Origin: Clostridiales bacterium
Lineage (GTDB): Bacteria > Bacillota > Dehalobacteriia > UBA7702
Length of the DNA stretch: 64,000 bases
Reading direction: 5' to 3'
Assembly: GCA_036644995.1 (NCBI GenBank)
Contig: JAVXOZ010000005.1
Coordinates: 28,067 to 92,066 of the forward strand
The notes beneath the pieces are model-generated. The model had not been told where the DNA came from. It was given only the letters and a program-made list of their open reading frames with translations, and did not search any database. This document shows positions 1 through 64,000 of this stretch, piece after piece (the first letter of the stretch is position 1; each line of letters starts with the position of its first letter). Both the position numbers and the translations under genes were made by a program.

Positions 1-44
1 AAGCCACTCAGTCCCAAGGAAACCACTAAAAATACCAATGCCAT
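1..44 (-). CDS. spoIIIAB: stage III sporulation protein AB, N-terminal fragment (runs off the window)
   Basis: ATG at 44..42, 5 nt downstream of the spoIIIAA stop. It translates MALVFLVVSLGLSG, a hydrophobic N-terminus expected from spoIIIA operon order. Confidence 0.5.
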   Translation of the reverse strand, partial: MALVFLVVSLGLSG

Positions 45-49
45 AATTT

Positions 50-1006
50 TCACAACCTCACCCCTTTATGATCAAAAATACCTTCAATATGCCCAACCTG
101 TCCACGATTGGATAGCTGTACTAAGCGTTTAAACACCCCTAATTTCAGTAAATTTTCCACCATGGGGCGGTAAAATATATCTTCCAAATTACGGGCGTGG
201 GCAGTTAACAGCAGGGAAACACCGGAATTTACCACCTCTAAAATTGCTTTTTCATCTTCTTTATCACCTATTTCATCGGTAACAATAATATCCGGGCTTA
301 AAGCTCGCACCGCCATCAGCATACCTTGGGATTTGGGTGCACCATCTAAAATATCCGTACAGGAACCCACGTCCAAACGTGGTTGTCCCCAAAAACAGCC
401 GGCAATTTCCGAACGCTGGTCTATAAGTGTGATATTTCTGGATTTTTTCAAATTTTCACCATCCGAAAGCAATCTGGTTAAATCTCTTAACAAAGTTGTT
501 TTACCACAGCAAGGCGGTGAAAATATTAAAGTATTTTGAAAAATCCCATTATCTTCCAAATAGGGCAAAAGAATTTTGCCGCACCCCTTAATTTCCTTGG
601 CAATGCGAAAATTTAAAGAAGAAATATCACGTATTGTTGCCACTTTGCCATTATCCAACAGCACCCTGCCACCAATACCCACTCTGTGACCACCGGGTAA
701 GGGTATATACCCACGGCGAAACTCCTCAGCCAAGGCATATACCGAGCCTTGGGTAATGCGGTGTACAGCGGTTTTTAAATCTCCCTCACTACAAATAAAA
801 ACACCACCCAAGGGGTTTTTCAGCTCAAAACCCATGCCGCCGCTGCCAAGGAAAATAGGGCGACAAATCCGCAAACGAATTTCCTCTAAACTATTTTTAA
901 TATCCATAGGTAAATTTTCTATGGCTGTGGCTATTTTTGGGGGTAAATACGGTAAAATGCCACTATAACCTTGGGTTTGTCCTGTAATATTTATTTGATT
1001 TTCCAT
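50..1006 (-). CDS. spoIIIAA: stage III sporulation protein AA (AAA ATPase)
   Basis: 318-aa ORF with Walker A SPPCCGKTTLLRD and SpoIIIAA-like sequence throughout. Confidence 0.85.
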   Translation of the reverse strand: MENQINITGQTQGYSGILPYLPPKIATAIENLPMDIKNSLEEIRLRICRPIFLGSGGMGFELKNPLGGVFICSEGDLKTAVHRITQGSVYALAEEFRRGYIPLPGGHRVGIGGRVLLDNGKVATIRDISSLNFRIAKEIKGCGKILLPYLEDNGIFQNTLIFSPPCCGKTTLLRDLTRLLSDGENLKKSRNITLIDQRSEIAGCFWGQPRLDVGSCTDILDGAPKSQGMLMAVRALSPDIIVTDEIGDKEDEKAILEVVNSGVSLLLTAHARNLEDIFYRPMVENLLKLGVFKRLVQLSNRGQVGHIEGIFDHKGVRL

Positions 1007-1150
1007 TTTTAATCACCTTCTTTTTTAAGATTATGTTCCAATAAAATACCTTAGAACAAAAAAAATCATTGACCTATTGCAAAAAAAGTATTATCCTTAG
1101 AACATATAGTAGGAAAATTAGGCTAATTAGGATAAAAAGGAGGTGTCATT

Positions 1151-3067
1151 TTGCTTGCCGTTAAAGCAACCGATTTAACCAAAAAATATGGTAGGTATTA
1201 TGGTATCGATAATGTCAATATCTCGGTGGAAACAGGAGATGTATTTGGCATAGTTGGTCCAAAAGGTGCAGGTAAAACCACACTTTTAAGATTGTTAATG
1301 AACTACATATTTCCCTCTGCGGGTTCAGGTAGCATCTATGGAAACGATATTGTAGCCAATGCCGCCATAATTAAGGAAACCACAGGTTATGTCCCCACTG
1401 AGGTTACTTGCTACCCTCAGATGAAAGCAGGGAAATACATTAAAACTGCCATGAAAATGCACGGAGTAAGAAATAATGCGGCTATGGTGAAACTCATAGA
1501 CAAATTTGACGTACCCCGTAACCAAACATTTGAAGTTATGGACAGGGTGGATGCCAAAACCACAGGTATTGTGGCAGCACTTGCCATTAAACCCAAGGTT
1601 TTACTTTTAGATGAACCCACCAAAGGCTTGGATAGTTCATACAGATCTATTCTTTTTGATTTATTGATAGAAGAACACGAAAAAGGCACTACCATAGTGA
1701 TAACCGCAGAAACCATAGAGGATCTGGCGGGATTTTGTAACCGCATTGCCATTTTAGAAGAAGGCTCCGTGGTTGAAATAAAAGAGTATGATGGTAATGT
1801 TTATGTGGACGAAACCGCAGTAACAGACTTTACAGATGAATTTTCAGATTATGAAGAAATAGAAGAAACAGAAGAAAATAACCCATTGGAAGATACTATC
1901 CCCCTAAATATTGAGGAAACCCCAGTGCTTTCCTCTGATTTAGATGCGGATAAATCAGATGCTCAAAATAATGATGTTAACGGTGTTGATTTAGGGGTTG
2001 CCCCCATAAGTTCACCAACGGAAACCGAGGCTTTAAACAAGGTGACTATGGCAGCGGCGGCTGTGGAAAATTTACCCGTTAAAGAAGAACCTAAATATGT
2101 GGAAGCCTCCATTGAAGATTTTTTGGCGGAACCCGAAATAATTGAAGAAAAGCCAACTGAAGATTTTTTGGTTGAAACTGAAATAATAACGGAAAATCCA
2201 AGTGAAAAATCAGCTGAAAACAATGGGGAAATAGCAGCTCCCACCGAACCCATTACCGAAGAAAAACCAAGCTTATTAAACACAGATTTAAACGAAGAAT
2301 TAAATACGGATATACCACAAGATGAAAACTCCCCAACCATGGCCACTGAGGAATTTTCAGCAGAAAATAAAGAAACCCCAAAACCCACCACAGAAGTTAA
2401 AGAAACAGCTGATACTGCCAATGAACCTGTGGCAAATAATTCGGAAACAGTGAAGAATAATACTAAATTAGCCGATAATAAACCTCAAAGCGGTTCAATT
2501 AATGCTAAAATAAAACCCGAAATTACTGAAGCTGAAACCATTGCCCAATCCATAAAAGACGTAGCAGTAAAAAATCCCGATGAAATAAACGGCGTAAAAT
2601 ATCAAGATTTAATTGATACCAAAGCTCCAAAATCTTTTACCGCAAAAATTAAAAAACCCGAAAAACAAGTGTTTGAAGATATGGGCATGGCGGTAATGAG
2701 CGAAGAAAAAGGTAAAATAAAACTGGCTTTTGCCGGCAATCTCCAAGAATTGCAAAACAAATTAAGCCAGTTGGGTATTACAGATTTAGCCACCCAAGAT
2801 GCACTCCTTGCCCAAGCTTTGGGCATAAAAAATGAAAAAGATGAACCTTGTGCAACAACGGAAAATGTTGATTCATCGGCAAATACCCTTGGGGATGAAA
2901 ATGCGGTTAAAACAGAAAATGCGGTTCAAGAAGAAAATTCCGTTCAAGAAAATAATTCCGAAAATTCCGAAAAAATTGATTCTGAACCCGTGGTTAAAAC
3001 CGATGATATTTCAGAAATTAAAAAATCCGAAATATCTCAATCAAAAAATAATGGGGGTGAAAACTAA
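1151..3067 (+). CDS. ABC transporter ATP-binding protein with a ~430-aa acidic low-complexity C-terminal extension
   Basis: TTG start 7 nt after AAGGAGG. Walker A GPKGAGKTT, signature/Walker B LLLDEPTKGLD. The rest of the protein is E/T/N/P-rich. Confidence 0.8.
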   Translation: MLAVKATDLTKKYGRYYGIDNVNISVETGDVFGIVGPKGAGKTTLLRLLMNYIFPSAGSGSIYGNDIVANAAIIKETTGYVPTEVTCYPQMKAGKYIKTAMKMHGVRNNAAMVKLIDKFDVPRNQTFEVMDRVDAKTTGIVAALAIKPKVLLLDEPTKGLDSSYRSILFDLLIEEHEKGTTIVITAETIEDLAGFCNRIAILEEGSVVEIKEYDGNVYVDETAVTDFTDEFSDYEEIEETEENNPLEDTIPLNIEETPVLSSDLDADKSDAQNNDVNGVDLGVAPISSPTETEALNKVTMAAAAVENLPVKEEPKYVEASIEDFLAEPEIIEEKPTEDFLVETEIITENPSEKSAENNGEIAAPTEPITEEKPSLLNTDLNEELNTDIPQDENSPTMATEEFSAENKETPKPTTEVKETADTANEPVANNSETVKNNTKLADNKPQSGSINAKIKPEITEAETIAQSIKDVAVKNPDEINGVKYQDLIDTKAPKSFTAKIKKPEKQVFEDMGMAVMSEEKGKIKLAFAGNLQELQNKLSQLGITDLATQDALLAQALGIKNEKDEPCATTENVDSSANTLGDENAVKTENAVQEENSVQENNSENSEKIDSEPVVKTDDISEIKKSEISQSKNNGGEN

Positions 3068-3876
3068 TGCACATTTTTAATTTAGCTTTTCGCCGCAACA
3101 TGGGCAGCATGGTTATTTGGACCATTATTTTAGGTGGTCTTTTAGCCATTGCCATGTTCCTTTTCCCCACCATGGGACCGGAAACTTTAACCGCAACCAT
3201 TAGCGGCATAACATCTTCCATGCCCCAAATAGCAGTGGAAATATTGGGTTTGGGTTCAATGAAAATATTGGCTACTTTGGTTGGATATTTTGCATTTGCT
3301 TTTCAATTTGTAATTTTACTTTCCATGATATTCGGAGCTATACTCGGTGCTCGCAGTTTAACCACTGAAGAAGGCTGCGGTGCTACTGAATATATTTACG
3401 CCCAACCAATCACCAGAAAAACTGTGGCTTGTCAAAAATTATCCGCAGCAATTCTCACTTATTTTATATATAGCTTATTAATTTCCGCTATTGCGTTGAT
3501 TATGGCATTTGTTTTCCGCACGGCCCCGATGATGGAAATTGTTTTGGATATGTACCCTGCACTATTAGGGCTTTTCTTTTGCGGACTTATCTATATTGCC
3601 ATTGGTTTTTTCTTCTCATCATTTTTACGCAGCAACGGCGAAACCATACCCATTATGATAGCGGTGGTTTTAATAACTTATATTTTAGGTTTAATGGGCA
3701 ATATAGTTAGCCGAGTGAGTTTTCTTGTTTACACCTCCCCCATTCAATTTGCCAACCCCATTATGTTAGTGCAATCGGGAATAAATTGGATTCAATGGGG
3801 TATTGGTGCTGTGGTAATAATCCTTGCCATCATTGCAGGATTGGCTATTTACAAAAGGAAAGATTTTCGCAGTTAA
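3067..3876 (+). CDS. ABC-2 family transporter permease
   Basis: Its ATG overlaps the ATPase stop (TAATG). 269 aa with about 6 predicted TM segments. Confidence 0.7.
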   Translation: MHIFNLAFRRNMGSMVIWTIILGGLLAIAMFLFPTMGPETLTATISGITSSMPQIAVEILGLGSMKILATLVGYFAFAFQFVILLSMIFGAILGARSLTTEEGCGATEYIYAQPITRKTVACQKLSAAILTYFIYSLLISAIALIMAFVFRTAPMMEIVLDMYPALLGLFFCGLIYIAIGFFFSSFLRSNGETIPIMIAVVLITYILGLMGNIVSRVSFLVYTSPIQFANPIMLVQSGINWIQWGIGAVVIILAIIAGLAIYKRKDFRS

Positions 3877-4003
3877 GCTTTTGCTTTTAAATTAAACCAC
3901 CTATTAAAGCACCTTTGAAATTGAATTTATGGGTTTAAACTATTTATGGATTTAAACCACTAACGAGTTTAAATGAAACTTTAATTTAAAAAAATATAAA
4001 TAA

Positions 4004-4047
4004 AATCCCAACTTTTATGCCGCTTGTGCAACATAGAAGTCGGGATT
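4004..4047. terminator. bidirectional intrinsic terminator between convergent genes
   Basis: 11-bp stem AATCCCAACTT/AAGTCGGGATT with one mismatch. T-runs follow on both strands. Confidence 0.7.
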
Positions 4048-4095
4048 TTTTATTTTTTTATTAATGGGGTTTAGGTAAAATAGGAGCAATAAATC

Positions 4096-4458
4096 TTAGT
4101 TTTCTTTGGCGTGTTCTGCACAACCGCATGAACAAGTTTCTTCTTCATCATCATCGTCATCACTGTAAACAATTTCGCCCATGGCAAATTCGTCATCGTC
4201 ATCATCTTCACAGCAATCGCAATCAAAATCGCAATCATCGATAAATACGAATTCTTCCAAATCGCCGAGATCTTCATCTAATTCTTCGACGAAATCTTCT
4301 AATTCTTCAATGTCTTCTTTCACTTCGCTACATTCTTCAGCCATTTCTTCCAAAACATCTAAAATGGCGAAAATTGCACGTCCCTCTTTGGTTTCCTTAT
4401 CAAGGTCTAATCCCTCAACAAAACCTTCAAGATAAGCTACTTTTTCGTTCATGCTCAT
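4096..4458 (-). CDS. highly acidic Cys-rich protein (CD1247 N-terminal domain-like)
   Basis: RBS AAAGGAG, then 5 nt, then ATG. N-terminus MSMNEKVAYLEGFVEGL. Asp/Glu runs with DCDFDCDCC and CSCGC motifs. Lies 40 nt downstream of efp. Confidence 0.7.
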   Translation of the reverse strand: MSMNEKVAYLEGFVEGLDLDKETKEGRAIFAILDVLEEMAEECSEVKEDIEELEDFVEELDEDLGDLEEFVFIDDCDFDCDCCEDDDDDEFAMGEIVYSDDDDDEEETCSCGCAEHAKEN

Positions 4459-4498
4459 AATAAGCTCCTTTCGTGTTTAACTCATTAATAGGTTAAAC

Positions 4499-5062
4499 TC
4501 AATCTTTTGCTCTTTCAATGTATTCACCGGTTTTGGTGTTAATACGCAGTCTATCCCCTTCATTAATGAAGAAGGGAACATTAACCTTGGCACCTGTTTC
4601 CAAAATAGCGGGTTTAGAACCGCCGGAAGCAGTATCACCTTTGATGCCGGGTTCGGTTTCCGCAACAACTAATGTTACCTGACCGGGCAAATCGATACCC
4701 ATGATATCGCCTTTGTAAAATAAGATGGAGCAGTCCATATTTTCAATTAAGAAATTTTTGCCGCTGCCCAGTTGCTCATCATTTACGGGAATTTGTTCAT
4801 AGGTTTCATTATCCATGAAAATGTATTCTTCGCCGTCTTTATAAAGATATTGCATATTGCGACGATCCAGATGAGCCTTGGGCACTTTTTCACCTGCATC
4901 AAAAGTTTTTTCCACTGTGGAACCTGTACGCACATTTTTCATTTTGGTGCGAACAAAGGCAGCACCTTTTCCGGGTTTTACGTGCTGAAATTCCAGCACC
5001 TGAAAAGCATCGCCATCCATTTCAATGGTTACACCCGGTCTAAAATCATTGGAAGAAATCAT
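4499..5062 (-). CDS. efp: elongation factor P
   Basis: 187 aa, [14 protein letters not shown]...[12 protein letters not shown], canonical EF-P. Confidence 0.95.
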
Positions 5063-5278
5063 AGTTCTTACCCTCCTAAGTATACGTTAAAATATTTAAA
5101 AATAATTATTCATTATTAAATGAGCAAAATAAAACATAAAAACACTGTATAAAAAATACTTATATTGCATTTTTATTAAAATAATTAATATCAACACTTT
5201 TGTAGATTTACAGGTTTTTTGCGATTCCGTTATGTTTTTCGTTAATATCGGATAATTGCCTTCAATCATCGGTATTTT

Positions 5279-5541
5279 GAAACTACCTTAAAAGCACCTT
5301 GTAAACCACTTCAGTGCAAACTTAAAATTACCTTAATCCAACCTTGTAAATCACGTCTGTGCAAACAACTACCTTAATCGCACCTTGTAAATCACTTTGT
5401 GCCAACTTAAACTACCTTAATAGCACCTTATAAATCACTTTGTGCCAACTAAAACTACCTTAATAGCACCTTATAAATCACTTTGTGCCAACTAAAACTA
5501 CCTTAGTAGCACCTTGTAAATCACCTTTGTGCCAACTTAAA
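5279..5541. repeat. degenerate tandem array, six units of about 43 nt
   Basis: Unit CTACCTTAATAGCACCTTATAAATCACTTTGTGCCAACTAAAA. The units at 5412-5454 and 5455-5497 are identical. Confidence 0.9.
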
Positions 5542-5570
5542 TTATCTACATAATAAATTAATTTCTTATA

Positions 5571-6626
5571 TCAAAGCACAATTAAATCCTTGGGTGAGGC
5601 TGTCATGGTAAAGGCACCACTTGGGGTCATCCGCACCATATCCTCTATTCTTACCCCCCCTGCTTGGGGAATATATATACCAGGCTCCAAGGTAAATACC
5701 ATATTGGGCTTAAAAACCATATCATTTTTTTTATTCACAGTGGGTAATTCGTGGATTTCCAACCCTACCCCGTGGCCTAAGCTGTGTCCAAAATAATGTT
5801 CCAGCTCAAATTCCGCAAAATAATCCCTGGTGGCTTTTTCCGCATTGCTGATTTTAAGCCCGGGAAAAGCTTTGGCATATGCCCTTGCTTGACCTTCCTT
5901 TACCACATGGTAAAGCTGGCGCATTTCAGGTTCGGGTTCACCAAGAAAAACCGTACGTGTCATATCTGAGCAATAATTTTCATAAATACAACCATAATCC
6001 ATAAGCAAAGGCTCATGGGCTAAAATTTTATTATTTCCTGCCACCCCATGGGGCAAAGCCGAACGTGGACCGCTTGCCACGATAAAATCAAAAGATGGTG
6101 CTGTAGCTCCTTGGGAACGCATAAAAAAGTCCAATTCGTTGCTGATTTCTATTTCCAATACCCCTTCTTTAATAAAGGGTAAAATATGGCGAAAGGCATC
6201 ATCAGCAATATCCACGGCTTTTTGTAAAATTTCTAATTCTTCAGGTTCTTTAATCATGCGCAAAGCGGCAATTTCCTGTGATTTGGGCAGTAATTCCCCA
6301 TTGAGGGGTAATTCCGCCTTTAATGCTTCAAAAGTTGCCACGGTGAGGAAATTTTCCTCAAAACCTATAACTTTTTCACCCTGTAATAAGGGTTTAATAA
6401 GCCAAGGACTGGGGGATAAAACAACATTCCAGTTTGGGCATTGTTCTTTTGCCTGTTCTTCATAGCGAGAATCCACTAAAATGTAGGCATTTTTTTCCGT
6501 AAGCCAAATTCCTGCCAAGGTACCACTAAAGCCCGATAAATACAAAATATTTTCGGGTTGATGGATAAAAACACCATCTAAGTTGTTTTCTGCTATTAAA
6601 TTTCTAATTTTTTCCAATTGTTTCAC
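5571..6626 (-). CDS. M24 family Xaa-Pro aminopeptidase
   Basis: 351 aa with a creatinase-like N-domain and M24 metal ligands (HGVGLEIHE, EPGIY). Confidence 0.85.
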   Translation of the reverse strand: MKQLEKIRNLIAENNLDGVFIHQPENILYLSGFSGTLAGIWLTEKNAYILVDSRYEEQAKEQCPNWNVVLSPSPWLIKPLLQGEKVIGFEENFLTVATFEALKAELPLNGELLPKSQEIAALRMIKEPEELEILQKAVDIADDAFRHILPFIKEGVLEIEISNELDFFMRSQGATAPSFDFIVASGPRSALPHGVAGNNKILAHEPLLMDYGCIYENYCSDMTRTVFLGEPEPEMRQLYHVVKEGQARAYAKAFPGLKISNAEKATRDYFAEFELEHYFGHSLGHGVGLEIHELPTVNKKNDMVFKPNMVFTLEPGIYIPQAGGVRIEDMVRMTPSGAFTMTASPKDLIVL

Positions 6627-6684
6627 AGCAAATATACCTCTTATTGTATTTTAACATATAATGTTAAGTTTTTCCACTACATTA

Positions 6685-8016
6685 TTATGTTTTTCCACTG
6701 ATTTTCATAGAACTAATTTTCAAAGGTGGTGCACCCCTATAACCGTAAAATTTTATTTCATCACCCACAGCTTCCACATCCCGTAAAAGCTGAAAAACAT
6801 TGCCTGCCACCATATTCCCACTAATGGCAGTTGCCATTTCACCATTGGTGATGAGGTTACCTCGCACACCCAAGGAAAAATCGCCGCTTATGGGGTTTGC
6901 CATGTGTAAACCCATTAAATCACGGATATAAATACCACTTTTTATTCCTTTAACCATGGATTGCAATGTATCTTTGCCACTTTTTATGTAATAATTTGTA
7001 AACCCTGTGGTGGGTAAAGATTTTGCAGAATTAGCAAAGCCATTGCCTGTGGGTTTAACATCGGCTTTTGCCGCCGCCACGGTATCGTATAAAAAGCTTT
7101 TAACCTTGCCGTGGTCTATTAAAATATTTTTACCGCAGGGTGTTCCTTGGTCGTCAAAGGAATTAGAGGCAATGCCCCAAGGCAAAAGAGGGTTATCACA
7201 CAAGGTTAAATCCCTATGAGTGATAATTTCACCAATTTTTTCTGCTAATTTTGATTGCCCTTTACGGATATTATCTCCCAAAAAGCTCGGTAATATGATA
7301 CCTAAAAAATCCACTACGGCATCGCCATCAATAATAACAGGATATTCACCGGTTTTAACGGTAATGGCATTTAATTTATTAACCGCATTAAACCCTGCAT
7401 TTGCACCGATTTTATCCGCATCCAACTGGGAAAATAAGCGTTTTGCCATGGCATCGCCACCTGTTTCCGTTTCCGTGGCTGTTTGGCTAATTGCCACCAC
7501 AGAGCCGGTTACATAATTTGCATTAAAGGTCAAATCCAGTCCCAAGGTATTTTTTATAATGGTAGTGACCTTTGCCGAGCCTAAGGAAGCACGGTCTATT
7601 TTTTTTACTTTTTTATTCTTTAATGTTGCAGATTTAAGGGCATATAAAAATTCTTCTTTTTCCTTAAATCCCACTTCCTCTTGGGCTTCCCAAGGTACAT
7701 TGGGATAGATTAAACCATGGGGAGTAAAATGATAATAAGGCTCGGAATCCAAAAATTTGCAGGAAACCAAGGCATCGTCTATGGCTTTTTCCATTACATT
7801 TTTTTCAGCCACCGCACCGTAGGAAAATCCCAAAACACCATTTTTTAATAGGCGGATAGAAAAACCTTGGGATTTAGAGCCATTAACATCAGCCAAGGCT
7901 TTATCTTCCAAAACATAGCGTTCGCTGCTGGAATTAACCGCAAAAATTTCGCATTGGTCTGCTCCTTTTTTTAAAGCGTAACTCAAGGCGTTTTCTAAAA
8001 TAATTTCTTTTTTCAT
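6685..8016 (-). CDS. pmbA: TldD/PmbA family metalloprotease (PmbA/TldE-like)
   Basis: 443 aa with family-typical sequence. Overlaps the tldD stop by 4 nt. Confidence 0.8.
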   Translation of the reverse strand: MKKEIILENALSYALKKGADQCEIFAVNSSSERYVLEDKALADVNGSKSQGFSIRLLKNGVLGFSYGAVAEKNVMEKAIDDALVSCKFLDSEPYYHFTPHGLIYPNVPWEAQEEVGFKEKEEFLYALKSATLKNKKVKKIDRASLGSAKVTTIIKNTLGLDLTFNANYVTGSVVAISQTATETETGGDAMAKRLFSQLDADKIGANAGFNAVNKLNAITVKTGEYPVIIDGDAVVDFLGIILPSFLGDNIRKGQSKLAEKIGEIITHRDLTLCDNPLLPWGIASNSFDDQGTPCGKNILIDHGKVKSFLYDTVAAAKADVKPTGNGFANSAKSLPTTGFTNYYIKSGKDTLQSMVKGIKSGIYIRDLMGLHMANPISGDFSLGVRGNLITNGEMATAISGNMVAGNVFQLLRDVEAVGDEIKFYGYRGAPPLKISSMKISGKT

Positions 8017-9386
8017 TGGGTACCTCCCACCACTACTTCGGATAAACCCAAGGTAGGCTGGGCATCACCCACGGGCACAGATTGCCCACCCTTGCCGCAA
8101 GTGCCAATGGCAAAGCCTAAATCACTGCCTAAGGCAAAAACAGAACCCAAAGTTTTGGGGCCATTACCTATTAGTGTAGCATTTTTAACGGGATAAGTTA
8201 AAGCACCGTTTTCAATTAAGTAACCTTCAGATACTTCAAAAACAAAATCGCCGTTATTGGTGTTTACTTGTCCACCGCCCATGGTTTTTACAAAAAGACC
8301 TTTTTTTGTATCCGCCAAAATAGCCTGTGGCTCATCATTGCCCGGTGCTATATAGGTATTACTCATCCGCACTTGGGGGCTGAAGCGATAGCTTTCCCTG
8401 CGACCGTTACCTGTGGATTTTTTCCCCATTTTTTGAGCTGTGCGAATATCAAACATATATTGCTCCAAAATGCCATTGCGTATTAAAATGTTTTTTCTGC
8501 CCACTTCTCCCTCATCATCCACTTCATAGGAGCCGTATTTATTAGGTATAGTGGCATCATCTATTACGGTTATTTTGGGTGAAGCCACCATTTGCCCTAA
8601 TTTATCTTTATAAACAGAAAGTCCTTTTTCTATATGGTCTGCCTCCAAGCCGTGGCCGCAAGCCTCGTGAACCATGGTACCACCTGCGGTTCCGGATAAA
8701 ATAACATTCATGGGTCCTGAAGGGGCATCTTTGGCATCCAATAAGTTTATGGCGTTTTCAACGGCTTTATCCACCTTTTCCATTAGGAGTTTTTCAGTCC
8801 ACAAAAAGCTGGTTTGGGTATCCCCCAAGGTTGCCATAGCGGTTTCAATATCGCTATTTCTTTTAACCACAATTTTTACAAAAAAGCGTTTTCGCCCGGA
8901 ATTGCGGTGCACAAAACGCCCCTTAACATTGGCAAGGAGCATTTCTTTTTGGCTATCACCATAGCCTATGGTAACTTGTTTTATCAAAGGATTAAGCTGC
9001 CAAGCGTATTCATTTACTCTTTTTATCATATCCCCAATGGCTTCCAGCTCTATGGTTTCAACATTTTTATTAAAATCATCCACCACCATAGGGGTGATAT
9101 TTTGGGGAAAAGTGCCGTTTTTCATTGACACAGCAGCTTTTTCCCCCAAGGCAATTAAATCACCGTAGGTGCAATTATTGGTATAAAAATAACTTGCACA
9201 ATCCCCATTTATTACCCTTATACCTGCGCCCATATCATAACCACGATGAAATCTCTGTATTTTATTTTCTTCTGCCAAAATTGTACCACCAGAGCTTTTG
9301 GTGATGAAAATATCCGCAAAATCTCCACCTTTAGCCGTGGCAGTTTTTAAAATATTGGCTATTTCCTCGGGTGTAAAATTATTCAC
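8013..9386 (-). CDS. tldD: TldD family metalloprotease
   Basis: HEACGHGLE metal motif. The start is placed at the GTG overlapping the aroK stop (GTGA). The track ATG at 9470 would overlap aroK by 88 nt. Confidence 0.75.
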   Translation of the reverse strand: MNNFTPEEIANILKTATAKGGDFADIFITKSSGGTILAEENKIQRFHRGYDMGAGIRVINGDCASYFYTNNCTYGDLIALGEKAAVSMKNGTFPQNITPMVVDDFNKNVETIELEAIGDMIKRVNEYAWQLNPLIKQVTIGYGDSQKEMLLANVKGRFVHRNSGRKRFFVKIVVKRNSDIETAMATLGDTQTSFLWTEKLLMEKVDKAVENAINLLDAKDAPSGPMNVILSGTAGGTMVHEACGHGLEADHIEKGLSVYKDKLGQMVASPKITVIDDATIPNKYGSYEVDDEGEVGRKNILIRNGILEQYMFDIRTAQKMGKKSTGNGRRESYRFSPQVRMSNTYIAPGNDEPQAILADTKKGLFVKTMGGGQVNTNNGDFVFEVSEGYLIENGALTYPVKNATLIGNGPKTLGSVFALGSDLGFAIGTCGKGGQSVPVGDAQPTLGLSEVVVGGTQ

Positions 9387-9895
9387 CTGTATTTTTCTAA
9401 CTCCTTTAAAATTATCTCCGCTGTTTCCTCCATGGTTAACCCCGTGGTGTGCACAACGATATCCGCCCATTCCTCATAAACAGGCAGCCATTTTCCATAG
9501 TGTTTTGCCACCAAATCACTAACCGAGCCTTTTTCCGTAAAGGGCTTGGTATTGCGACGTGAAAGCCGCTCAACAATGGTATTTTCATCTGTTTTTAAAA
9601 AAATAAATATACCGTTTTCTTTAAGGATAGCCATATTTTCCGAGTTTTCAATAAAAGCACCCCCGGTGGCAACTACCCCTTTTTCAACCTTTGCCAAGCG
9701 TTTTAAAACCAATTTTTCTTCGGAACGAAAGCGAATTTCTCCGTATTTTTTCAGGATATGCCCCATTTGCAGTCCTGTGGCAAATTCCATTTCCTTATCG
9801 GTATCGTAAAAATCATAATCCAAGGATTCGCTTAAAAATCGCCCCATGGCAGATTTACCACTGCCCATAAAGCCAATTAAAATTATATTTTTCAT
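9383..9895 (-). CDS. aroK: shikimate kinase
   Basis: 170 aa with P-loop GFMGSGKS, typical length and sequence. Confidence 0.9.
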   Translation of the reverse strand: MKNIILIGFMGSGKSAMGRFLSESLDYDFYDTDKEMEFATGLQMGHILKKYGEIRFRSEEKLVLKRLAKVEKGVVATGGAFIENSENMAILKENGIFIFLKTDENTIVERLSRRNTKPFTEKGSVSDLVAKHYGKWLPVYEEWADIVVHTTGLTMEETAEIILKELEKYR

Positions 9896-9997
9896 GCTTG
9901 CACCTGCTTTCGAATGTTCAGTAACGTTGATGTTCTAATGATAATCTATCTCTCATTATATGCAGAAAATGCCATGAAATGCCTTGCTGTCTCTATG

Positions 9998-10501
9998 TTA
10001 TTTGCGTTTTCTCTCGATGGAGTTGTAGATTAGCCTTTCAAAATTTCGATTAAATTTTGTTATCCAAAATTCATTTTTATTGATGGGTTCAACCACAATG
10101 GTAAAAAAACCCATGAGGTTACCGCATAAAATATCCGTAATTAATTGATCCCCTATTAAGGCGGTTTCTTCAGGGGTGGCACCCAATAAAGCCATGGCTC
10201 TTTTTGCCCCGTTGGTTGTGGGTTTTTTAGAACGGGCAATAAAGGGGATACCCAGTTTTTCTGAAACCGGGGTTAATCTGGCTTCATTATTATTAGATAA
10301 AATTGCCATGGTAAAGCCCATTTCTTTGGTGGATTTAAACCATTCTATGGTGTGGTTGGTTAAACCTTGAGAATTATATGGAACTATGGTATTATCCACA
10401 TCAAAAAGTAAAAACTTAATTCCATTATTTTTTAAATTTTCCAAGGGTATTGCACTTAAATTTTTTGCCATTAAGTTCGGGGTAAACTTTTCCATTAACA
10501 T
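9998..10501 (-). CDS. yqeG: YqeG-family HAD-IIIA phosphatase
   Basis: LLFDVDNTIV motif and YqeG-like length and sequence. Confidence 0.75.
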   Translation of the reverse strand: MLMEKFTPNLMAKNLSAIPLENLKNNGIKFLLFDVDNTIVPYNSQGLTNHTIEWFKSTKEMGFTMAILSNNNEARLTPVSEKLGIPFIARSKKPTTNGAKRAMALLGATPEETALIGDQLITDILCGNLMGFFTIVVEPINKNEFWITKFNRNFERLIYNSIERKRK

Positions 10502-10643
10502 ACCTCATCAGTTTCGTAATTTATCTTTATTTGTAGATTTACTGTAGCTTAACACTATTAATTATACTTTAACACTATGTATTATACATGAATTAACTTT
10601 GGCTTTCAATGGATTTTCACCGTGTTATATCATATAATTTAAC

Positions 10644-10684
10644 GAAAAAAAAAGAAGTTAGTCGAAATAACTTTCCACTAACTT
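10644..10684 (-). terminator. intrinsic terminator downstream of the HAD gene
   Basis: On the minus strand, 8-bp stem AAGTTAGT/ACTAACTT followed by C T9. Confidence 0.6.
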
Positions 10685-10838
10685 AACTTGGGTAAATATA
10701 GGTTTTAATTTTAAAATTTACACCTTGGTATAAGCTGATTTTGGGGTTTTAAAACGGCTACTTTTCTTTGTTAAGCTAAGGGATTTAAGGACTTTAAACC
10801 CAAGAATTTTCGCCGTTAAGGGAGTTTATTTTGGGGTT

Positions 10839-11519
10839 TTAAATTAGCTCAAAAATCTCATTTAAGTCACTTATCACATAATTGGGAATAATCTCAGATT
10901 CCTGTTTTTTGGGGATAGGGGAAAAAAGGCAGGTTGCCATACCGGCGTTTATACCGCCTTTAATATCGGTATTTAAGGCATCGCCTATTACCAAAGCTTT
11001 GGCGGGGTTAAACCCCTTAATGCTGGCTTTTACATAATTAAAAAACTCCGATGAGGGCTTTTGTGCACCAATTTTAGCGGAATAAAAGCAATCCTCAAAA
11101 AAATTGTATAAACCTGCCTTTATTAAGCGGCTTTTTTGGGTAATTTCCAAGCCATTGGTTATTACAAAGAGGCGGTGAGTTTTGCTTAATTTTTCACATA
11201 CAGATAAGGCATTTTTCATAGGCACAGCCACTTCATTAAGGCATTTTCTGTATATTTTTTCCCACTCCGCACCATCTACTGTTTCACCTAATGCTGCAAA
11301 AGTTTTGGTAAATCTGGTGTTTAAAACCGTATCTAAAGATATTTTTTCCTGCTCCAATTCACACCATAAGACTTTATTTATTTTATCGTAAGTTGTAAAA
11401 ATTTCTTTGGTATAGGGGCGGTTTTTTTCCTTTAGCAGATTTTTAAAAGCAGCCTCCTCCGAGGCTTTAAAATCCAACAATGTTTCATCTATATCAAATA
11501 ATAATATACTGTATTTCAT
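10839..11519 (-). CDS. HAD family hydrolase (YjjG-like nucleotidase)
   Basis: 226 aa with DIDETLLDF motif I and GDALNTDIKGG motif IV. Confidence 0.7.
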   Translation of the reverse strand: MKYSILLFDIDETLLDFKASEEAAFKNLLKEKNRPYTKEIFTTYDKINKVLWCELEQEKISLDTVLNTRFTKTFAALGETVDGAEWEKIYRKCLNEVAVPMKNALSVCEKLSKTHRLFVITNGLEITQKSRLIKAGLYNFFEDCFYSAKIGAQKPSSEFFNYVKASIKGFNPAKALVIGDALNTDIKGGINAGMATCLFSPIPKKQESEIIPNYVISDLNEIFELI

Positions 11520-11592
11520 CTTTTACTCCTTATTTACATTATATAGCATAAATACAATTTTTCAAATCCGTAAAAGTGGGTTTAAAATATAA

Positions 11593-11618
11593 AACCAAGG
11601 CTTTTTAAAGCCTTGGTT
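11593..11618 (-). terminator. intrinsic terminator closing structured element copy A
   Basis: 10-bp stem AACCAAGGCT/AGCCTTGGTT, followed by TTTTATATTTT on the minus strand. Confidence 0.75.
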
Positions 11619-11619
11619 A

Positions 11620-11756
11620 GAAGATGTCAGGTTGTTAAGAAAGCCTTAGATTCGGTAAAAACCCCTGAATAGCGACTGTGCAGTGTACATAGATGTACAT
11701 AAGCAGTGGGTGGAAAGTGATTTTGCCGAATATCAAACTTTATCTACAGCCTAACT
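11620..11756 (-). repeat. rod-like structured intergenic element, copy A
   Basis: About 87% identical over ~134 nt to 41775..41906 by hand alignment. Long imperfect terminal inverted repeats, central TGTACA hairpin, no conserved ORF. Confidence 0.8.
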
Positions 11757-11820
11757 GTTATTTCTATAAAATACAGAAAGCACATAATTTAACCACGTTA
11801 AAATGGTTGGATAATTTAGA

Positions 11821-11963
11821 CACGGAAATTTATCCACGGGGTTATAGCCACGGAGTTATCGCCACGGAAATTTAGCCACGGGGTTATAGCCACGGAGTTT
11901 TATCCACGGAGTTTTAGTCACGAGGTTATCGCCACGGGGTTTTATCCACGGGGTTTTAGTCAC
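11821..11963. repeat. degenerate tandem array, about 11 units of 13-14 nt
   Basis: Unit CCACGGRRTTWTMG repeated head to tail, directly 3' of the scfB stop codon. Confidence 0.9.
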
Positions 11964-11968
11964 ATATC

Positions 11969-13339
11969 TTACTCACTTTCAGCCACTTGCACCATAATGG
12001 CACATTCCATACGCTTGCGAAACAGCTCACAGCCATATTCATAAATACCGCTTATGCTCCCTGTGGCATGGTAGGCATTGGCAGGGCAGCCACCGGAACA
12101 ATATAGCCTTGCCCAGCAATCCCCGCACTCCTTACGGGCATATACATTGCACATTTTAAATTCATCACGCAGCTTTGTATTGGTTACCCCATCCCAAATA
12201 TTACCCAAGCTGTACTTGGGGTCATCTACAAATTGATGGCAGGGAAAAAGCTCACCCCAAGGTGTAACCGCCATGTATTCCGTGCCGGAACCACACCCGG
12301 AAATCCGTTTATAAATACAGGGGCCTTGGGTTAAATCTATCATATAATGGTAAAAAGTGAAGCCTTCACCTTTTTTATTGCGTTTTATCATCTCTTTGGC
12401 TAAAATTTCATATTGATTAAAAAGCTCGGGCAAATCCTCAGCTGTTAAAGCATAGGGGTCTTTGGGGTCACAAACCACAGGCTCCATGCTTAATTCCTTA
12501 AAGCCCAAATCCGCCATGTGAAAAATATCATTGGTAAAATCCACATTATTGTGGGTAAAAGTGCCACGCACATAGTAATCCTTACCTTTACGGCGGCGTA
12601 CCAGTTCCTGAAATTTGGGCACAATAGTATCGTAGCTGCCCTTACCTGCAATATTTTTACGCAAATGGTCGTGAACAGATTTTCTGCCATCTAAACTTAA
12701 AACCACATTATGCATTTCTTTATTGGCAAAATCTATTACATCATCATCAATATTCACACCATTGGTGGTGAGGGTAAAGCGGAATTTTTTATCATATTTT
12801 TCTTCTTGATTTCTGCCATAATGCACTAAATCCTTTACCACTTGCCAATTCATCAAAGGTTCGCCGCCGAAAAAATCCACCTCTAAATTGGTGCGTTTTC
12901 CCGAATGCGCAATGAGAAAATCCAAAGCCTGCTTTCCCACATCCAAGGACATAATGCTGCGTTCCCCTTTATATTTGCCTTGACTGGCAAAGCAATATTC
13001 ACAATTTAAATTGCAAGTATGGGCAACATGTAAACAAAGAGCCTTAACCACTGTGCTTCTGTTTTTAAAATCAAAGGCTTTATCTTCATAGGTATCCCCC
13101 ACAAAAAGCTTGCCCTGGTTTTTTAATTCCGCTATATCATCCAAGCATTCCCCAATTTCAGCGGCGGTAATATCGGGATTATCTTGGTATTTATCTAAAA
13201 TTTGGGCAGTTATTTCTTGGGGGGATGTGGTTTGGTATTTAGCAATAATATCGTAAGCCACTTCATCCACAACGTGAACTGCACCGCTGTTAATATCCAA
13301 AACTATATTGTAGCCATTTAATTTATATTGATGAATCAT
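11969..13339 (-). CDS. scfB: radical SAM/SPASM thioether-forming SCIFF peptide maturase
   Basis: 456 aa with CNLNCEYC radical SAM cluster and a C-terminal SPASM Cys pattern. The SCIFF precursor gene lies immediately upstream. Confidence 0.85.
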   Translation of the reverse strand: MIHQYKLNGYNIVLDINSGAVHVVDEVAYDIIAKYQTTSPQEITAQILDKYQDNPDITAAEIGECLDDIAELKNQGKLFVGDTYEDKAFDFKNRSTVVKALCLHVAHTCNLNCEYCFASQGKYKGERSIMSLDVGKQALDFLIAHSGKRTNLEVDFFGGEPLMNWQVVKDLVHYGRNQEEKYDKKFRFTLTTNGVNIDDDVIDFANKEMHNVVLSLDGRKSVHDHLRKNIAGKGSYDTIVPKFQELVRRRKGKDYYVRGTFTHNNVDFTNDIFHMADLGFKELSMEPVVCDPKDPYALTAEDLPELFNQYEILAKEMIKRNKKGEGFTFYHYMIDLTQGPCIYKRISGCGSGTEYMAVTPWGELFPCHQFVDDPKYSLGNIWDGVTNTKLRDEFKMCNVYARKECGDCWARLYCSGGCPANAYHATGSISGIYEYGCELFRKRMECAIMVQVAESE

Positions 13340-13360
13340 TAATTTTCCTCATTTCTCCAT

Positions 13361-13424
13361 GGGTTTAGGTGGGATTTTATTGGGTTTAGGTTGGATTTTG
13401 TTTGGTTTAAATCAGATTTTGTTT
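13361..13424. repeat. three tandem units of about 21 nt between scfA and scfB
   Basis: GGGTTTAGGTGGGATTTTATT, GGGTTTAGGTTGGATTTTGTTT and GGTTTAAATCAGATTTTGTTT. Confidence 0.8.
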
Positions 13425-13475
13425 AACTGTGATAAATTTTAGATTTTTGGGGATTTCTTGGTATTTTCCATGAAA

Positions 13476-13514
13476 ATTGCCGCTTGCCCACACTTTGGCG
13501 GAACAGGCGGCAAT
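13476..13514 (-). terminator. terminator-like attenuator hairpin just after the SCIFF stop
   Basis: 8-bp stem ATTGCCGC/GCGGCAAT followed by TTTTC on the minus strand, about 27 nt after the scfA stop. Confidence 0.55.
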
Positions 13515-13540
13515 ATTTTAGCAAAATATTCTGCTCTTTA

Positions 13541-13684
13541 TTATTTGGAGCTTTCACATTTTTGGTTGGCAACGCCGCAAGAAGTTTTGCAAGCTGATTG
13601 GCAAGAGGTTTGGCATTCGCCACAGCCGCCGTTTTCAACGCTTTTTGCTAAATCACGAGTATCAAGAGTTTTAATTCTTTTCAT
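13541..13684 (-). CDS. scfA: six-cysteine SCIFF ribosomal peptide precursor (47 aa)
   Basis: Hand translation gives MKRIKTLDTRDLAKSVENGGCGECQTSCQSACKTSCGVANQKCESSK. This is the classic SCIFF GGCGECQTSCQSACKTSC core. It is too short for the ORF track. Confidence 0.9.
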   Translation of the reverse strand: MKRIKTLDTRDLAKSVENGGCGECQTSCQSACKTSCGVANQKCESSK

Positions 13685-13765
13685 TTTTCAATCTCCCTTA
13701 ACCATATTATTACTAATAATATACACTAAATTTTTACTTATGTAAATACGTTTTACTATAATTTG

Positions 13766-15214
13766 CTATTTTTTCAACACTCTCATCCGTGGCAAGGAGC
13801 CACCCATGCTACATTTTAAATTAACACCTTGTAAAGTTAAGTTCACTGCGGCATCAATAAAGTTTTGGGTAACACGCTCACCCGGGGTAATTAAGGGTAT
13901 GCCCGGAGGATATGCCCAAACATAATCCGCTGCTGTTTCATTTAGAGTTTGGTTAATATCTAAAATTACATATTCGCTGTTTAATACCTGGGTAACACCG
14001 TAATCACGAGGGGGGATATAAAACAGGGAATAGGGGTCAGGGGCGGAATCCTCAAAAGTTAAGGTTTGGTCTATGGCGCATATTGCCTCACCCAAGCGGT
14101 GCAAAGAATCCTTGGTATCCCCCAAGCCTGTCATGGCGATGGCGTGGGAGCCTGCTGTGGTTTCCAGTTCTATTTGATAATCATTAAGGAGTATTTTTCC
14201 TAATTGACACGCATTAATATTGGTGTTTATGGTGGAAATAACAATTTTAGAAGGGTCGAACCTAAAAATATCCTCATGATTTACAAAATAATCCGCACCG
14301 TACATAAAGATACGCAAATTTTTCAATTTTTTTACCTGTAAATTAAAAGCACTGAGGGCATCTTCCCAATTTGCAAATAAAACCGCAGATTTAGCTTCTA
14401 ACAATTCCACGCATTGGTCTATGGAAGCCATTAACAAATATGAAGGGCTGCTGGTTTCAAAAATATTCAGTTGGCGGCGAAATTTAGCACTATCCACCAA
14501 AACACCGTTTAAATGGGCAATGGCGGTTTGAGTTAAAGATGGCAATGTTTTATGCAAACTTTGCACCACAATATCGGCACCTGCTGCCACAGCACCACCT
14601 AAAAACATAGGGGAAAAGCCCAAATGGGCGCCGTGTGCCTCATCCACCATTAGGGGAATCCATTGCTCGTGGGCAATTTCCGCAATATATGGTAAATCAC
14701 TTATAACCCCTTCATAAGTTGGGCTGGTAATAACCACCAATTTTGCTTTGGGGTGTTGGGCGATTGCACTTTTTACATCTTTTGGCCTGATGGAAGCCGC
14801 AATGCCATATTTTTCATCCACAGGTGGTGTAATAAAAGTGGGTTTTAACCCAAAAAGTTCAATGGCATGATATACGGATTTGTGGCAATTTCTGGCAACT
14901 ATAATTTCATCACCATATTTAGTAGCCCCGGCTATACCTGCCAAAATACCACAAGTGCTGCCATTAACCAAAAAATATGCTTCCTCGCTACGCCAAATAT
15001 CCGCACAGTGCTCCATGGCATTTGCTAAAATTGCCTTGGCATCGTGTAAATCATCAAAACCTGATATTTCCGTAATATCTAAATTTGCACCCAAATCTTT
15101 AAGATATTTTGCCATGGTGGTATTGCGTTTATGCCCAGGCATGTGCATTGGCAACACATTTTTACGGCTATATTTTTTTAAAGCCTTAAAAAGGTTTTTA
15201 TCTTCATCTGCCAT
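13766..15214 (-). CDS. Orn/Lys/Arg decarboxylase family PLP enzyme
   Basis: 482 aa with HMPGHK and SLHKTLPSLTQ (PLP lysine) motifs. Confidence 0.8.
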   Translation of the reverse strand: MADEDKNLFKALKKYSRKNVLPMHMPGHKRNTTMAKYLKDLGANLDITEISGFDDLHDAKAILANAMEHCADIWRSEEAYFLVNGSTCGILAGIAGATKYGDEIIVARNCHKSVYHAIELFGLKPTFITPPVDEKYGIAASIRPKDVKSAIAQHPKAKLVVITSPTYEGVISDLPYIAEIAHEQWIPLMVDEAHGAHLGFSPMFLGGAVAAGADIVVQSLHKTLPSLTQTAIAHLNGVLVDSAKFRRQLNIFETSSPSYLLMASIDQCVELLEAKSAVLFANWEDALSAFNLQVKKLKNLRIFMYGADYFVNHEDIFRFDPSKIVISTINTNINACQLGKILLNDYQIELETTAGSHAIAMTGLGDTKDSLHRLGEAICAIDQTLTFEDSAPDPYSLFYIPPRDYGVTQVLNSEYVILDINQTLNETAADYVWAYPPGIPLITPGERVTQNFIDAAVNLTLQGVNLKCSMGGSLPRMRVLKK

Positions 15215-15365
15215 ATTTCATCCTTCATCTTCTACTCATTAAAATCTCTCTCTCATTTCAACTCTTTCCCATCCATTATAATTTCTCCATTAAAAATTAT
15301 GCAAAAAAGCAGGTCGCAAATGAATTAAATCTGCAATCTACTTATTTGTAAAAATTATTTTACCT

Positions 15366-16811
15366 TCATTCCGGGTGTATATTTATCTCATGTCCGCAAA
15401 TTTCCGTTTCTTTCAGTAAAATGGATTTTCCCGTTTCCTTTGCCCATTTGGCATCTAATTTATTATGTTTGATATATCTAATTATTTGAGAATCCGCATC
15501 AACAATTATGGTGTTGGAATTTGTTTGTTTTGCCTGTTTACACACTTCATGGCGTATTTGAATACAGGTCATAGAGTGGTTAAAAGCCCTGCCTCTGCCA
15601 TCGCAAAAGCTACATTCCTTGTCCATCATTTGGTTAATGCCATGGCCTGTTTTTTTACGTGTCATTTCCAAAAGACCAAGCTGGGTTAAACCTAAAATAT
15701 TGGTTTTAACTCTATCTTTTTTTAATTCCTCTGCCAAGGCATTAATTACCCGTTCTCTATCTTCAATTTTTTCCATATCAATAAAGTCTATTATAATTAT
15801 ACCGCCGATATTACGCAATCGTATTTGCCGCACAATTTCTTGAACAGCCTCTAAATTGGCGTTTAGCACCGTATCTTCTAAATTGGTAGTACCAACATAT
15901 TTCCCGGTATTAACATCAATGGCGGTTAATGCTTCGGTATTATCAATGATTATATGCCCACCGTTTTTCAGCCATGCTTTGCGTTTGCTGGCTTTTTTAA
16001 TTTCGTTTACCAAATCGTATTGTTCAAAAACTTCCATCATATCCTGAACCACAACACGTTTTTTGTAATCTCCGGATAAAAACTGCAAGCTCTCCATTGC
16101 TGCATTATAGGTTTCTTCACTATTTACAATAATTTTGCTAACATCATCGGTAACTTGGTCACGCATTATGCTGGCAAGTAGGTTTAAATCCTTATAAATT
16201 AATTTGCCGCCACCGGAGTGCACGCTTTTATTTACTATTTTGCCCCAAACACCTTTAAGCCATTTTAAATCTGCAAGTAATTCTTCTTCCCCTGCTCCTT
16301 GTGCCACAGTGCGCACAATAACACCCATGCCACGGGGGCATATTTTTTCCGCCATGGTCATTAAGCGTTCACGCTCGGTTTCATCTTCAATGCGCCGAGA
16401 TATCCCAACATAGGAAACAGTGGGCATTAAAACAAGGTAGCGACCAGCCAAGGTTAGGTGGGTAGTTACCCGAGCACCTTTTGAGGGGGTTGGCTCTTTA
16501 ACTATTTGGATTAAAAGCTCCTGATTTTTTTTCAAAAGGTCGCTAATTTCCACTTCTATTTCTTCTTCTTGTTCTTCGGTAGCTTTGGGCAAAACCTCTC
16601 TGATATACAAAAAGCTATTTTTGCCCAAGCCAATATCCACAAAGGCGGCTTGCATTCCCGGGAGCACATTTTCCACCACGCCTTTATAAATATTACCTGT
16701 AAGCCGTTCTTCATCGGCTCTATCAATATATAATTCCACTAAGCGATGGTCTTCCATTACCGCTACCATGGTTTCGTCATCTTCTGCTCTGATAATGATT
16801 TCTTTTTTCAT
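15366..16811 (-). CDS. rng: Rne/Rng family ribonuclease (RNase G-like)
   Basis: 481 aa with an S1 domain plus an RNase E/G catalytic core. Confidence 0.85.
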   Translation of the reverse strand: MKKEIIIRAEDDETMVAVMEDHRLVELYIDRADEERLTGNIYKGVVENVLPGMQAAFVDIGLGKNSFLYIREVLPKATEEQEEEIEVEISDLLKKNQELLIQIVKEPTPSKGARVTTHLTLAGRYLVLMPTVSYVGISRRIEDETERERLMTMAEKICPRGMGVIVRTVAQGAGEEELLADLKWLKGVWGKIVNKSVHSGGGKLIYKDLNLLASIMRDQVTDDVSKIIVNSEETYNAAMESLQFLSGDYKKRVVVQDMMEVFEQYDLVNEIKKASKRKAWLKNGGHIIIDNTEALTAIDVNTGKYVGTTNLEDTVLNANLEAVQEIVRQIRLRNIGGIIIIDFIDMEKIEDRERVINALAEELKKDRVKTNILGLTQLGLLEMTRKKTGHGINQMMDKECSFCDGRGRAFNHSMTCIQIRHEVCKQAKQTNSNTIIVDADSQIIRYIKHNKLDAKWAKETGKSILLKETEICGHEINIHPE

Positions 16812-16851
16812 TATACTTCCTCTCGCTCATATGCCCTTGAAATTTTTATAA

Positions 16852-17502
16852 TTAAGGGTTGCTATGACGGTTGGCTTCACGGATGTATAAACCCAGCCGT
16901 TGAATTTTTATATCACTTATTATATCCCAATAACCCAGAACTGTCAAAAGTTCTTCAGGGCGCATTGAGCCTTTTGGCCCTGTTTTTACGGAAATAAGCA
17001 GTGCTTTATCCTTTATCTCTAAATCATAAACAAAGGAACGCAAATCCAGTTCTTTATCCTTTTTAGGACTATGACGCAGGTACGGCACGGTTTCCTGTGC
17101 CAAAAATTCTGTAATTTTTTCCTGAATATCCAAAGGTAAACCCTGTTGAAAATTTATTTTATAAACTGCTTCATTAATAATGGCTTCCAACAATTTAGCA
17201 CCACGTGGCAGTTCTCGGAGATTTAACACCCTAACTTCCAAAGGTAAAACCCCGTTTAAGGTTTTCATTAGCTCATCACCATCTAAAGCTGTGGTAAATT
17301 CCATATCCAAATATTCACCAAAGCCCTCAATACCCACGCCTTTGGCAGGGCCTAAAGATAATTTGGGACGAGGGTTAAAACCTTGACTCCAAGCTATGGG
17401 CAATTTTGAGCGCAGCAAGGCTCTTTGCCACATCCGCATCATTTCTAAATGAGATAAAAAAGCCATGTGGCCTTTAACTTCGTAATTTATTCTGAATCCC
17501 AC
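16852..17502 (-). CDS. TIGR03936 family radical SAM-associated protein (DUF2344)
   Basis: Start set at GTG 17502, 9 nt after AAAGGAGGG. FLSHLEMMRMWQRALLRS is family-typical. Confidence 0.75.
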   Translation of the reverse strand: MGFRINYEVKGHMAFLSHLEMMRMWQRALLRSKLPIAWSQGFNPRPKLSLGPAKGVGIEGFGEYLDMEFTTALDGDELMKTLNGVLPLEVRVLNLRELPRGAKLLEAIINEAVYKINFQQGLPLDIQEKITEFLAQETVPYLRHSPKKDKELDLRSFVYDLEIKDKALLISVKTGPKGSMRPEELLTVLGYWDIISDIKIQRLGLYIREANRHSNP

Positions 17503-19316
17503 GGTGTTGAGCCCTCCTTTCTGCACCCTACTCCACAGCCACTGCATTTATCTTCCCAGCAGTGGGGAGTGGCTATTTCAGCTTGGGCATTTTCATATTC
17601 TTTTGCCAAGAATTTTTTAGAAACTCCACAGGAAATGTGGTCCCAAGGTAAAGGGGCATCCAAAGGAATAAGCCGTTGGGCATAAGCATTGGGATCAATG
17701 CCTGTTTTTGCAAAAGCTTGAACCCATAAATCGTTGTTAAAATATTCGCCCCAGCCATCCAGCCTTGCCCCTAATTTAAAGGCAGCTTCCAAAACATCGG
17801 CAATGCGGCGATCACCACGGGCGATAACTGCTTCAAGTAAGCCTGTATCAAAATCGTGATAATTAAGGCGGATACCCTTTTGGGTTTTTGCCCAATCCTT
17901 TAATTCATGCTGTTTAGCACGGATAGAATCACTTTTTTCCTGACCGCACCATTGAAAAGGGGTAAAGGGCTTGGGTATAAAAGTGCCCAAACTAACACTT
18001 ATATTTAAGCCTTTTCCTGCACGGGTTCGCACCTCTTTAATTAGGGTTTTTATACCTTCAATATCCTCTTGTTCCTCAAAGGGTAAGCCAATCATTATGT
18101 AATATTTTAAACTTTTAAAACCATTGCGATAAGCGGTAACTGAGGTTTCTAAAATTTCATCTTCACTGATATTTTTGTTGATTACATTACGCATACGGGC
18201 ACTGCCTGCTTCGGGAGCTAAAGTAAGAGTGCCTTTTCTCACTTTTTGCACCTCTTTTGCCAATTCCACAGAAAAAGCATCTATACGCAAAGAAGGCAAG
18301 CTCAGGCTGATGCCATCTTCGCTGTATTCTGCGGTTAAGGTGTGCACCAATTTATCAATATGGGTATAATCCATGGTGCTTAAGGAAAGCAAGCCCAGCT
18401 CATCATAGCCGCTATTGGCTATAACCTCTTTGGCATCACAAAGAAGGGTGGATAGGCTTTTTTCCCTGCGTGGGCGATAAATCATCCCTGCTTGACAAAA
18501 GCGGCACCCTCTTAAACAGCCACGGAACAATTCCAAAACCCCACGGTCGTGTATTATTTCGGAATGGGGAACCAAGGGATTGGTGGGGAAAACCGCCTTG
18601 TCCAAATCTTTTACATACCTTTTTTTAATAATTTGGGGGGCATCACCCAAAGGTATTACGCCGCCATCTGCCCCTATTTCGTAAAGAGAAGGCACATAAA
18701 AACCTTGAATTTTGCTCACCGCCGCCAAAAAATCTTGACGTGCATTATCATCTTTTTGCGGCTCCATGGTTTCGTAAAGTTCTAAAAATTCCAGCAGAGC
18801 ATCTTCACCTTCGCCAATTAAAAACACATCAAAAAACGGGGCAAAAGGCTCTGGATTATAAACACAAGGACCACCGCCAATAATTATGGGGTGGCGGTGG
18901 TTTCTATTTTCACTTCGCAAGGGTATATTGCCCAAATCCAATATATTTAAAATATTGGTTGCGGATAATTCGTATTGTATACTGAAACCCAGAATATCAA
19001 AATCACCGATGGGGGCATTGGTTTCCAAAGAAAAAAGCGGAGTTTTTTCCTCTCTGAGTAAAGCTTCTAAATCCGGGGCAGGAGCCATAACTCTTTCCAT
19101 GGTGTATTTTTGGGTTTTATTTACTGCTTCATAGAGAATACGCAAGCCAAGGTGGCTCATGCCCACCTCATAAAGGTCGGGAAATGCCATTGCCATGCGA
19201 ACTTTGCCGCCTTGAAAATCAATTTCCGGCATATTCCATTCTCTGCCGATATAGCGACCCGGTCGCTTAACTCTTTTTAAAAATCTTGCCACATTAATTG
19301 CTTTGTTTTCCTTCAT
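17487..19316 (-). CDS. TIGR03960 family B12-binding radical SAM protein
   Basis: 609 aa with CLRGCRFCQAG cluster motif and an N-terminal B12-like domain. Confidence 0.8.
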   Translation of the reverse strand: MKENKAINVARFLKRVKRPGRYIGREWNMPEIDFQGGKVRMAMAFPDLYEVGMSHLGLRILYEAVNKTQKYTMERVMAPAPDLEALLREEKTPLFSLETNAPIGDFDILGFSIQYELSATNILNILDLGNIPLRSENRNHRHPIIIGGGPCVYNPEPFAPFFDVFLIGEGEDALLEFLELYETMEPQKDDNARQDFLAAVSKIQGFYVPSLYEIGADGGVIPLGDAPQIIKKRYVKDLDKAVFPTNPLVPHSEIIHDRGVLELFRGCLRGCRFCQAGMIYRPRREKSLSTLLCDAKEVIANSGYDELGLLSLSTMDYTHIDKLVHTLTAEYSEDGISLSLPSLRIDAFSVELAKEVQKVRKGTLTLAPEAGSARMRNVINKNISEDEILETSVTAYRNGFKSLKYYIMIGLPFEEQEDIEGIKTLIKEVRTRAGKGLNISVSLGTFIPKPFTPFQWCGQEKSDSIRAKQHELKDWAKTQKGIRLNYHDFDTGLLEAVIARGDRRIADVLEAAFKLGARLDGWGEYFNNDLWVQAFAKTGIDPNAYAQRLIPLDAPLPWDHISCGVSKKFLAKEYENAQAEIATPHCWEDKCSGCGVGCRKEGSTPWDSE

Positions 19317-19330
19317 TGTAACCTCATATC

Positions 19331-19934
19331 TACATTAATTTACCTAATCAAAAATTTACCTAATCAAAACTGCCTAACAATATATCTAAATAAATCCACC
19401 CTAAAAAATATGTACGAGGAAATTTATCGTAGAAAACTTAACTTAGAAAATCTACCTAAACAAATCTACTTTAGAAAACCTATCTCAGCAAATCTACCTT
19501 AAACAAACTTAACTCAGAAAACCTACCTATCAAATCTACCTCAGAAAACTTACCTTTAGAAAATCTACCTCAGTAAATCTAACTCAACAAATCTATCTCA
19601 ACAAACCTACCTCGGAAAATCTACCTTAGAAAACTTACCTTAACAAACCTACCTCAGAAAATCTATCTCAGAAAATCTACCTAAGTAAATCTACCTCAGT
19701 AAATCTACCTATCAAATCTACCTAACAAATCTACCTAACAAACCTACCTCGGAAAACCTACCTTAGAAAACCTACCTTAGAAAACCTACCTTAGCAAACC
19801 TGCATAAACAAACCTATCTTAAATAAATCTAACTAAAAAAACTTACCTAAGAAATCTTACCTTAGCAAACTTAACTCAGCAAATCTATTTAAACAAATCT
19901 ACATTAATCTACCTTAATTAAATCCACCTAAGCC
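19331..19934. repeat. about 600-bp degenerate tandem array, about 43 units of 13-14 nt
   Basis: Unit AAAYCTACCTYAGN repeated head to tail, filling the whole gap between the M23 stop and the radical SAM start. Confidence 0.95.
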
Positions 19935-19936
19935 CA

Positions 19937-20584
19937 TTAATTTGCGGGGAAATAATTTATGGGATTTTTCTGGGTACCCTCCTCCAACACTTCAAAATGA
20001 AGTATTTCACTTTGAGGTATACCCAATACCGCCCCTTTTTCCACATTATCCCCAATATTTACCTTTGCTTCACCCAAGCGGCCATAAACCGTAGACCAAT
20101 CGCCGCTGTGCTGCACCGTAACCCAAAATGTGCTATCTTCATGGGTATCCACTGCGGTAATTTTACCGCTTTCCGCTGCTAAAATTTCGCTGCCCACAGG
20201 CACTTTTATATCCACACCACTGTGATAGGTTTCTTCACCTTTTTTGTTAAGCACAACCCCATAGCCTTCCACCACAACACCGGAAGATACAGGCAAAATA
20301 AATTCATTTTCGTTAATACCCAGCTTTGCTTTGCTAAAAACCGCCGCTTGAGAAAAAGAATTTTTGGCGGCTGCGGAAATTTTATCCATACCTGTTTTCA
20401 GCGATCCAGATGAAAACACATCTGTTTGAAATAAAATAACCGCCACAGCAATAATGCTTAAAATAACAATGATTTTACCACGGGGGGATTTTTGCCTATT
20501 TTTGCTGCCAAAACCACGATATGAACCCCAAGGCTTTTTTCTTCTGCCCATTTTATGTTTATGTTCTTGATAATAGCTTCCCAA
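19937..20584 (-). CDS. M23 family metallopeptidase, membrane-anchored
   Basis: HSGVDIKVPVGSEILAAESGKI M23 motif and one N-terminal TM. Start uncertain: TTG 20584 follows AGGAG, the alternative is ATG 20551, and the track start at 20716 overlaps rodA. Confidence 0.7.
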   Translation of the reverse strand: MGSYYQEHKHKMGRRKKPWGSYRGFGSKNRQKSPRGKIIVILSIIAVAVILFQTDVFSSGSLKTGMDKISAAAKNSFSQAAVFSKAKLGINENEFILPVSSGVVVEGYGVVLNKKGEETYHSGVDIKVPVGSEILAAESGKITAVDTHEDSTFWVTVQHSGDWSTVYGRLGEAKVNIGDNVEKGAVLGIPQSEILHFEVLEEGTQKNPINYFPAN

Positions 20585-20649
20585 TTCAATCACACTCCTT
20601 TGTCCTCTAATGGAATAATATTGGACAAAGGACTGATTTATGCCTGATA

Positions 20650-21861
20650 TCACGAAGTTTTTCTGCCTCGGAGCATAATGCTGAATATGACGCCAACTGC
20701 CATCATATTCACCCACAAACTGGTAACACCATAACTAAAGAAAGGTAAGGGCAAACCGGTAATGGGCATAATACCCATTGCCATGCCGGCGTTAACTAAA
20801 ATTTGGAATATCAACATCGAGCAAATTCCCGTTACAATCAAAGAACCGAAAAAATCTCTGGAAATAAAGGCAGCTCGCATTAAACGGATAAGAAATACCA
20901 TGTAAAGCACTAAAACAGCGGCGGTGAAAATAAAGCCCATTTCTTCACTTAAAACCGAGAAGATAAAATCCGTGTGGTGGGCAGGTAAAAAATTGCCCTG
21001 AACTTGGGTACCTTCACCATAGCCCTTACCAAAAATTCCGCCGGAACCAATGGCAACTTTACTTTGGATAATATGATAACCGCTGTCAAAGGGGTCCATT
21101 TGGGGGTTAATAAAAATCGCCAGCCGCATAAGCTGATAGGCATGCATGGGCAAAAACGGAATATCCCCTTCCAAAAGCACGGTAAAACCCTTGGTGTAAA
21201 CGTATAAACTGATATAAATAAATATAGCACAGCACAGTAAAGCACCGCAAACCCCAAAAAGAACTTTGCGGTTAGCACCTGCAACAAACAGCATTACCAT
21301 CATAATGAAAATAAACACCAAAGATGTGCCTAAATCCGGTTCAATAAAAACCAGCGCCGTGGGTACCATCATAAAGAGCATACTTTTTAACACAAATTTC
21401 GGTTCTTTTAAATGCTCCCTATTGTTGGATAGCCAAGCGGCAAAAACCACAATCATCACCAGTTTTGCCAGCTCTGAAGGTTGAAAACCAAAAAGCCATC
21501 TTTTTGAGCCATCACCTGAGCCAAAAAGAAAAACTAAAATTAAAAGCACAATAATGCCTATATAGGCAATTCTGGCATATTCTTTATAACGGCGATAATC
21601 AAAAAACATTACCACAAAGAAAATAACAGTGGCAGCCAACATTAAAATTGCTTGACGCCTAACGTAGTAATTGGGGTCCCCTGGTACTACATTGGTGGAA
21701 GCACTGTTTAACACAAATAAACTCACAAGTAAAAGTGCGGCAAAAAGCCCCAATGTGAGGTAATCTACTTTATTGGTAATCCCTTGGCTCTGCCTTATTT
21801 TTTGGCGTTGCTCTTTGGATTTTGGTCTAATTTTTTTGATATCATTCAAATTCAGCTTCAT
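20650..21861 (-). CDS. rodA: FtsW/RodA/SpoVE family peptidoglycan polymerase (RodA by context)
   Basis: 403-aa SEDS protein with about 10 TM segments, adjacent to min and mre genes. Confidence 0.8.
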   Translation of the reverse strand: MKLNLNDIKKIRPKSKEQRQKIRQSQGITNKVDYLTLGLFAALLLVSLFVLNSASTNVVPGDPNYYVRRQAILMLAATVIFFVVMFFDYRRYKEYARIAYIGIIVLLILVFLFGSGDGSKRWLFGFQPSELAKLVMIVVFAAWLSNNREHLKEPKFVLKSMLFMMVPTALVFIEPDLGTSLVFIFIMMVMLFVAGANRKVLFGVCGALLCCAIFIYISLYVYTKGFTVLLEGDIPFLPMHAYQLMRLAIFINPQMDPFDSGYHIIQSKVAIGSGGIFGKGYGEGTQVQGNFLPAHHTDFIFSVLSEEMGFIFTAAVLVLYMVFLIRLMRAAFISRDFFGSLIVTGICSMLIFQILVNAGMAMGIMPITGLPLPFFSYGVTSLWVNMMAVGVIFSIMLRGRKTS

Positions 21862-21955
21862 TGATTTTCATGGGCAAAAGCCCATCCTTCCACTTTTCAC
21901 TTGGATTTTTTTCTCTTTTTCCAAATTTATTTTAATTTGTTTTAACCTTACTTTT

Positions 21956-22240
21956 TTAATTTGTTTTAGCCTTACCTTGACGCATTTGGTTTTTGCTCAT
22001 GGGGATATTGGCAAATATTGCCACCTCGGAGCCATCTCGGTGTAAGGATACTTCCATGGCTTTTTTATCTATTGCCATATATTTTTCTATTACCTCTATT
22101 AAATCATTTTTTAATAAAGATAATTCACTGTTGCTAAGATTAATACGGTCTTGTACCAAAACCAACTGCAAGCGTTTTTTGGCAATATTTTTGCAATCCT
22201 CGCCGCTGTTTTTCTTCCATAATTTTTGAAATAAATTCAT
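21956..22240 (-). CDS. minE: cell division topological specificity factor MinE
   Basis: 94 aa, KKRLQLVLVQDR motif, lies after minD. Confidence 0.85.
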   Translation of the reverse strand: MNLFQKLWKKNSGEDCKNIAKKRLQLVLVQDRINLSNSELSLLKNDLIEVIEKYMAIDKKAMEVSLHRDGSEVAIFANIPMSKNQMRQGKAKTN

Positions 22241-22272
22241 AGTACCCTCCTTAATTTTATCTTAACGTCAAC

Positions 22273-23064
22273 TTAACGTCCAAAGCCATTGCGAATTTTG
22301 TGCCAAAGCCCAAAACCCATACGTGGCTCTACAAAGGGTACTGTTTCTCCTAAAATACGTCGGGCTATTGCTCTAAAACTTTTACCCGAACGTGAAAGTT
22401 CGTTTTTTGCTACGGGTTCGCCGCAATTAGTGGATATAACAATGGCTTCATCATCGGGAACAACCCCTATAAGCTCCACTGCCAAAATTTCTAAAATATC
22501 TTCCACATTCATCATATTGCCTTTTTTAACCATGTCGTAGCGTATTCTGTTAACAATAACACGGGGTTCGCCTATGCCTGCTGCCTCTAAAAGGCCAATT
22601 ACACGGTCTGCATCACGCACGGCACTAACCTCAGGGGTGGTAACCACCAAAGCTTTATCCGCACCGGCAATGGCATTTTTAAAACCCTGCTCAATCCCTG
22701 CGGGGCAATCAATAAGAATATAATCAAATTCTTCTTTCAAACGCAAAGTTAAATCCACCATTTGTTTTTGGGTTACATCGGTTTTTTCTCTGGTTTGAGC
22801 CGCAGGTATCATATATAGGGTATCCAACTTTTTATCCTTAATAAAACCCTGGCGCAAGCGACAATTACCTGTAACCACATCTACAAGGTCGTAAACAATG
22901 CGGTTTTCCAAGCCCATAACCACATCTAAATTTCTTAAACCAATATCGGTATCCAGCAATATTGTTTTTTTGCCCATTGCCGCCAAAGCGGTGCCGATAT
23001 TTGCGGTGGTGGTGGTTTTTCCCACCCCACCTTTACCCGAGGTAATTACGATGACTTCACCCAT
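22273..23064 (-). CDS. minD: septum site-determining ATPase MinD
   Basis: 263 aa with the deviant Walker A SGKGGVGKTT. Confidence 0.95.
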   Translation of the reverse strand: MGEVIVITSGKGGVGKTTTTANIGTALAAMGKKTILLDTDIGLRNLDVVMGLENRIVYDLVDVVTGNCRLRQGFIKDKKLDTLYMIPAAQTREKTDVTQKQMVDLTLRLKEEFDYILIDCPAGIEQGFKNAIAGADKALVVTTPEVSAVRDADRVIGLLEAAGIGEPRVIVNRIRYDMVKKGNMMNVEDILEILAVELIGVVPDDEAIVISTNCGEPVAKNELSRSGKSFRAIARRILGETVPFVEPRMGFGLWHKIRNGFGR

Positions 23065-23088
23065 GTTGTCCTCCTCTTTTTTTGGAAA

Positions 23089-23448
23089 TTAAATAGTTTC
23101 TATAACCACTTTACCCTTTTTTAATCTTGCGATTTTAGGGCGGCTACCGCCTAAGCCATAGTATCCTTGGGGGGGACAAGTTATATGGTTGCCAATCCGT
23201 AATTGGGTTGGCAAGAGTAAAAGAGCCAAAACCGTGGTTTTTTCATCACCGTGACAGCCGCTTTGCACCATGCCACGGAGTGCACCGAAAATCAAAATAT
23301 TGCCGCCTGCCACAATTTCCGCACCGGGATTTACATCACCTTCCACCACAATATTGCCGTGAAATTCGATTTTCTGCCCGGAGCGTACCGGCCCTTTAAT
23401 CAAAATAGTGTTTCCCTCGTCTAAATTATCAATTTTTATTTTAGCCAT
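23089..23448 (-). CDS. minC: MinC, C-terminal beta-helix domain only (119 aa)
   Basis: Start ATG 23448 lies 7 nt after GGAGGA. GPVRSGQKIEFHGNIVVEGDVNPGAEIVAGGNILIFGALRG is the MinC C-domain. The PBP2 stop at 23519 leaves no room for an N-domain. Confidence 0.8.
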   Translation of the reverse strand: MAKIKIDNLDEGNTILIKGPVRSGQKIEFHGNIVVEGDVNPGAEIVAGGNILIFGALRGMVQSGCHGDEKTTVLALLLLPTQLRIGNHITCPPQGYYGLGGSRPKIARLKKGKVVIETI

Positions 23449-23518
23449 AATATCGTCCTCCAAAGGATTTAACAACAATAATTATAGCTTATTTAACTAA
23501 TTAAACCAAGATTTTTTT

Positions 23519-25846
23519 TCACCCATTATTCGACTCCGCACCAGCGTTATTCGACTCTGAGTCAGTGTTTTTCAAATCCGCATCGGTTTTATTTTCCGAG
23601 CCTGCATCTTTATTGGATTTTACATTTTCAGAAACGATAAGGTCGTAATCCACCTTATAGCCAAAATAGGCTTCAAAAGCGGCTTCACAAACTTTACCTG
23701 CGGTGGGACCGCCATGCTGGCCATATTCCACCAAGCCTGCATAGGCAATTTGGGGGTCATCCGCCGGGGCAAAAGCAATAAAAACACCATGGTAATCGGA
23801 ATCGTTATTATCTTCTGCCAGACCTGTTTGGGCTGTTCCTGTTTTACCTGCGGGTTGTAGCTCCAAGGGTAAGCCTTTAAATAAATTAGAGGCAGTACCC
23901 CCACCTTCACCACTAACAACATCTTTCATGGCTTGGGTAATATTTTTTCGTATTTCATCGGTTAATTTTAAATTATCAACTTCCGTAGGTTCATTGGAGA
24001 CTAAAACATTGCCTTTATCGTCCACTATTTCATCCACCAAATGTGGTTGCATCCGAGCACCACCATTTGCTAAAGTAGCAGCGTAAGATGCTAATTGCAG
24101 CACGGTATCGGCATTTGCTCCTTGTCCCATAGCGGTATAATAGGTATCATAAATCTGCCATTGAGATTCCCAACCGGAGTTCTTTTCGGCTTTTAATTGA
24201 GGTGAGGGTAAAACCCCTGCAACTTCCCCTGGCAAATCTATATTGGTTAATTGACCAAAACCATATTTTCTACCTGCATCCAGTAGTTTATCTTCCCCAA
24301 TCCGAGCTGCCATAGTTTGGAAATAGGTATTGCAGCTCCCTGCGGTGGCGGTAAAAAAGTTAACGGTGCCATGGCTATCCCAACACCCTGCCATGGGTTT
24401 AACCGCATTAGTTGGCCCTGTGCAAGCCACGCTATCGGTAACAGGTATACCTGCTTTTAAAAGAGCAGTGGCACAAACCAATTTAAAGGTTGAACCCGGT
24501 GCATATTGACCTGAAATGGTTCTGTTCATTTGGGGTTTTAGTTTAGAATCGAAATAATAATCAACTTCTTCTTGGGTTAGCCCCCGCACAAAATCGTTGG
24601 GGTCCACAGAAGGGGCACTTGCCATGGCAATAACACCACCTGTGTGCACATCCAAAACCACGGCACTACCTGCTTTACACTTGGCATTCCCTGCGGATGC
24701 AATAACCTCTTGCAAGGCATCTTCCATGTATTTTTGGGTATTTAAATCTATTGCTAATTTTAAAGAATTACCGCTAATGGGTGGTTCTTCAGAAATTACA
24801 CTGCTTATATTGCCACGGGCATCAACTTCCAGATAGCGTTTGCCATCCTGACCACGTAAGCCCATTTCCTTGCCATCCTTGGTGTAGTGCTCGTAATAGC
24901 TTTCTAAGCCACTTTTACCCACGGTATCCGTAAGCTCATAACCGTAAAGGTCTTTTTCTTCTTCCAGTTGTTTTTCACTTATTTTACCCACTGTACCCAA
25001 GGTTTGCCCTAAATAAAAACCAAAGGGATAAGTGCGCATTGCCTCCTCAACCACGTATACGCCGGGGTATTGGTCTTTATTTTCCGCCACTATTTGGGCA
25101 ACTTTTATACCCACATCATAGGTATAGCTTCTCACGGAAACAGGTTTGTAATTATTACCAGAAGATGGCAGCATATCCTCTATTTCTTTAGGTGTTACCT
25201 TTTCATTTTTAGATATTGTGCCATCGGCATTTTTTATAGTGCCTAATTTTTTATTTTTAGCTTTTTTAGTATCTGTGGTATTTTCATCAGTGGTTTTGTT
25301 ATCTGTGGTTTCGCCATCGGCAGTTTCCCCATCAACAGTTTCGCCATTGGCAGCTTCAGCCAATGGTTTGCCATCTATGGTTTCACCTTTTTTCGCAGCT
25401 TCAGCTTTTTTGGCTTGGAGTAAAAGTTCCTGATTTTTTTCCACAGCTTCGGCAACGGTGCTTTGGCCAATAACAGAACGGGCTTCTTCTTCGGCTTCAA
25501 AAATATCTTTACGGTTGAATAAAGCAGATAAATTTTTAGCTAATTCCTCACCGTCTTTCACCTCATCCATATAAACATTTACGCTCATAATAGGTTCGGA
25601 GCTGGCTAAAATATTGCCGTTTTTATCGTATATTACACCACGTCGTGCAGGTATGTTTACCACACGGTCTATATTATTGGTGGCTTTAACCGCATAATCT
25701 GCACCTTGGACAATTTGCATAGTAAATAAACGCCCAATAAGCACCACAAATATTACTATTATCAGTGCGTAAACCAGCATTAATCTTTTATTTACCATTT
25801 GTGTTGGACGTTCGGCTTTTACGGCTTCCTTTTTACTCATTTCCAC
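23519..25846 (-). CDS. mrdA: penicillin-binding protein 2 (elongasome transpeptidase)
   Basis: 775 aa with an N-terminal TM, STFK active-site motif, and low-complexity insert and tail. Confidence 0.85.
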   Translation of the reverse strand: MEMSKKEAVKAERPTQMVNKRLMLVYALIIVIFVVLIGRLFTMQIVQGADYAVKATNNIDRVVNIPARRGVIYDKNGNILASSEPIMSVNVYMDEVKDGEELAKNLSALFNRKDIFEAEEEARSVIGQSTVAEAVEKNQELLLQAKKAEAAKKGETIDGKPLAEAANGETVDGETADGETTDNKTTDENTTDTKKAKNKKLGTIKNADGTISKNEKVTPKEIEDMLPSSGNNYKPVSVRSYTYDVGIKVAQIVAENKDQYPGVYVVEEAMRTYPFGFYLGQTLGTVGKISEKQLEEEKDLYGYELTDTVGKSGLESYYEHYTKDGKEMGLRGQDGKRYLEVDARGNISSVISEEPPISGNSLKLAIDLNTQKYMEDALQEVIASAGNAKCKAGSAVVLDVHTGGVIAMASAPSVDPNDFVRGLTQEEVDYYFDSKLKPQMNRTISGQYAPGSTFKLVCATALLKAGIPVTDSVACTGPTNAVKPMAGCWDSHGTVNFFTATAGSCNTYFQTMAARIGEDKLLDAGRKYGFGQLTNIDLPGEVAGVLPSPQLKAEKNSGWESQWQIYDTYYTAMGQGANADTVLQLASYAATLANGGARMQPHLVDEIVDDKGNVLVSNEPTEVDNLKLTDEIRKNITQAMKDVVSGEGGGTASNLFKGLPLELQPAGKTGTAQTGLAEDNNDSDYHGVFIAFAPADDPQIAYAGLVEYGQHGGPTAGKVCEAAFEAYFGYKVDYDLIVSENVKSNKDAGSENKTDADLKNTDSESNNAGAESNNG

Positions 25847-26861
25847 TGTTCCTCGGTTTTTTCTTTTTCATATCTTTTTTTTGTTTGTTTACTTTTTTAT
25901 TTACATTTTTAGGTTTATTTTTAGCTTTTTTAAATTTCTTTTCCTGTTGGTTTTCATATTCATCATCGTGATAGCTACGTTCTTGTTTTTGGGAATAATC
26001 CGGGGCATAGCCATAATTTTGGTTTATATAGTAGCCTTCTTCATAATAGTTATGACCACCTTTTTTTGCATTTTTAGGATTATTTTGTTGGCTATGTTGT
26101 TGATTATTTTCTCTGTTATCACGTTCTTTAGCATTAGCTTTGGAATTTTTTTCATGGTTATGGTGATGCTTTTTAGAAGTTTTTTCTTTATATTTTTTTT
26201 CATCGTTATTTAAGCTTTTTTGTTGATGATTATTTTTCTTATTATGATTTTTACGGTTTCTGCGGTTTTGGTCTTTTCTTTCTTCTACATATTCCATATT
26301 TACTTTATCGTTATTGGTAACCAAAACAATGCCGCCGCCAAACATATCCACAAAGCCAATTTTCAGCCCACGAAAACGCCGATAGAGGAAAATTAAGGGG
26401 AAAGATAAAGTAACCAAAAGACAATTATAAAAGGTATAAGGCACAATTATTCCGCCCAAACTCAAGGCTAAGTGCATATCGGTGCCTGTCATCCCAAAGA
26501 TTATGCAAAATATAAAACCCGAGAGCAACCCTGCAAATAAATTGGCAAAAAATATACCGGGATAAGTTTTAAAATTCATTTTTTGCCCAAGTGCACCCAT
26601 TAAATAGCCTAAAAGCCCATAGGTTAAAATGTGTATGCCAAAAGTGCCCCCTATTAACAAATCCGCCCAAAACCCCACTATGGCTCCGACTACTGCACCA
26701 TTATTCCTACCTGAATGGATACCTGCCGCCACGGCTATGATTAAAAGCAAATCCGGTTTTACACCGAAAATTGTTAAATACGAGAAAAATTCTGCTTGAA
26801 AAAATATACCTAAAAGTCCCAAACAGCTATAAAAAAGATAAGGAATGACATAGAGCATCAT
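25833..26861 (-). CDS. mreD: rod shape-determining protein MreD with a ~165-aa basic low-complexity C-terminal tail
   Basis: The N-terminal ~175 aa are a polytopic MreD-like membrane domain placed after mreC. The rest is K/N/H/Q-rich. Confidence 0.75.
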   Translation of the reverse strand: MMLYVIPYLFYSCLGLLGIFFQAEFFSYLTIFGVKPDLLLIIAVAAGIHSGRNNGAVVGAIVGFWADLLIGGTFGIHILTYGLLGYLMGALGQKMNFKTYPGIFFANLFAGLLSGFIFCIIFGMTGTDMHLALSLGGIIVPYTFYNCLLVTLSFPLIFLYRRFRGLKIGFVDMFGGGIVLVTNNDKVNMEYVEERKDQNRRNRKNHNKKNNHQQKSLNNDEKKYKEKTSKKHHHNHEKNSKANAKERDNRENNQQHSQQNNPKNAKKGGHNYYEEGYYINQNYGYAPDYSQKQERSYHDDEYENQQEKKFKKAKNKPKNVNKKVNKQKKDMKKKKPRNSGNE

Positions 26862-27850
26862 CCGGCATTATCCCCCTCGTTATTAGTATTCTCACTACCA
26901 CCGTTACTGCCGCTATCTGTGTTATCGGCATTGTCTGTATTATCCGTGGTTTGGTCAGATGTAGTGCCATCTGTATTTTCATCGGTGGTGGAACCATCGG
27001 TAGTATTATCTGTATTTGTGGTTTTTTTGGTATCCTTGGGTTTTTCTTTACTGGGTATTAAAATCAAAACCTCGCTGATGGAATCGAACTTGCAAAACGG
27101 CTCAATAATTGCCTCTTTGCTTAATCCATCCAAGGAATTGCCCACTTTTACCACTGAGCCTACCAATAAACCACCGGGGAAAATTCCCCCTTCACCGGAT
27201 GTAACCACCACATCGTTTAATTGCAATTCTGCATTAAAAGGTAAATTAGACATATTCAATAGCCCTTTACCCCCACCAATACCCGTTAAAACCCCGGGTA
27301 TGCGGCTGCCTTGGGTCATACCCCCCAAAGAGCCTTTGGCATCAAGAATCAGCAAAACTTCCGATGATTTTTCCGTTACATTGGTAGTTCTGCCCACTAA
27401 GCCATATTCGTTTACCACAGCCATATTAGGCTCTACCCCATCGGCATAGCCTTTATTAATCAGCAATCTTTCATACCAATTATCTATTTCACGGCCTTTT
27501 ACCGTGGCAACGCACATATCCCAATTTTTGGCATATGTTTTTTGTAAATCCAGCAAATCACGCAATCTTTGATTTTCCGAAGCGGTTTCCGCAGATAAAG
27601 AAGCTGCCGCCTTATATTTTGCCAAATCTTTATTGGCAGCATCCAACTGTTTTTCCAGATTTTTTTTGGTATCAAAGTCAAACATATTGGAAAAGAAATC
27701 ACCCACCGCAGCAAAGGGTGCCATCAGTGTTCTGGCGGTAGATTCAGGCGCCGTAAGCTTATCCATTGAGCCGCAGCCTCGAGCCACAATCAACAGAATT
27801 ATTGCCACGGCAATTATTAATACAAATTTCCATTTTCGCTGTATTTTCAT
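26858..27850 (-). CDS. mreC: rod shape-determining protein MreC
   Basis: 330 aa with a TM, a coiled coil and MreC beta domains, plus a T/D/N-rich tail. Confidence 0.85.
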   Translation of the reverse strand: MKIQRKWKFVLIIAVAIILLIVARGCGSMDKLTAPESTARTLMAPFAAVGDFFSNMFDFDTKKNLEKQLDAANKDLAKYKAAASLSAETASENQRLRDLLDLQKTYAKNWDMCVATVKGREIDNWYERLLINKGYADGVEPNMAVVNEYGLVGRTTNVTEKSSEVLLILDAKGSLGGMTQGSRIPGVLTGIGGGKGLLNMSNLPFNAELQLNDVVVTSGEGGIFPGGLLVGSVVKVGNSLDGLSKEAIIEPFCKFDSISEVLILIPSKEKPKDTKKTTNTDNTTDGSTTDENTDGTTSDQTTDNTDNADNTDSGSNGGSENTNNEGDNAG

Positions 27851-27985
27851 AACAATAAATATACCTCTGAATTATCAACAATAAGTGTTAAGTCCATGTA
27901 TAAAGCGTGGAAGTATTTACATTTTATCTATATCAGTTTCACACATTCACACTAAATATTTTAAATCTGATTTTATGTTTTAGCA

Positions 27986-28075
27986 AATTAATTTTACAGA
28001 TTTTGGTGTTACAATTTTAATAATTTAACCAATTAATTTTATAGGTTTTGGTGTTTCAATTTTAATTTTTTAACC
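27986..28075. repeat. two tandem 45-nt units
   Basis: AATTAATTTTACAGATTTTGGTGTTACAATTTTAATAATTTAACC is repeated with a few substitutions. Confidence 0.85.
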
Positions 28076-28181
28076 ACAGAGCCAAATTTTCAAGATTTTT
28101 CCACGATATTTGCAATTTTGAATACGCATATGCGGAATTTAAGTAAAACTTAACTGAAGTAAATCTTTAAAATAATAGTTT

Positions 28182-28313
28182 TTATCCAAAGAAGTTGTGG
28201 TTTTTGTCCAAGAAAATTATGATTCTCATTCAACAAAGTTACGGCTATTATCCAAGGAAGTTGTAGCTATTATCCAAGGAAGTTGTGGTTCTTCTCCAAG
28301 GAAGTTTTGGTAA
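28182..28313. repeat. degenerate tandem array, six 22-nt units
   Basis: Unit TTATCCAAGGAAGTTGTGGTTC, directly 3' of the maf stop. Confidence 0.85.
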
Positions 28314-28375
28314 TTTTAAAAGTTAGAAATTAAACAATTAAAAACAATAAAACTTTTCTGCAAAACAATTGGTTT

Positions 28376-28960
28376 TTAGCCCAATAAATCAATGCCAATT
28401 TCCTTAAATAGCGTATATAGCTTATTTACCGGCAAGCCAACCACATTAAAATAATCACCCTCCAAGCGGCGGATAAATAAACTGCCTAAACCTTGAGCAC
28501 CATAGCCACCTGCTTTATCCATGGGTTCCCCTGTGGCAACATAGCTTTCTATTTCCCTTTGGTTAAGCTCCTGAAAATAAACCACAGTTTGCTCCATAGC
28601 ACTAACAGTGCGGTTATTGCCTTTATCCACCATGCCAATGGCGGTTATTACAATGTGCTCCCTACCGCTTAAAGAACTGAGCATAGATTTGGCATCTGCC
28701 ACATTTTCAGGTTTGCCCAAAATTTTATTATCCAACACCACAATGGTATCTGCGGCAAGAAATATTCCTTCTTTTTCACCATGGGCTTTAGCTGCGGCAA
28801 TGGCTTTTTGCACAGCCATACGCAAAACATAAGATTGGGGTTCTTCCTCAGCCATGGGTGTTTCATCTATATTGGCAGGGGCAATGGTAAAATCCAAGCC
28901 CAAATTTGCCAAAATTTCTTTACGCCTGGGAGATGCCGAGGCTAAAATGATTTTTTTCAT
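28376..28960 (-). CDS. maf: Maf family nucleotide pyrophosphatase
   Basis: Start set at MKKIILASASPRRKE (ATG 28960). The track start at 29023 overlaps folC. Confidence 0.85.
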   Translation of the reverse strand: MKKIILASASPRRKEILANLGLDFTIAPANIDETPMAEEEPQSYVLRMAVQKAIAAAKAHGEKEGIFLAADTIVVLDNKILGKPENVADAKSMLSSLSGREHIVITAIGMVDKGNNRTVSAMEQTVVYFQELNQREIESYVATGEPMDKAGGYGAQGLGSLFIRRLEGDYFNVVGLPVNKLYTLFKEIGIDLLG

Positions 28961-28985
28961 ATTTTTCGCTTTCAATTTACTTAAT

Positions 28986-30290
28986 TTATTCGCTTTTAAT
29001 ACCCAAAATATAACCTCTGGCATCTGCCACCATGTAAAGGGAGCCTGTAATCAAAAGCAAGGCATCATCACCCATTTCTTTGGTGAGTTTTTGTGCCAAT
29101 TTACAGCCATCGGGTATTTTTTCTTCCAAATAAATTTTATCGCAGTAAGGCTCAAAGAACTTCGCAATCATCTCATAATCACCTGCACGGGCATTGTTTG
29201 GCTTGGTTACCACCACTTGGTCTACAAGGGGGCCAAGTAATGCCACGGCTTTTTCACGCTCTTTATCTGCCAGCATACCTATGAGCACAACTATTTTTTT
29301 ATCGCTGAAATGGTCTTTTAAATATTGGGTTAAAACCCCCATGCCATGGTCGTTATGTGCACCATCTATAATGGTAAGTGGGTCATTTGCCACTTTTTCC
29401 AAACGGCAAGGCCACTGGGTTTTTGCCAATCCTTTACGGATAATATCTTCGGATAAGCCCCATAATATTCCGGCTTTAACCGCCACACCGCCATTGGTTA
29501 TTTGGTGTTTCCCCTGTAAGGGAGTGAATAATTCCTTAAATTCCACGGTATCATCACGATAATTAAACCACTGTCCATCGGAGGATTCTCTCACAAATTC
29601 CACATTGAAATCACGGTTTATGGCAGATAGGGATAAAGCCCCGGTTTCTGCGATTTTTTCATCAACCATAGATAGCAAATTTTCTTCGGTTATCCCTGTT
29701 ACCACCGAACAATCTTTTTTAATTATCCCTGATTTGGTGGCACAAATAGCCTCTTTGGTTTTGCCCAAATATTCGGTGTGTTCCAAAGCTATATTGGTAA
29801 GGATAGCCACTTTTACATCTTTTATTACATTGGTGGCATCAATTTCGCCCCCCATGCCCACTTCCATAACTGCGGTTTTAACGCCTTTTTTGGCAAAATA
29901 GTAAAATGCCATTACAGCGTTTACCTCAAATTCCGTAGGCTGTTCAAAGCCATCTTTTATCATAGCTTCGATATGTGGGTGAATTTCGTTTAACAAAGTT
30001 GCCACATCATCATGGGAAATCATTTCTCCGCCGATGCGAAAACGCTCACGGTAGGAGTGTAAATGGGGGGAAGTAAACATACCGGGGTTTTCCCCTGCCA
30101 CGGTGAGCATGGAATTAAGCATAGCAGTTATGCTCCCTTTGCCATTGGTGCCACCCACATGAATATATTTCATGGTATCTTGGGGATTCCCCAAGCGGCG
30201 CAACAATTCTTCCACTCTACCCAAGCCAAAATTGAAACCAAATTTAGTTAAATCTCTCATATATAAAAGTGATTCGGTATAATTCATCAT
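28986..30290 (-). CDS. folC: bifunctional folylpolyglutamate synthase/dihydrofolate synthase
   Basis: 434 aa with the Mur-ligase P-loop GGTNGKGS, downstream of valS as is typical. Confidence 0.9.
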   Translation of the reverse strand: MMNYTESLLYMRDLTKFGFNFGLGRVEELLRRLGNPQDTMKYIHVGGTNGKGSITAMLNSMLTVAGENPGMFTSPHLHSYRERFRIGGEMISHDDVATLLNEIHPHIEAMIKDGFEQPTEFEVNAVMAFYYFAKKGVKTAVMEVGMGGEIDATNVIKDVKVAILTNIALEHTEYLGKTKEAICATKSGIIKKDCSVVTGITEENLLSMVDEKIAETGALSLSAINRDFNVEFVRESSDGQWFNYRDDTVEFKELFTPLQGKHQITNGGVAVKAGILWGLSEDIIRKGLAKTQWPCRLEKVANDPLTIIDGAHNDHGMGVLTQYLKDHFSDKKIVVLIGMLADKEREKAVALLGPLVDQVVVTKPNNARAGDYEMIAKFFEPYCDKIYLEEKIPDGCKLAQKLTKEMGDDALLLITGSLYMVADARGYILGIKSE

Positions 30291-30293
30291 GGT

Positions 30294-32942
30294 TTATTCC
30301 ACCTCTGAAAGCATGGTCAAGGTTTCTTGAAGCCCTGCCAATTTTTTATTATATTCTGTTAATTTAGCTTTTTCGCCTTCCACCACATCAGCGGGGGCTT
30401 TTGCTAAAAATCCTTGATTATTTAATTTGCCATTAAGACGTTTAATTTCTTTTTCCACATTTGCCATATCTTTATTTAGCCGTGCTTTTTCTTTATCCAT
30501 ATCTATAAGCCCTGCTAAAGGTAGATAAATACGGGCATCGCCCAAAATAGCAGCTGCGGCACCCTTGGGTGCTTCATCATTTAAACCGATAAAGGAAACT
30601 TCATCAATGGCGGCCATTTTATCCAAATAAACCTTGGTAGCCTCAATAACAGCTTTGGTTTTTTCATCCACTGCTAAAATTAATTTAGCTTTTTGACCCA
30701 AAGGTATTTTCTTTTCTGCCCTTAAATTACGGATAGTTTTTATCATTTCTATAAGCATATCCATATCTTTGGTGGCTTCCTCATCTTCAAAGGCAGGTTC
30801 CGCCTTGGGGTAAGGTGCTAAAACTATGGAATCACCTGTATGTGGCAGTTTTTGCCAAATTTCCTCGGTAATATAGGGCATAAAGGGATGTAGCAATTCC
30901 AAAGCACGGGAGAGCACATAAACCAAAATTCTTTGGCTTTGCAATCTTTCTTGGGCACTTGCTTTATATAAGGAATTTTTAGATAATTCCACATACCAAT
31001 CGCAAAAATCGTCCCAAATAAATTCGTAAATACCGTGGGAAGCTTCGCCCATTTCGTATTTATCCAAATTTTCTCGGGTTGAAGCCGCAACTTTATTAAG
31101 TTTAGATAAAATCCAGCGGTCGTGAATAGCCAGTTTTTCCTTATCCCAGTCCCCTTCTTCCATGCCCTCTAAATTCATGAGCACAAAGCGACTGGCGTTC
31201 CAAATTTTATTGGCAAAATTGCGGCTGCCTTCCAAGCGTTCTTCTCTAAACCGCAAATTATTTCCCGGGGTGTTTCCTGTAACCAGCATAAAACGCAGGC
31301 TGTCCGCACCGTAATTTTCTATAATTTCCAAGGGGTCTACACCGTTACCCAAGGATTTACTCATTTTTTTACCGTTTTTATCCAAAACCAAGCCGTGAAT
31401 CAGCACTTCTTTAAAGGGCACTTGGTCTGTGATTGCCAAGGAGCTGAAAATCATCCGAGCCACCCAAAAGAAGATAATATCCCAACCTGTAACCAAAACC
31501 GAGGTGGGGAAATATTTTTCCAAATCCGCTGTTTTATCGGGCCAGCCCAAAGTTGAAAAAGGCCATAATGCCGAGGAAAACCAAGTATCCAGCACATCTT
31601 CATCTTGTTTTAGATGGGTACTGCCACAGGTAGGGCAAGTGGTGGGATCTTCTCTTTTGCAAATTTCCCCTCCGCAATCATCACAATACCACACAGGAAT
31701 GCGGTGTCCCCACCAAAGCTGGCGAGAAATGCACCAATCACGAATATTTTCCATCCAATTCAAATAAACCTTATCAAATCGAGATGGTACAAAGGCAGTT
31801 TCCCCATTTTTAACCGCAGCAATGGCAGGTTCTGCCAAGGGTTGCATTTTTAAAAACCATTGTCTGGAAATTAGTGGCTCAATGGTGGTGCCACAGCGAT
31901 AGCATTGCCCAACCGCATGGATATGCACTTCTTCCTTACCGCCCAAGCCCAATTTTTCTAAATCATCAAGTAAAGCGGTGCGGCATTCATAGCGATCCAT
32001 ACCCTGATATTTTCCTGCTGCCGCAGTCATTTTGGCATCTAAATCTATAACCTCTATTTGTGGTAAATTGTGGCGTAAACCCACTTCAAAATCGTTAGGG
32101 TCGTGAAAAGGTGTTATTTTAACCACCCCTGTGCCAAATTCTTTATCCACATAATCATCGGCTATAATAGGTATTTCTCTATTAATTATAGGAATTATTG
32201 CGGTTTTGCCCACATATTCTGTATAGCGAGAATCTTGGGGATTAACCGCCAAAGCCGCATCACCCAGCATGGTTTCAGGGCGGGTGGTGGCAACGGTAAG
32301 GTAAACATTGCTATCATCTTTTAATTTATATTTAATTTCCCAAAGATGCCCTTCTTGTTCTTCATGTTCCACTTCAATATCTGAAATAGTGGTATGGCAT
32401 TTGGGGCACCAATTAACTATATATTTATCTCTATAAATAAGATTTTTTTCGTAATAAGTAACAAAGGCTTCACGCACTGCATGGGAAAGTCCTTCATCCA
32501 TGGTAAATCTTTCACGTTCCCAATCGCAGGAGGCACCAACACCACGGAGTTGACCCACAATGCGGTCGTGGTAGCGATTTTTCCATTCAAAGGTTTTTTC
32601 GATAAAGGCTTCTCTGCCTATTTCTTCTTTACTGCTGCCTTCGCTGCGTAACTGTTCTTCCACTTTGGCTTGGGTAGCAATACCTGCATGATCCGTACCC
32701 GGCAACCACAAAGTATTAAAGCCGCACATTCTTTTATATCTGGTTAAAATATCCTGCATGGTTACGTCTAAAGCGTGACCCATGTGTAATTGACCTGTTA
32801 CATTTGGAGGTGGTATCACAATGCAGAAAGGTTCACGCTCATCGTTAACATCGGCGTGAAAATATTTATTGTCCTCCCAAAATTGATACCATTTTCCTTC
32901 TACTTCCTTAGGGTTGTAGATGGAGTTAAGCTCTCCTGTCAT
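30294..32942 (-). CDS. valS: valine--tRNA ligase
   Basis: 882 aa with HMGH(AL) HIGH-type and KMSKS motifs and a C-terminal coiled coil. Confidence 0.97.
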   Translation of the reverse strand: MTGELNSIYNPKEVEGKWYQFWEDNKYFHADVNDEREPFCIVIPPPNVTGQLHMGHALDVTMQDILTRYKRMCGFNTLWLPGTDHAGIATQAKVEEQLRSEGSSKEEIGREAFIEKTFEWKNRYHDRIVGQLRGVGASCDWERERFTMDEGLSHAVREAFVTYYEKNLIYRDKYIVNWCPKCHTTISDIEVEHEEQEGHLWEIKYKLKDDSNVYLTVATTRPETMLGDAALAVNPQDSRYTEYVGKTAIIPIINREIPIIADDYVDKEFGTGVVKITPFHDPNDFEVGLRHNLPQIEVIDLDAKMTAAAGKYQGMDRYECRTALLDDLEKLGLGGKEEVHIHAVGQCYRCGTTIEPLISRQWFLKMQPLAEPAIAAVKNGETAFVPSRFDKVYLNWMENIRDWCISRQLWWGHRIPVWYCDDCGGEICKREDPTTCPTCGSTHLKQDEDVLDTWFSSALWPFSTLGWPDKTADLEKYFPTSVLVTGWDIIFFWVARMIFSSLAITDQVPFKEVLIHGLVLDKNGKKMSKSLGNGVDPLEIIENYGADSLRFMLVTGNTPGNNLRFREERLEGSRNFANKIWNASRFVLMNLEGMEEGDWDKEKLAIHDRWILSKLNKVAASTRENLDKYEMGEASHGIYEFIWDDFCDWYVELSKNSLYKASAQERLQSQRILVYVLSRALELLHPFMPYITEEIWQKLPHTGDSIVLAPYPKAEPAFEDEEATKDMDMLIEMIKTIRNLRAEKKIPLGQKAKLILAVDEKTKAVIEATKVYLDKMAAIDEVSFIGLNDEAPKGAAAAILGDARIYLPLAGLIDMDKEKARLNKDMANVEKEIKRLNGKLNNQGFLAKAPADVVEGEKAKLTEYNKKLAGLQETLTMLSEVE

Positions 32943-32959
32943 CTTATATCCTCCTTAAG

Positions 32960-33002
32960 ATAAAAGGCAAAATGTGTTTTACACTGCTAAAAGGTCATTT
33001 TG
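32960..33002 (-). promoter_or_regulatory. terminator-like leader hairpin directly upstream of the valS RBS
   Basis: On the minus strand, GGCAAAATG...CATTTTGCC (9 bp) is followed by TTTTATCTTAAGGAGG and the ATG. Confidence 0.5.
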
Positions 33003-33190
33003 CCACAAATTTTCTATTTTTTACTTACCAAGCCATAGCTTTGGCATTTTAATAATCAATATATTATAACATATTATGCCATTACATTAAAGGTTTTTTT
33101 CAATAAATACCACCATAATATAGTAAATTTTTACCATATAAATCATAATTTTTAAATAATTCAACATTAAGGCGAAAAGAGGGCAAAAAA

Positions 33191-33592
33191 GTGAGAGTAA
33201 TAAAAACCGCAAGTGAGATATTTATAGCAATTTTTGGTGTTACCCTACTCTATATTATTTTAAATGATGCAGAAATTTTACCTTGGAAAATAATGGAAAA
33301 AATTTGGTTATTTTACGCTGCTTTCTGCGGTTTTGCCATAGCCTACATCTTTGGTAAAAATTTTTCTTTAAGTGGCGGCGGCTTGTTTTTATCCTTTTGT
33401 TTTATTATACCCCCAACGCTTTTATCATATTATGCCGCTTTACCTTGGGGGGATTTTTTCTTTGCCCCTTTGCCCATAATTTTAGCTGGAGTTTTTTCCG
33501 CTTTGGGTGAAGCCACAGCACGACTTATAACCAAAGCCAAAATTGAAAAAGCCAACAAAAAAACTGCTGAAAATAATTTAAAAAGCCAATGA
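33191..33592 (+). CDS. small hypothetical membrane protein
   Basis: GTG start after AGAGGG. 133 aa with about 4 TM segments. No family recognised. Confidence 0.5.
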   Translation: MRVIKTASEIFIAIFGVTLLYIILNDAEILPWKIMEKIWLFYAAFCGFAIAYIFGKNFSLSGGGLFLSFCFIIPPTLLSYYAALPWGDFFFAPLPIILAGVFSALGEATARLITKAKIEKANKKTAENNLKSQ

Positions 33593-33708
33593 GAAATCCC
33601 TAAACATTTTATGCTTATTATTTAAAGCGTCAATGAAAAAATCCTAAAAAATACGCTTATTTCAGCAATAAATAACTGCGACAAATTAAATAGATGCACC
33701 AAATTAAA

Positions 33709-33737
33709 ACCGCCTCCTGTTATTTTCAGGGGGCGGT
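33709..33737. terminator. bidirectional intrinsic terminator
   Basis: 10-bp stem CCGCCTCCTG/CAGGGGGCGG. TTTTAATTT follows on the minus strand and TAAATTTT on the plus strand. Confidence 0.7.
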
Positions 33738-33831
33738 AAATTTTAGATGAACACCTGTTATTTTTTTAGCTAAGGGTAGATTTTAGGTGAAGGGTAAATT
33801 TGTTGAGATGTACGATTGTGAAAAAAACTAT

Positions 33832-34137
33832 TTAATGGTGGTGGTGGTGCTCCCCACCGCAGCCACAGCCACAGCCACAGCCTTTTTTTTGCAGATGTTT
33901 ATGGTCACGGTTTTCACGCCTTTTGGCATTTCCCGAGTCTGAGGTTCTTAAAGCTTCATACTCGCCTTTTTCGTTTTCCACCAGCACATTGTCTAAGGTT
34001 GCCCGCATATTTGCCTTTACAGATTCCAAATATTCTTTGCGTAAATCTGCTCTTTCCAGTGTTTCTTCCATTGTTAGCTCACTCTCTTTGGCTTTTTTTG
34101 CCAGAGCGTTTATTCTTGCTATTTTATCTTTATCCAT
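33832..34137 (-). CDS. DUF896 (YnzC/UPF0291-like) protein with C-terminal CGCGCGCGGEHHHHH tail
   Basis: N-terminus KIARINALAKKAKESELTMEETLERADLRKEYL is DUF896-like. The tail is read directly from the sequence. It overlaps the znuB stop by 8 nt. Confidence 0.8.
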   Translation of the reverse strand: MDKDKIARINALAKKAKESELTMEETLERADLRKEYLESVKANMRATLDNVLVENEKGEYEALRTSDSGNAKRRENRDHKHLQKKGCGCGCGCGGEHHHHH

Positions 34138-34972
34138 TTTGATTCCTCCTACGATATAGTGACATTATAAAGCCAACTAAGGCAAATAAACCTAAAACTA
34201 TTAAATTTACCACAACAATGCTGGCACCTGCAGGTAAAGATAGTCCAAAAGAAACCACAATACCCCAGAAAAAACAGAAAATTGAAATTACCGCTGAGGA
34301 AATAACCACCAATTTAAAACCATGGAATACCCGCATAGATGAAAGTGCAGGAAAAATTATTAAACTGGATATCAGCATGGTTCCCATAATACGCATACCC
34401 ACCACTATAGTACAGGCGGTTAATAAGGCAATAAGCATATTGTAAACACCTGCCTTGGTGCCTGTGGCGGCTGCAAAGTTTTCATCAAAGGTTACGGCAA
34501 AAATTTTATTATAAAATACCACAAATAAGATAAATACCAAAGCTGAAAGACCAATGCTTAAATATACATCTTGGTTGTTCATGGCTAAAATACTGCCAAA
34601 CATATAGCTATATATATCCACATTTAACCCACCGGACATAGAGGTAACAATAACCCCAATGGCAATGGCACTGCTGGAGATTAAGGCAATGGCGGCATCT
34701 CCTTTTATTTTGCTGTTTTCACTTAATCTTAAAAGCAAAATTGCTGCCACCATAACAATGGGAATGGAAATATTTAAAGGTGCTACATTTAAAGCCAAAG
34801 CCACAGATAAAGCACCAAATCCCACATGAGCCAGTCCATCACCAATCATGGAATATCTTTTTAAAACCAAGGTAACACCAAGGAGTGCAGCACAAACCGA
34901 AACCAAAGAACCTACAATCAGTGCCCTAACCAAAAAAGAATAGGAAAAAACTTGCTGTAATAATTCTAACAT
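34130..34972 (-). CDS. znuB: zinc/manganese ABC transporter permease (ZnuB-like)
   Basis: Start at MLELLQQV (ATG 34972) after GGGAGGGG. Polytopic ABC-3 family membrane protein. Confidence 0.8.
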   Translation of the reverse strand: MLELLQQVFSYSFLVRALIVGSLVSVCAALLGVTLVLKRYSMIGDGLAHVGFGALSVALALNVAPLNISIPIVMVAAILLLRLSENSKIKGDAAIALISSSAIAIGVIVTSMSGGLNVDIYSYMFGSILAMNNQDVYLSIGLSALVFILFVVFYNKIFAVTFDENFAAATGTKAGVYNMLIALLTACTIVVGMRIMGTMLISSLIIFPALSSMRVFHGFKLVVISSAVISIFCFFWGIVVSFGLSLPAGASIVVVNLIVLGLFALVGFIMSLYRRRNQNG

Positions 34973-35673
34973 TGGCATTCCCCTCCCAAAAATATACGGC
35001 AAATTTTAGAATGGGTATAGGTAGCGGTATCACCGAAAAACATTACTTTTTGATCCAAATGCAAAATTTTATTGCTGTGTTTTAAAGCACCCTCCATATC
35101 ATGGGTAACCATGATAATAGCTATGTTTTGGGTTTTATTAATTTTTTCAATTATATCATAAAATTCTCCGGTAATAACAGGGTCTAAGCCTGTAACAGGC
35201 TCATCAAGGAGCAATAATTTTTTAGTGGCGGATAAGGCACGAGCCAGCAAAACACGCTGCTGCTGGCCACCGGATAAATCACGGTAGCTTTTGTGTTTTA
35301 AAGCCGTTATGCCTAAAATTTCCATGTTATGGGCTGCCAGTTCTTTTTCTTTATGTGAATAAAAAGGTATGATGCCACGGCTGTTTAAAGTACCCGAAAG
35401 GCAAACCTCCCAAACCGAGGCAGGGAAGTCCTTTTGCACCACTGTTTGCTGTGGTAGGTAGCCAATTTCCGTGGATTTTAGCCCGTCACCATAAACTACT
35501 GCCCCGTTTTTTACCGGCAATAAGCCTAAAATTGTTTTTAAAAGTGTGCTTTTTCCCGAGCCGTTTGCCCCTAAAACCGAAAGAAAATCGCCTTTATCCA
35601 CTTGAAAACTCACATCGTCCAATGCTAAAGTATTTTCATAACCCATGGTTATATTATTACAGGAAAGGTACAT
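34966..35673 (-). CDS. znuC: metal ABC transporter ATP-binding protein (ZnuC-like)
   Basis: Walker A GANGSGKST, signature LSGGQQQR and Walker B LLLLDEP. Confidence 0.85.
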   Translation of the reverse strand: MYLSCNNITMGYENTLALDDVSFQVDKGDFLSVLGANGSGKSTLLKTILGLLPVKNGAVVYGDGLKSTEIGYLPQQTVVQKDFPASVWEVCLSGTLNSRGIIPFYSHKEKELAAHNMEILGITALKHKSYRDLSGGQQQRVLLARALSATKKLLLLDEPVTGLDPVITGEFYDIIEKINKTQNIAIIMVTHDMEGALKHSNKILHLDQKVMFFGDTATYTHSKICRIFLGGECQC

Positions 35674-36650
35674 TAATTTAATCCCTCTTTCAAATTTGCG
35701 GCATTTTGCTCCATTATTTGCAAATAGGAAATACCATCTTTTAATTCCGCTTCGGTAACATTATGGCAAGAATGCAGTAAAAGTAATTTTGCCCCTGTTT
35801 CCTCACCAATGCTTTGGGCAACGGTGGGGGTTCTTAATTCTTCATAAAATATAATGGGAATATTTTCTGTTTTTATTTCATCAATTAATTCAGATACTTT
35901 TTTGGCACTGGGTTCACCGCTATCGGAACAGGAATCATAGGCGGCATCATGCTCTAAGCCGTAATGGTCACAAAAATACAAAAAGGCAAATCTGCCGCCA
36001 AATATAATTTTATTTCTTTCACCTTCAGCGATTATGGTTTTAATTTCGTTATCCAAATCACTTAGCTGGGCTTTATAGTTTTTGGCATTTTCCTGATAAT
36101 ATTCGGCATTTTCAGGGTCTTTTTCTCCAAATGCCTTGGCGATATTATCCACCATAATCATGGCACGGGTGGGGTCTGTCCAAATATGAGGGTCTGCACT
36201 TTCTTCATGTACCGAGGTTTTTTCACCTTCATGTGCCTCATGGTTTGGGTGGGCAGGGTGATTTAAAAGGGGTATATCTTGGGAAACATCCACCACGGAT
36301 AAGGAATCAGAAGAAACACCATCTATAATAGTGGCAGCCCAAGGCTCCATAACATCTCCTGTGTAGAGGAAAAAATCCGCTTCGTTAATGGTAACTATAT
36401 CCCCTGGAGTAGGCTCATAGGAGTGGCTTTCCACCCCATTGGGCAATAGTTTTTCCACATTTACCTTATCGCCACCCACTATTTTGGCAAAATCGTATTG
36501 AGGGAATAAAGTGGCTATGGCGGTTAACTTATGGTTTTGGTTTGCAGAATTTTGGTCATCTTCGGCGGTTTTGTTTTTTTCACTGCCGCAAGCCACTAAG
36601 CCCAAGGCTAAAACCAAGGTTAAGCCCAAAAGTATTATTTTATTTTTCAT
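35673..36650 (-). CDS. znuA: zinc ABC transporter substrate-binding lipoprotein (ZnuA-like)
   Basis: Lipobox LVACG. His-rich loop HPAHPNHEAHEGEKTSVHEESADPH, typical of Zn-specific cluster A-I binding proteins. Confidence 0.85.
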   Translation of the reverse strand: MKNKIILLGLTLVLALGLVACGSEKNKTAEDDQNSANQNHKLTAIATLFPQYDFAKIVGGDKVNVEKLLPNGVESHSYEPTPGDIVTINEADFFLYTGDVMEPWAATIIDGVSSDSLSVVDVSQDIPLLNHPAHPNHEAHEGEKTSVHEESADPHIWTDPTRAMIMVDNIAKAFGEKDPENAEYYQENAKNYKAQLSDLDNEIKTIIAEGERNKIIFGGRFAFLYFCDHYGLEHDAAYDSCSDSGEPSAKKVSELIDEIKTENIPIIFYEELRTPTVAQSIGEETGAKLLLLHSCHNVTEAELKDGISYLQIMEQNAANLKEGLN

Positions 36651-37068
36651 TGTTTTGCTCCTTAATACAATCTTGGCAATATCCGTAAAAAACTGTTTTT
36701 GATGAATCTATGGTAAAGCCATATTTTTCTTGGATTTCGCAATTTGCAGCAGCTAAAATTGGGGATTCCACATGAAAAAGTTGGTGGCAGCCACTGCATT
36801 TTAAGTGAAAATGTTCCTTGCAGATAGGGTTATCCCCACAGTATTGAAAACAAGCGGGGTAGCCTTCCTGGGTGATGTATTTTCGCACAATCCCCTCGTT
36901 AACCAAAACATCCATATATCTGTAAATTGTAGATTTGCCAATAGGTGTGCTTTCATCTTTAAAAGCTTCGGTTATATCATCCACGGTAATATGGTTATCT
37001 TGATTTTTCAGCAAAAAATCCATTATTCTATCTCGCTGTTTGGTATTGTAACGGCTTAATTTTTCCAT
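36640..37068 (-). CDS. zur: Fur family transcriptional regulator (Zur by context)
   Basis: 142 aa with a winged HTH and CxxC...CxxC (CSGC, CQDC). First gene of the znu operon. Confidence 0.75.
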   Translation of the reverse strand: MEKLSRYNTKQRDRIMDFLLKNQDNHITVDDITEAFKDESTPIGKSTIYRYMDVLVNEGIVRKYITQEGYPACFQYCGDNPICKEHFHLKCSGCHQLFHVESPILAAANCEIQEKYGFTIDSSKTVFYGYCQDCIKEQNNEK

Positions 37069-37106
37069 TGTTTACTCCTATTTAACTGAATTTGAAACCA
37101 GTTCCC

Positions 37107-37158
37107 ATTTTAAACCTAAATAAAGTCAATGTCAATATGAAATTGGGTTTCAATTTCA
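37107..37158 (-). promoter_or_regulatory. candidate zur-znu promoter plus adjacent 21-bp palindrome
   Basis: On the minus strand, TTGACA (37135-37130), 17 nt, TAAAAT (37112-37107). TGAAATTG-N5-CAATTTCA at 37138-37158 abuts the -35. Confidence 0.45.
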
Positions 37159-37263
37159 ATTTATTAAAATAATTTAAAATAACACAATTAAAAATTTCCC
37201 AAAAACACCATTGTTAAATATAAAAAACAACCGCAATTTTATTACCGAAGATAAACAGCAAAT

Positions 37264-37452
37264 AGATTACAAACTTACCTAACACAGGAGATTACAAACT
37301 TACCTAACGCAGGAGATTACAAACTTATCTAACGCAACAGATTGAAAACTTACCTAACACAGGAGATTGCAAATTATCGAACGCAACAGATTGAAAACTT
37401 AGCCAACGCAGTATTTTACTAAATTAGCCAAGGCAGGAAATTACTAAGGAGC
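37264..37452. repeat. degenerate tandem array, about seven 25-nt units
   Basis: Unit AGATTACAAACTTACCTAACRCAGG, decaying toward the right end. Confidence 0.85.
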
Positions 37453-37600
37453 AAAATCTATTTTAACCTACCGAAACCAAAACAAACTTTATCTAAAAAA
37501 GGCATATATATCTGGAATATCTGGAATATCTGGATATATATACATTAAAATTAAAATATATACCAATCTAAGCCAAATGCAACACCCTACCAAAAAGATA

Positions 37601-37630
37601 AAAAACACCGCCAAAAAAGCGGTGTTTTTT
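37601..37630. terminator. bidirectional intrinsic terminator
   Basis: AAAAACACCGC-CAAAAAA-GCGGTGTTTTT with T-runs on both strands. Confidence 0.8.
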
Positions 37631-37749
37631 ACTATCAACACATATTTATTTATACTAAATATTATAAATTACATGATATTAACCGAGGATTTTTGTTTAC
37701 ATTGGCTTGATAATCATTTTAGAAACAGCCTTAATAATAAACCAAATTA

Positions 37750-37980
37750 CCGCAAACAAGCCGCAACTCAGCAAACAAAACACTACGTTAAAGTTGGGTT
37801 TAGGGTTTAGGCTACTACTGTGCAAACAAACCACAACTCACCAAACAAGCCGCAACTCAGCAAACAAACCACTACTCCGCAAACAAAACACTACGTTAAA
37901 GTTGGGTTTAGGGTGTAGGCTACTACTGTGCAAACAAACCGCATTACATCAAACAAGCCACAACACATCAAATAAACCAA
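37750..37980. repeat. CAAACAA-rich repeat region with a 108-nt higher-order period
   Basis: The 62-nt blocks 37771-37832 and 37879-37940 are 61/62 identical and sit within CAAACAARCCRCAACTCA-type short repeats. Confidence 0.85.
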
Positions 37981-37989
37981 ATTACAGTA

Positions 37990-38637
37990 TCAGCTGCGAA
38001 TTTTTTCGGTAATACACGGCACAGCACTGGTTATGCCGTCCCCGGTGTTGGGTTTAGATATGGAATGGCAAAAATCCGCCACAAATAAGGTTACCAAAAT
38101 AAGGCACAAAGCTATTTCCATTTTAGGATTAATTTTGTGATACAGGTCATCAAAAAGCGGTGCCACAATATAAATAATGGCACAGCCGCCAACCCCAAAA
38201 AACACCGTTCCTTCCAAGCATATACGCCCATTAAGGTTTAAAAGATAGCCGCTGTAATCCCACCATTTAATATTGTAAAAGGATTCCATAAAATAGCTGG
38301 TAAAATACTCCACAGTGGCACAAAGTATCATAATTAAGAAAAAGGTGAGCACGGGTTTATCTATCCATTTTCTTAAAAGTAAAATCATTAAAACCCCACC
38401 TGAACCATAAATAGGCAGCCATGGGCCAAGCAAAAAACCACGGTTAATAAAAGTACCTTCAGTAAAATAGAACAACCCAACTTCCCAACACCAACCAATA
38501 AAGGCAAAGGAAAAGAATAATAATATCAGTGATTTTATTGAATATTTTTTATGGTAATCAAATTTAGGGAATTTTTTAGGCTTAACTTCAGCAATGGGAT
38601 ATAATTCCACAGGGTATTGCTCTATACATTGCTCCAT
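37990..38637 (-). CDS. putative ABC-transporter type IV family membrane protein (DUF1113-like)
   Basis: 215 aa, polytopic, with the GPWLPIYGSGG motif typical of that family. Confidence 0.6.
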   Translation of the reverse strand: MEQCIEQYPVELYPIAEVKPKKFPKFDYHKKYSIKSLILLFFSFAFIGWCWEVGLFYFTEGTFINRGFLLGPWLPIYGSGGVLMILLLRKWIDKPVLTFFLIMILCATVEYFTSYFMESFYNIKWWDYSGYLLNLNGRICLEGTVFFGVGGCAIIYIVAPLFDDLYHKINPKMEIALCLILVTLFVADFCHSISKPNTGDGITSAVPCITEKIRS

Positions 38638-38657
38638 AATATGTAATTTTCCTTCCT

Positions 38658-39632
38658 TTAATTATCCGCTTTTATGGCTTTAAGCTCATCAGCAGTGGGC
38701 AGTGCAGTAAGATATGGGTCGTTAAAATTATTGCTATATTCATAATTTTCAGCTATTGCAATTTGGCGTAAAGCTATATATAGCTCGGCTTGGGTAGCAG
38801 CCACATAGGAATTTACAAAAAACAAACCAACAATACCGGAAGTTAAAATTTCCAAACAAGTCCAACCAATAAAAGACATATCTAAAACAAAAGCCTGCCA
38901 TTTATTGCCATCCATCATTTTACGGGAAAGTGCAAAAGCCTCTTTCTTGCTGACCAAAGGATTTTCCGCCACGATAAAAGGAACCATTTTGTAAGAATAA
39001 AATTTAATGCACACCCCAACCACAGTAAGTGACCAAAGCCCTAAATACAAATCTCTAAAAAACAATATTTTAGCGGGATTCCAAATTTTTCTGATTTTAT
39101 ATAGATAAAGTATCCTGCTTATTCGGGTTTTACAGTATTTGCGATTTTCTAAAAAGAACCTGCACTCACCCACTTTTAGGATATTGCAAATAAACAATAT
39201 AAAAGCTATGTTTAATAAAGCACCAATCAAAATAGTAATTCCCACCCCAATTCTATCATTAAAAACTGCCTGATTAATGGAATTTAAAATGCCAAATATA
39301 AAAGACTTGGATTGGGTAATATTATTAAAAGCCGTGCCCAAAAATCCCTTGGTGCTTTCAATGGTTTTATGATAAAAAACATTATCCGAAATATTAACAA
39401 ATTTATCTAAATAATTGTTAACAATTTCCGAATTTGTTGTGGGCTTTTGCTCCACCACTACGCTATGGGGCAATTCATCACCTGTGTCATATTGGTGAAT
39501 TAAAATAGTAGACATGGGATACCTGCCTATTAAAATTGCCAAAATAAAACACACCGCAATGGCATACCAATAGTTCTTTTTTATTGCGGTTTTTGCATTT
39601 TGCTTTAATTCTTTTCTAATCCACATACCCAA
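38658..39632 (-). CDS. DUF975 family membrane protein
   Basis: N-terminus IRKELKQNAKTAIKKNYW and the TM layout are typical of DUF975. Confidence 0.6.
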   Translation of the reverse strand: MGMWIRKELKQNAKTAIKKNYWYAIAVCFILAILIGRYPMSTILIHQYDTGDELPHSVVVEQKPTTNSEIVNNYLDKFVNISDNVFYHKTIESTKGFLGTAFNNITQSKSFIFGILNSINQAVFNDRIGVGITILIGALLNIAFILFICNILKVGECRFFLENRKYCKTRISRILYLYKIRKIWNPAKILFFRDLYLGLWSLTVVGVCIKFYSYKMVPFIVAENPLVSKKEAFALSRKMMDGNKWQAFVLDMSFIGWTCLEILTSGIVGLFFVNSYVAATQAELYIALRQIAIAENYEYSNNFNDPYLTALPTADELKAIKADN

Positions 39633-39650
39633 TGTTTTCCCCCTTATTTA

Positions 39651-41480
39651 TTACGATTTTTTCGGTAAAAAATAATTTATAATAAAAGCAACACCATCAT
39701 TAACACCATCGCCATAAATCATTTCTCTGGCAACTACCGGGTTATCCGTTACTATGCTATCCACCCCTAAATCAATTATTTTCCTCATATTTTCTTCATT
39801 ATTTACTGTCCAAGCGTAAAGGTCTTTACCTTCTGCGTGAACATTTTTCACCATTTCCGGTGTGATAAATGAAGATTCAATGCTAAAGCCATCGGCAAAT
39901 TCCATCTGTGAAATGCCACCGTATGCCACAGCCATAAGGAAAACCGTTTTAATATTCGGGTCTATTTTTTTAACATTTTCCAAGGCAGGGGCATTAAGGG
40001 AAGAAACCACGCAATCCCTTTTAAAATTATTATCATTGATAATATCTATAACCATTTGTTCATAATTAGTTTCGTTGCCATTGGGTTTTAACTCAATATT
40101 CAGCTTAATTTTGCCTTTACACGCTTTTATTACTTCATCCAATGTAGATATACGCACATAATCAAATTTTGGGTCAAACCAACTGCCCACATCTATTTCT
40201 TGGAGTTCATCATAGTTAATATCCCAGATATTGATATCCTTACCGGAAATTCGCTTTAAATTATCATCGTGCATCACAACTATAATCCCATCTTTGGTTT
40301 GATGAACATCTAATTCCGCATAATCTGCCAAATTTTTAATGGCACTTTTAAAGGCAGGCATGGTATTTTCCGGAGCCTTAACAGAATCCCCTCTATGGGC
40401 AGTGATTTCAGGATGATTTAATAATTGCACATTTGAGCTTATATGGTTTAAAGTGGCAATGCCAATATAAGCACCGTTAATAGCAACGGCAACCACCACC
40501 AAGATAATGGCAAATTTTGTTTTTAAAGGTTTTTTACCGGGAGGTACAGGCACATTATAAGGTGCAATATTTTCACCCATTTGTTCTTTGCGATAATAAA
40601 AAACCGAGCTGATATAGGCAAAGACAATGGGCACAGAAAATAAACCCCCCACCGCTGTTATAATGGCTAATACTATACTTGCCACTGTTAAAGCGGCAGA
40701 ATATGCCACATGAGCACTGCAAAAAATCTTAACACCGAGAATTATTAATCCCAAGCAAATTACCGAGAATAAAAACAGCAATAAAGCAATGGCAATATTC
40801 CAGATAAAAAGACCCAAAACCGAGGATATATAGTGACCTTTTATCAATTTAACGCTATCTTTACGTGCTTGGCTAAAATTATCCGATTCCAAAGTGAAAT
40901 AATGTATGCTAAAAATCCAGCGTATGGCAAGGAGTATAAGCCCAAACATTAATAAAGTAAATAAACTCAGCAATAAAGCATTGGCAACAATAAAATCCAT
41001 AATAAATTCAGGGATAGCAAGCCCTGAAATAAACCCAGAAACCAGTGTAAAATTAGTTATGGGAATAATAAACACCACAAAAACAATTAAAAGCCAATTT
41101 TTCTTTTGAAAAAATTTCTTGGCGGAATAATAGCCAATGCGAAACATTTCTCTGGCGGATATTTTTATATTGTAAAAAGAACCGTGAAAACATTGTATTA
41201 TCGCCGTCATTTCTATAAGGGTAAAAAAGGTTATTCCTATAAAAATAACAATTATAAATAATATAGTAATAGGGTCGGTTAAAAAATCCGGTAAATTTTT
41301 ATTGGATAAATAGCTTAATCCCGATATTTTTAAGGAAAGATTAAATAGCCCTACCAAAAGCGGAGTAAATATGGTAATTGTAAATAATTTATACAATAAT
41401 TCAAAAATCAACAGTGCTTTAAAATTTGTTTTTAACAAGCCCAAAGCATACTTAAACTCCTGCAAATTCCCCACCCCCAA
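39651..41480 (-). CDS. glycerophosphodiester phosphodiesterase with an N-terminal polytopic membrane domain
   Basis: The C-terminal GDPD domain has HRGDSVKAPENT and ELDVHQTKDG. The N-terminal ~330 aa are multi-TM. Confidence 0.8.
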   Translation of the reverse strand: MGVGNLQEFKYALGLLKTNFKALLIFELLYKLFTITIFTPLLVGLFNLSLKISGLSYLSNKNLPDFLTDPITILFIIVIFIGITFFTLIEMTAIIQCFHGSFYNIKISAREMFRIGYYSAKKFFQKKNWLLIVFVVFIIPITNFTLVSGFISGLAIPEFIMDFIVANALLLSLFTLLMFGLILLAIRWIFSIHYFTLESDNFSQARKDSVKLIKGHYISSVLGLFIWNIAIALLLFLFSVICLGLIILGVKIFCSAHVAYSAALTVASIVLAIITAVGGLFSVPIVFAYISSVFYYRKEQMGENIAPYNVPVPPGKKPLKTKFAIILVVVAVAINGAYIGIATLNHISSNVQLLNHPEITAHRGDSVKAPENTMPAFKSAIKNLADYAELDVHQTKDGIIVVMHDDNLKRISGKDINIWDINYDELQEIDVGSWFDPKFDYVRISTLDEVIKACKGKIKLNIELKPNGNETNYEQMVIDIINDNNFKRDCVVSSLNAPALENVKKIDPNIKTVFLMAVAYGGISQMEFADGFSIESSFITPEMVKNVHAEGKDLYAWTVNNEENMRKIIDLGVDSIVTDNPVVAREMIYGDGVNDGVAFIINYFLPKKS

Positions 41481-41725
41481 ATATAAAAATACATCAATAG
41501 TATAACATTTTGTCCACTTAAAATAAACAGTATTTTAAAAAAGTTTACATAATTTTACATAATTTTTTTATTTAATACTATTTATGACTTTTATTTCTAT
41601 TAATTTTAATTTGCCATTATTTTAACTTTAATTTATATTTAAGGTAATAGTTAAGGATATAGACTAAATATTTTTGGGACAAGGAGTTAAAATATCCGAA
41701 AAACTGCAATTTTAGGGCAAAAAAA

Positions 41726-41743
41726 ACAGCGGTATAAACCGCT
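41726..41743 (-). terminator. intrinsic terminator closing structured element copy B
   Basis: CAGCGGT-loop-ACCGCTG followed by T8 on the minus strand. Confidence 0.75.
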
Positions 41744-41774
41744 GGCAGATTGTTAAAAAACATAGTTTTTTGGC

Positions 41775-41906
41775 AAGATGTTAGGCTGTTAAGAAAGACT
41801 TAGATTCGGTAAAACTCCCTGAACAGCGGCTGTGCAGTGTACCTAAATGTACATAAGCAGTCGATGAGAAGGGATTTTGCCGAATATCAGACTTTATCAA
41901 CAGCCT
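41775..41906 (-). repeat. rod-like structured intergenic element, copy B
   Basis: About 87% identical to copy A. AGGCTGTT/AACAGCCT closing helix. Flanked by near-identical hairpins at 41726-41743 and 41908-41926. Confidence 0.8.
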
Positions 41907-41934
41907 AAACAGCGGTATAAGCCGCCGAGGTGTT

Positions 41935-42092
41935 TGGGGTTTTGGCTGTGAGATGGGGTTTAGCTGTGAGATGGGTTTTATCTACAAAATGGGGGTTTAG
42001 CTGCGAGATGGGGTTTAGCTGTGAGATGGGTTTTATCTACAAAATGGGGTTTGGTTGCAAGATACCATTTATCTACAAATAATGGGTTTTGG
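41935..42092. repeat. degenerate tandem array, about nine 18-19-nt units
   Basis: The units GGGGTTTAGCTGTGAGATG and GGTTTTATCTACAAAATG alternate, giving a ~56-nt higher-order period. Confidence 0.85.
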
Positions 42093-42245
42093 ATAAAGGT
42101 TGAAAACATCTAAACACCCAAAGTAAGAACTTCTTCTGTATTTAGATATAAAAGTTCCAAGTTTGGTTTTAGCTGTTCTCAGCCTTAATCCACAGCCGCA
42201 AAAGCTTTTACGCAATTAGTAAAAGCTTTTTTCATTTTATATTTA

Positions 42246-43472
42246 TTAATTTAATTTTTTCATTTTGCGGTTATTGCCAAATTCTGCCACAGCGGTAAAT
42301 AACACATCCGATGATGAATTTAAAGCGGTTTCGCAGGAATCCTGCACCACGCCTACAATAAAGCCAACACCCACCACCTGCATGGCAATGTCGTTAGGGA
42401 TGCCAAACAAGCTGCAAGCCAAAGGTATTAAAAGCAGAGAACCACCTGCAACACCCGAAGCACCACAAGCACTTATGGCGGAAAGCACACTTAAAATAAT
42501 AGCCGTAGGCATATCTACACTAATGCCCAAAGTGTAGGTTGCCGCCAAGGTAAGGGTGGCAATGGTAACTGCGGCACCTGCCATATTAATGGTAGCACCC
42601 AAGGGTATGGATATGGCATAAGTATCTTTATCCAAGCCCAATTCCTCACAAAGGCTCATATTAACAGGGATATTTGCCGCTGAACTCCGAGTAAAAAACG
42701 CTGTAATACCACTTTGCTTTAAACATTTAAAAACCAAAGGATAAGGATTTTTACGGATATTAATAAATGCGATAAGTGGATTTACCACCAAAGCAATAAA
42801 TGCCATAATCCCAACCAACAATATAATCAATCTGCCATAGGTAAAAAGAATTTTTAAACCACTGGTGGAAATGGCGGTAAAAACCAAACCCATAATACCC
42901 AAAGGTGCAAATTTAATAACCCACCGCACAATTTGAGAAATACCCTCTGCAAAATCGGAGATTACATTTTTTGTGCCATCTGAGGCGAATTTTAAAGCCA
43001 AGCCCAGCAAAATTGCCCAAGCTAAAATTCCAATATAATTGGCATCACCAATGGCACTTATGGGATTATCAACTATTTTAAAAACCAGAGATTGCAAAAC
43101 TTCCAATATACCTTCGGGTGGAGCAACATCCTGAACCCCGGCGGTTAAAACCAATTTTACTTTAAAAATGTTGCTGACAACCACTGCCACTAATCCTGCC
43201 ATAAAAGTGCTGATGGCATAAAGACAAATAATGGATTTCATATTGGTTTTTTGCCCCTGTTTATGTTTGGATATTGCAGCCATAACCAAAAACAAAACCA
43301 AAATTGGGGCTACTGCTTTTAATGCACCCACAAAAAGCTCCCCAAAGATGCCAAGACCCGATAATTGTTTGGGGAAAAATATAGCCAAAACAATACCCAC
43401 TGCCAAACCAATAATAATTTGTTTTACCAAACTTATTTTGTTCCATTTACCCAATAGTTTTTTAAAAAACAT
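42246..43472 (-). CDS. sstT: serine/threonine transporter SstT (DAACS family)
   Basis: 408 aa with SstT-like sequence throughout. Confidence 0.85.
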
Positions 43473-43724
43473 TTATATTTCCTTCCAATACTTATACCGC
43501 ATTTTTTATGTGGCAAAACAAGTATTTTTTTATTATTATCTTCTTTAATTTAATATATCCCAAAATTTTAATTAAACAAACGCACCCTACTTATAATAAC
43601 ACAAAATATCAAATAAGCAATAAAATATTTATGGAAATTTTGGTGCTGTGCCTAAATTTAATTATATTGAGGCAAATTGTAAAAAAATGTAATTTAGCTT
43701 AAAATGATATATTAAAAAAAGCTT

Positions 43725-43818
43725 AAACCCTTATAATCTAAATTAAACCACTGTTAAACCCTTATAATCTAAATTAAACCACTGTTAAACCCTTTATAAT
43801 CTAAATTAAACCACTGTT
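43725..43818. repeat. three near-perfect 31-nt direct repeats upstream of sstT
   Basis: AAACCCTTATAATCTAAATTAAACCACTGTT three times. The third copy has a 1-nt insertion. Confidence 0.9.
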
Positions 43819-43867
43819 TGATGTAATGAAATATACATAAATTAGGAAATTTATACCCAAAATAAAA

Positions 43868-43900
43868 AACTGCACTTCACCTTTAAGGTGAAATACAGTT
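43868..43900 (-). terminator. intrinsic terminator of the CODH operon
   Basis: A 13-bp stem whose two mismatches become G-U pairs only on the minus strand, followed by TTTTTTATTTT. Confidence 0.7.
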
Positions 43901-43920
43901 TCTTTTTTTATTTAAGTTTT

Positions 43921-44186
43921 AATGTGAGATTGGGTTAAGTTGGTATTTTCATTGGGTTTTAACTTAGGATTGGGTTAAATTGGTATTACCATTGGGTTTT
44001 AATGTAGGATTGAGGTAAGTTGGCATTTTCATTGGGTTTTAACTTAGGATTTGGGTAAGTTGGTATTACCATTGGGTTTTAATGTAGGATTGAGGTAAGT
44101 TGGTATTTTCATTGGGTTTTAACTTAGGATTGGGTTAAGTTTGTATCTTCATTGGGTTTTAACTTGAAAATTTAGGCTTGGGTTTT
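43921..44186. repeat. degenerate tandem array, about 6.5 units of about 41 nt
   Basis: Unit AACTTAGGATTGGGTTAAGTTGGTATTTTCATTGGGTTTT with alternating subtypes (81-nt higher order). Lies between the oxidoreductase stop and the terminator. Confidence 0.9.
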
Positions 44187-44241
44187 AAATTTCCATTTAA
44201 GTGTTAGGGTTAATTTTATTTTAAAATTTAGCTCCTTAAAA

Positions 44242-45474
44242 TCAGTTATTTTCCGCAACTTTCAGGGCTGCAAATCCATTTTCCAAAATGTCCATACATT
44301 GCTCAAAGCTACATTTTTCTCCTAATCTACCCATTAATATACCTGCATTGGCAACTTTGCCCACTAAAATAAAACCTGTGAGCCTGCCATCTGCAAAAAC
44401 GCATTTTTGATAAATGTTCCGCTCCCCACAAAGGTAATGCTCCTCAACAGAACCGGGGATTTTTTCACGGCTATCACCGCCGCAAATTGCATTTAATCCG
44501 AAAAAGTGCAAACTGTTCATGGAAACAGAACCTAAAAATTCAAGATTATCCCCTGCCATATTGGCACCGGCAATTTCCCCTTGCTCTGTGGCAATGGGCC
44601 AAATGGCATAAAGTGAGGGTTTTCCCGTTAATTTATCAAAACTTGTGGCAACATCACCTGCGGCATAAACATCCTTAACCGTAGTACGCATATATTTATC
44701 CACCTTAATGCCATTGCCTGCCAATTCAATTTCTTGGGGTAAAAATTCAGTATTGGGCACCACGCCTTTACCCATAAACACCACATCACACTGGATTTCT
44801 TCACCATTTGTCAGCTCCAAAGTTTTGTGGGTAAAATGATGATGGAGTTTTTTGGCACTGGCACCTAAAATAAATTTAACTCCGTTATCTTTCAAGCGTT
44901 CCATAATTAAATCCGCACCGATTTTATCAAATTGTTGGGAGAGAATATTTTGTGAAGTAACAACTATGGTTACATCTACACCATTTTCCCCTAAGGCACC
45001 TGCTGTTTTTAAGCTTACCAAACCACCGCCTAACACAACTACCCTATTTTTGCCTTTTTTTACCTGTGCCATTAAATTTTTGGCATGTTCCATGGTGCGC
45101 ATTAGGTAAATATCGCTTTCTCTGGCACCTTCAATGGAGCCACGGGTTGCCGAAGCACCACTGGCTATAAGCAATTTATCGTAATTTACAACCTCGCCAC
45201 CTTTTAACTGCACAAGTTTTTCCGCCACAGAAATACCTGTAACTCTAACTCCGCCTTTAAATTTTATACGGTTTTTTTCATAATAGTCATCGGGGCGTAT
45301 ATACATACCATTTTCACTAATTTGCCCGGATAAATAATAGGTAGTAAGACAACGTGAATAGACTTTTTCCTTTTCCGTGCTAAGGATTTCAATTTCCCCT
45401 TCTTTATCACGTTCTCTTATGGCATCAGCGGCAAATACCCCTGCTGCACTGTTGCCGATTATTAAATATTTCAT
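44242..45474 (-). CDS. FAD-dependent pyridine nucleotide-disulfide oxidoreductase (CODH-associated)
   Basis: 410 aa with GNSAAG and GGGLVSLK dinucleotide folds. Start overlaps the cooS stop. Confidence 0.8.
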   Translation of the reverse strand: MKYLIIGNSAAGVFAADAIRERDKEGEIEILSTEKEKVYSRCLTTYYLSGQISENGMYIRPDDYYEKNRIKFKGGVRVTGISVAEKLVQLKGGEVVNYDKLLIASGASATRGSIEGARESDIYLMRTMEHAKNLMAQVKKGKNRVVVLGGGLVSLKTAGALGENGVDVTIVVTSQNILSQQFDKIGADLIMERLKDNGVKFILGASAKKLHHHFTHKTLELTNGEEIQCDVVFMGKGVVPNTEFLPQEIELAGNGIKVDKYMRTTVKDVYAAGDVATSFDKLTGKPSLYAIWPIATEQGEIAGANMAGDNLEFLGSVSMNSLHFFGLNAICGGDSREKIPGSVEEHYLCGERNIYQKCVFADGRLTGFILVGKVANAGILMGRLGEKCSFEQCMDILENGFAALKVAENN

Positions 45475-47372
45475 TAAATATTTAGGGCTGCCCGTTTTGC
45501 TTTTATGTGCTCAACTATGGTGTTAGCTGCCACAATCGGGTCTTCCTCCACAAAGAATTTACCACCAACCAAAGATGCCAAATCATCGGTGAGAACTTTG
45601 GTTACCGTAGCACTGCCCAGCACGTTGGGTGCCATGCCAAGGTGGGTTAATAATCCCATATCCACAGCCCATGTCCCAATGGAAAGGGCTTTTTCGTGGT
45701 TAAGCTCAGGGGCGGATGCTGCCACAGGCAAATCCTTAATTGCCACCCCTAAATAATCCCCTAAGGCTACAAGTAAATCTCCAATTCTGGCATTATCCAC
45801 ACAGCTACCCATATGGAGCACAGGTGGTAATGGCCCACCCAAGCCTGCGGCATTACCCACAGCTTCTAAAACTGCCAGCAAGCCTTCACCTGCATATTTT
45901 TTAGCACCTTCAGGGTTCATTAACCCTGCTTTACCCAAAGCATGGGCAGCACAACCCGTTACTACCACCAAAACATTTTGTTTAACCAATTCTTTGGCAA
46001 GTCCCACAATAATTTTATCTTGGGGGAATTTTACATTATTGCAGCCCACAATACCCACGGCTCCAAGAACATTGCCTAACACTATATTATCCATTAAGGG
46101 TTTTAGGGGATTTTCCCCATTCAAATTTGCCAAAGCTGCCACAATGGCTTCCACGGAAAATCCACCCCACATTTCACATTTATCCGAGGGAATATTTACC
46201 TTGGCTCCATTGCGGTTTTTATAGGATTCTATTGCCATCCGCACAATTTTTGCCGCATCTTCATCAGCGGTTTCCGGAGCAAAGGGTACATGCTGGGCAC
46301 CGGGAATTTTGCCAATGGCATGGGTTGTAACAATTTTAGTATGATAACAGGCGGCAACCTGGGGTAAAGATGGCATGATACATTGCACATCCACCACCAT
46401 TAAATCCACAGCACCTGTAACAATGGCTAATTCTTGAGATAGGAAATTACCTGCTGCGGCAACACCTTGACGCATTAAAACTTCATTACCTGTGCAGCAT
46501 ACACCTGAAAGTTTAATACCTGCTGCACCTGCTGCTTTGGCTTCATCTTCTAATTTTCTGCCCCATTCCACAATTTTTTCCGAAAGGAAGGGAACATGGC
46601 CATGAACCACAATATTGACTTTATCCGCCTCTAAAACACCAAGATTAGCTTCGGTTTTTACAGGGGTAGGAGTACCAAAAACAATATCCTGAACATCTGT
46701 GCCTAATTTTAAACCGGAATAGCCATCCACAATACCCATTTTTGCGGTGTTAAGCAATAAATTTGTGGCATCTGCATCCACCCCCATAGTGGTTTCGTGG
46801 ATAGAGCGACGAATTTCCTGATCGGGACTTTTTGGTAAAATTCCCAATTTTCTCCAAGTTTCCACTCTTTCAGCAGGGGCATTGGCTTTTAAAAACGCCA
46901 TGGTTTCCTGACCCGGAGCAAAATCACGGAATAAAACTTCAGTTAATTCTTTTGCCAAATCATTTTTTTCTTTATTTTCAACATCTATACCTAATTTAGA
47001 AGCTACGGCTTTTAATTTAGCTTCATCTTTGATTTCATAAGGAACTTTACCTTCTGCTGCCAATTCCAAAATTTCCACAGCTTCAAAAGCATGGTCCACA
47101 TGGGTGGCTGCTCCCCCTGTAACACTGCGAAGGAGATTTCTGGCAACTATTGTATCCGCATCCGCACCGCAAATACCACGTTTTGGTTCACCAAAAGGAT
47201 TAATGCGGCAAGGACCTTGAAGGCAGTTTTTACAGCAAACCCCCAATTCACCAAATCCGCATTGTGGTTGCTGTGCTTCGTATCTGTCCCAGCATATTTC
47301 AACATTATCACTAAAGGCTTTATCTATCATTTTTAACGAGGCGGCATCTATGGATTTCTCCCTATTTTTCAT
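45474..47372 (-). CDS. cooS: anaerobic carbon-monoxide dehydrogenase catalytic subunit
   Basis: 632 aa with N-terminal CxxxxxxxC and CCKNCLQGPC cluster motifs and Ni-CODH-like sequence throughout. Confidence 0.92.
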   Translation of the reverse strand: MKNREKSIDAASLKMIDKAFSDNVEICWDRYEAQQPQCGFGELGVCCKNCLQGPCRINPFGEPKRGICGADADTIVARNLLRSVTGGAATHVDHAFEAVEILELAAEGKVPYEIKDEAKLKAVASKLGIDVENKEKNDLAKELTEVLFRDFAPGQETMAFLKANAPAERVETWRKLGILPKSPDQEIRRSIHETTMGVDADATNLLLNTAKMGIVDGYSGLKLGTDVQDIVFGTPTPVKTEANLGVLEADKVNIVVHGHVPFLSEKIVEWGRKLEDEAKAAGAAGIKLSGVCCTGNEVLMRQGVAAAGNFLSQELAIVTGAVDLMVVDVQCIMPSLPQVAACYHTKIVTTHAIGKIPGAQHVPFAPETADEDAAKIVRMAIESYKNRNGAKVNIPSDKCEMWGGFSVEAIVAALANLNGENPLKPLMDNIVLGNVLGAVGIVGCNNVKFPQDKIIVGLAKELVKQNVLVVVTGCAAHALGKAGLMNPEGAKKYAGEGLLAVLEAVGNAAGLGGPLPPVLHMGSCVDNARIGDLLVALGDYLGVAIKDLPVAASAPELNHEKALSIGTWAVDMGLLTHLGMAPNVLGSATVTKVLTDDLASLVGGKFFVEEDPIVAANTIVEHIKAKRAALNI

Positions 47373-47373
47373 C

Positions 47374-47865
47374 TTACATAGCTCCTTTCAGGTAATTTAC
47401 AATATAATCTGTTTTCTTTCCTTGGTCATATTCTTCAATTTCTTCATAGGTTAAAGCACCGGTAGGACAAGAAGCAGCACAGGCAGGCACACCGGTTTCT
47501 TTACAAAGGTCACATTTTACCGCCTTATGATTAAGCCCTTCAGATATGGCACCCAAGGGGCAGGTCATAACACACATCCAGCAGCCAACACATTTTTGGC
47601 TATCACAAATAACCGCACCGGAAACCTCATCTCTGTGTAAAGCATGTGTGATACAGGCTTTAATACAGTGGGCATCGGTACAATGGCGGCATTGCAAAGG
47701 AAAACACATTGTTTTATCCGCCAATACCTTAACGGATATCGGGGGAGTTTCACCGCCCAACACAGCACCAAGAAAAGATTTGGCTTTACTGTGAGAAGTG
47801 GCACATGCTAATTCGCAAGTATGGCAACCTAAGCATTTTTCAAAGTTTACCATTACTTTTTTCAA
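47374..47865 (-). CDS. cooF: CooF-type 4Fe-4S ferredoxin
   Basis: Multiple CxxCxxCxxxC motifs. The start is set at TTG 47865, 8 nt after GGAG. ATG 47853 is an alternative and the track start at 47982 is unlikely. Confidence 0.75.
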   Translation of the reverse strand: MKKVMVNFEKCLGCHTCELACATSHSKAKSFLGAVLGGETPPISVKVLADKTMCFPLQCRHCTDAHCIKACITHALHRDEVSGAVICDSQKCVGCWMCVMTCPLGAISEGLNHKAVKCDLCKETGVPACAASCPTGALTYEEIEEYDQGKKTDYIVNYLKGAM

Positions 47866-48073
47866 GTTAATCACTCCTTTTTTGCGTTGAACATCACTTT
47901 TTTTTTGCAAACTACGATGTAACAACAAGATTTTATACTTTATATATATATTTAGTATACACTTGCAAAGAAAGAAAAACAACTTATTTTTGGTTTTTAA
48001 TAACCTATTATTTTCATTTAATAAGAAGAAAAGCCAATCAATGATGGGATTAATATTTTATTATAGATTAAAT

Positions 48074-48298
48074 GGGGGTTATGCCCAAGGAACTATGTTA
48101 AAAGAATCTATGTTAAATGAGGTCTATGCCCAAGGGGGTTATGCCCAAGGGGTTCGTGCCCAAGAGGGCTATGTTAAAGAAGTGGGGCTATGTTAAATTG
48201 GTTTGTGCCCAAGTGGAGCTATGTTAAATTAGTACTATCTTAAAGGGGGTCTACGCTAAATTGCTCTACGCTAAAGCCGAAGGATGTCTACACTAAAT
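48074..48298. repeat. degenerate tandem array, about 14 units of 14-17 nt
   Basis: The units GGTTATGCCCAAGG, GCTATGTTAAA and GTCTACGCTAAA drift along the array. Confidence 0.85.
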
Positions 48299-48489
48299 GC
48301 TGTGGTGCGGAATAAAAACGTAATTTTTACCACGGTATAGACCATATATAACAAAAAACCTACTTTCCGATGGGGGTCTGTGCCCAAGTTAAATGGGGTC
48401 TACACTAAATGCTGTGGTGCGGAATAAAAACGTAATTTTTACCACGGTATAGACCATTTTCATATATAACAAAAAACCTACTTTCCGAT
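48286..48489. repeat. two direct repeats of about 86-92 nt separated by 26 nt
   Basis: 48286-48371 and 48398-48489 are nearly identical apart from a 4-nt insertion. Each contains a bulged hairpin GTGGT...AAAAA-CGTAA-TTTTT-ACCAC. Confidence 0.9.
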
Positions 48490-48516
48490 ATGGCATAGCT
48501 ATTTTATTATATAGCA

Positions 48517-48553
48517 AAAGACCTACCTTCCGATGTGGAAAATAGGTCTTTTT
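48517..48553 (-). terminator. intrinsic terminator of tRNA-Val
   Basis: AAAGACCTA/TAGGTCTTT stem flanked by A and T runs, immediately 3' of the tRNA. Confidence 0.75.
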
Positions 48554-48630
48554 TGGTGGAGACAGCTGGATTCGAACCGGCGACCCCCTGCATGTGAGGC
48601 AGGTACTCTAACCTGCTGAGCTATGCCTCC
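48554..48630 (-). tRNA. tRNA-Val (anticodon CAC), CCA encoded
   Basis: Hand-folded cloverleaf: acceptor GGAGGCA/TGTCTCC, anticodon stem CCTGC/GCAGG with loop CTCACAT, T-arm GCCGG-TTCGAAT-CCGGC. 77 nt. Confidence 0.9.
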
Positions 48631-48642
48631 CCAATTAAATTT

Positions 48643-48671
48643 ATTGTAACACTATTTACTTCAAGTTTCAA
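48643..48671 (-). promoter_or_regulatory. sigma-A type promoter for tRNA-Val
   Basis: On the minus strand, TTGAAA, 17 nt, TACAAT, with a TGT extended -10. It lies 12 nt upstream of the mature 5' end. Confidence 0.65.
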
Positions 48672-48864
48672 TAAAATATTTAAACTTTTTTAATTTATTG
48701 GGAAACATATGGTTATTCGGCTTATAAAAAATTAGATATTAGCACAATAACACATTTTACCAAAGGGCGAGTAAACCCACGGTTGATTTTATCAACCTAA
48801 ATTAACTACCAATCCATTGACTCTTTAGGTGATATCCTTATACTTATACATAGAGGTGATAAAC

Positions 48865-49971
48865 ATGAATGAAATAAATATCGGAAAAATACTAACTCAA
48901 AAAAGAAAAGAAAAAGGCATTACCCAAGATGAACTTGGAGAATACATCGGGGTTTCCAAAGCCTCGGTTTCCAAATGGGAAACCGCACAAAGCTACCCGG
49001 ACATTACATTGATACCCAAACTTGCAGCCTATTTTAACATTACCATAGACCGCTTAATGGACTACAAGCCCCAAATGTCCAAAGAAGAAATTGCCAAGGT
49101 ATATTTTGATTTTACCGTTGATTTTACCCAAGAACCCTTTGACGATGTGATGAATAAGGTCAGAGCAACGGTGCAAAAATACTACTCCTGCTTTCCCCTG
49201 ATTCTGCAAATGGGCATTTTAACCATCAACCACTATGAGCTGGCAAAGTCCGAAAATAAATTAGATATAATAAAGGAAGCCGTAACTTGGTTTATCCGCA
49301 TTAAAACTCAAAGCGAAAATAACGAAATACGCAAAGAAGCCGAATATATGGAAGCAATTTGCCATATTATTTTAGAAGAACCACAAATAACCTTGGAGAT
49401 ATTAGGGGAAAATATTCCAAATCTCTATGATAACACCCAGCTCCTTGCCTCCGCCTATACCATGACCGGAAACAGCGAAAAAGCCAAAGAAACATTGGAA
49501 TTGGGCATATTTAACCATTTGCTGTGTTTAACCCAAAATCTTTTGGGTTTTCTGCCCTTTGCCATGGATAATATGGATTTATTTGAGGAAATTTCAAAAC
49601 GTCTTTTTGCTATCTCCGAAGTATTTAATTTAGAAAAATTGCACCCCAGCTCCATGATTGGGATTTACATTACCTCGGCTCAAAACTATGCTTTGGCAAA
49701 TAATACCGAAAAAACCTTAGAGATGCTGGAAAAATACGCTGATTTGGTTACAAGTGATATTTATCCCCTAAAATTACACGGCGATGAGTTTTTCGATTTA
49801 ATTGACCCATGGCTTAATGATTTGGAATTGGGTACATCTGCACCACGTGATGAAAAAACCATTAAAGCATCTATGATAAACAGCGTTTCACAAAATCCAT
49901 CCTTTGGGGCATTAACAGATAATAAAAGGTACAATAAAATTATTAAGAAATTAAGTACACTTTTAGCATAA
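48865..49971 (+). CDS. XRE family HTH regulator with a large helical (TPR-like) C-terminal domain
   Basis: ATG 48865 lies 5 nt after AGAGGTGA. The HTH is ITQDELGEYIGVSKASVSKWE. The C-terminal ~300 aa are all-helical. Confidence 0.8.
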   Translation: MNEINIGKILTQKRKEKGITQDELGEYIGVSKASVSKWETAQSYPDITLIPKLAAYFNITIDRLMDYKPQMSKEEIAKVYFDFTVDFTQEPFDDVMNKVRATVQKYYSCFPLILQMGILTINHYELAKSENKLDIIKEAVTWFIRIKTQSENNEIRKEAEYMEAICHIILEEPQITLEILGENIPNLYDNTQLLASAYTMTGNSEKAKETLELGIFNHLLCLTQNLLGFLPFAMDNMDLFEEISKRLFAISEVFNLEKLHPSSMIGIYITSAQNYALANNTEKTLEMLEKYADLVTSDIYPLKLHGDEFFDLIDPWLNDLELGTSAPRDEKTIKASMINSVSQNPSFGALTDNKRYNKIIKKLSTLLA

Positions 49972-50051
49972 AAAATAAGTTAATTTTATTAGATTAAAAC
50001 TTTTAGCAAACTTCAAAAACTTAAATGGGTAAATACACCAAACTCCTCATT

Positions 50052-50157
50052 TCGGATATATCCCGATATACTCGATGTATCCCGTTGTATCCGATATACT
50101 CGTTGTATCCCGTTGTATCCCGTTGTATCCGATATACTCGATGTATCCGATATAATA
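50052..50157. repeat. degenerate tandem array (units GTATCCCGTT and GTATCCGATATACTCGWT)
   Basis: About 8 units of 10-18 nt between the regulator stop and its terminator. Confidence 0.85.
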
Positions 50158-50208
50158 AGAATCGAAAATTTGGTGAGTTTCACATTATCACATTTTCTCA
50201 ACAATCTT

Positions 50209-50242
50209 GCATATCTTGATTTTTCAAGATATGCTTTTTTTT
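50209..50242 (+). terminator. intrinsic terminator
   Basis: Perfect 11-bp stem GCATATCTTGA/TCAAGATATGC, 4-nt loop, then T8. Confidence 0.85.
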
Positions 50243-50373
50243 AGACAAGTTTCCTTGGGCTTAAAAACCGCATATATATAAAGATGTACTATAAAATCCC
50301 AAATTACAAGGCTCTTACCATAAGCTAAACTTAAAAATCCATTACCATAAATCAAAAAAAATAAAGGAGTAAG

Positions 50374-50763
50374 ATGATGAACGAAAACAAAGATTTAATC
50401 GGCACCAATGAAACCTGCCCTGCTGTGGGGTATCAGGCTTTATCCATTTGTGTTCCCATTACCATAACACCTTTTGCCAAACCCGGCACCACTGTTACTA
50501 AGTGCTGCGGCAATCCTGTGGTAAAATCCGGTAGAGTACCATGTGAAGGCGAAAAAAACGGTGCTTGTTATTTCACCATAAGCCAAGATATTTGCGTGGA
50601 AGTGCCCATAGATTTTGGTGCAACAGCCCAAGAAGGAGATACCTATGTAAACTGCAAAGGCGCATCCGCAGACGATATTTGCACAGAATGCTCCAAGCAC
50701 ATCCCTGCACCTGCACCCCAATCTGCACCTAAAGCTGAAGCCATATCCACAACTGAAGCTTAA
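50374..50763 (+). CDS. Cys-rich small protein, paralog 1 (10 Cys, no signal peptide)
   Basis: AAAGGAG RBS. 129 aa. Shares the ICVPITITPFA...CCGNPVV...FTISQDICVEV...FGAT..EGDTYVNCK scaffold with the next ORF. Confidence 0.75.
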   Translation: MMNENKDLIGTNETCPAVGYQALSICVPITITPFAKPGTTVTKCCGNPVVKSGRVPCEGEKNGACYFTISQDICVEVPIDFGATAQEGDTYVNCKGASADDICTECSKHIPAPAPQSAPKAEAISTTEA

Positions 50764-50765
50764 TC

Positions 50766-51083
50766 ATGGCAGAAAAAAAGCAGCATGACTGCGGTTGCGA
50801 AAAGGAAAATTCAACTTGCTTAAATAAAACTGCTCACTATGCAGAAATTGGCTTACCCCTAAACATAATACCCTATGCCACAGTTAAAAAAGTAAGTACC
50901 CAATGCTGTGGTGAACCCATAATTGCACCTTTTTCCTCACAATCTCCCTGTGGCTGCGATATTTTCATTACCCAAGCATTGTGCATTAGGGTTGAGGTGG
51001 AATACGGTTCCACGGTAAATCAGGGAGATGCCACGGTAAACTGTAAACCGAACTCAACTTGTGCCGATTCTTACTTTGGTTAA
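50766..51083 (+). CDS. Cys-rich small protein, paralog 2 (10 Cys)
   Basis: Starts 3 nt after paralog 1. 105 aa. IGLPLNIIPYA...CCGEPII...FITQALCIRV...YGST..QGDATVNCK aligns with paralog 1. Confidence 0.75.
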   Translation: MAEKKQHDCGCEKENSTCLNKTAHYAEIGLPLNIIPYATVKKVSTQCCGEPIIAPFSSQSPCGCDIFITQALCIRVEVEYGSTVNQGDATVNCKPNSTCADSYFG

Positions 51084-51097
51084 AAATGCAAAATAAT

Positions 51098-51197
51098 AAA
51101 ACACCGAAATAGCTGTTTTTAAACCATTATTACCCATAAGTTAGATTTTTTCCGCCTAATTTATGGATTGGTTTATTACGCTATCTCGGTGTTTTTT
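51098..51197. terminator. about 100-nt three-tier hairpin between convergent operons
   Basis: Outer stem ACACCGAAATAGC/GCTATCTCGGTGT, middle AAACCA/TGGTTT, inner CCATAA/TTATGG. T-rich runs on both sides. Confidence 0.55.
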
Positions 51198-51240
51198 ATA
51201 GTACATTTAAATTATATTGCCATAATAGTTATTTTCGATT

Positions 51241-52062
51241 TTAATTTTCCGCCTTTAAAAAGCGGTCTTTTCCGCAAAGGTCTTTAATTATCTGGGTACT
51301 TTTAAAATATTCTTGGGCAAATTTTAAAATATCCCCACCTTGGTTTTCACCTATTTCCATCAAAAAAAGTCCCTGTGTTTTCATAAATTGCGGTGCTTCC
51401 TTTAGTATTTTATAGCACAAAGATAAACCATCATCCCCACCATACAATGCCAAATCAGGTTCAAAAGTTAATTCCTTGGGGATATTTGCCATCTCCTCTT
51501 TGGTTAAATAAGGGGGGTTAGCAGTGATAATATCAAATTTCATATATTGGGGCACAGCTTTAAACAAATCGCCGTTATAAAGTTTTACTTTTACCTTATT
51601 TAAAGCCGCATTTTCCTTTGCTATTTTTAAAGCTTGGGGTGATATATCTGCGGCGTGAAATTTGCCTGCTAAATTTTTTGCCAAAGATATAATAATACAG
51701 CCCGACCCTGTGCAAAGATCCAACACATTCAAATACTCATCTTTTCCCCACTCTATGGCGGTTTGCACCAAAATTTCTGTTTCCGGGCGTGGCACCAAAA
51801 CATCGGCATTAACCTTAAAATTTAAGCCGAAAAAATCTTGACTACCCATAACATATTGAAAGGGTTCGCCATTTTCCAAGCGTTCAATAGCAGTATGGCA
51901 TTGGGCAAAATCCCTGATTGATATTTCTTCATCGCCCAAAACCAAGATTTTTTTACCGCTGATTTCTTCCAAAAGCCAACGGCTTTCATTTTCGCCATTT
52001 TCACGAAAAGCCAAATTTTCTTTTAACCATTTATATAATTGGGCATAGGTATGCGGCAGCAT
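51241..52062 (-). CDS. prmC: release factor glutamine N5-methyltransferase
   Basis: 273 aa with the NPPY motif (ITANPPYL) and SAM motif LDLCTGSG, downstream of prfA. Confidence 0.9.
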   Translation of the reverse strand: MLPHTYAQLYKWLKENLAFRENGENESRWLLEEISGKKILVLGDEEISIRDFAQCHTAIERLENGEPFQYVMGSQDFFGLNFKVNADVLVPRPETEILVQTAIEWGKDEYLNVLDLCTGSGCIIISLAKNLAGKFHAADISPQALKIAKENAALNKVKVKLYNGDLFKAVPQYMKFDIITANPPYLTKEEMANIPKELTFEPDLALYGGDDGLSLCYKILKEAPQFMKTQGLFLMEIGENQGGDILKFAQEYFKSTQIIKDLCGKDRFLKAEN

Positions 52063-52063
52063 T

Positions 52064-53134
52064 TTATTCCACCCCGGCTTTTAATTGCTGCATCTGCTCA
52101 TCACTGATAAGGGCATCAATTATTTCATCAATATTCCCCTCTAAAATAGAATCCAAACGGTGCAAAGTCAGCCCCACTCTGTGGTCTGTAACTCTGCCTT
52201 GGGGGAAATTAAAGGTGCGAATACGTTCGGAACGGTCGCCACTGCCCACCATGGATTTACGTTGGCTGGAAATATCACCATTTATTTCTGCCTGCATGGC
52301 ATCGTAAATACGGGCACGTAAAACTTTCATGCCTTTTTCCTTATTCCGAAGCTGGCTTTTTTCATCCTGACAGGAAACCACAATACCCGTGGGTAAATGG
52401 GTAAGACGCACCGCACTTTGGGTGGTATTAACACACTGCCCACCCGGGCCGCTGGCACAAAAAACATCTACTTTAATATCATTGGGGCCGATATCCACTT
52501 CCACATCCTCAGCCTCGGGCATAACTGCCACAGTGGCAGCGGATGTATGAACCCTGCCGCTGGCTTCGGTATCCGGCACACGCTGTACACGATGGACTCC
52601 GCTTTCATATTTTAAACGGCTGTAAACATTTTTACCTTCAATAAGGCAAACCACTTCTTTTACGCCGCCAATATCCGTAATATTACTGCTTAAAACTTCC
52701 ACTTTCCATTTGTTTTTTTCCGCATAACGGCCATACATTTTGTAGAGATCGTTGGCAAAAAGAGCTGCTTCTTCACCGCCCTGACCTGCACGTATTTCCA
52801 TAATTACGTTTTTGGCATCGTTGGGGTCTTTGGGCAGGAGCAAAAGTTTTAAATCCGCTTTGGCGGTTTCTATTTTTTCTTTAAGCTCATCTGCTTCCAG
52901 CTCTGCCATTTCTTTCATTTCCGCATCAGTTTCTTCGTTTAAAATTTCCAAAGTACCTTGTAATTCTTCATTCCAAGCTTTATATTCCCGAAATTTGCTC
53001 ACAATATCTTCTAAATCCGAATGGGCTTTTACGTGTTTTTTCCATTCTGTTTGGTCGTTTATCACTGCGGGATCACCAATCAACAATGATAATTCTTCGT
53101 ATTTTTCTTCTAATTGACTTAATTTATCGAACAT
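52064..53134 (-). CDS. prfA: peptide chain release factor 1
   Basis: 356 aa with the GGQ motif (GPGGQCVNT) and an RF1-type RVQRVP.TE region. Confidence 0.95.
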
Positions 53135-54096
53135 TAATTAATTTCTTCCTCTGTTGTTTTTTCGCTTATTTCTTCGCCGTCAACTGTGTCGTTTTTCTGG
53201 TTATTGGGTGGCATTTCTTCGGGGTGGTCTTGGTAATAATTGGGTATAACTGCTTTTAAAGATGTTAAAGCAACTTCCAACTGAGATAAATCAGGTTCTT
53301 CGGTGGTGAGTTTTTGCATCCACAACCCCGGTGCCATAAAAATCCGCACCGCTTTATATTGGCAATGCCCTGCGGCAAACCTTGTAACCTCATAGGTTAG
53401 TCCCGCAATAAATGGCATTGATATAAGCTTAATTAAAATACGTGCCCAGGAGCTTTCTGTTTGACCCACAAAAGTGAAAACCACAATCATCACAATCATC
53501 ACCATTAGCATAAAGGCAGTGCCGCACCGCATATGCAAGGTGGTATACTTTTGGGCAGCTTCAGGCGTAAGTTCATCGTTATGCTCCCAAGCTGCAATGG
53601 ATTTATGCTCTGCTCCATGGTATTGAAACACACGGCGGATATCCTCCATGCGTCTGACTAAAACTATATAAAGTATAAAAATAGATATACGGATTATGCC
53701 TTCAACCAAGCTTCTGCCAAAATCACCGATATAGGGATGCAGCCAAGTGCCCAACATAACAGGGGCGGCAAAAAACATGGCTAAAACCACCACCACCGCC
53801 ACGGCTATGGCTAAAAACATACCCCAAAAGCCCAAATCCTCATCTTCTTCACCGGATTGATTCGCAGACCAAGTGATATTTTTCATACCCAAAGCCATCA
53901 TCTCGATAAGGTTAACAAATCCCCTGATAATAGGCCATTTTAAGATGGGGTATTTATTTTTGATTGTATCCACAGGCTCTTTTTTGGTTATAATTTCTCC
54001 GTTTTCTTTGCGTACGGATACGGCATATTCCTTGGGACCCATCATCATTACACCTTCGATGACCGCCTGACCCCCATAATAAAAAGGTTTTTTCAT
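53134..54096 (-). CDS. DUF1385 domain membrane protein
   Basis: The N-terminus [13 protein letters not shown] is family-typical, and it holds the conserved position upstream of prfA/prmC. Confidence 0.75.
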
Positions 54097-54161
54097 TAAT
54101 ACATTCCTTTTTTAATTTACAAACCGCCAAATATTGGCAAGTGTGATTTTTCATAGCAAAA

Positions 54162-54182
54162 AACGGAGCTTAACGCTCCGTT
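54162..54182 (-). terminator. intrinsic terminator closing structured element copy C
   Basis: AACGGAGC-loop-GCTCCGTT followed by T6 on the minus strand. Confidence 0.75.
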
Positions 54183-54333
54183 GCAGATTGTGAACAAAAT
54201 GAAATTTTGCCTGCACAATTAGGACTTTAAAAAGACTTAACCCGACGAAAATAGTAAGCAGAATTTCGGGGTAAATACACCAAAAAATCGGCAATTAATA
54301 TTTTCGGCGAGCATCAGACTTTTTAATGCCTTA
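54183..54333 (-). repeat. rod-like structured intergenic element, divergent copy C
   Basis: Shares the AAAGACTTA...CG.CGAAAA / TTTTCGGCG...ATCAGACTTT helix, with the same internal mismatches as copies A and B. Bracketed by duplicated hairpins at 54162-54182 and 54334-54354. Confidence 0.65.
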
Positions 54334-54373
54334 AACGGAGCATAAAGCTCCGTTAATCGGTGCATCAAATGAA

Positions 54374-54577
54374 TTATTTTAGACCGTATTTCTTTTTGAA
54401 CTTATCTACACGGCCGCCTTCTTCTACTAAGAAGCGTCTGCTGCCTGTATAGAAGGGATGGCATTGAGAACAAACTTCAACTCTGATATCCTTTTTGGTG
54501 GATTTAGACATAAATTTGTTGCCACATGCACAAGTGATTTCTACTTCATCATAAGCAGGATGAATACCTTTTTTCAT
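54374..54577 (-). CDS. rpmE: 50S ribosomal protein L31 (type A, Zn-ribbon)
   Basis: Start MKKGIHP at ATG 54577, 8 nt after AGAGG. The CxC...CxxC Zn motif is present. Confidence 0.92.
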
Positions 54578-54632
54578 ACCTGTCACCTCTCTTTTCTCAA
54601 ATCGGTATGGTGGATATTTTCATGCAGGAGTA

Positions 54633-54674
54633 ATTATATCACATTAATTTTCATAATGCAAGAAAATTAATGTG
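54633..54674 (-). promoter_or_regulatory. rpmE promoter embedded in a 13-bp perfect palindrome
   Basis: On the minus strand, TTGCAT, 17 nt, TATAAT. CACATTAATTTTC/GAAAATTAATGTG (54640-54674) encloses the -35. Confidence 0.6.
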
Positions 54675-54692
54675 GTTTTCTACTATATTTTA

Positions 54693-55925
54693 TTATATTT
54701 TTGGGGTGGAATAATTTCCAACATCTATGCCTTCTTTACGTAAAATACGCAGTAATTTTTCCATGCCCAAGGATTTGGTTTTTTCCATGGCTAAAGCCTC
54801 ATAAAAATAATCGCAATCTATATTCAAATTGCGTATTTGCACTTTTTGTAATTGGGTGCGGTTTATAAAGCCCAGCAACGCTTCTACCTCATCTTCTCTA
54901 TCGGTAAACCCGGGAAAAGATAAAAGATTAAGTGATACGTAAACACCGCTTTCCACAGCATATTTCACCGAAGCTTCCACATCTTTTAAGGTGTATGCCT
55001 TGGGGCGATAATATGCGTTGTAGTGCTCTGATATTGCGGAAAAAATGCTCACCCTTAAGGTATCTATGCCGCTATCCACAATTTGCTCTATACAGCCTGT
55101 GTGCCCTGCATTGGTGTTCATATTTACAGTACCTTCATTGGTGTTTTTGCGGATGATTTTAATGGCTTTGCTCACACGCTCAGCCTCAAGTGAAGGCTCA
55201 CCCTCACACCCTTGACCAAAGCTGATAATATTTTCTCTGCCCTTGGCATTGAGGTGATAAATACCAACCTCGGCAATTTCTTTTACTCTGGGGCGAAAAT
55301 TAATTCTGCCTTGGGGTGAAGGACAACACTGGCTCTCTTGCAAAGATATACAGCCAATGCACCGTGCATTACAATATTGAGATACAGGCAAGCCACCTTC
55401 CCAACGTCTGTAAAAAATATTTTGAGCAGTAAAACAGCCATATTCCATGGAACAATGTGCCAGCTGAGTTATAATGCGATTATGGGGCAAAGCGTTTTTT
55501 ACCTTTTTAATACGCATAGCCAAATCCGTGGTATTATAGTGGTTGGGGTGCCATTTTTTGTGCTCATCTGTTTGAATAGCCGCCACATAAGGAGTATCCC
55601 CTTCCATAGCCACTGCGGTGTAACCTAAAATAGGCAATACCTTTTCTTGAACATTTTCAGGTGTTTCATAAGCAGGCAGTAATGTTCTGGTAAAACCTTG
55701 GGGCAATAATGCTGCCACAGGCCAACCTTGATTTTCTGAAGCTACAATTCTACCTGATACATTGCGACCCAAAGCCATGCGGCCGGGTAAAGATGTTAAC
55801 GTTGCTCCTTCGGGCATGGGTATAAAATTTTCTGAAGTTACAACTTCGCTGCCACGCACAGCAACGGCATCTAAATTTTTATCTACCAAAAGGTCACCAT
55901 TTTTATTTGTATATAATAATTTCAT
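54693..55925 (-). CDS. radical SAM protein of unknown specificity
   Basis: 410 aa with the CNARCIGC cluster motif after a ~170-aa N-terminal domain. Confidence 0.75.
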   Translation of the reverse strand: MKLLYTNKNGDLLVDKNLDAVAVRGSEVVTSENFIPMPEGATLTSLPGRMALGRNVSGRIVASENQGWPVAALLPQGFTRTLLPAYETPENVQEKVLPILGYTAVAMEGDTPYVAAIQTDEHKKWHPNHYNTTDLAMRIKKVKNALPHNRIITQLAHCSMEYGCFTAQNIFYRRWEGGLPVSQYCNARCIGCISLQESQCCPSPQGRINFRPRVKEIAEVGIYHLNAKGRENIISFGQGCEGEPSLEAERVSKAIKIIRKNTNEGTVNMNTNAGHTGCIEQIVDSGIDTLRVSIFSAISEHYNAYYRPKAYTLKDVEASVKYAVESGVYVSLNLLSFPGFTDREDEVEALLGFINRTQLQKVQIRNLNIDCDYFYEALAMEKTKSLGMEKLLRILRKEGIDVGNYSTPKI

Positions 55926-56440
55926 TTTTCAATTCCACTTTCGTGATATTTTTCTCAATTTCTCATTTTTGTAATTTATCATATAGTTTAATTATTCAAT
56001 AAAAATATACAAAATCCTTTAAACTTAGGTTAAATTACCTTAAGATAGGCAAAAATTGTGGTTAATCTGTGGTTTTATCACTTTTACTCTTAAATAAGAC
56101 TTGAATATTGTTGCAAAATATATTACTATATAATATGAATGCAGAATTTACCTTTTGCAAAAATCTGAAAATTTATGCCTTTTTAAATACAGGATTTATT
56201 AAAAATTCAAGCCGTGGGTATTTACTTTTAAAAACTTAAAATAAGGAAACATTTAGGCACTTTAAAATTAGGCTGAAAAAATTATACCTTAACAATTTAC
56301 CCACCATGTTTTTCAAGACTACACTTTTTTAAGCATATTAATATAGATTTTACCGTAAAAACCATTTATATATTCAATTTACCGTAAACCAAAAAAACAA
56401 CTTGGTTTACTGCATTAATTATTATGGGGGATTTTTTATA

Positions 56441-57838
56441 ATGAGGGATTTTTTTAAGAATAAAAAAAAGAATATCGCACCTCAACCTCAAGAACAACTA
56501 TATGCTGTTTTTATTCAAAGTAACGACAGAATATATCATTTGGATAAAGAATGTGCAGGTGTGGGCTGTATTACCATCAATAACAAAATAGCCCGTTGCC
56601 AAGCCAGAAAACCATGCCAACTGTGCGCAAAAAACCGTCCTGCGTACAATGCCCCAATAATTTCCCCAGAGGAAAATACCAAGGCATATACACACACACC
56701 CAAACCACCCTTAACACCACCACCTGCCATAGCCAATAAAGAAAATACAGCCACGGCGGATAGCAATATAAATACGCCATTATCACCTTTAAATGCCCAA
56801 GCTGACCTTGGTGTAAACCCTACCCTTGAGCCAAGCCCAGAAGCTGAAAATTTAGATATGCCGCCCTTAGCTCAAGAAGCCGCAGCCAAAAATCCCCAAA
56901 TGGAACTTAATGATATTATCGCCCCAAAAGAGCAAGCCATACCATCGGTAATTTTAAATAATGAAATAAATCCAGATAATGGCATTGCATCGGATAATAT
57001 TACCATTGCAGAAAATAACAGCGAAAATAGCAATATCGAGGAAAAAAACAGTCTTATCCAAGATATAAAAAAAGAAGATATAGAAAAACTTTTTCCTTTA
57101 CCCACAGAAAATATTGAAGATGAAAAACCTCTATCTTGGGAATCTCTTAAAGAAATGCCCCTTGCTTCCAGTACCGAAGAAGTTGCAGAAAAAATTGTAA
57201 GTGATGAGGGTGAAATTTCAGGGAATATCTCTGAAAACATTGAAGATGAAAAACCCCTATCTTGGGAATCACTTAAGGTAATGCCCCTTAACCCCAACAC
57301 CGAAGAAGTTGCGGAAAAAATTGTAAGTGACGAGGGTGAAATTTCAGCCAATATCTCTGAAAATATTGAAGATGAAAAACCATCGGTATCGCCACTGGTT
57401 TTTAACAGCACCCAAGCCACGGCAATGGCTGAGGAAAATATAACTAACACAGAAACACCAATGCCAAACCCGATAATGGCACCGATTTCCTCATCTATAT
57501 CCACAGATGAAAATGACTTAAACCCCAAAAATCAAGGCACAAATATACCGATATTAACCAGAGTACCCCTTACACCTTTGCTGGAAACACAAGAACCCTT
57601 GACTGAACATCACCATACAGAACCAAAAAAACAAAAAAAAACCGGTAAAACCCAAAACTTAGTATTTGGTAAATTAGACAAGGTTTCCATTGTTGGCATC
57701 GCCATATTTACACTGACTATTTTGGTTATAATTGCCAATTTTGCCACAGGTGGCATAGTGCCCAAAGATAAAGTAGATGCCTTGAGCTGCAATACAGAAA
57801 TATCTTGTAATATTGATAACTATGATTTAAAATTTTAA
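56441..57838 (+). CDS. hypothetical protein: N-terminal Cys motif, ~340-aa acidic disordered region with 42-aa repeats, C-terminal TM
   Basis: ATG 56441 follows GGGGGA. YHLDKEC..C...C..C motif. 126-nt tandem repeats at 57107-57382. TM segment VSIVGIAIFTLTILVIIANFA. Confidence 0.7.
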   Translation: MRDFFKNKKKNIAPQPQEQLYAVFIQSNDRIYHLDKECAGVGCITINNKIARCQARKPCQLCAKNRPAYNAPIISPEENTKAYTHTPKPPLTPPPAIANKENTATADSNINTPLSPLNAQADLGVNPTLEPSPEAENLDMPPLAQEAAAKNPQMELNDIIAPKEQAIPSVILNNEINPDNGIASDNITIAENNSENSNIEEKNSLIQDIKKEDIEKLFPLPTENIEDEKPLSWESLKEMPLASSTEEVAEKIVSDEGEISGNISENIEDEKPLSWESLKVMPLNPNTEEVAEKIVSDEGEISANISENIEDEKPSVSPLVFNSTQATAMAEENITNTETPMPNPIMAPISSSISTDENDLNPKNQGTNIPILTRVPLTPLLETQEPLTEHHHTEPKKQKKTGKTQNLVFGKLDKVSIVGIAIFTLTILVIIANFATGGIVPKDKVDALSCNTEISCNIDNYDLKF

Positions 57839-57984
57839 GTATTAAAAAAACCCTGCATCTTTATACACGGATTTGCCCCAGATAAAAATAATATATTCAT
57901 AAAATATTCTACCTTTTATAGCTTTGCAAACTTTTTAAAATTCTAACCTTTCAAATTAATACTTCACAATAAAGGGGGAAAAAC

Positions 57985-58350
57985 ATGAAAACCGGAAAAC
58001 TGCTTATTGGCATATTATGTATTTTATTATGCTTTTTTATAACTTTTCAATCCTGTGCCGCAGGAGTACACAACTTTTTTGCAAACACAGGTGAGGTTGG
58101 GGGCACAGCAGGTTTAATAACGGCATTGTTGATGCTAACAGCTGGTATAGTTGGAATTGCCACTCGCAATTATCACAAAAGAGGCGGTGCACTTTCAGCC
58201 ATGATACTTTACTGTGTGGCTGCACTTTTTGCCATTCTTTTAGCAGGCTCCTATATAGACCTAATTATTTGGGGAATTTTATGTTTGGCATTTGCGGCTT
58301 TTTATTTAGCCGATATAATAATAGAAAACAATCCATTGATAGGTGAATAA
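57985..58350 (+). CDS. small hypothetical membrane protein
   Basis: AAGGGGG RBS. 121 aa with 4 predicted TM segments. Confidence 0.55.
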   Translation: MKTGKLLIGILCILLCFFITFQSCAAGVHNFFANTGEVGGTAGLITALLMLTAGIVGIATRNYHKRGGALSAMILYCVAALFAILLAGSYIDLIIWGILCLAFAAFYLADIIIENNPLIGE

Positions 58351-58480
58351 ATAAGGGCTTTGGATTTTAAAATTATAAACAACTGATTAGGATTATAAAA
58401 AACAAAACTCCACAAAACTACATAATCACAATCCGTTTAATTTTAAAAAGCTCTTAAAATACAAATAGGGAAAATATTAA

Positions 58481-58526
58481 ATAGCCTTGGGTAAATTTAC
58501 TGATTTATAAATTTACCCAAGGCTAT
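58481..58526. other. 19-bp perfect inverted repeat (hairpin or palindrome)
   Basis: ATAGCCTTGGGTAAATTTA, 8 nt, TAAATTTACCCAAGGCTAT. No clear U-tract on either strand. Confidence 0.85.
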
Positions 58527-58531
58527 AACCA

Positions 58532-58660
58532 ATTTAGGTGGGAAGTAACCATGCACACCTGTGGATTTTAGATGGAAAGCAACTGGCATCTCTGTGAATT
58601 TCTGGTGGGGAGTAAATAATCATCGCTATAAATTTAGGTGAGAAGTAAATAAACACCTTA
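58532..58660. repeat. degenerate tandem array, about four 33-nt units
   Basis: Each unit begins ATTTAGGTGGGAAGTAA, ATTTTAGATGGAAAGCAA, ATTTCTGGTGGGGAGTAA or ATTTAGGTGAGAAGTAA. Confidence 0.7.
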
Positions 58661-58707
58661 AATATTTTACGGCACTAATCCAAAACAAAAAAGAGCCTAC
58701 ATAATTT

Positions 58708-58747
58708 AAAAAACCCCAAATCCTGTTAAAAAAGGATTTGGGGTTTT
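58708..58747 (-). terminator. intrinsic terminator of the glpX operon
   Basis: 12-bp stem AACCCCAAATCC/GGATTTGGGGTT followed by TTTTTTAAATT on the minus strand. Confidence 0.85.
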
Positions 58748-58771
58748 GTGTATACATTAAATATGCAGATT

Positions 58772-59770
58772 TTATTTGCCTGCAAAGCCCGGTACATCTT
58801 TGGTAATAATATTTATCAAAGGTTTTTTGCTGAAATCGTGGATGGTTTCCACAAAACGCATAGTACCTGTTTTTGCTCTTAATACCAAGGAATGGGTGGT
58901 AGCACCAACGCCATCATAAACCACACCACGAAGCAAAGGCCCTGTGCTGATACCTGTGGCGGCAAACATAATTTCCTCACCTGCTGCCATATCTTCCAAG
59001 GTTAAAAGTTTTTCATCATCTGCAACACCAAGTTCTGCCATTCTTTGGCGGTCCTCATCATCTTCGGGCCACAATCTACCTTGCATATCACCGCCCAAAC
59101 ATTTTAAAGCAGCAGCAGCAATAACACCTTCAGGTGCACCGCCAATACCTATCATCGCATCAATGCCGGAACCGGGGATAGCACAGGCAACCGCAGGAGC
59201 AACATCACCATCAGTAATAAGCTGAATGCGACAACCGCATTTTCTCAATTCATCAATAATGGGTTGATGGCGCTCACGATCCAACACCACAACGGTTAAA
59301 TCGCAAAGGTGTTTATCCAAAGCTTTAGCTATATTATTCATATTTTCTGTAACACTGGCATCTAATTGAATTTTGCCTTTGGCTTTGGGGCCAACGCAAA
59401 TTTTATCCATATACATATCCGGAGCATGGAGCAAGCCGCCTTTTTCACCTGCTGCCAAAACAGCAATGGCACCACTGGCACCTTTTGCCACCAAATTTGT
59501 ACCTTCCAAGGGGTCCACCGCAATATCAACCAAGGGTTCTTTGGCATTGCCAACGGGTTCGCCGATGTAAAGCATAGGAGCTTCATCCATTTCCCCTTCA
59601 CCAATAACCACGGTACCATTAATGGGTATAGTATCAAAAACTGCTCTCATACCACGTACAGCAGCGTCGTCAGCAGCCATTTTATCGCCTCTGCCCTGCC
59701 AATAGCCCGATGCCAAAGCAGCAGCTTCAGTAACACGCACAAAGTCTAAAGTTAATCCTCGTTCTAACAT
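58772..59770 (-). CDS. glpX: class II fructose-1,6-bisphosphatase
   Basis: 332 aa with GlpX-like sequence throughout. Confidence 0.92.
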   Translation of the reverse strand: MLERGLTLDFVRVTEAAALASGYWQGRGDKMAADDAAVRGMRAVFDTIPINGTVVIGEGEMDEAPMLYIGEPVGNAKEPLVDIAVDPLEGTNLVAKGASGAIAVLAAGEKGGLLHAPDMYMDKICVGPKAKGKIQLDASVTENMNNIAKALDKHLCDLTVVVLDRERHQPIIDELRKCGCRIQLITDGDVAPAVACAIPGSGIDAMIGIGGAPEGVIAAAALKCLGGDMQGRLWPEDDEDRQRMAELGVADDEKLLTLEDMAAGEEIMFAATGISTGPLLRGVVYDGVGATTHSLVLRAKTGTMRFVETIHDFSKKPLINIITKDVPGFAGK

Positions 59771-59782
59771 TTTTATCTCCTT

Positions 59783-60436
59783 TTATAAGCCTTTTAAACC
59801 GCTTTTTTCCCAATCTTTTTTGAAGGTAGCAATACCTGCATCTGTCAGGGGATGTTTTACCATTTTTTTCATAATAGCATAAGGTATCGTGGCAATATCC
59901 GCCCCTGCCAATGCCGCATCGCTAACGTCACGGGCACTTCTGATACTGGCGGCAATAACCTTTGTTTTTATATCGTATTGCCAAAAAATGGTTTTAATTT
60001 CTTCTATTAAAGCCTTGCCCTCAGCACCCACATCGTCCACTCTGCCTACAAAGGGGCTAACATAAGTTGCACCGGCTCTGGCTGCCAATAAGGCTTGATT
60101 TGCAGAAAAAACCAAAGTCATATTTGTTTTAAACCCCAAGGAAAAAAGAATAGTTTGAGCTTTTAACCCTTCCTCTGTGAGGGGTAATTTAATTACAATA
60201 TTATCGCCATATTTTTGAAGATTTTTGGCATCTTTCACCATATCTTCAGCTAAATCCCCTAAAACTTCCAAGCTTAAAGGTGCATCTACATATTTTCGCA
60301 CCTCTGCCATGAAATCCGATACGGGAATTTTTTCTTTTGCCAAAAGTGAGGGATTGGTGGTTAAACCACTTAATACACCCCAAGCTGCAATTTCTTTAAT
60401 TTCATCTAAATTTGCTGTATCTAAATAGAGTTCCAC
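59783..60436 (-). CDS. fsa: fructose-6-phosphate aldolase / short transaldolase family
   Basis: 217 aa, MELYLDTANLDEIKE...TTNPSL, typical of the family. Confidence 0.88.
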   Translation of the reverse strand: MELYLDTANLDEIKEIAAWGVLSGLTTNPSLLAKEKIPVSDFMAEVRKYVDAPLSLEVLGDLAEDMVKDAKNLQKYGDNIVIKLPLTEEGLKAQTILFSLGFKTNMTLVFSANQALLAARAGATYVSPFVGRVDDVGAEGKALIEEIKTIFWQYDIKTKVIAASIRSARDVSDAALAGADIATIPYAIMKKMVKHPLTDAGIATFKKDWEKSGLKGL

Positions 60437-60449
60437 GATAAATCCCCTT

Positions 60450-61385
60450 TTATGCTTTGCCGTCGCAACCTAAAACATTAATAAGTTTATTTTTTACCAA
60501 TTCATGGATATTGGCACGGGCTGGTTTTAAATATTGGCGGGGGTCAAAATGGTCGGGATGTTCTGCCATATATTTGCGGATAGTACCTGTCATTGCCAAG
60601 CGTAAATCGCTATCAATATTGATTTTGCAAACTGCCATTTTTGCAGCTTGACGCAACATATCTTCGGGTACACCAATGGCATCGGGCATATTGCCGCCAT
60701 ATTCATTTATCATTTTAACATATTCGGGAATAACAGAAGAAGAACCATGCAAAACAATGGGATAATTAGGCAAACGCTTGCCTACTTCTTCTAAAATATC
60801 AAATTTTAACTGTGGTTTTTGACCGGGTTTAAATTTATAAGCCCCATGGCTGGTACCAATGGCAATAGCCAAGGAATCCACCCCTGTTCTGTTTACAAAT
60901 TCTTCAACCTCATCGGGGCGAGTGTAGGAAGCATCTTCGGAATTTACGTTTACCGCATCTTCAATCCCTGCTAAACGACCTAATTCACCTTCCACAACCA
61001 CGCCTTTGCTATGGGCATATTCCACAACCTGCTTTGTAAGTTTAATATTTTCTTCAAAGCTCATTTTGCTGCCATCTATCATTACAGATGTGAAACCACC
61101 ATCAATACAGCCCTTACAGGTTTCAAAGGAATCGCCGTGGTCTAAGTGCAAACAAATGGGTAAGCCTGTTTCAATTTCTGCTGCTTCCACTAATTTTAAC
61201 AAATAAGTAGGATTAGCGTATTTTCTTGCCCCTGCGGAAACTTGGAGAATCAAAGGTGCGTTCACTTCTTTGGCTGCTTCGGTGATGCCTTGAATAATTT
61301 CCATATTATTTACGTTAAAAGCACCGATTGCATAGCCACCTTTATAAGCCTTTTCAAACATTTCTTTTGAAGTTACTAATGGCAT
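60450..61385 (-). CDS. fba: class II fructose-bisphosphate aldolase
   Basis: 311 aa with LHLDHG and VLHGSS motifs. Confidence 0.92.
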   Translation of the reverse strand: MPLVTSKEMFEKAYKGGYAIGAFNVNNMEIIQGITEAAKEVNAPLILQVSAGARKYANPTYLLKLVEAAEIETGLPICLHLDHGDSFETCKGCIDGGFTSVMIDGSKMSFEENIKLTKQVVEYAHSKGVVVEGELGRLAGIEDAVNVNSEDASYTRPDEVEEFVNRTGVDSLAIAIGTSHGAYKFKPGQKPQLKFDILEEVGKRLPNYPIVLHGSSSVIPEYVKMINEYGGNMPDAIGVPEDMLRQAAKMAVCKINIDSDLRLAMTGTIRKYMAEHPDHFDPRQYLKPARANIHELVKNKLINVLGCDGKA

Positions 61386-61387
61386 TA

Positions 61388-62515
61388 TTAAACACTTCCT
61401 TTATATATTTTTTTTACCGATGATGCCACAGCAGTGCGGCGTAAGGGAACATCAACCACGGTGCCCACTTTTGCATCGGTATTATCAAGCGAAATCACCG
61501 TGGTTTGCATGGCAATTCTGCCGATAACAGCCAAGGGTTTCTGCTCAAAATAAACAATGTTGTTGGGTCTGCGTCGCAAAAAGCTACGCAATAACTTTAA
61601 AGCCTGCCTTATAAAAATTTTCAACGATATATTATTTAAAGGTGGTTGTATACCGAATCCATCAGTATAGCCCACGGGTATAACACCTAAACGCATGGGT
61701 TTTTTAGCGGTAAAATCACCGCCATAGCCCACTTTTTCCCCTGTTTTTACTTCACGAACTTCCACAATTTTTGCTTTTCCCTGCCAAGTATCTTTTAAGT
61801 TCAAAGTACCTTTTAAAAACGGTGCAGGAAACTGCCCGTAAAGCAAAGTGCCCACCCGCACATAATCATAGCGAGCTTCAGGGTGGGATATAGATGCTGC
61901 ACTGTTACTTAAATGCACATCGAAATTATAATCTATATAGCTGCGTATCACCTGTAAAATACCATCAAAGGTATCTATTTGTTTTTGTGTTTGGGGGTGA
62001 TTTTGTATCAAAGCCGTGGGTAAATGGGAAAAAACCGAAGCAATTTTCAAATTGGGATATTCCTTTAATTTAAGAAAAAAGTCGGGAATATCCTCGGCAT
62101 TAATACCAAAACGGTTCATGCCTGTATTTATTTTTAAATGAAAAAAACATTCTTTTTCAGCGGCTGCCTCAGATAAATGCCCCAAATTTTCAGCATTATC
62201 CAAAGTGGGAGCTAAATTTAAAGAGAGAATCTCTTTATAATATTGGGGTAAAGATGGTGCCATCATTAAAATTGGGGATTTTATGCCCCCCACTCTCAAT
62301 TCCCGTGCTTCACCAAAGTGGCTCACCGCCAAATAATCCACATCTGCCTTTGCCAAAGCTTGGGCAGTTGCCAGTAAACCATGGCCATATGCCTGGGCTT
62401 TTACCACAGCCATAACGCCTTTTTGACCGCTTATTTTTTTCTTTATTTCCTGATAATTATAAATTAAATTATCTAAATTAACTTCTATCCAAAAATCCTC
62501 ATTTTGGTAAGACAT
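61388..62515 (-). CDS. alr: alanine racemase
   Basis: 375 aa with the VVKAQAYGHG PLP-lysine motif. Confidence 0.88.
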   Translation of the reverse strand: MSYQNEDFWIEVNLDNLIYNYQEIKKKISGQKGVMAVVKAQAYGHGLLATAQALAKADVDYLAVSHFGEARELRVGGIKSPILMMAPSLPQYYKEILSLNLAPTLDNAENLGHLSEAAAEKECFFHLKINTGMNRFGINAEDIPDFFLKLKEYPNLKIASVFSHLPTALIQNHPQTQKQIDTFDGILQVIRSYIDYNFDVHLSNSAASISHPEARYDYVRVGTLLYGQFPAPFLKGTLNLKDTWQGKAKIVEVREVKTGEKVGYGGDFTAKKPMRLGVIPVGYTDGFGIQPPLNNISLKIFIRQALKLLRSFLRRRPNNIVYFEQKPLAVIGRIAMQTTVISLDNTDAKVGTVVDVPLRRTAVASSVKKIYKGSV

Positions 62516-62526
62516 GATTATCCCTC

Positions 62527-63609
62527 TTATTTTCCGCCTTTAAGTTTTTTCTTGAAGCGAATCAATTTGCGTACGCCTTTATAATAAATTGGTTCAAAGG
62601 TTTCGTATAATTTATAGAAAGTTTTATTATATATCAAATCGTACTCTCCTATAAATTCAACATAATCACCATTAAATCCTTTTTTAAATTTATAAAGACC
62701 ATATAAAGGATGCTCCGGTGGGACTTGACCCGGAACTCCACGGAAATCGTACATGGTACAGCCCTGCTCTTTGGCATACTGTATCATAGTCCATTGAATA
62801 AGATAATTGGGCATAACATTTCTGTATTCATTGGCAGAAGCACCATAAAGATACCAAGCCCTAAAACCAAATTGCAAATATAAAGTACCTGCAATCATTT
62901 TGCCTTCATAATAAGCATAAAAAAGTTGTGCATAGCCTTTGGGCACCAATTTATCATACATATCTTCAAAATATTGATAGGAGCGAATTAAAAAATTATC
63001 CCGTTCCGCTGTTACTTTCAGCAAATCGTAAAATTCTTTTAGCTTGGATTTATCTTGGGCAAGCTCAATGGTAACACCTTTTTTTCCTGCCAAACGCAGG
63101 TTATAACGGGTTTTTTGGTGCATATTTTTCATTAAGGTTTCTTCATCGGGAGTTATATCCAAACGGAAAACAAATTTAGGCTGAATACCTTCAAATCCCG
63201 AACCAGAACCGGGCTTTACAAAGCCGTATTCTTGAAAAAAGTTTTGCCAAGAATTTTCTTCAACGCTAACATCGGGGTCTAATTTCAGGTAGATAGCTTT
63301 TCTCTCTTTGGCAATTTTTGCCACCTCTGCCATGAGAAATTTTACGGTTTCTTTATCATCTATATCCACCACAGGCCCACGGGTGGCATAAAAAATGGTT
63401 TTGCCCATGGGTACACTGCGTTGAAGTATGGAAATACCTGCGGCAGGTTCGCCATCTTTTAAAATCAACAAACGGATAGGAACCCAGCTCCCTGATTTTA
63501 TTTCCCCCCATTCATAGCTTTGGAGGATATGCCCTTTTTTGGGATGGTTCGCCACAAAGGTATCGAACAGTTCTCTATCTTTTTCTTCTATAATTTTTGC
63601 TTCTAACAA
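62527..63609 (-). CDS. FemAB family peptidoglycan interpeptide-bridge aminoacyltransferase
   Basis: 360 aa with FemAB-like sequence (HQKTRYNLR, YLYGAS). Confidence 0.8.
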   Translation of the reverse strand: MLEAKIIEEKDRELFDTFVANHPKKGHILQSYEWGEIKSGSWVPIRLLILKDGEPAAGISILQRSVPMGKTIFYATRGPVVDIDDKETVKFLMAEVAKIAKERKAIYLKLDPDVSVEENSWQNFFQEYGFVKPGSGSGFEGIQPKFVFRLDITPDEETLMKNMHQKTRYNLRLAGKKGVTIELAQDKSKLKEFYDLLKVTAERDNFLIRSYQYFEDMYDKLVPKGYAQLFYAYYEGKMIAGTLYLQFGFRAWYLYGASANEYRNVMPNYLIQWTMIQYAKEQGCTMYDFRGVPGQVPPEHPLYGLYKFKKGFNGDYVEFIGEYDLIYNKTFYKLYETFEPIYYKGVRKLIRFKKKLKGGK

Positions 63610-63652
63610 GTAAAAACTCCTTTCTCCCGACTAACAAACTAATTAACCGCCA

Positions 63653-64000
63653 TTATTTATTCATATTTTCAAAAGCAGCGGCAATAAGCCCTATGAATAA
63701 AGGATGAGGACGATTAGGACGGGACTTAAATTCGGGATGGAATTGACAAGCCATGAAGTAAGGATGATTTTTCAATTCAATCATCTCTACCAAGCGGCCA
63801 TCAAGTGAAGTTCCCACAATTTCCATATCGCTGTTATCGTATTTTTCACGATACACATTATTAAATTCATAACGATGGCGGTGGCGTTCTTCCACAACCT
63901 CCACACCGTATAATTCTTTAGCTTTGGAGCCATCTTTAATCACGCAGGGGTATAAACCCAAACGCATGGTGCCGCCTTTTTCTTCCACGGATTTTTGTTC
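63653..64000 (-). CDS. pyrG: CTP synthase, C-terminal glutamine amidotransferase part (continues beyond the window)
   Basis: GGTMRLG...[10 protein letters not shown]...QFHPEF motifs. The reading frame is open to the window edge. Confidence 0.9.

What the first reader, a model, noticed from the sequence alone, without database searches (positions are those of the whole stretch)
5279..58660. Window-wide pattern: locus-specific degenerate tandem arrays fill intergenic regions, often between a stop codon and its terminator
At least 14 intergenic regions carry head-to-tail arrays at 5.3, 11.8, 13.4, 19.3, 28.0, 28.2, 37.3, 37.8, 41.9, 43.7, 43.9, 48.1, 50.1 and 58.5 kb. The unit sequence differs at every locus, with units of 11-45 nt, 3-43 copies, and higher-order periods in several. 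In at least five loci the order along the transcribed strand is stop codon, array, intrinsic terminator (37990->37601, 44242->43868, 42246->41726, 11969->11593, and 49971->50242 on the plus strand). The arrays would therefore be transcribed as 3' UTRs. Terminator-proximal sequence is also duplicated at 41.7, 48.3-48.5 and 54.2 kb. This density of private minisatellites is not normal for a bacterial housekeeping region. It suggests either a lineage-specific slippage or duplication process seeded near terminators, or selection for repetitive 3' UTRs (RNA-binding protein platforms, RNA stability, contingency-like variation).
Basis: seen in the sequence. Interest (0 to 1): 0.68.

Follow-up and report, generated by a model that had tools for sequence, protein, structure and literature searches.

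The report
Dense strain-variable minisatellites between bacterial genes
An uncultured Clostridia-type bacterium has filled the gaps after its genes with many locus-specific tandem repeat arrays. Its sister species lack them and their copy number changes between strains, so they look like a fast, largely neutral duplication process rather than a designed RNA feature.

Summary
Tandem Repeats Finder finds 14 arrays (score >=80, period >=7) covering 2,498 bp of the 64-kb window. That compares with 0.86 arrays per 64 kb in 1.49 Mb of control loci, 0 in 87 kb from four sister-clade genomes, and 0 in 30 surrogates. The arrays recur base-for-base in independent assemblies of the same species, so they are not artefacts. 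At orthologous sites the sister species have 11-68-bp spacers where the window has 525-620 bp, so the arrays are lineage-specific. Strains about 0.5% diverged differ by whole units (21, 22, 110, 160 nt), by new duplications, and by presence or absence of a 376-bp block. Arrays have about 10x the substitution density and 100x the indel density of coding DNA. They share no motif, show no consistent strand composition or fold, and cannot encode protein. The stop, array, terminator order holds at five loci. Other arrays lie after terminators, inside operons or next to start codons. In-frame repeats also occur inside genes. Terminator hairpins are repeatedly duplicated. The best reading is an ongoing slippage or template-switching process, filtered by selection, and most comparable with Ehrlichia ruminantium. 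A selected 3' UTR function is not supported but not excluded.

The parts
5280..5541 (-). Array of 43-nt units, x6.1. It starts 29 nt after the stop of the Xaa-Pro peptidase gene (5571) and ends 217 nt before the efp start (5062).
   Evidence: TRF score 355. Identical in L089. 5.1 copies in L102; L103 has a longer spacer; spacers 465/508/621 nt among strains.
11813..11963 (-). Array of 14-nt units with 28/42-nt higher order. It starts 5 nt after the stop of the SCIFF maturase gene (11969) and is followed by terminator 11618-11593.
   Evidence: Identical in L089, L090, L091 and L092.
13360..13424 (-). Array of about three 21-nt units between the SCIFF peptide gene (13541-13684) and its maturase. 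It ends 20 nt before the maturase start codon.
   Evidence: L093 lacks exactly one 21-nt unit, 13383-13403.
19337..19918 (-). Largest array: 14-nt units x about 32 (42-nt higher order) plus 16 nt x2.1. It fills the 620-bp spacer between the M23 peptidase stop (19937) and the radical-SAM gene start (19316). No terminator is predicted.
   Evidence: The orthologous spacer is 48, 11 and 49 bp in L082, L083 and L095. Identical in L089 and L090.
27979..28076 (-). Array of 45-nt units, x2.2, in the maf-mreC spacer.
   Evidence: L081 and L097 lack this duplication and carry a different 17-nt tandem duplication beside it.
28178..28315 (-). Array of 22-nt units x6.3 (66-nt higher order), starting 60 nt after the maf stop (28376).
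   Evidence: There are 6, 6, 5 and 1 units in the window, L081, L097 and L098. The spacer is 525/497/474/415 bp against 47, 31 and 68 bp in sister species.
37264..37444 (-). Array of 25-nt units x7.3 (50/75-nt higher order). It lies after terminator 37632-37598 and before the fur promoter-like site 37135-37107.
   Evidence: The whole block 37234-37610 is absent in L097 and is bounded in the window by an imperfect ~18-nt direct repeat of the terminator's 3' half.
37508..37539 (-). Short array of 9-nt units, x3.4, inside the same strain-variable block.
37752..37986 (-). Array of 19-nt units with 108-nt higher order. It starts 3 nt after the CmpB-family gene stop (37990) and is followed by terminator 37632-37598.
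   Evidence: About 90 nt shorter in L097. Identical in L084.
41935..42080 (-). Array of 18-nt units with 55-nt higher order, downstream of sstT (stop 42246). It lies between an AT-rich hairpin (42200-42230) and terminator 41744-41727.
   Evidence: Identical in L084 and L086.
43723..43818 (-). Array of 31-nt units, x3.1. It lies after terminator 43904-43864 and upstream of sstT.
   Evidence: Rearranged and shorter in L085.
43916..44165 (-). Array of 40-nt units x5.9 (80-nt higher order). It lies between the stop of the FAD/NAD oxidoreductase gene (44242) and terminator 43904-43864.
   Evidence: L085 lacks exactly 160 nt, which is 2 x 80. Identical in L084.
48075..48534 (-). Degenerate 15/45-nt repeats (48075-48216) and 81-nt plus 29-nt direct duplications (48265-48534), between tRNA-Val and cooF.
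   Evidence: Identical in L084.
50055..50154 (+). Array with 10/28/38-nt periods, 84 nt after the stop of the HTH-domain gene (49971). It is followed by terminator 50209-50234.
11593..11618 (-). Predicted intrinsic terminator after the 11.8-kb array.
   Evidence: 11-bp stem plus T run.
37598..37632 (-). Predicted intrinsic terminator between the two 37-kb arrays. Its 3' half recurs at 37216-37234.
41724..41744 (-). Predicted intrinsic terminator. The hairpin sequence is duplicated at 41907-41925 (95% identity).
43864..43904 (-). Predicted intrinsic terminator (19-pair stem) between the 43.9-kb and 43.7-kb arrays.
50209..50234 (+). Predicted intrinsic terminator after the 50.1-kb array.
54162..54354 (-). 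Terminator hairpin AACGGAGC..GCTCCGTT at 54162-54182 and a second copy at 54334-54354, 172 nt away.

Best explanation
These are bacterial minisatellites (VNTR-like arrays). They come from a lineage-specific and still active process of local tandem duplication, followed by expansion and contraction. The likely mechanisms are replication slippage or template switching and unequal exchange between units.

The process acts everywhere, and selection decides what survives.
- Inside genes, only in-frame repeats persist.
- Between genes, any period persists.
- Arrays accumulate where constraint is lowest. That is directly after a stop codon, before or after the terminator, and away from the promoter, ribosome-binding site and 5' leader of the next gene.

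Terminator hairpins appear to be preferred seeds or breakpoints for duplication.

Shown:
- The arrays are real.
- They are absent from sister species.
- Their units are private to each locus.
- Copy number changes between strains.
- They evolve fast.
- Period classes differ between coding and non-coding DNA.

Inferred:
- The molecular mechanism, slippage stimulated by polymerase pausing at hairpins.
- Near-neutrality.
- That the cause is an altered slippage-suppressing or repair function, or weak selection, in this AT-shifted lineage.
For: 1. Reality. L084 (17.4 kb, 99.95% identity) and L089 (21.4 kb, 99.98%) match the window without a single gap across 12 arrays. A Logan short-read assembly, L090, does the same.

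2. Lineage specificity. There are 0 arrays in 87 kb from four sister-clade genomes. The maf-mreC spacer is 31-68 bp there against 525 bp here. The M23 to radical-SAM spacer is 11-49 bp against 620 bp. The last ~40 nt before mreC are still alignable with L082, so the extra DNA sits right after the maf stop.

3. Ongoing turnover between strains.
- Exact deletions of 21, 22, 110 and 160 nt.
- A new 17-nt duplication.
- A ~21-nt duplication of a terminator arm in L097.
- A 17-nt unit with 1.9 copies in the window and 6.6 in L102.
- A 22-nt array with 4.6, 6.6 or about 10 copies outside the window.

4. Fast evolution between strains.
- Substitutions: 5.15% in arrays, 1.3% in other intergenic DNA, 0.53% in CDS.
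- Indel events per kb: 9.4, 1.6 and 0.08.

5. Selection filter. Of 19 coding repeats, 17 have a period divisible by 3. Intergenic minimal periods split 10/8/7 by period mod 3. Repeat content is 261 bp/kb in intergenic DNA against 19 bp/kb in coding DNA.

6. No common functional signature.
- No shared motif.
- G/C asymmetry goes in both directions, and fold z-scores range from -4.0 to +1.7.
- The large arrays carry stop codons in all frames.
- There are no Rfam hits.

7. Terminator involvement. Hairpins are duplicated at 41724/41907 and 54162/54334, 81-nt copies lie at 48265/48377, and the 37.6-kb terminator half repeats at 37216.

8. Precedent. [quoted passage not shown] RecA-independent template switching at tandem repeats is normally suppressed in E. 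coli (PMC7145654).
Against: - No cause for the elevated rate was found. The ExoVII genes are present, and other repair genes lie outside the available DNA.
- The stop-proximal bias could also reflect a function at transcript 3' ends. No expression data exist.
- Many units are strongly G/C strand-asymmetric, which simple neutrality does not predict.
- Only about 81 kb of this genome was examined (the 64-kb window plus 10 kb and 6.9 kb of flanks). The 6.9-kb right-hand extension has no array, so genome-wide generality is not shown.
- Some copy-number differences come from short-read MAGs, including one scaffold with Ns (L085), where collapse cannot be fully excluded.
Confidence: 0.7

Rival explanations
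1. The arrays are selected 3' UTR or intercistronic RNA elements. They would act as platforms for an RNA-binding protein, as stabilisers or decay barriers, or as contingency-like expression tuners. Copy-number change would itself be adaptive.
For: - Five arrays lie exactly between a stop and a predicted terminator.
- Most arrays begin 3-85 nt after a stop codon.
- Copy number varies between strains.
- E. coli REP/BIME elements occupy the same position and affect mRNA stability (general knowledge).
Against: - No motif, composition or fold is common to the arrays.
- Sister species have no arrays at the orthologous sites.
- Arrays have the highest substitution and indel density of any sequence class.
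- Arrays also lie after terminators, next to a start codon, in a convergent spacer (L102) and in-frame within genes.
Confidence: 0.12
2. The arrays arrived as insertions of small non-autonomous mobile or foreign DNA segments that target terminators or gene ends. They were not generated in place.
For: - The 376-bp block 37234-37610 is present in the window and absent in L097. It is bounded by an imperfect ~18-nt direct repeat that could be read as a target duplication.
- The DNA between arrays in the maf-mreC spacer is not obviously derived from the flanks.
Against: - The arrays and their flanks share no terminal sequences, inverted repeats or common core.
- No array unit recurs elsewhere in the window or in the JGI metagenome contigs.
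- Array ends repeat the local flank: GTAATTTGGTTTATT at both ends of the 37.8-kb array, and AGGTAGATTAATGTAGAT-like sequence at both ends of the 19-kb array. That points to growth in place.
- The bounding repeat is the terminator itself, as expected for deletion between duplicated terminators.
Confidence: 0.08
3. The arrays act at the DNA level. They would serve as iteron-like binding sites, nucleoid-structuring or curvature elements, or spacers that insulate neighbouring transcription units.
For: - Regular periodicity.
- Some arrays lie between a terminator and the next promoter (37264-37444, 43723-43818).
Against: - Periods range from 9 to 45 nt with no helical phasing.
- Units are unrelated.
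- Arrays are dispensable in near-identical strains: L098 keeps 1 of 6 units, and L097 lacks a whole block.
Confidence: 0.05
4. The arrays are assembly or sequencing artefacts.
For: - Tandem repeats are a known source of assembly error.
- Short-read contigs of this species break inside arrays.
Against: - The arrays recur gap-free in several independent assemblies from different runs and MAGs: GCA_036647135.1, GCA_036643835.1, GCA_036660415.1, and Logan SRR25820361-3.
- Units are degenerate (59-98% matches), which assemblers do not invent.
Confidence: 0.01

Closest known systems
[quoted passage not shown] 2005 and Frutos et al. 2006, as summarised in PMC10710844)
   Same: - Many locus-specific tandem arrays of varied period in non-coding DNA.
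- Expansion and contraction between closely related strains.
- An AT-shifted lineage.
- The process is treated as mutational, not as a defined element family.
   Different: - Different phylum: an uncultured spore-forming Bacillota rather than an obligate intracellular alphaproteobacterium.
- Coding density here is ordinary (about 84%) rather than about 64%.
- The stop-proximal position and the link to terminators seen here are not part of the Ehrlichia description, as far as I know.
Bacterial VNTR or minisatellite loci used for MLVA typing
   Same: - Head-to-tail units of about 10-100 nt.
- Private to a locus.
- Whole-unit copy-number polymorphism between strains.
   Different: Density. Typical genomes have a handful per Mb. 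The controls here have 0.86 per 64 kb and the window has 14.
REP/BIME elements of enterobacteria
   Same: Extragenic position between a stop codon and a terminator, or between cistrons. Presumably transcribed but not translated.
   Different: REPs are one dispersed family of imperfect palindromes, arranged in alternating orientation. Here every locus has its own non-palindromic unit, arranged in direct tandem.
MIRU (mycobacterial interspersed repetitive units)
   Same: Tandem units of tens of nt within intercistronic spacers of operons, with variable copy number between strains.
   Different: MIRUs are a sequence family shared across about 40 loci and carry short ORFs coupled to the flanking genes. 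Here units are unrelated, most periods are not multiples of 3, and stops occur in all frames.
Cyanobacterial and Beggiatoaceae heptamer repeats (STRR, TAACTGA; PMC4679880)
   Same: Abundant intergenic direct repeats restricted to particular lineages.
   Different: Those are one or a few fixed heptamers genome-wide, mostly next to start codons. Here units are 9-45 nt, all different, and mostly next to stop codons.

Membership tests
Bacterial VNTR / minisatellite | Head-to-tail copies of a unit of roughly 10-100 nt | tested here: met
   TRF periods 9-45 nt with higher orders up to 108 nt, 2-32 copies.
Bacterial VNTR / minisatellite | Copy number differs between strains by whole units | tested here: met
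   Differences of 21, 22, 110 and 160 nt, and 1.9 against 6.6 copies of a 17-nt unit.
Bacterial VNTR / minisatellite | Unit is specific to its locus | tested here: met
   Only 3 of 78 array pairs share an 11-13-nt word, which is not above chance. No unit occurs elsewhere in the window.
Ehrlichia ruminantium-type repeat proliferation | Tandem repeats far denser in non-coding DNA than in other bacteria | tested here: met
   39 bp/kb against 2.0 bp/kb in controls. 261 bp/kb in intergenic DNA. Tested on about 81 kb only; the whole genome was not available.
Ehrlichia ruminantium-type repeat proliferation | Active expansion and contraction between strains | tested here: met
Ehrlichia ruminantium-type repeat proliferation | Very low coding ratio caused by long intergenic regions | tested here: not met
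   The intergenic fraction of the window is 15.8%.
REP/BIME | One dispersed family of imperfect palindromic units of about 35 nt | tested here: not met
   No shared motif. Units are not palindromic, and several G-poor arrays have almost no fold.
REP/BIME | Extragenic position, often between a stop codon and a terminator | tested here: met
   Five loci.
MIRU | Units of one sequence family at many loci | tested here: not met
MIRU | Units carry short ORFs overlapping the flanking stop and start codons | tested here: not met
   Periods such as 14, 19, 22, 25, 31, 40 and 43 nt. The large arrays have stops in all six frames.
CRISPR array | Conserved repeats separated by unique spacers of similar length, usually with cas genes | tested here: not met
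   Units are contiguous with no spacers. No cas domain appeared among the 50 ORFs scanned.
Heptamer repeats (STRR / TAACTGA) | The same heptamer repeated at many loci | tested here: not met
   Only one 7-nt run (GGGTTTA x2.3 at 37796-37811), and units differ at every locus.
Phase-variable contingency locus | Repeat lies within an ORF or within promoter spacing, so that copy number switches expression | tested here: inconclusive
   Most arrays are 3' of genes. The 13360-13424 array abuts the ribosome-binding site of the SCIFF maturase and varies by one unit. The effect on expression could not be tested.

The most novel reading that the evidence does not exclude
A process targeted at transcript 3' ends, such as replication or transcription stalling at terminator hairpins in a lineage that has lost a slippage suppressor, continuously creates new repeat arrays. 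Some of these arrays would then be kept as evolvable 3' UTR or intercistronic modules that tune mRNA stability or termination strain by strain. This would amount to a bacterial counterpart of regulatory minisatellites.
Probability: 0.1. Interest if true: 0.8.

Novelty: new member of a known kind. Interest (0 to 1): 0.45.

Why it matters
- It offers a natural system in which bacterial minisatellites are caught being born, growing and dying. One species is rich in arrays, its close sisters have none, and the orthologous 'empty' sites are known. Comparing the gene content of the species could therefore point to the factor that normally suppresses such duplication.
- The arrays are ready-made strain markers for metagenomes.
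- They explain why short-read MAGs of this organism fragment at these sites.
- They show how much intercistronic and 3' DNA a bacterium can tolerate inside core operons such as maf-mreCD and spoIIIA.
- If any array proved to affect transcript fate, this would be a new route to expression diversity.

Tried and rejected
- The genome-contig scan with ValRS returned only relatives of 62% identity or less. These were used as controls and gave no orthologous intergenic comparison.
- The exact-protein look-up of the M23 peptidase found nothing.
- The sstT homologue contexts (L087, L088) are not syntenic. They served only as extra relatives without arrays.
- Two metagenome scans for array units found nothing.
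- A literature search for the assembly and run accessions found nothing. Collins 2005 is not held.
- Rfam at gathering thresholds found only tRNA-Val.
- Shared-motif hypotheses, including GGGTTTA (telomere-like), AGGTAAGTT and a CsrA GGA motif, are not above chance.
- RNA-structure hypothesis: z-scores are inconsistent. The two strongly negative values come from G/U-rich units.
- Hidden coding repeats: the large arrays are closed in all frames. ORF 37707-38012(+) is a by-product of the repeat.
- CRISPR, MITE or REP identity is rejected.
- Assembly artefact is rejected.
- AT-richness as the cause is rejected. L087 has 33% GC and no arrays.


Full report
**Observation**

| Coordinates | Unit and copies |
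|---|---|
| 5280-5541 | 43 nt x6.1 |
| 11813-11963 | 14/28/42 nt |
| 13360-13424 | 21 nt |
| 19337-19369 and 19430-19897 | 14 nt x31.6, with a 42-nt higher order |
| 27979-28076 | 45 nt x2.2 |
| 28178-28315 | 22/66 nt |
| 37264-37444 | 25/50/75 nt |
| 37752-37986 | 19/108 nt |
| 41935-42063 | 18/55 nt |
| 43723-43818 | 31 nt |
| 43916-44165 | 40/80 nt |
| 48125-48173 | 15 nt, weak |
| 50055-50154 | 10/28/38 nt |

The '58.5 kb' item is not a tandem array. It consists of three irregularly spaced 26-nt copies, 65-77% alike, next to a perfect 19-bp hairpin. The arrays occupy 11 spacers rather than 14, and the highest copy number is about 32.

With one threshold (score >=80, period >=7) the counts are as follows:

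| Sequence set | Arrays | Density |
|---|---|---|
| Window (64 kb) | 14 (2,498 bp) | 39 bp/kb |
| 80 control valS loci from other bacteria (1.49 Mb) | 20 | 2.0 bp/kb, or 0.86 arrays per 64 kb |
| 30 first-order Markov surrogates of the window | 0 | - |

**Context**

Pfam annotation shows a housekeeping region of a spore-forming member of the Bacillota. Its genes include:
- spoIIIAA, efp, tldD/pmbA and aroK;
- a SCIFF peptide with its maturase;
- RNase G, rodA, minCDE, PBP2, mreCD and maf;
- folC, valS, znuABC/fur and sstT;
- cooF-cooS, tRNA-Val, prmC, prfA, glpX and tal.

Almost all genes are on the minus strand. GC content is 38%. The ValRS of named organisms is only about 62% identical. The species is known only from MAGs labelled 'Clostridiales bacterium'. 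Sister species have ValRS 78-83% identical.

**Not an artefact**

Independent assemblies of the same species match the window without a single gap:
- L084 (GCA_036647135.1) over 17.4 kb, at 99.95% identity;
- L089 (GCA_036643835.1) over 21.4 kb, at 99.98% identity;
- the Logan assembly L090 over 11.7 kb.

Together these cover the arrays from 5.3 to 48.5 kb.

**Lineage specificity**

In three sister species the gene order valS-folC-maf-mreC-mreD-PBP2-minCDE-rodA-M23-radical SAM is conserved, but the spacers are tiny:

| Spacer | Sister species | Window |
|---|---|---|
| maf to mreC | 47, 31 and 68 bp | 525 bp |
| M23 to radical SAM | 48, 11 and 49 bp | 620 bp |

The last ~40 nt before mreC still align with L082, so the extra DNA lies directly after the maf stop. 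Four sister-clade loci (87 kb, GC 33-53%) contain no array. AT-richness is therefore not the cause.

**Dynamics between strains**

Strains about 0.5% diverged in coding DNA differ in the arrays in several ways:
- L093 lacks exactly one 21-nt unit.
- L085 lacks exactly 160 nt (2 x 80) of the 43.9-kb array.
- The 22-nt array has 6, 6, 5 and 1 units in four strains.
- Two strains carry a different 17-nt duplication where the window has the 45-nt one.
- L097 lacks the whole block 37234-37610, which holds the 9-nt and 25-nt arrays. In the window this block is bounded by an imperfect repeat of the terminator's 3' half. L097 also has its own ~21-nt duplication of the terminator's 5' arm and a 37.8-kb array about 90 nt shorter.

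Summed over six strain comparisons:

| Sequence class | Substitution density | Indel events per kb |
|---|---|---|
| Arrays | 5.15% | 9.4 |
| Other intergenic DNA | 1.3% | 1.6 |
| CDS | 0.53% | 0.08 |

Outside the window, the next 10 kb to the left has six more arrays. These include a 22-nt array inside the spoIIIA operon with 4.6, 6.6 or about 10 copies. A 17-nt unit has 1.9 copies in the window (3925-3957) and 6.6 copies in L102. The 6.9 kb to the right has no arrays.

**Position**

All strong intergenic arrays lie in co-directional spacers. They typically begin 3-85 nt after the upstream stop codon and end 100-450 nt before the next start. However:
- two arrays lie after a terminator (37264-37444, 43723-43818);
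- four lie in spacers with no predicted terminator, and those spacers are intra-operon in the sister species (5.3, 19.4, 28.0 and 28.2 kb);
- one abuts the ribosome-binding site of the SCIFF maturase.

Terminator hairpins are themselves duplicated at 41724/41907 and 54162/54334. Around 48265-48534 there are further 81-nt and 29-nt direct duplications.

**Tests of function**

- Units share no motif beyond chance.
- Base composition on the transcribed strand is strongly G-rich in some arrays and C-rich in others. Fold z-scores range from -4.0 to +1.7.
- The large arrays are closed in all six frames.
- Rfam finds nothing.
- Of 19 repeats inside genes, 17 have periods divisible by 3, whereas intergenic periods are spread evenly over the three classes. 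This is the pattern expected from one mutational process filtered by selection.

**Mechanism**

The most likely explanation (confidence about 0.7) has three parts.
- This lineage has an elevated and still active rate of short tandem duplication. Expansion, contraction and multi-unit (higher-order) duplication follow, and point-mutation decay then erodes the units.
- Products are tolerated where constraint is least, which is just downstream of stop codons and around terminators.
- Array ends repeat the local flank, which points to growth in place. GTAATTTGGTTTATT lies at both ends of the 37.8-kb array, and an AGGTAGATTAATGTAGAT-like sequence lies at both ends of the 19-kb array.

Seeding by hairpin-induced polymerase pausing is inferred from the repeated terminator duplications and from established knowledge of replication slippage. 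Template switching at tandem repeats, and its suppression by specific proteins, is documented in E. coli (PMC7145654). The ultimate cause is unknown; it could be loss of a suppressor or weak selection in a lineage whose GC fell from 43-53% to 38%.

**Comparison and novelty**

[quoted passage not shown] The features of ordinary VNTR loci are all met. Membership of the REP/BIME, MIRU, STRR/TAACTGA and CRISPR families fails on defining features. The finding is therefore a new member of a known kind. It is notable for three things: its density in a Bacillota with normal coding density, its clean contrast with sister species, and its association with stop codons and terminators.

A selected 3' UTR role (about 0.12), mobile insertions (about 0.08) and a DNA-level role (about 0.05) remain possible but lack support.

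Noticed in passing
window 13541-13684 (-) and 11969-13339 (-): A SCIFF (six-cysteine) ribosomal peptide gene, MKRIKTLDTRDLAKSVENGGCGECQTSCQSACKTSCGVANQKCESSK, lies with its radical-SAM maturase. The ORF list at >=100 aa missed the peptide gene. A strain-variable 21-nt array separates the two genes.
   Followed up: partly
window 42246-43472 (-): The nearest sstT homologues outside the species are from Anaerovoracaceae/Aminipila at 75-79% identity, while ValRS of named taxa is only about 62% identical. In L087/L088 sstT sits in a different gene context. This suggests horizontal acquisition. The gene has arrays on both sides.
   Followed up: partly
whole window against L082, L083, L095: GC content is 38% here but 46%, 53% and 43% in sister species whose ValRS is 78-83% identical. 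That is a strong AT shift in this lineage.
   Followed up: no
window 57107-57381 within ORF 56402-57838 (+); 25270-25362 within PBP2; 2113-2206 within the ABC ATPase gene: In-frame tandem repeats (126, 15 and 45 nt) lie inside genes. PBP2 is 775 aa here, 713-729 aa in sister species and 773 aa in two strains. ORF 56402-57838 has no Pfam match.
   Followed up: partly
L102/L103/L104 (same species, left of the window): More variable arrays lie outside the window.
- A 22-nt array between spoIIIAB and spoIIIAC has 4.6, 6.6 or about 10 copies.
- A 12/36-nt array lies at the nusB 3' end.
- 33/34-nt arrays follow xseB.
- The spoIIIAE-like ORF is 459, 513 or 521 aa among strains because of in-frame repeats.
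   Followed up: partly
L099 4-59; L103 17568-17787: Short-read contigs of this species begin or end inside tandem arrays, so the arrays fragment its MAG assemblies.
   Followed up: no
window 27851-28375 and the sister loci: maf is followed directly by mreC. No radC or mreB lies between them in this species or its sisters, unlike the usual maf-radC-mreBCD arrangement I recall for many Firmicutes.
   Followed up: no
window 58481-58526 and 58710-58747: Two strong hairpins, one with a perfect 19-bp stem and one with an 18-bp stem, lie in the convergent spacer after glpX. They are probably terminators serving both directions.
   Followed up: no
window 37707-38012 (+): This 101-aa ORF is created only by the stop-free reading of the 19/108-nt array on the opposite strand. 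It is very likely spurious.
   Followed up: yes
window arrays: Six of the 13 arrays have about 3-fold or greater G:C asymmetry on one strand, in either direction (for example G 0.26 / C 0.05 at 19.4 kb and G 0.06 / C 0.27 at 43.9 kb). This is unexplained.
   Followed up: partly

What the first reader, a model, noticed from the sequence alone, without database searches (positions are those of the whole stretch)
11582..11810. Rod-like structured element family, copy A (downstream of the SCIFF maturase)
The core at 11620-11756 is about 87% identical over ~134 nt to 41775-41906, about 30 kb away, by hand alignment. Neither copy shares an intact ORF on either strand: the only ATG frames are interrupted by stops in one copy or the other. 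The sequence folds as a long imperfect hairpin. The outer helix is AGGTTGT/ACAGCCT and the long helix is CTTAGATTCGGTAAAA / TTTTGCCGAATATCA. Some substitutions between copies preserve pairing, for example U-G in A against C-G in B in the closing helix, and CGACTG/CAGTGG against CGGCTG/CAGTCG internally. The apex is a TGTACA-N4-TGTACA hairpin. On the minus strand the element follows the scfB stop and a repeat array, and ends at a strong terminator (11593-11618). The features suggest a transcribed 3'-UTR/sRNA family or a MITE-like element that targets terminators. I do not recognise it as a known family.
Basis: seen in the sequence. Interest (0 to 1): 0.75.

Follow-up and report, generated by a model that had tools for sequence, protein, structure and literature searches.

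The report
Palindromic repeat inserted at gene terminators
The two look-alike 134-base hairpin sequences are real, and with a third, older copy they look like relics of a small non-coding jumping element that landed on transcription terminators and duplicated the terminator hairpin, not a conserved structured RNA.

Summary
Copies A (11621-11754) and B (41775-41908) are 88% identical over 134 nt without gaps. They are the only dispersed repeat of at least 100 nt in the window. Both fold as long imperfect hairpins. No Rfam family matches.

I found a third, diverged member, C (54183-54332), downstream of rpmE. B and C show that the full unit is about 150-162 nt: GCAGATTGT, a mini-hairpin, then the rod.

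B and C are each flanked by a direct duplication of their own host terminator hairpin (19/21 and 20/22 nt). Each duplicated hairpin occurs nowhere else in the window. This looks like a target-site duplication spanning a whole intrinsic terminator.

There is no evidence of selection on RNA structure:
- A and B show no compensatory changes, and 6 of 9 substitutions at paired positions break pairs.
- The better-folding strand differs between B and C.
- The repeat carries no promoter of its own.

The element was not found in representative genomes, JGI metagenomes, IMG/VR, plasmids or phages. All same-species MAGs carry all three copies, so no empty site was seen.

Verdict: a relic MITE/REPIN-like element that targets terminators and is carried passively in 3' UTRs. 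The hairpin-length duplication is the unusual feature. Interest is moderate.

The parts
11621..11754 (+). Copy A: the rod (imperfect palindrome) only. It lacks the 30-nt 5' part seen in B and C. It is the more decayed hairpin (-41 kcal/mol on +, -31 on -).
11593..11618 (-). Strong intrinsic terminator (11-bp stem followed by a T-run) 2 nt from the left end of copy A. A TTGAAA-16-TATAAT promoter for the HAD hydrolase gene follows it at 11565-11538.
11755..11776 (.). AT-rich hairpin CTGTTATTTCTATAAAATACAG abutting the right end of copy A. It sits where the distal hairpin copy sits in B and C, but no duplicate was found on the other side of A.
   Evidence: read; flank comparison
11813..11963 (.). 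14-nt tandem array between the scfB stop and copy A. It is a neighbour, not part of the repeated unit. Copy C has no array.
41745..41906 (+). Copy B, full element (162 nt). It consists of GCAGATTGT plus a mini-hairpin (41745-41774), then the rod (41775-41906). It is a near-perfect palindrome (-57 kcal/mol for the rod on the + strand).
   Evidence: (I1)
41724..41744 (+). Left copy of the duplicated target, AAACAGCGGTATAAACCGCTG. On the minus strand it is the working terminator CAGCGGTTTATACCGCTG followed by T8.
41907..41927 (+). Right copy of the duplicated target, AAACAGCGGTATAAGCCGCCG (19/21 identical to the left copy). On the minus strand it is a hairpin followed by only TTT and then the element.
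54183..54332 (+). Copy C (150 nt), a diverged family member between the rpmE stop (54374) and the DUF1385 gene start (54096). It consists of GCAGATTGT plus a mini-hairpin, then a rod.
   Evidence: (z = 9 against B)
54161..54182 (+). Left copy of the duplicated target at C, AAACGGAGCTTAACGCTCCGTT. On the minus strand it is a predicted terminator followed by T6.
54333..54354 (+). Right copy of the duplicated target at C, AAACGGAGCATAAAGCTCCGTT (20/22). Both differences are in the loop. It lies 20 nt downstream of the rpmE stop.
   Evidence: (I8)
42077..42200 (.). Candidate fourth, degenerate member (D). It is a long hairpin between the sstT-proximal hairpin (42200-42230) and the array next to B. 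By hand count, its right end matches the right end of B at 16 of 20 positions. It is not significant by sequence alone.
   Evidence: 23.7 bits; z -7.2; z 3.6; nhmmer E = 22

Best explanation
These are relics of a small, non-coding, non-autonomous mobile element of the MITE/REPIN kind. It is about 150-162 nt long and consists of a 30-nt 5' part (GCAGATTGT plus a mini-hairpin) followed by a rod-like imperfect palindrome of about 130 nt.

The element integrated at the intrinsic terminators of host genes, always in the same orientation relative to the terminator. Read on the gene's strand, it entered 3 nt into the T-tract. The hairpin plus TTT (21-22 nt) was duplicated. The upstream copy is therefore left with a crippled T-tract, and an intact terminator is rebuilt at the far end of the element.

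Shown: three homologous copies, their position and orientation, the locus-specific flanking duplications at two of them, the absence of coding capacity, and the absence of RNA covariation.

Inferred:
- The duplications are target-site duplications, made by cuts on either side of the hairpin. One possibility is a short stagger across the base of an extruded hairpin or cruciform.
- The element is now inactive and evolves roughly neutrally. A and B differ by 12%, and the flanking duplicates by about 9%.
- It is co-transcribed passively as part of the 3' UTR of scfAB, sstT and rpmE, between a weakened and an intact terminator.

The mobilising enzyme is unknown.
For: Family:
- A and B are 88% identical over 134 nt.
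- B and C are similar over about 200 nt in the same orientation: Smith-Waterman score 54 against 22 +/- 3.6 (maximum 40) for 300 mononucleotide shuffles.
- The exact words GCAGATTGT, AAAGACTTA and ATCAGACTTT occur on the + strand of the window only at B and C, in the same order and with similar spacing.

Flanking duplications:
- B has 19/21 identical bases (41724-41744 and 41907-41927). C has 20/22 (54161-54182 and 54333-54354).
- These sit exactly at the element boundaries. Each sequence is found nowhere else in the window, and 0 matches are expected by chance.
- In a scan of the whole window for 21-mers at least 19/21 identical and 120-260 nt apart, these are the only pairs outside tandem arrays and coding regions.
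- The left copies are predicted minus-strand terminators.

Non-coding and not selected as RNA:
- No frame is shared with a start codon, and the shared open frame has 9 of 38 residues changed.
- No pair has changes on both sides, and 6 of 9 paired-site substitutions between A and B break pairs.
- With B's structure mapped onto C, double changes are no more frequent than in slid controls.
- The preferred strand differs: B folds at -68.8 kcal/mol on + and -51.1 on -. C folds at -30.8 on + and -41.9 on -.

Conservation pattern: between B and C, the rod base and the 5' end are conserved and the apical part is not, as for transposon ends.

Lineage-specific: relatives with about 80% identical ScfB have 118-187-nt gaps after scfB and no element.
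Against: - Only three (perhaps four) copies were seen, in about 81 kb of this genome.
- No empty site was found. All MAGs and Logan contigs of the species (at least 99.2% identity at the one locus compared) carry A, B and C.
- No autonomous partner or transposase, integrase or reverse transcriptase is visible in the window or its flanks.
- Copy A has neither the 5' part nor a detectable flanking duplication.
- From my own knowledge, a 21-22-nt duplication is far longer than the usual 2-14 bp of bacterial transposons.
- The full element lacks symmetric terminal inverted repeats.
- Two exact-pattern scans of GTDB representative genomes and one of JGI metagenomes found no further copies. This points either to a very low copy number or to the species being absent from those collections.
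Confidence: 0.55

Rival explanations
1. A family of functional structured RNAs. These would be either a cis-acting 3'-UTR hairpin that stabilises or processes the upstream mRNA, or a 3'-UTR-derived sRNA released between the two hairpins. The rod would be kept by selection.
For: - All three copies lie in the same orientation between a gene's stop codon and a strong terminator on the gene's strand.
- The folds are much more stable than shuffles.
- C remains a rod although its apical sequence has diverged from B.
- The stems of both flanking hairpin copies are intact. Of the 4 substitutions between the duplicates, 3 fall in loops and the fourth keeps a G-U pair on the minus strand (read).
Against: - No compensatory change was found, and 6 of 9 paired-site differences between A and B break pairs.
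- Double changes between B and C do not exceed the slid controls.
- The preferred strand is inconsistent between copies.
- There is no conserved promoter and no Rfam hit.
- The A-B divergence (12%) is similar to that of the flanking duplicates (about 9%), as expected for neutral decay.
- From my own knowledge, palindromy can be maintained by template-switch correction without selection.
Confidence: 0.15
2. The same element, but mobilised through RNA. A plus-sense transcript of the element with a short A-tail would be reverse-transcribed from a nick in the terminator's T-tract (target-primed, SINE-like). It might borrow the machinery of a terminator-seeking class C group II intron or another reverse transcriptase.
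For: - The junction is hairpin + TTT | element on the minus strand at B and C, and TT | element at A. On the plus strand the element is followed by AAA and the duplication starts with A's.
- The duplication length varies (21 and 22 nt).
- Copy A lacks exactly the 5' 30 nt, as a 5'-truncated retro-copy would.
- From my own knowledge, class C group II introns insert a few nucleotides after terminator stems.
Against: - No reverse transcriptase or intron is present in the window or its flanks.
- Rfam finds no group II intron domains.
- Copy A has no flanking duplication.
- As far as I know, no bacterial precedent exists for SINE-like elements.
- The AAA is also present in the left copy of the duplication, so it belongs to the target and need not be a tail.
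Confidence: 0.1
3. Not mobile. The copies would arise from ectopic recombination or gene conversion and local duplication in a genome whose intergenic regions are unusually prone to slippage and template switching. The flanking hairpin copies would be local tandem duplications.
For: - The window holds at least 11 intergenic tandem arrays, so local duplication is rampant.
- Copy A shares only the rod with B and has no flanking duplication.
- No empty site and no transposase were seen.
Against: - Three unlinked loci carry homologous sequence with sharp common boundaries (GCAGATTGT on one side, GCCT on the other) in unrelated flanks.
- The duplication brackets exactly the shared sequence at two independent loci. 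Local duplication does not predict this.
Confidence: 0.1
4. A DNA-level functional site, for example a folded single-strand recombination site of the integron attC type, or a protein-binding palindrome.
For: - The terminal helix contains GTTAGGC ... GCCTAAC, which fits the attC core words GTTRRRY and RYYYAAC (read).
- It is an imperfect palindrome of attC-like length lying downstream of genes.
Against: - The order of the two words is reversed. Here it is 5'-GTTRRRY...RYYYAAC-3', whereas attC has RYYYAAC first. The attC order comes from my own knowledge.
- In A the left word reads GTCAGGT.
- The flanking genes are housekeeping genes (scfB, sstT, rpmE), not cassettes.
- No integrase is nearby.
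Confidence: 0.03

Closest known systems
Bacterial MITEs and ERIC-type palindromic intergenic repeats (Correia/CREE, ERIC/IRU, RUP, bcr1 of the Bacillus cereus group); reviewed in PMC10969869, PMC3184786 and PMC2229807, of which only PMC10969869 was opened
   Same: It is small (about 130-160 nt), non-coding, intergenic and dispersed. It is an imperfect palindrome that would fold as a long hairpin when co-transcribed. It is bracketed by direct duplications of the target, and its ends are better conserved than its interior.
   Different: - The duplication is 21-22 nt and consists of a whole terminator hairpin, not the usual 2-10 bp.
- The full element is asymmetric, with a 30-nt 5' part that has no inverted partner.
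- Very few copies were seen.
- No parent IS is known, and no sequence similarity to any library searched was found.
REPINs (REP doublets forming hairpins, mobilised by RAYT transposases)
   Same: Two inverted conserved blocks of about 25 nt flank a variable centre and form a rod of about 100-130 nt. The element lies in extragenic positions near the 3' ends of genes.
   Different: - From my own knowledge, REPINs have a GTAG motif. It is not conserved here (CTGTAG in A, CTGTTG in B).
- Each arm is not itself a G+C-rich palindrome.
- REPINs are not known to give target duplications.
- REPINs are described mainly in Proteobacteria at hundreds of copies.
- The presence of a RAYT gene could not be tested.
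[quoted passage not shown]
   Same: It is a small interspersed repeat in a Gram-positive genome that is associated with terminator-like hairpins.
   Different: In SPRITE the terminator-like hairpin is part of the repeated sequence. Here the hairpins differ from locus to locus and are duplicated host sequence.
Class C (IIC) bacterial group II introns (target choice only; from my own knowledge)
   Same: The insertion point is a few nucleotides (TTT) downstream of an intrinsic terminator stem, in one orientation. Such a site does little harm to the host gene.
   Different: Rfam finds no intron domains. The element is only about 160 nt and has no reverse transcriptase. Intron retrohoming makes no target duplication.
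MITE with an internal minisatellite in Porphyromonas gingivalis (PMC4596501, title and abstract only)
   Same: A small mobile repeat is found together with a tandem array of short units.
   Different: Here the arrays lie outside the duplicated boundaries. They differ in unit between loci, are absent at copy C, and occur at many loci that have no element.

Membership tests
Any Rfam 15 RNA family (including 6S RNA, group II intron, T-box and known Firmicutes sRNAs) | A match to the family covariance model at or near the gathering score | tested here: not met
   The whole window at gathering threshold gives only one tRNA. Both loci at E <= 10 give only sub-threshold chance hits of 13-23 bits against cut-offs of 45-229.
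Structured RNA under selection (generic) | Base pairs maintained by compensatory changes beyond controls | tested here: not met
   None of the 38 consensus pairs has changes on both sides. Between A and B, 3 substitutions at paired positions keep the pair and 6 break it. B's structure mapped onto C gives 6 double changes against 8-11 in slid controls. Only three sequences are available, so power is low.
MITE | Terminal inverted repeats | tested here: inconclusive
   The rod arms are inverted repeats (34 nt, 82% complementary in B, I1). The full element in B and C starts with GCAGATTGT, which has no inverted partner at the other end.
MITE | Direct target-site duplication flanking each copy | tested here: met
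   B has 19/21 and C has 20/22 identical bases. The duplications are locus-specific and lie at the exact boundaries. None was found at A. The length (21-22 nt, a whole hairpin) is atypical.
MITE | Multiple dispersed copies; no coding capacity | tested here: met
   Three copies were found in 64 kb, and none in about 17 kb of extra flank. There is no shared ORF with a start codon. The genome-wide copy number is unknown.
MITE | A parent IS or transposase with matching ends; presence/absence polymorphism | not testable with these tools
No transposase is present in the window or flanks. All MAGs of the species carry all copies.
REPIN/RAYT system | A conserved GTAG next to a palindromic REP, and a RAYT gene in the genome | tested here: not met
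   GTAG is present only in A (CTGTAGAT) and not in B (CTGTTGAT) or C. The RAYT gene could not be tested.
Integron attC site | 5'-RYYYAAC ... GTTRRRY-3' core order, cassette context, and intI | tested here: not met
   The words are present but in the reverse order on both strands (GTTAGGC ... GCCTAAC). The context is housekeeping genes, and no integrase is present.
Group II intron (class C) or a derivative | Domain V/VI RNA structure; GUGYG 5' end | tested here: not met
   Rfam gives no intron hit. The minus-strand 5' end is AGGCUGU. Only the target preference resembles this family.
Fragment of a larger IS element | Adjacent transposase remnants, or similarity to plasmid- or phage-borne IS copies | tested here: not met
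   The flanks are arrays, terminators and housekeeping genes. blastn finds no match in 72,556 plasmids or 50,697 phage records.

The most novel reading that the evidence does not exclude
A previously undescribed kind of non-autonomous mobile element that recognises intrinsic terminators by their structure. It would integrate with cuts on either side of the hairpin, so that the entire terminator is duplicated and the host gene keeps a working terminator. That would imply an unknown structure-specific transposase, recombinase or reverse-transcriptase pathway in an uncultured Clostridia lineage. It might also be linked to this genome's unusual abundance of intergenic tandem arrays.
Probability: 0.2. 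Interest if true: 0.7.

Novelty: new variant of a known kind. Interest (0 to 1): 0.4.

Why it matters
If the flanking duplications are true target-site duplications, this element integrates at terminators in a way that copies the whole hairpin. That is a harm-minimising strategy, like that of class C group II introns but reached by a different route. It would point to an enzyme that reads DNA or RNA hairpin structure and not sequence.

It also gives a concrete example of how 3' UTRs in Firmicutes can acquire long hairpins and tandem terminators, which are raw material for 3'-UTR-derived sRNAs.

If the duplications are not target-site duplications, this is an ordinary low-copy palindromic intergenic repeat in one uncultured species. 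Its main practical relevance would then be as a cause of assembly breaks.

Tried and rejected
Searches for further copies:
1. Exact-pattern scans were run with both arms of the long helix, the left arm alone, and B/C-conserved words. They covered GTDB representative genomes, JGI metagenomes and IMG/VR. Every hit was a chance match or an unrelated palindrome when checked by blastn or nhmmer.
2. I used the protein database as an index of spurious ORFs, querying it with six-frame pseudo-peptides of A and B. Nothing was found at E <= 10.
3. I fetched about 10 kb to the left and about 7 kb to the right of the window and several strain contigs. No new copies were found.
4. blastn found no match in plasmid or phage collections.

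Empty-site test: contigs were fetched through ScfB, SstT, the HAD hydrolase, the GDPD protein and DUF1385. All same-species contigs carry the copies or break inside them. The nearest relatives (about 80% ScfB identity) are too distant. Their downstream genes differ and their gaps are short.

Readings considered and rejected:
- Riboswitch or leader of the downstream gene. Rejected because a terminator and then an 11/12 sigma-70-type promoter separate A from the HAD gene.
- Coding small protein.
- 6S RNA, retron, type III antitoxin, attC and group II intron. See the membership tests.
- A dispersed REP-like family of flanking hairpins. Rejected because each hairpin is unique to its locus.
- An obligatory link to the tandem arrays. 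Rejected because C has no array and most arrays have no element.

A paper search for the source MAGs and sequencing runs found nothing.

Full report
**Observation**

- Window 11621-11754 and 41775-41908 align without gaps at 118/134 identical bases (88%).
- They form the only dispersed direct repeat of at least 100 nt in the 64-kb window (family D9).
- Each folds as a long imperfect hairpin, much more stable than dinucleotide shuffles. A gives -42.5 kcal/mol on the + strand and -34.8 on the - strand (z about -3.5). B gives -57.3 and -48.1 (z -7.6 and -5.9).
- Rfam 15 gives only one tRNA elsewhere in the window at gathering threshold. At E <= 10 it gives only sub-threshold noise at both loci.

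**Context of A and B**

All flanking genes are on the minus strand.

For A, the order on that strand is:
1. scfA and scfB (stop at 11969).
2. A 14-nt tandem array (11963-11813).
3. An AT-rich hairpin.
4. The rod.
5. A strong intrinsic terminator (11618-11593).
6. A TTGAAA-16-TATAAT promoter, then the HAD hydrolase gene.

The element is therefore not a leader of the downstream gene.

For B, the order is:
1. sstT (stop at 42246).
2. A hairpin, another long hairpin (D) and an 18-nt array.
3. A hairpin, then the rod.
4. A 30-nt spacer.
5. A strong terminator, CAGCGGTTTATACCGCTG followed by T8.

**No evidence for RNA-level selection**

A and B differ at 16 positions.
- Seven of these are unpaired in B's fold.
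- Of the nine paired positions, three stay paired through G-U and six are broken in A. None is compensated.
- B is a near-perfect palindrome and A is a decayed one. That is the pattern of neutral decay, not of a conserved RNA.
- Frames of about 30-38 codons are open in both copies. The longest has no start codon in A and 9 of 38 residues changed, so the element is non-coding.

**A third copy redefines the unit**

A covariance model built from A and B, run without filters on the window, gave weak hits at 54213-54334 and 42077-42200.

The first hit is a genuine relative (copy C).
- With flanks, B and C give a Smith-Waterman score of 54, against 22 +/- 3.6 (maximum 40) for 300 mononucleotide shuffles.
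- The exact words GCAGATTGT, AAAGACTTA and ATCAGACTTT occur on the + strand of the window only at B and C. They appear in the same order and with similar spacing: 49 and 92 nt in B, 48 and 82 nt in C.

C lies between the rpmE stop (54374) and the DUF1385 gene. It has the same orientation relative to its minus-strand neighbours as A and B.

B and C show that the full element starts with GCAGATTGT plus a small hairpin of about 30 nt. This is followed by the rod, which ends in ...GCCT(T). B spans 41745-41906 and C spans 54183-54332. A has only the rod.

Between B and C, the conserved parts are the 5' end and the basal 25 nt or so of each rod arm. The apical part differs, although it is still palindromic. 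C folds better on the minus strand and B on the plus strand, so the two copies show no consistent G-U strand signature.

**Terminator duplications**

At both B and C, the element is bracketed by a direct repeat that is the host terminator hairpin.
- B: AAACAGCGGTATAAACCGCTG (41724-41744) and AAACAGCGGTATAAGCCGCCG (41907-41927), 19/21 identical.
- C: AAACGGAGCTTAACGCTCCGTT (54161-54182) and AAACGGAGCATAAAGCTCCGTT (54333-54354), 20/22 identical.

Each sequence occurs only at its own locus, with 0 matches expected by chance. In a whole-window scan for such pairs, these are the only ones outside tandem arrays and coding regions.

Read on the gene strand, the arrangement is:

gene - [hairpin-TTT] - element - [hairpin-TTTTTT(TT)]

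This is what an insertion 3 nt into the T-tract would give if the hairpin plus TTT were duplicated. The proximal copy loses most of its T-tract, and an intact terminator is restored distally.

Three of the four substitutions between the duplicates are in loops. The fourth keeps a G-U pair on the minus strand.

Copy A has a hairpin directly at its right end and a terminator at its left end, but I could not detect a duplication there. A may be 5'-truncated, or it may have been rearranged later.

**Distribution**

- Two exact-pattern scans of GTDB representative genomes, one of JGI metagenomes and four of IMG/VR returned only chance matches.
- blastn against plasmid and phage collections found nothing.
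- Six-frame pseudo-peptides found no spurious ORFs in the 5.8-billion-protein set.
- The window belongs to an uncultured 'Clostridiales bacterium' known from a set of MAGs (GCA_0366...) and Logan assemblies. At the one locus compared, the rpmE/DUF1385 region, these are at least 99.2% identical to the window. All of them carry A, B and C or break inside them, so no empty site was seen.
- The nearest ScfB relatives are only about 80% identical. They have short gaps and no element.
- No transposase, integrase or reverse transcriptase is encoded in the window or its flanks.

**Interpretation**

The best-supported reading is a relic non-autonomous mobile element of the MITE/REPIN kind that targeted intrinsic terminators. 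It is now carried passively in the 3' UTRs of scfAB, sstT and rpmE.

The unusual feature is that the duplication spans a whole hairpin. I infer cuts on either side of the hairpin, for example a short stagger across the base of an extruded hairpin. This is not shown.

A reverse-transcription route from a nick in the T-tract would also fit the junctions and the 5'-truncated copy A, but it has no supporting gene.

A functional structured RNA cannot be excluded with three sequences. Nothing positive supports it.

Because two of three copies carry the signature and no census of the genome was possible, my confidence in the mobile-element reading is moderate (0.55).

**Comparison with known families**

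The element resembles Correia, ERIC, bcr1 and RUP-type MITEs and REPINs in size, palindromy, intergenic location and end conservation.

It differs from them in three ways:
- the 21-22-nt hairpin duplication;
- the asymmetric 5' part;
- the low copy number seen.

It shares its target preference with class C group II introns but none of their RNA domains. It contains attC-like core words, but in reversed order and without any integron context. It is best filed as a new variant of a known kind.

Noticed in passing
window 5280-5541, 11813-11963, 13360-13424, 19430-19897, 27979-28076, 28178-28315, 37264-37444, 37752-37986, 41935-42080, 43723-43818, 43916-44165, 50055-50154: The genome is unusually rich in intergenic tandem arrays. 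Each has its own unit (periods of 10-43 nt, up to 31 copies). Nearly all start just downstream of a stop codon in co-directional gene pairs, and one lies between scfA and scfB. The gap between the Spore_III_AB and SpoIIIAC genes of the spoIIIA operon differs between same-species MAGs (214-456 nt), so some arrays are probably variable in copy number. Relatives with 80% ScfB identity lack them. I have no explanation for this.
   Followed up: partly
window 42077-42200 (next to hairpin 42200-42230): A further long hairpin (D; -54.9 kcal/mol with its neighbour, z -7.2) lies between sstT and the array next to B. It scores 23.7 bits with the A/B model. By hand count, its right end is 16/20 identical to the right end of B. 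It is not significant by sequence alone (nhmmer E = 22). The units of the adjacent array (GGTTTAGCTGT...) resemble D's right arm (hand comparison), so the array may have grown out of this element.
   Followed up: partly
window 11685-11703; loci L006, L009, L010 (ends), L049, L050 (starts): Five independent contigs (Logan assemblies and one MAG contig) break at the apex of copy A. L006 and L049 overlap by 20 nt (CTTATGTACATCTATGTACA). The shared words between A and B are too short for typical k-mer assembly to explain this (my inference). It may reflect a population polymorphism at the apex.
   Followed up: partly
window 48265-48345 and 48377-48457: An 81-nt sequence is repeated at 88% identity 112 nt apart, about 100 nt from the single tRNA gene (48557-48630, minus strand), inside an 846-nt gap. 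Further partial repeats were seen at 48240/48389 and 48352/48515.
   Followed up: no
window 56402-57838 (+), repeat at 57107-57381: A 478-aa ORF with no Pfam match contains a 126-nt tandem repeat (2.2 copies, 89%) in frame.
   Followed up: no
window 42200-42230 compared with the end of L031: The loop of the hairpin 16 nt after the sstT stop differs between strains (TAATTGC here, CTTTGC in GCA_036652095.1), while the stem is kept as far as that contig runs.
   Followed up: no
L001 8740-8990 and L002 1480-1730 (metagenomes Ga0123357 / Ga0123355): An unrelated, almost perfect palindrome with arms of at least 125 nt happens to contain the same GATTCGGTAAAA/TTTTGCCGAAT words. It shows no other similarity to the element. 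It may be a foldback element or an assembly artefact.
   Followed up: no

What the first reader, a model, noticed from the sequence alone, without database searches (positions are those of the whole stretch)
41718..41927. Structured element copy B, bracketed by a duplicated terminator hairpin
The core at 41775-41906 is about 87% identical to copy A. On the plus strand it is flanked by AACAGCGGTATAAACCGCTG (41724-41743) and AACAGCGGTATAAGCCGCCG (41907-41926), which match at 17 of 20 positions. On the transcribed minus strand the first hairpin, next to the sstT side, lacks a U-tract, and the second is followed by U8. The arrangement looks as if the element has been inserted into or next to the sstT terminator with duplication of the ~20-nt hairpin. 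Alternatively the terminator was duplicated and the element captured between the copies. Target duplications this long and terminator-specific insertion are not typical of classical IS or MITE transposition.
Basis: seen in the sequence. Interest (0 to 1): 0.75.

Follow-up and report, generated by a model that had tools for sequence, protein, structure and literature searches.

The report
Small mobile element duplicating terminator hairpins
A ~135-165-base non-coding mobile element in an uncultured gut-type Clostridia bacterium sits just after the terminator hairpin of housekeeping genes and copies that whole hairpin as it inserts, an unusual way for a small bacterial repeat to integrate.

Summary
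Copy B (core 41775-41908, 88% identical to copy A) is bracketed by two copies of one stem-loop, at 41910-41927 and 41727-41744. They match at 18 of 20 positions, and only the downstream copy keeps a T8 tract.

A sister strain (about 99% identical DNA) has the empty site: one hairpin plus T9 and no element.

I found a third, diverged copy after rpmE (54183-54333). It is bracketed the same way by a different, locus-specific hairpin. It shares its right terminus (ACAATCTGC) with the 30-nt "spacer" of copy B, so that spacer belongs to the element (full length 151-165 nt).

Copy A is a degenerate copy with no tail and no upstream repeat. In another strain the copy-A terminator hairpin lies upstream of the element.

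Best explanation: a non-autonomous, MITE-like element that integrates at the base of terminator stem-loops and duplicates the whole stem-loop (18-26 nt). The closest precedent is IS1630 (IS30 family). IS1272 also targets terminator hairpins but deletes them.

No transposase, clear terminal inverted repeats or genome-wide census could be obtained. The element has no Rfam match and no consistent RNA strand.

The parts
41745..41909 (-). Element copy B, full length (165 nt). Long-hairpin core 41775-41908; 30-nt tail 41745-41774 with a small A/T hairpin, ending in the terminus ...ACAATCTGC.
   Evidence: 88% identical to copy A over the core. The tail and terminus are shared with copy C, 45/62 identical. 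Absent from the empty allele L042. nhmmer E=8e-49.
41910..41927 (-). Upstream direct repeat DR1 of copy B: stem-loop CGGCGGCTTATACCGCTG, followed only by TT(T). This is the former terminator hairpin, now cut off from its T-tract.
   Evidence: Identical to the single hairpin of the empty allele L042.
41719..41744 (-). Downstream direct repeat DR2 of copy B: stem-loop CAGCGGTTTATACCGCTG (41727-41744) plus T8 (41719-41726). This is the working intrinsic terminator after insertion.
   Evidence: The only minus-strand terminator-like site in the region. Strain L045 has the intermediate form CGGCGGTTTATACCGCTG.
54183..54333 (-). Element copy C (151 nt), a diverged member of the family downstream of rpmE. 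Same two-hairpin layout and same right terminus ACAATCTGC.
   Evidence: Found through its duplicated flanking hairpins. Sequence, alignment. nhmmer E=1e-34. 71% self-complementary over 104 nt.
54334..54354 (-). DR1 of copy C: stem-loop AACGGAGCTTTATGCTCCGTT, 19 nt after the rpmE stop codon, followed by TAAGG (no T-tract).
   Evidence: rpmE identity.
54158..54182 (-). DR2 of copy C: stem-loop AACGGAGCGTTAAGCTCCGTT (54162-54182) followed by TTTT. The stems are identical to DR1; 2 loop bases differ.
   Evidence: 2 matches, 0 expected.
11621..11754 (-). Element copy A (core only, 134 nt). A degenerate copy with no tail, no upstream repeat and a weakened hairpin (-31 to -41 kcal/mol against -48 to -57 for B).
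11593..11618 (-). Terminator hairpin Y of locus A (AACCAAGGCTTTAAAAAGCCTTGGTT plus TTATATTTT), directly 3' of copy A. In strain GCA_036648935.1 a copy of Y also sits directly 5' of an element.
   Evidence: terminator-like; the promoter of the next gene follows at 11565-11538..
42246..43472 (-). sstT, the gene whose 3' region carries copy B.
   Evidence: Pfam SDF. Named SstT by sources.
54374..54577 (-). rpmE (ribosomal protein L31), the gene whose terminator carries copy C.
   Evidence: Pfam Ribosomal_L31, E=4e-31.
11969..13339 (-). SCIFF peptide maturase (radical SAM), the gene whose 3' region carries copy A.

Best explanation
The feature is one copy of a small, non-coding, non-autonomous mobile element. 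It is MITE-like, 151-165 nt when complete. It has a long imperfect hairpin core, a short second hairpin, and the ends TTAGGC... and ...ACAATCTGC.

The element integrates at the base of the stem-loop of an intrinsic terminator, downstream of housekeeping genes. The target is chosen by its hairpin or inverted-repeat shape, not by its sequence. Integration leaves the whole stem-loop (18-26 nt) duplicated on both sides of the element.

Inferred steps: a transposase supplied in trans cuts the two strands at opposite feet of the palindrome, and gap repair then copies the stem-loop. After insertion the upstream copy has lost its T-tract and the downstream copy keeps it. Transcription of the host gene should then run through the element and stop at the second hairpin, which adds a strongly folded 3' UTR.

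Shown here: the family, the bracketing repeats at two loci, the empty site, and the strain-to-strain differences. Inferred: the cutting mechanism, the transposase, and the effect on transcripts.
For: 1. It is a family. There are three copies in 64 kb. The motif AAAGTCTGATNNTCG occurs 3 times, all on the minus strand, against 0.04 expected. nhmmer detects all three.

2. Both complete copies are bracketed by a locus-specific stem-loop. Copy B: 18/20, 2 matches against 0.02 expected. Copy C: 2 matches against 0 expected. A window-wide scan for hairpin-forming direct repeats found only these two pairs outside tandem or coding repeats.

3. The junctions are in register. On the left: hairpin, 0-2 T, then TA(A)GGC. 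On the right...ACAATCTGC, then the hairpin.

4. An empty allele with one hairpin plus T9 exists in a strain with about 99% identical flanks. Filled alleles occur in at least four other assemblies.

5. At locus A, strain GCA_036648935.1 has hairpin Y directly 5' of a B-like element (L039: 95% to B, 87% to A). The same assembly has element-Y-HAD on another contig (L066). Two contigs show yet other left flanks joined to the element (L058, L066). Contigs from several assemblies end inside the element.

6. It does not behave as a strand-specific RNA. A and B fold better on the plus strand and C on the minus strand. Copy A has accumulated pair-breaking changes. There is no Rfam match.

7. There is a precedent for the duplication size and target type. 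IS1630 makes 19-26 bp variable target duplications (PMC2853133), or 16-26 bp (PMC3317919). The title of Calcutt et al. [quoted passage not shown]
Against: The outermost ends are only weakly inverted repeats: AGGCTGTT against AGATTGTT is 6/8 in B and 3/8 in C. The right end carries about 36 nt beyond the palindromic core. That is not the usual look of a DDE-transposase MITE.

No transposase gene is present in the window (and the gene tables), and the rest of the genome could not be searched.

The flanking repeats differ at 1-2 positions of about 21, which is more than the roughly 1% divergence between strains. The insertions may therefore be old, and the empty allele could be a later deletion between the repeats rather than the ancestral state.

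Copy A in the window has no bracketing repeat. Two left junctions (A in the window, D in L066) abut only weak A+T-rich hairpins 9-12 nt away.

The Y-element-Y arrangement in GCA_036648935.1 is pieced together from two contigs of a metagenome-assembled genome and is not seen on one molecule.

Only 3 loci plus 2 foreign flanks were seen. Scans of public genome, metagenome and viral collections found no other member.
Confidence: 0.72

Rival explanations
1. It is a conserved structured RNA, either a small RNA or a 3'-UTR module made from the minus strand and ended by the U8 terminator. It would be present in a few paralogous copies. The flanking hairpins would be ordinary terminators, not products of insertion.
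For: The fold is strong: z = -6 to -10. Every copy is followed on the minus strand by a canonical terminator. Between A and B, 3 of 76 paired positions differ against 13 of 58 unpaired ones, and all three paired changes keep the pairing. The two-hairpin layout is kept in copy C despite roughly 35-40% sequence divergence.
Against: The element is present or absent between strains about 99% identical. The bracketing hairpins are locus-specific. Different element variants and flanks occur at the same locus. The preferred folding strand is opposite in C compared with A and B. Copy A is losing base pairs. There is no Rfam match. In copy A the terminator comes before the next gene's promoter, so the element is not a leader. 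Being mobile and being transcribed into a functional 3' UTR are compatible, so this is a rival only as a non-mobile RNA gene.
Confidence: 0.06
2. The terminator hairpins were duplicated first, or the element plus one hairpin spread by recombination between hairpins. The element would not be transposing: it was captured between pre-existing repeats, and the 'empty' allele is just a deletion between them.
For: The repeats are imperfect, with 1-2 mismatches in about 21 nt. The empty allele carries the 5' arm of the upstream repeat joined to the T-tract, as a deletion between the repeats would give. Intergenic DNA in this genome is unstable, and tandem arrays change copy number between strains.
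Against: Three unrelated hairpin sequences (B, C and Y) show the same layout, with the element ends at the same distance from the stem feet. No duplicated hairpin without an element was found in the window or in any locus. DR2 forms a graded series: CGGCGGC in the empty allele and DR1, CGGCGGT in L045, CAGCGGT in the window. That fits repeats that started identical and then diverged.
Confidence: 0.1
3. It is a single-strand DNA element of the REPIN/RAYT or IS200/IS605-derived (PATE) kind, moved by an HUH Y1 transposase that recognises its hairpin.
For: The element is one long imperfect hairpin with asymmetric ends and no convincing terminal inverted repeats. All three window copies have the same orientation. 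IS200/IS605 elements are common in Clostridia (own knowledge).
Against: Those systems make no target duplication and insert next to a fixed 4-5-nt target. Here there are 18-26-nt duplications, and the left flanks share only T-richness. No RAYT or TnpA gene is in the window. Three of three copies in one orientation is not significant.
Confidence: 0.06
4. It is an assembly artefact or a chance similarity.
For: All data come from metagenome assemblies. Contigs often end in the element, and two contigs (L058, L066) may be chimeric across it.
Against: The filled B allele is identical in at least four independent assemblies, and the empty allele lies inside a contig with unique flanks. The repeats share only 14 nt, too short to collapse an assembly. 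Shuffle controls give about 0 expected matches.
Confidence: 0.02

Closest known systems
IS1630 of Mycoplasma fermentans (IS30 family)
   Same: It inserts at inverted repeats of variable sequence and duplicates them. Its target duplications are 19-26 bp (PMC2853133) or 16-26 bp (PMC3317919), the same range as the 18-21 nt (plus up to 3 T) and about 26 nt seen here. From my memory of the Calcutt 1999 abstract, which I could not read here, its targets are rho-independent terminators of neighbouring genes.
   Different: IS1630 is a 1.4-kb autonomous IS with a transposase gene and 27-bp terminal inverted repeats. The element here is 151-165 nt, non-coding, with weak terminal inverted repeats and a long internal hairpin. 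The host is a Clostridia bacterium, not a mollicute. No IS30-family transposase could be looked for.
IS1272 / TnSha1 of staphylococci (IS1182 family)
   Same: It targets hairpins, mostly transcriptional terminators, with no primary-sequence specificity, in Firmicutes (PMC4923244, PMC5678879).
   Different: IS1272 deletes or replaces part of the hairpin and makes no target duplication. Here the hairpin is kept intact and duplicated.
Bacterial MITEs and small palindromic repeats (Correia, ERIC, RUP, BOX, SPRITE, bcr1)
   Same: Size of 100-200 nt, non-coding, intergenic, multi-copy, folding into a long stem-loop, co-transcribed with neighbouring genes (reviews PMC10969869, PMC3184786).
   Different: Those make 2-10-bp duplications (often TA) or none. 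The two reviews I consulted (text searches of PMC10969869 and PMC3184786) mention none that duplicates a whole terminator stem-loop. The sequence matches none of them (no match to any Rfam family, which include some repeat-derived RNAs; no plasmid or phage hit).
Group IIC introns
   Same: They insert just downstream of intrinsic terminator stem-loops, which they recognise as structures (own knowledge).
   Different: They are ribozyme retroelements of more than 600 nt, usually with a reverse-transcriptase gene, and make no target duplication. No group II intron model matches here.
CRISPR spacer integration and casposons (Cas1-type integrases)
   Same: Staggered attack on the two borders of an often palindromic repeat duplicates the whole repeat (CRISPR) or gives 14-15-bp duplications (casposons; PMC5137440 was listed but not read in detail).
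   Different: There is no CRISPR array or cas gene nearby. The targets are unrelated terminators at scattered loci. This is only a mechanistic analogy.

Membership tests
MITE (non-autonomous bacterial transposable element) | Short (under about 400 bp), no transposase ORF | tested here: met
   134-165 nt. The longest ORFs are 23-49 codons and not conserved in frame between copies.
MITE (non-autonomous bacterial transposable element) | Several dispersed copies | tested here: met
   Three loci in the window and two further left flanks in other assemblies. The genome-wide number is unknown.
MITE (non-autonomous bacterial transposable element) | Terminal inverted repeats matching those of a parent IS | tested here: inconclusive
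   The arms of the core are 71-72% complementary. The outermost ends match only 6/8 in B and 3/8 in C by my own reading. No parent IS is available.
MITE (non-autonomous bacterial transposable element) | Target-site duplication flanking the element | tested here: met
   Present at B and C but unusually long, covering a whole stem-loop. Absent at copy A in the window.
MITE (non-autonomous bacterial transposable element) | Presence/absence polymorphism with an empty site | tested here: met
   L042 is empty; the window, L001, L034 and L045 are filled.
IS1630-type insertion (IS30 family) | Targets are inverted repeats or terminators of variable sequence | tested here: met
   Three unrelated GC-containing stem-loops (B, C, Y) directly abut the element. 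The empty site is a hairpin plus T9.
IS1630-type insertion (IS30 family) | Duplication of the whole inverted repeat, about 16-26 bp and variable | tested here: met
   B: 18 nt plus up to 3 T. C: 21 nt plus 1 T. Y: 26-27 nt, inferred from two contigs.
IS1630-type insertion (IS30 family) | IS30-family DDE transposase acting on about 27-bp terminal inverted repeats | not testable with these tools
   No transposase in the window. Terminal inverted repeats are weak.
IS1272 / IS1182-type insertion | Hairpin target with partial deletion and no target duplication | tested here: not met
   The hairpins are intact and duplicated. Behaviour of IS1272 from PMC4923244 and PMC5678879.
Group IIC intron | Ribozyme domains I-VI, more than 600 nt, no target duplication | tested here: not met
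   No Rfam match even at E up to 10. The element is 165 nt and duplications are present.
REP / REPIN with RAYT | Short REP palindromes in inverted pairs, no target duplication, RAYT gene in the genome | tested here: inconclusive
   The long hairpin fits. The duplications do not fit. No RAYT gene in the window, and the genome was not searchable.
Known RNA family (Rfam 15) | Score at or above the family gathering threshold | tested here: not met
   Only a tRNA in the whole window. The best E-value in 41480-42250 is 0.68, for an unrelated yeast snoRNA model.
Intrinsic terminator (the flanking hairpins) | G+C-containing stem followed by a T-tract on the gene strand | tested here: met
   Met by DR2 of B (T8), DR2 of C, hairpin Y and the empty-site hairpin (T9). 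Not met by DR1 of B or DR1 of C, which are followed by the element.

The most novel reading that the evidence does not exclude
The element could belong to an undescribed integration system that reads DNA shape, a terminator stem-loop, rather than sequence. It would copy the whole stem-loop while inserting a roughly 160-nt folded module. Its asymmetric ends and weak terminal repeats would point to an enzyme or intermediate unlike the IS30-type DDE pathway, for example a hairpin-guided single-strand or Cas1-like integrase. In that case terminators of core genes would be safe landing sites, and each insertion would re-create a working terminator while extending the host mRNA's 3' UTR.
Probability: 0.2. 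Interest if true: 0.85.

Novelty: new variant of a known kind. Interest (0 to 1): 0.6.

Why it matters
Insertion directed by structure into terminators, with duplication of the whole stem-loop, has been reported for very few elements (IS1630) and, as far as I could find, for no miniature non-autonomous element.

It would give a clean natural example of a repeat that spreads through core-genome intergenic DNA without harming genes. The downstream hairpin copy restores termination, while each insertion rewrites the 3' UTR of a housekeeping gene (here sstT, rpmE and the SCIFF maturase operon).

It also explains why assemblies of this lineage break at these sites, and it provides markers that differ between strains.

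If the transposase is found, hairpin recognition that does not depend on sequence would be of mechanistic interest and possibly of use as a tool.

Tried and rejected
1. Rfam, at gathering thresholds on the whole window and at E up to 10 on 41480-42250: nothing relevant.

2. Pattern scans for the element in GTDB genomes, JGI metagenomes and IMG/VR. The patterns were GATTCGG[Y/T]AAA..TTTGCCGAATA, a 17-mer, and later the family motif. All hits were chance matches without further similarity.

3. A search of the protein database with a six-frame peptide concatenate of the element, hoping for spurious ORF calls over other copies: no hit.

4. BLAST of copy B against plasmids and phages: no match.

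5. Orthologous sstT and SCIFF-maturase loci in the nearest relatives (up to 80% amino-acid identity): synteny is not kept and there is no element, so they say nothing about an empty site.

6. Riboswitch or leader reading: rejected because in copy A the terminator precedes the promoter of the next gene.

7. Strand-specific RNA reading: rejected because the better-folding strand differs between copies.

8. The tail of copy B as a degenerate copy of the core's arm: not significant (531 of 2000 shuffles). It proved instead to be a conserved part of the element.

9. A possible fourth, truncated copy before the terminator at 50209-50234: not significant (p about 0.1-0.2).

10. Link between the element and the neighbouring tandem arrays: rejected. 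The arrays are locus-specific, occur in many intergenic regions without the element, and copy C has none.

11. Duplicated hairpins in relatives' loci: none.

Full report
CONTEXT. The window has 38% G+C and comes from an uncultured Clostridia bacterium. Sources name its proteins 'Clostridiales bacterium', and the nearest SstT homologues (up to 79% identity) are from Anaerovoracaceae such as Aminipila and Anaerovorax. Near-identical DNA occurs in several NCBI metagenome-assembled genomes and Logan assemblies from one project. Every gene I annotated in the window is a housekeeping gene. No transposase or integrase is present (Pfam; gene tables).

THE OBSERVATION. The finding lies between sstT (42246-43472, minus strand) and a membrane GDPD gene (39651-41465, minus strand). 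On the minus strand the order is as follows.
- The sstT stop codon.
- An A+T-rich hairpin (42230-42200).
- An 18-nt-period tandem array (42080-41935).
- Stem-loop CGGCGGCTTATACCGCTG (41927-41910), followed by TT.
- The 134-nt core (41908-41775).
- 30 further bases (41774-41745).
- Stem-loop CAGCGGTTTATACCGCTG (41744-41727), followed by T8.

They match at 18 of 20 positions. The degenerate pattern occurs twice in the window against 0.02 expected. The core is 88% identical to 11621-11754 without indels. It is an imperfect palindrome, 72% identical to its own reverse complement, and folds far better than shuffles (z = -7.7 and -10.7).

THE EMPTY SITE. Look-ups of neighbouring proteins returned the same locus from other strains. 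In L042 (GCA_036648935.1; flanks 98.5-98.9% identical to the window) the sequence reads ...CCCCATCTTGTTTACAACACCT CGGCGGCTTATACCGCTG TTTTTTTTT GCCCTAAAATTGCAG... That is one stem-loop with T9 and nothing else. The window, L001/L033, L034 and L045 (GCA_036652095.1) carry the filled allele.

The single hairpin of the empty allele equals the upstream copy of the filled one. The downstream copy is CGGCGGT... in L045 and CAGCGGT... in the window. This graded series suggests that the two copies began identical and that the copy acting as terminator then gained stem-perfecting changes (inference). The repeats share only 14 contiguous bases, so an assembler cannot have produced the empty allele by collapsing them.

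A THIRD COPY THAT DEFINES THE ELEMENT. I scanned the window for direct repeats that themselves fold into a hairpin. Besides tandem and coding repeats, the scan gave only two pairs: the one around copy B, and a second pair at 54162-54182 and 54334-54354 (2 matches against 0 expected).

This second pair lies 19 nt after the stop codon of rpmE (L31). On the minus strand it reads: AACGGAGCTTTATGCTCCGTT | TAAGGCATTAAAAAGTCTGATGCTCGCCGAAAAT ... TTAAGTCTTTTTAAAGTCCTAATTGTGCAGGCAAAATTTCATTTTGTTCACAATCTGC | AACGGAGCGTTAAGCTCCGTT TTTT.

The 151 nt between the repeats are a diverged relative of copies A and B (nhmmer E=1e-34). BLAST had missed it. Its right end aligns with the right end of copy B over 62 nt (45 identical), up to the shared last bases ACAATCTGC.

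A complete element is 151-165 nt. It has a long hairpin core, 71-72% self-complementary in both B and C, followed by a short A/T hairpin and the terminus. The motif AAAGTCTGATNNTCG marks all three copies, all on the minus strand (3 matches against 0.04 expected).

In both complete copies the element ends lie exactly at the feet of the stem-loops. On the left: hairpin, 0-2 T, TA(A)GGC. On the right: ...CTGC, then the hairpin. The hairpins of B and C are unrelated in sequence, so the element cannot be carrying them. They are target duplications of 18-21 nt, plus up to three T that cannot be assigned.

COPY A AND STRAIN DIFFERENCES. Copy A lies downstream of the SCIFF peptide and maturase genes. 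It has only the core. It is followed at once by a canonical terminator Y (AACCAAGGCTTTAAAAAGCCTTGGTT + TTATATTTT, 11618-11593) and then by the promoter of the next gene. It has no upstream Y and no tail, and its hairpin has lost pairs: -31/-41 kcal/mol against -48/-57 for B. It looks like a decaying copy.

In strain GCA_036648935.1 the same intergenic region reads ...TATAGAAATAACAAGTAA AACCAAGGCTTTAAAAAGTCTTGGTT TAGGCTGTTGATAAAGTCTG... Here Y lies directly upstream of an element whose left half is 95% identical to B and 87% to A. The contig ends at the apical palindrome (L039). Another contig of that assembly has element-CT-Y-HAD gene, with a foreign left flank (L066). Y is therefore present twice in that assembly, once on each side of an element. 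The simplest reconstruction is Y-element-Y, a third duplicated hairpin of 26-27 nt. This rests on two contigs.

L058 (GCA_036652275.1) joins yet another left flank to the element. That flank ends in the hairpin AGCAGATTTCTCCCAAGAAAATCTGCT. Whether L058 and L066 are true rearrangements or chimeric assemblies across the repeat, they show further genomic copies. Contigs from several assemblies stop inside the element, as expected of a dispersed repeat.

Not every left junction abuts a strong hairpin. In the window's copy A and in L066 only weak A+T-rich hairpins lie 9-12 nt away.

WHAT IT IS NOT.
- No Rfam family matches.
- It is not a leader or riboswitch, because in copy A the terminator precedes the next promoter.
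- A fixed functional RNA strand is unlikely. A and B fold better as plus-strand RNA and C as minus-strand RNA.
- Between A and B, changes avoid paired positions (3/76 against 13/58). This would equally be expected if both arms must keep matching for a DNA-level reason.
- The neighbouring tandem arrays are a separate feature of this genome (see the list of things noticed in passing).

MECHANISM. Shown: a multi-copy non-coding element; locus-specific whole-hairpin duplications at two loci on single contigs; an empty site; differences between close strains.

Inferred: an enzyme supplied in trans recognises an extruded or palindromic stem-loop and cuts the two strands at its opposite feet. Repair then duplicates the stem-loop.

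Also inferred: the upstream copy, now lacking a T-tract, no longer terminates well. The host transcript should therefore extend through the element to the downstream copy.

COMPARISON WITH KNOWN SYSTEMS. The closest precedent is IS1630 of Mycoplasma fermentans (IS30 family). [quoted passage not shown] Its duplications are 19-26 bp (PMC2853133) or 16-26 bp (PMC3317919). That its targets are terminators is from my memory of the abstract; the paper itself was not available.

IS1272/TnSha1 (IS1182 family) also targets terminator hairpins without sequence specificity, but it deletes part of them and makes no duplication (PMC4923244, PMC5678879). Text searches of two reviews of bacterial MITEs turned up no element that duplicates a terminator stem-loop (PMC10969869, PMC3184786). 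Group IIC introns insert after terminators but are large ribozymes that make no duplication.

Against simple membership in an IS30-derived MITE class: the outermost ends are poor inverted repeats (6/8 and 3/8), the right end is asymmetric, and no transposase could be sought.

LIMITS. There is therefore no census beyond the roughly 100 kb of this species that I could fetch. All data come from metagenome assemblies. The direction of the B polymorphism (insertion, or later deletion between the repeats) is not settled.

VERDICT. I file it as a new variant of a known kind: a miniature, non-autonomous element with IS1630-like behaviour that targets and duplicates terminator hairpins. Confidence is 0.72 in the mobile-element reading and much lower for any particular transposase family. 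Interest is 0.6.

Noticed in passing
window 54158-54354: A third, diverged copy of the element after rpmE, bracketed by its own duplicated terminator hairpin. The first-stage reader had listed only copies A and B.
   Followed up: yes
window 5280-5541, 11803-11970, 19375-19911, 28176-28331, 37239-37437, 41935-42080, 43698-43818, 43866-44185, 50073-50148: Many intergenic regions carry tandem arrays with locus-specific units of 14-43 nt. Copy number varies strongly between strains about 98-99% identical: the array after the SCIFF maturase has about 12 units in the window and 2 in L039, and the array after sstT is much shorter in L042. They are not tied to the element. Their origin and role are unknown.
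   Followed up: partly
L058:1-120 and L066:4100-4190: Two assemblies join unrelated left flanks to an element that continues into the locus-A right flank. One flank ends in the hairpin AGCAGATTTCTCCCAAGAAAATCTGCT. The other lies 23 nt after the stop codon of an HNH_repeat gene. These are either rearrangements by recombination between element copies or chimeric contigs.
   Followed up: partly
window 42200-42230: A 12-bp A+T-rich perfect hairpin lies directly after the sstT stop codon, with T-runs on both sides (called terminator-like on the plus strand). sstT may therefore already terminate partly before the tandem array and the element.
   Followed up: no
window 13423-13640 region (L035:336-479) and 11969-13339: Copy A lies downstream of a SCIFF six-cysteine peptide gene and its radical-SAM maturase, a conserved Clostridia pair. 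The nearest maturase relatives are only about 80% identical, so this lineage is sparsely sampled.
   Followed up: partly
window 48265-48345 and 48377-48457: Two 81-nt direct repeats (88% identical) lie 112 nt apart, just upstream of a tRNA gene (48557-48630, minus strand). Not examined.
   Followed up: no
window 56402-57838 (repeats 57107-57358): A 478-aa ORF with no Pfam match contains a 126-nt (42-aa) tandem duplication. Probably a repeat protein.
   Followed up: no
window 37599-37631, 58481-58526, 58710-58747: Very long perfect hairpins (13-19 bp stems) flanked by A- and T-runs, likely bidirectional terminators. They carry no element, so they are candidate unoccupied targets.
   Followed up: no
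window 50150-50234: The sequence ...CATTTTCTCAACAATCTT just before a strong terminator (GCATATCTTGATTTTTCAAGATATGC plus T9) resembles the element's right terminus, but not significantly (p about 0.1-0.2).
   Followed up: yes
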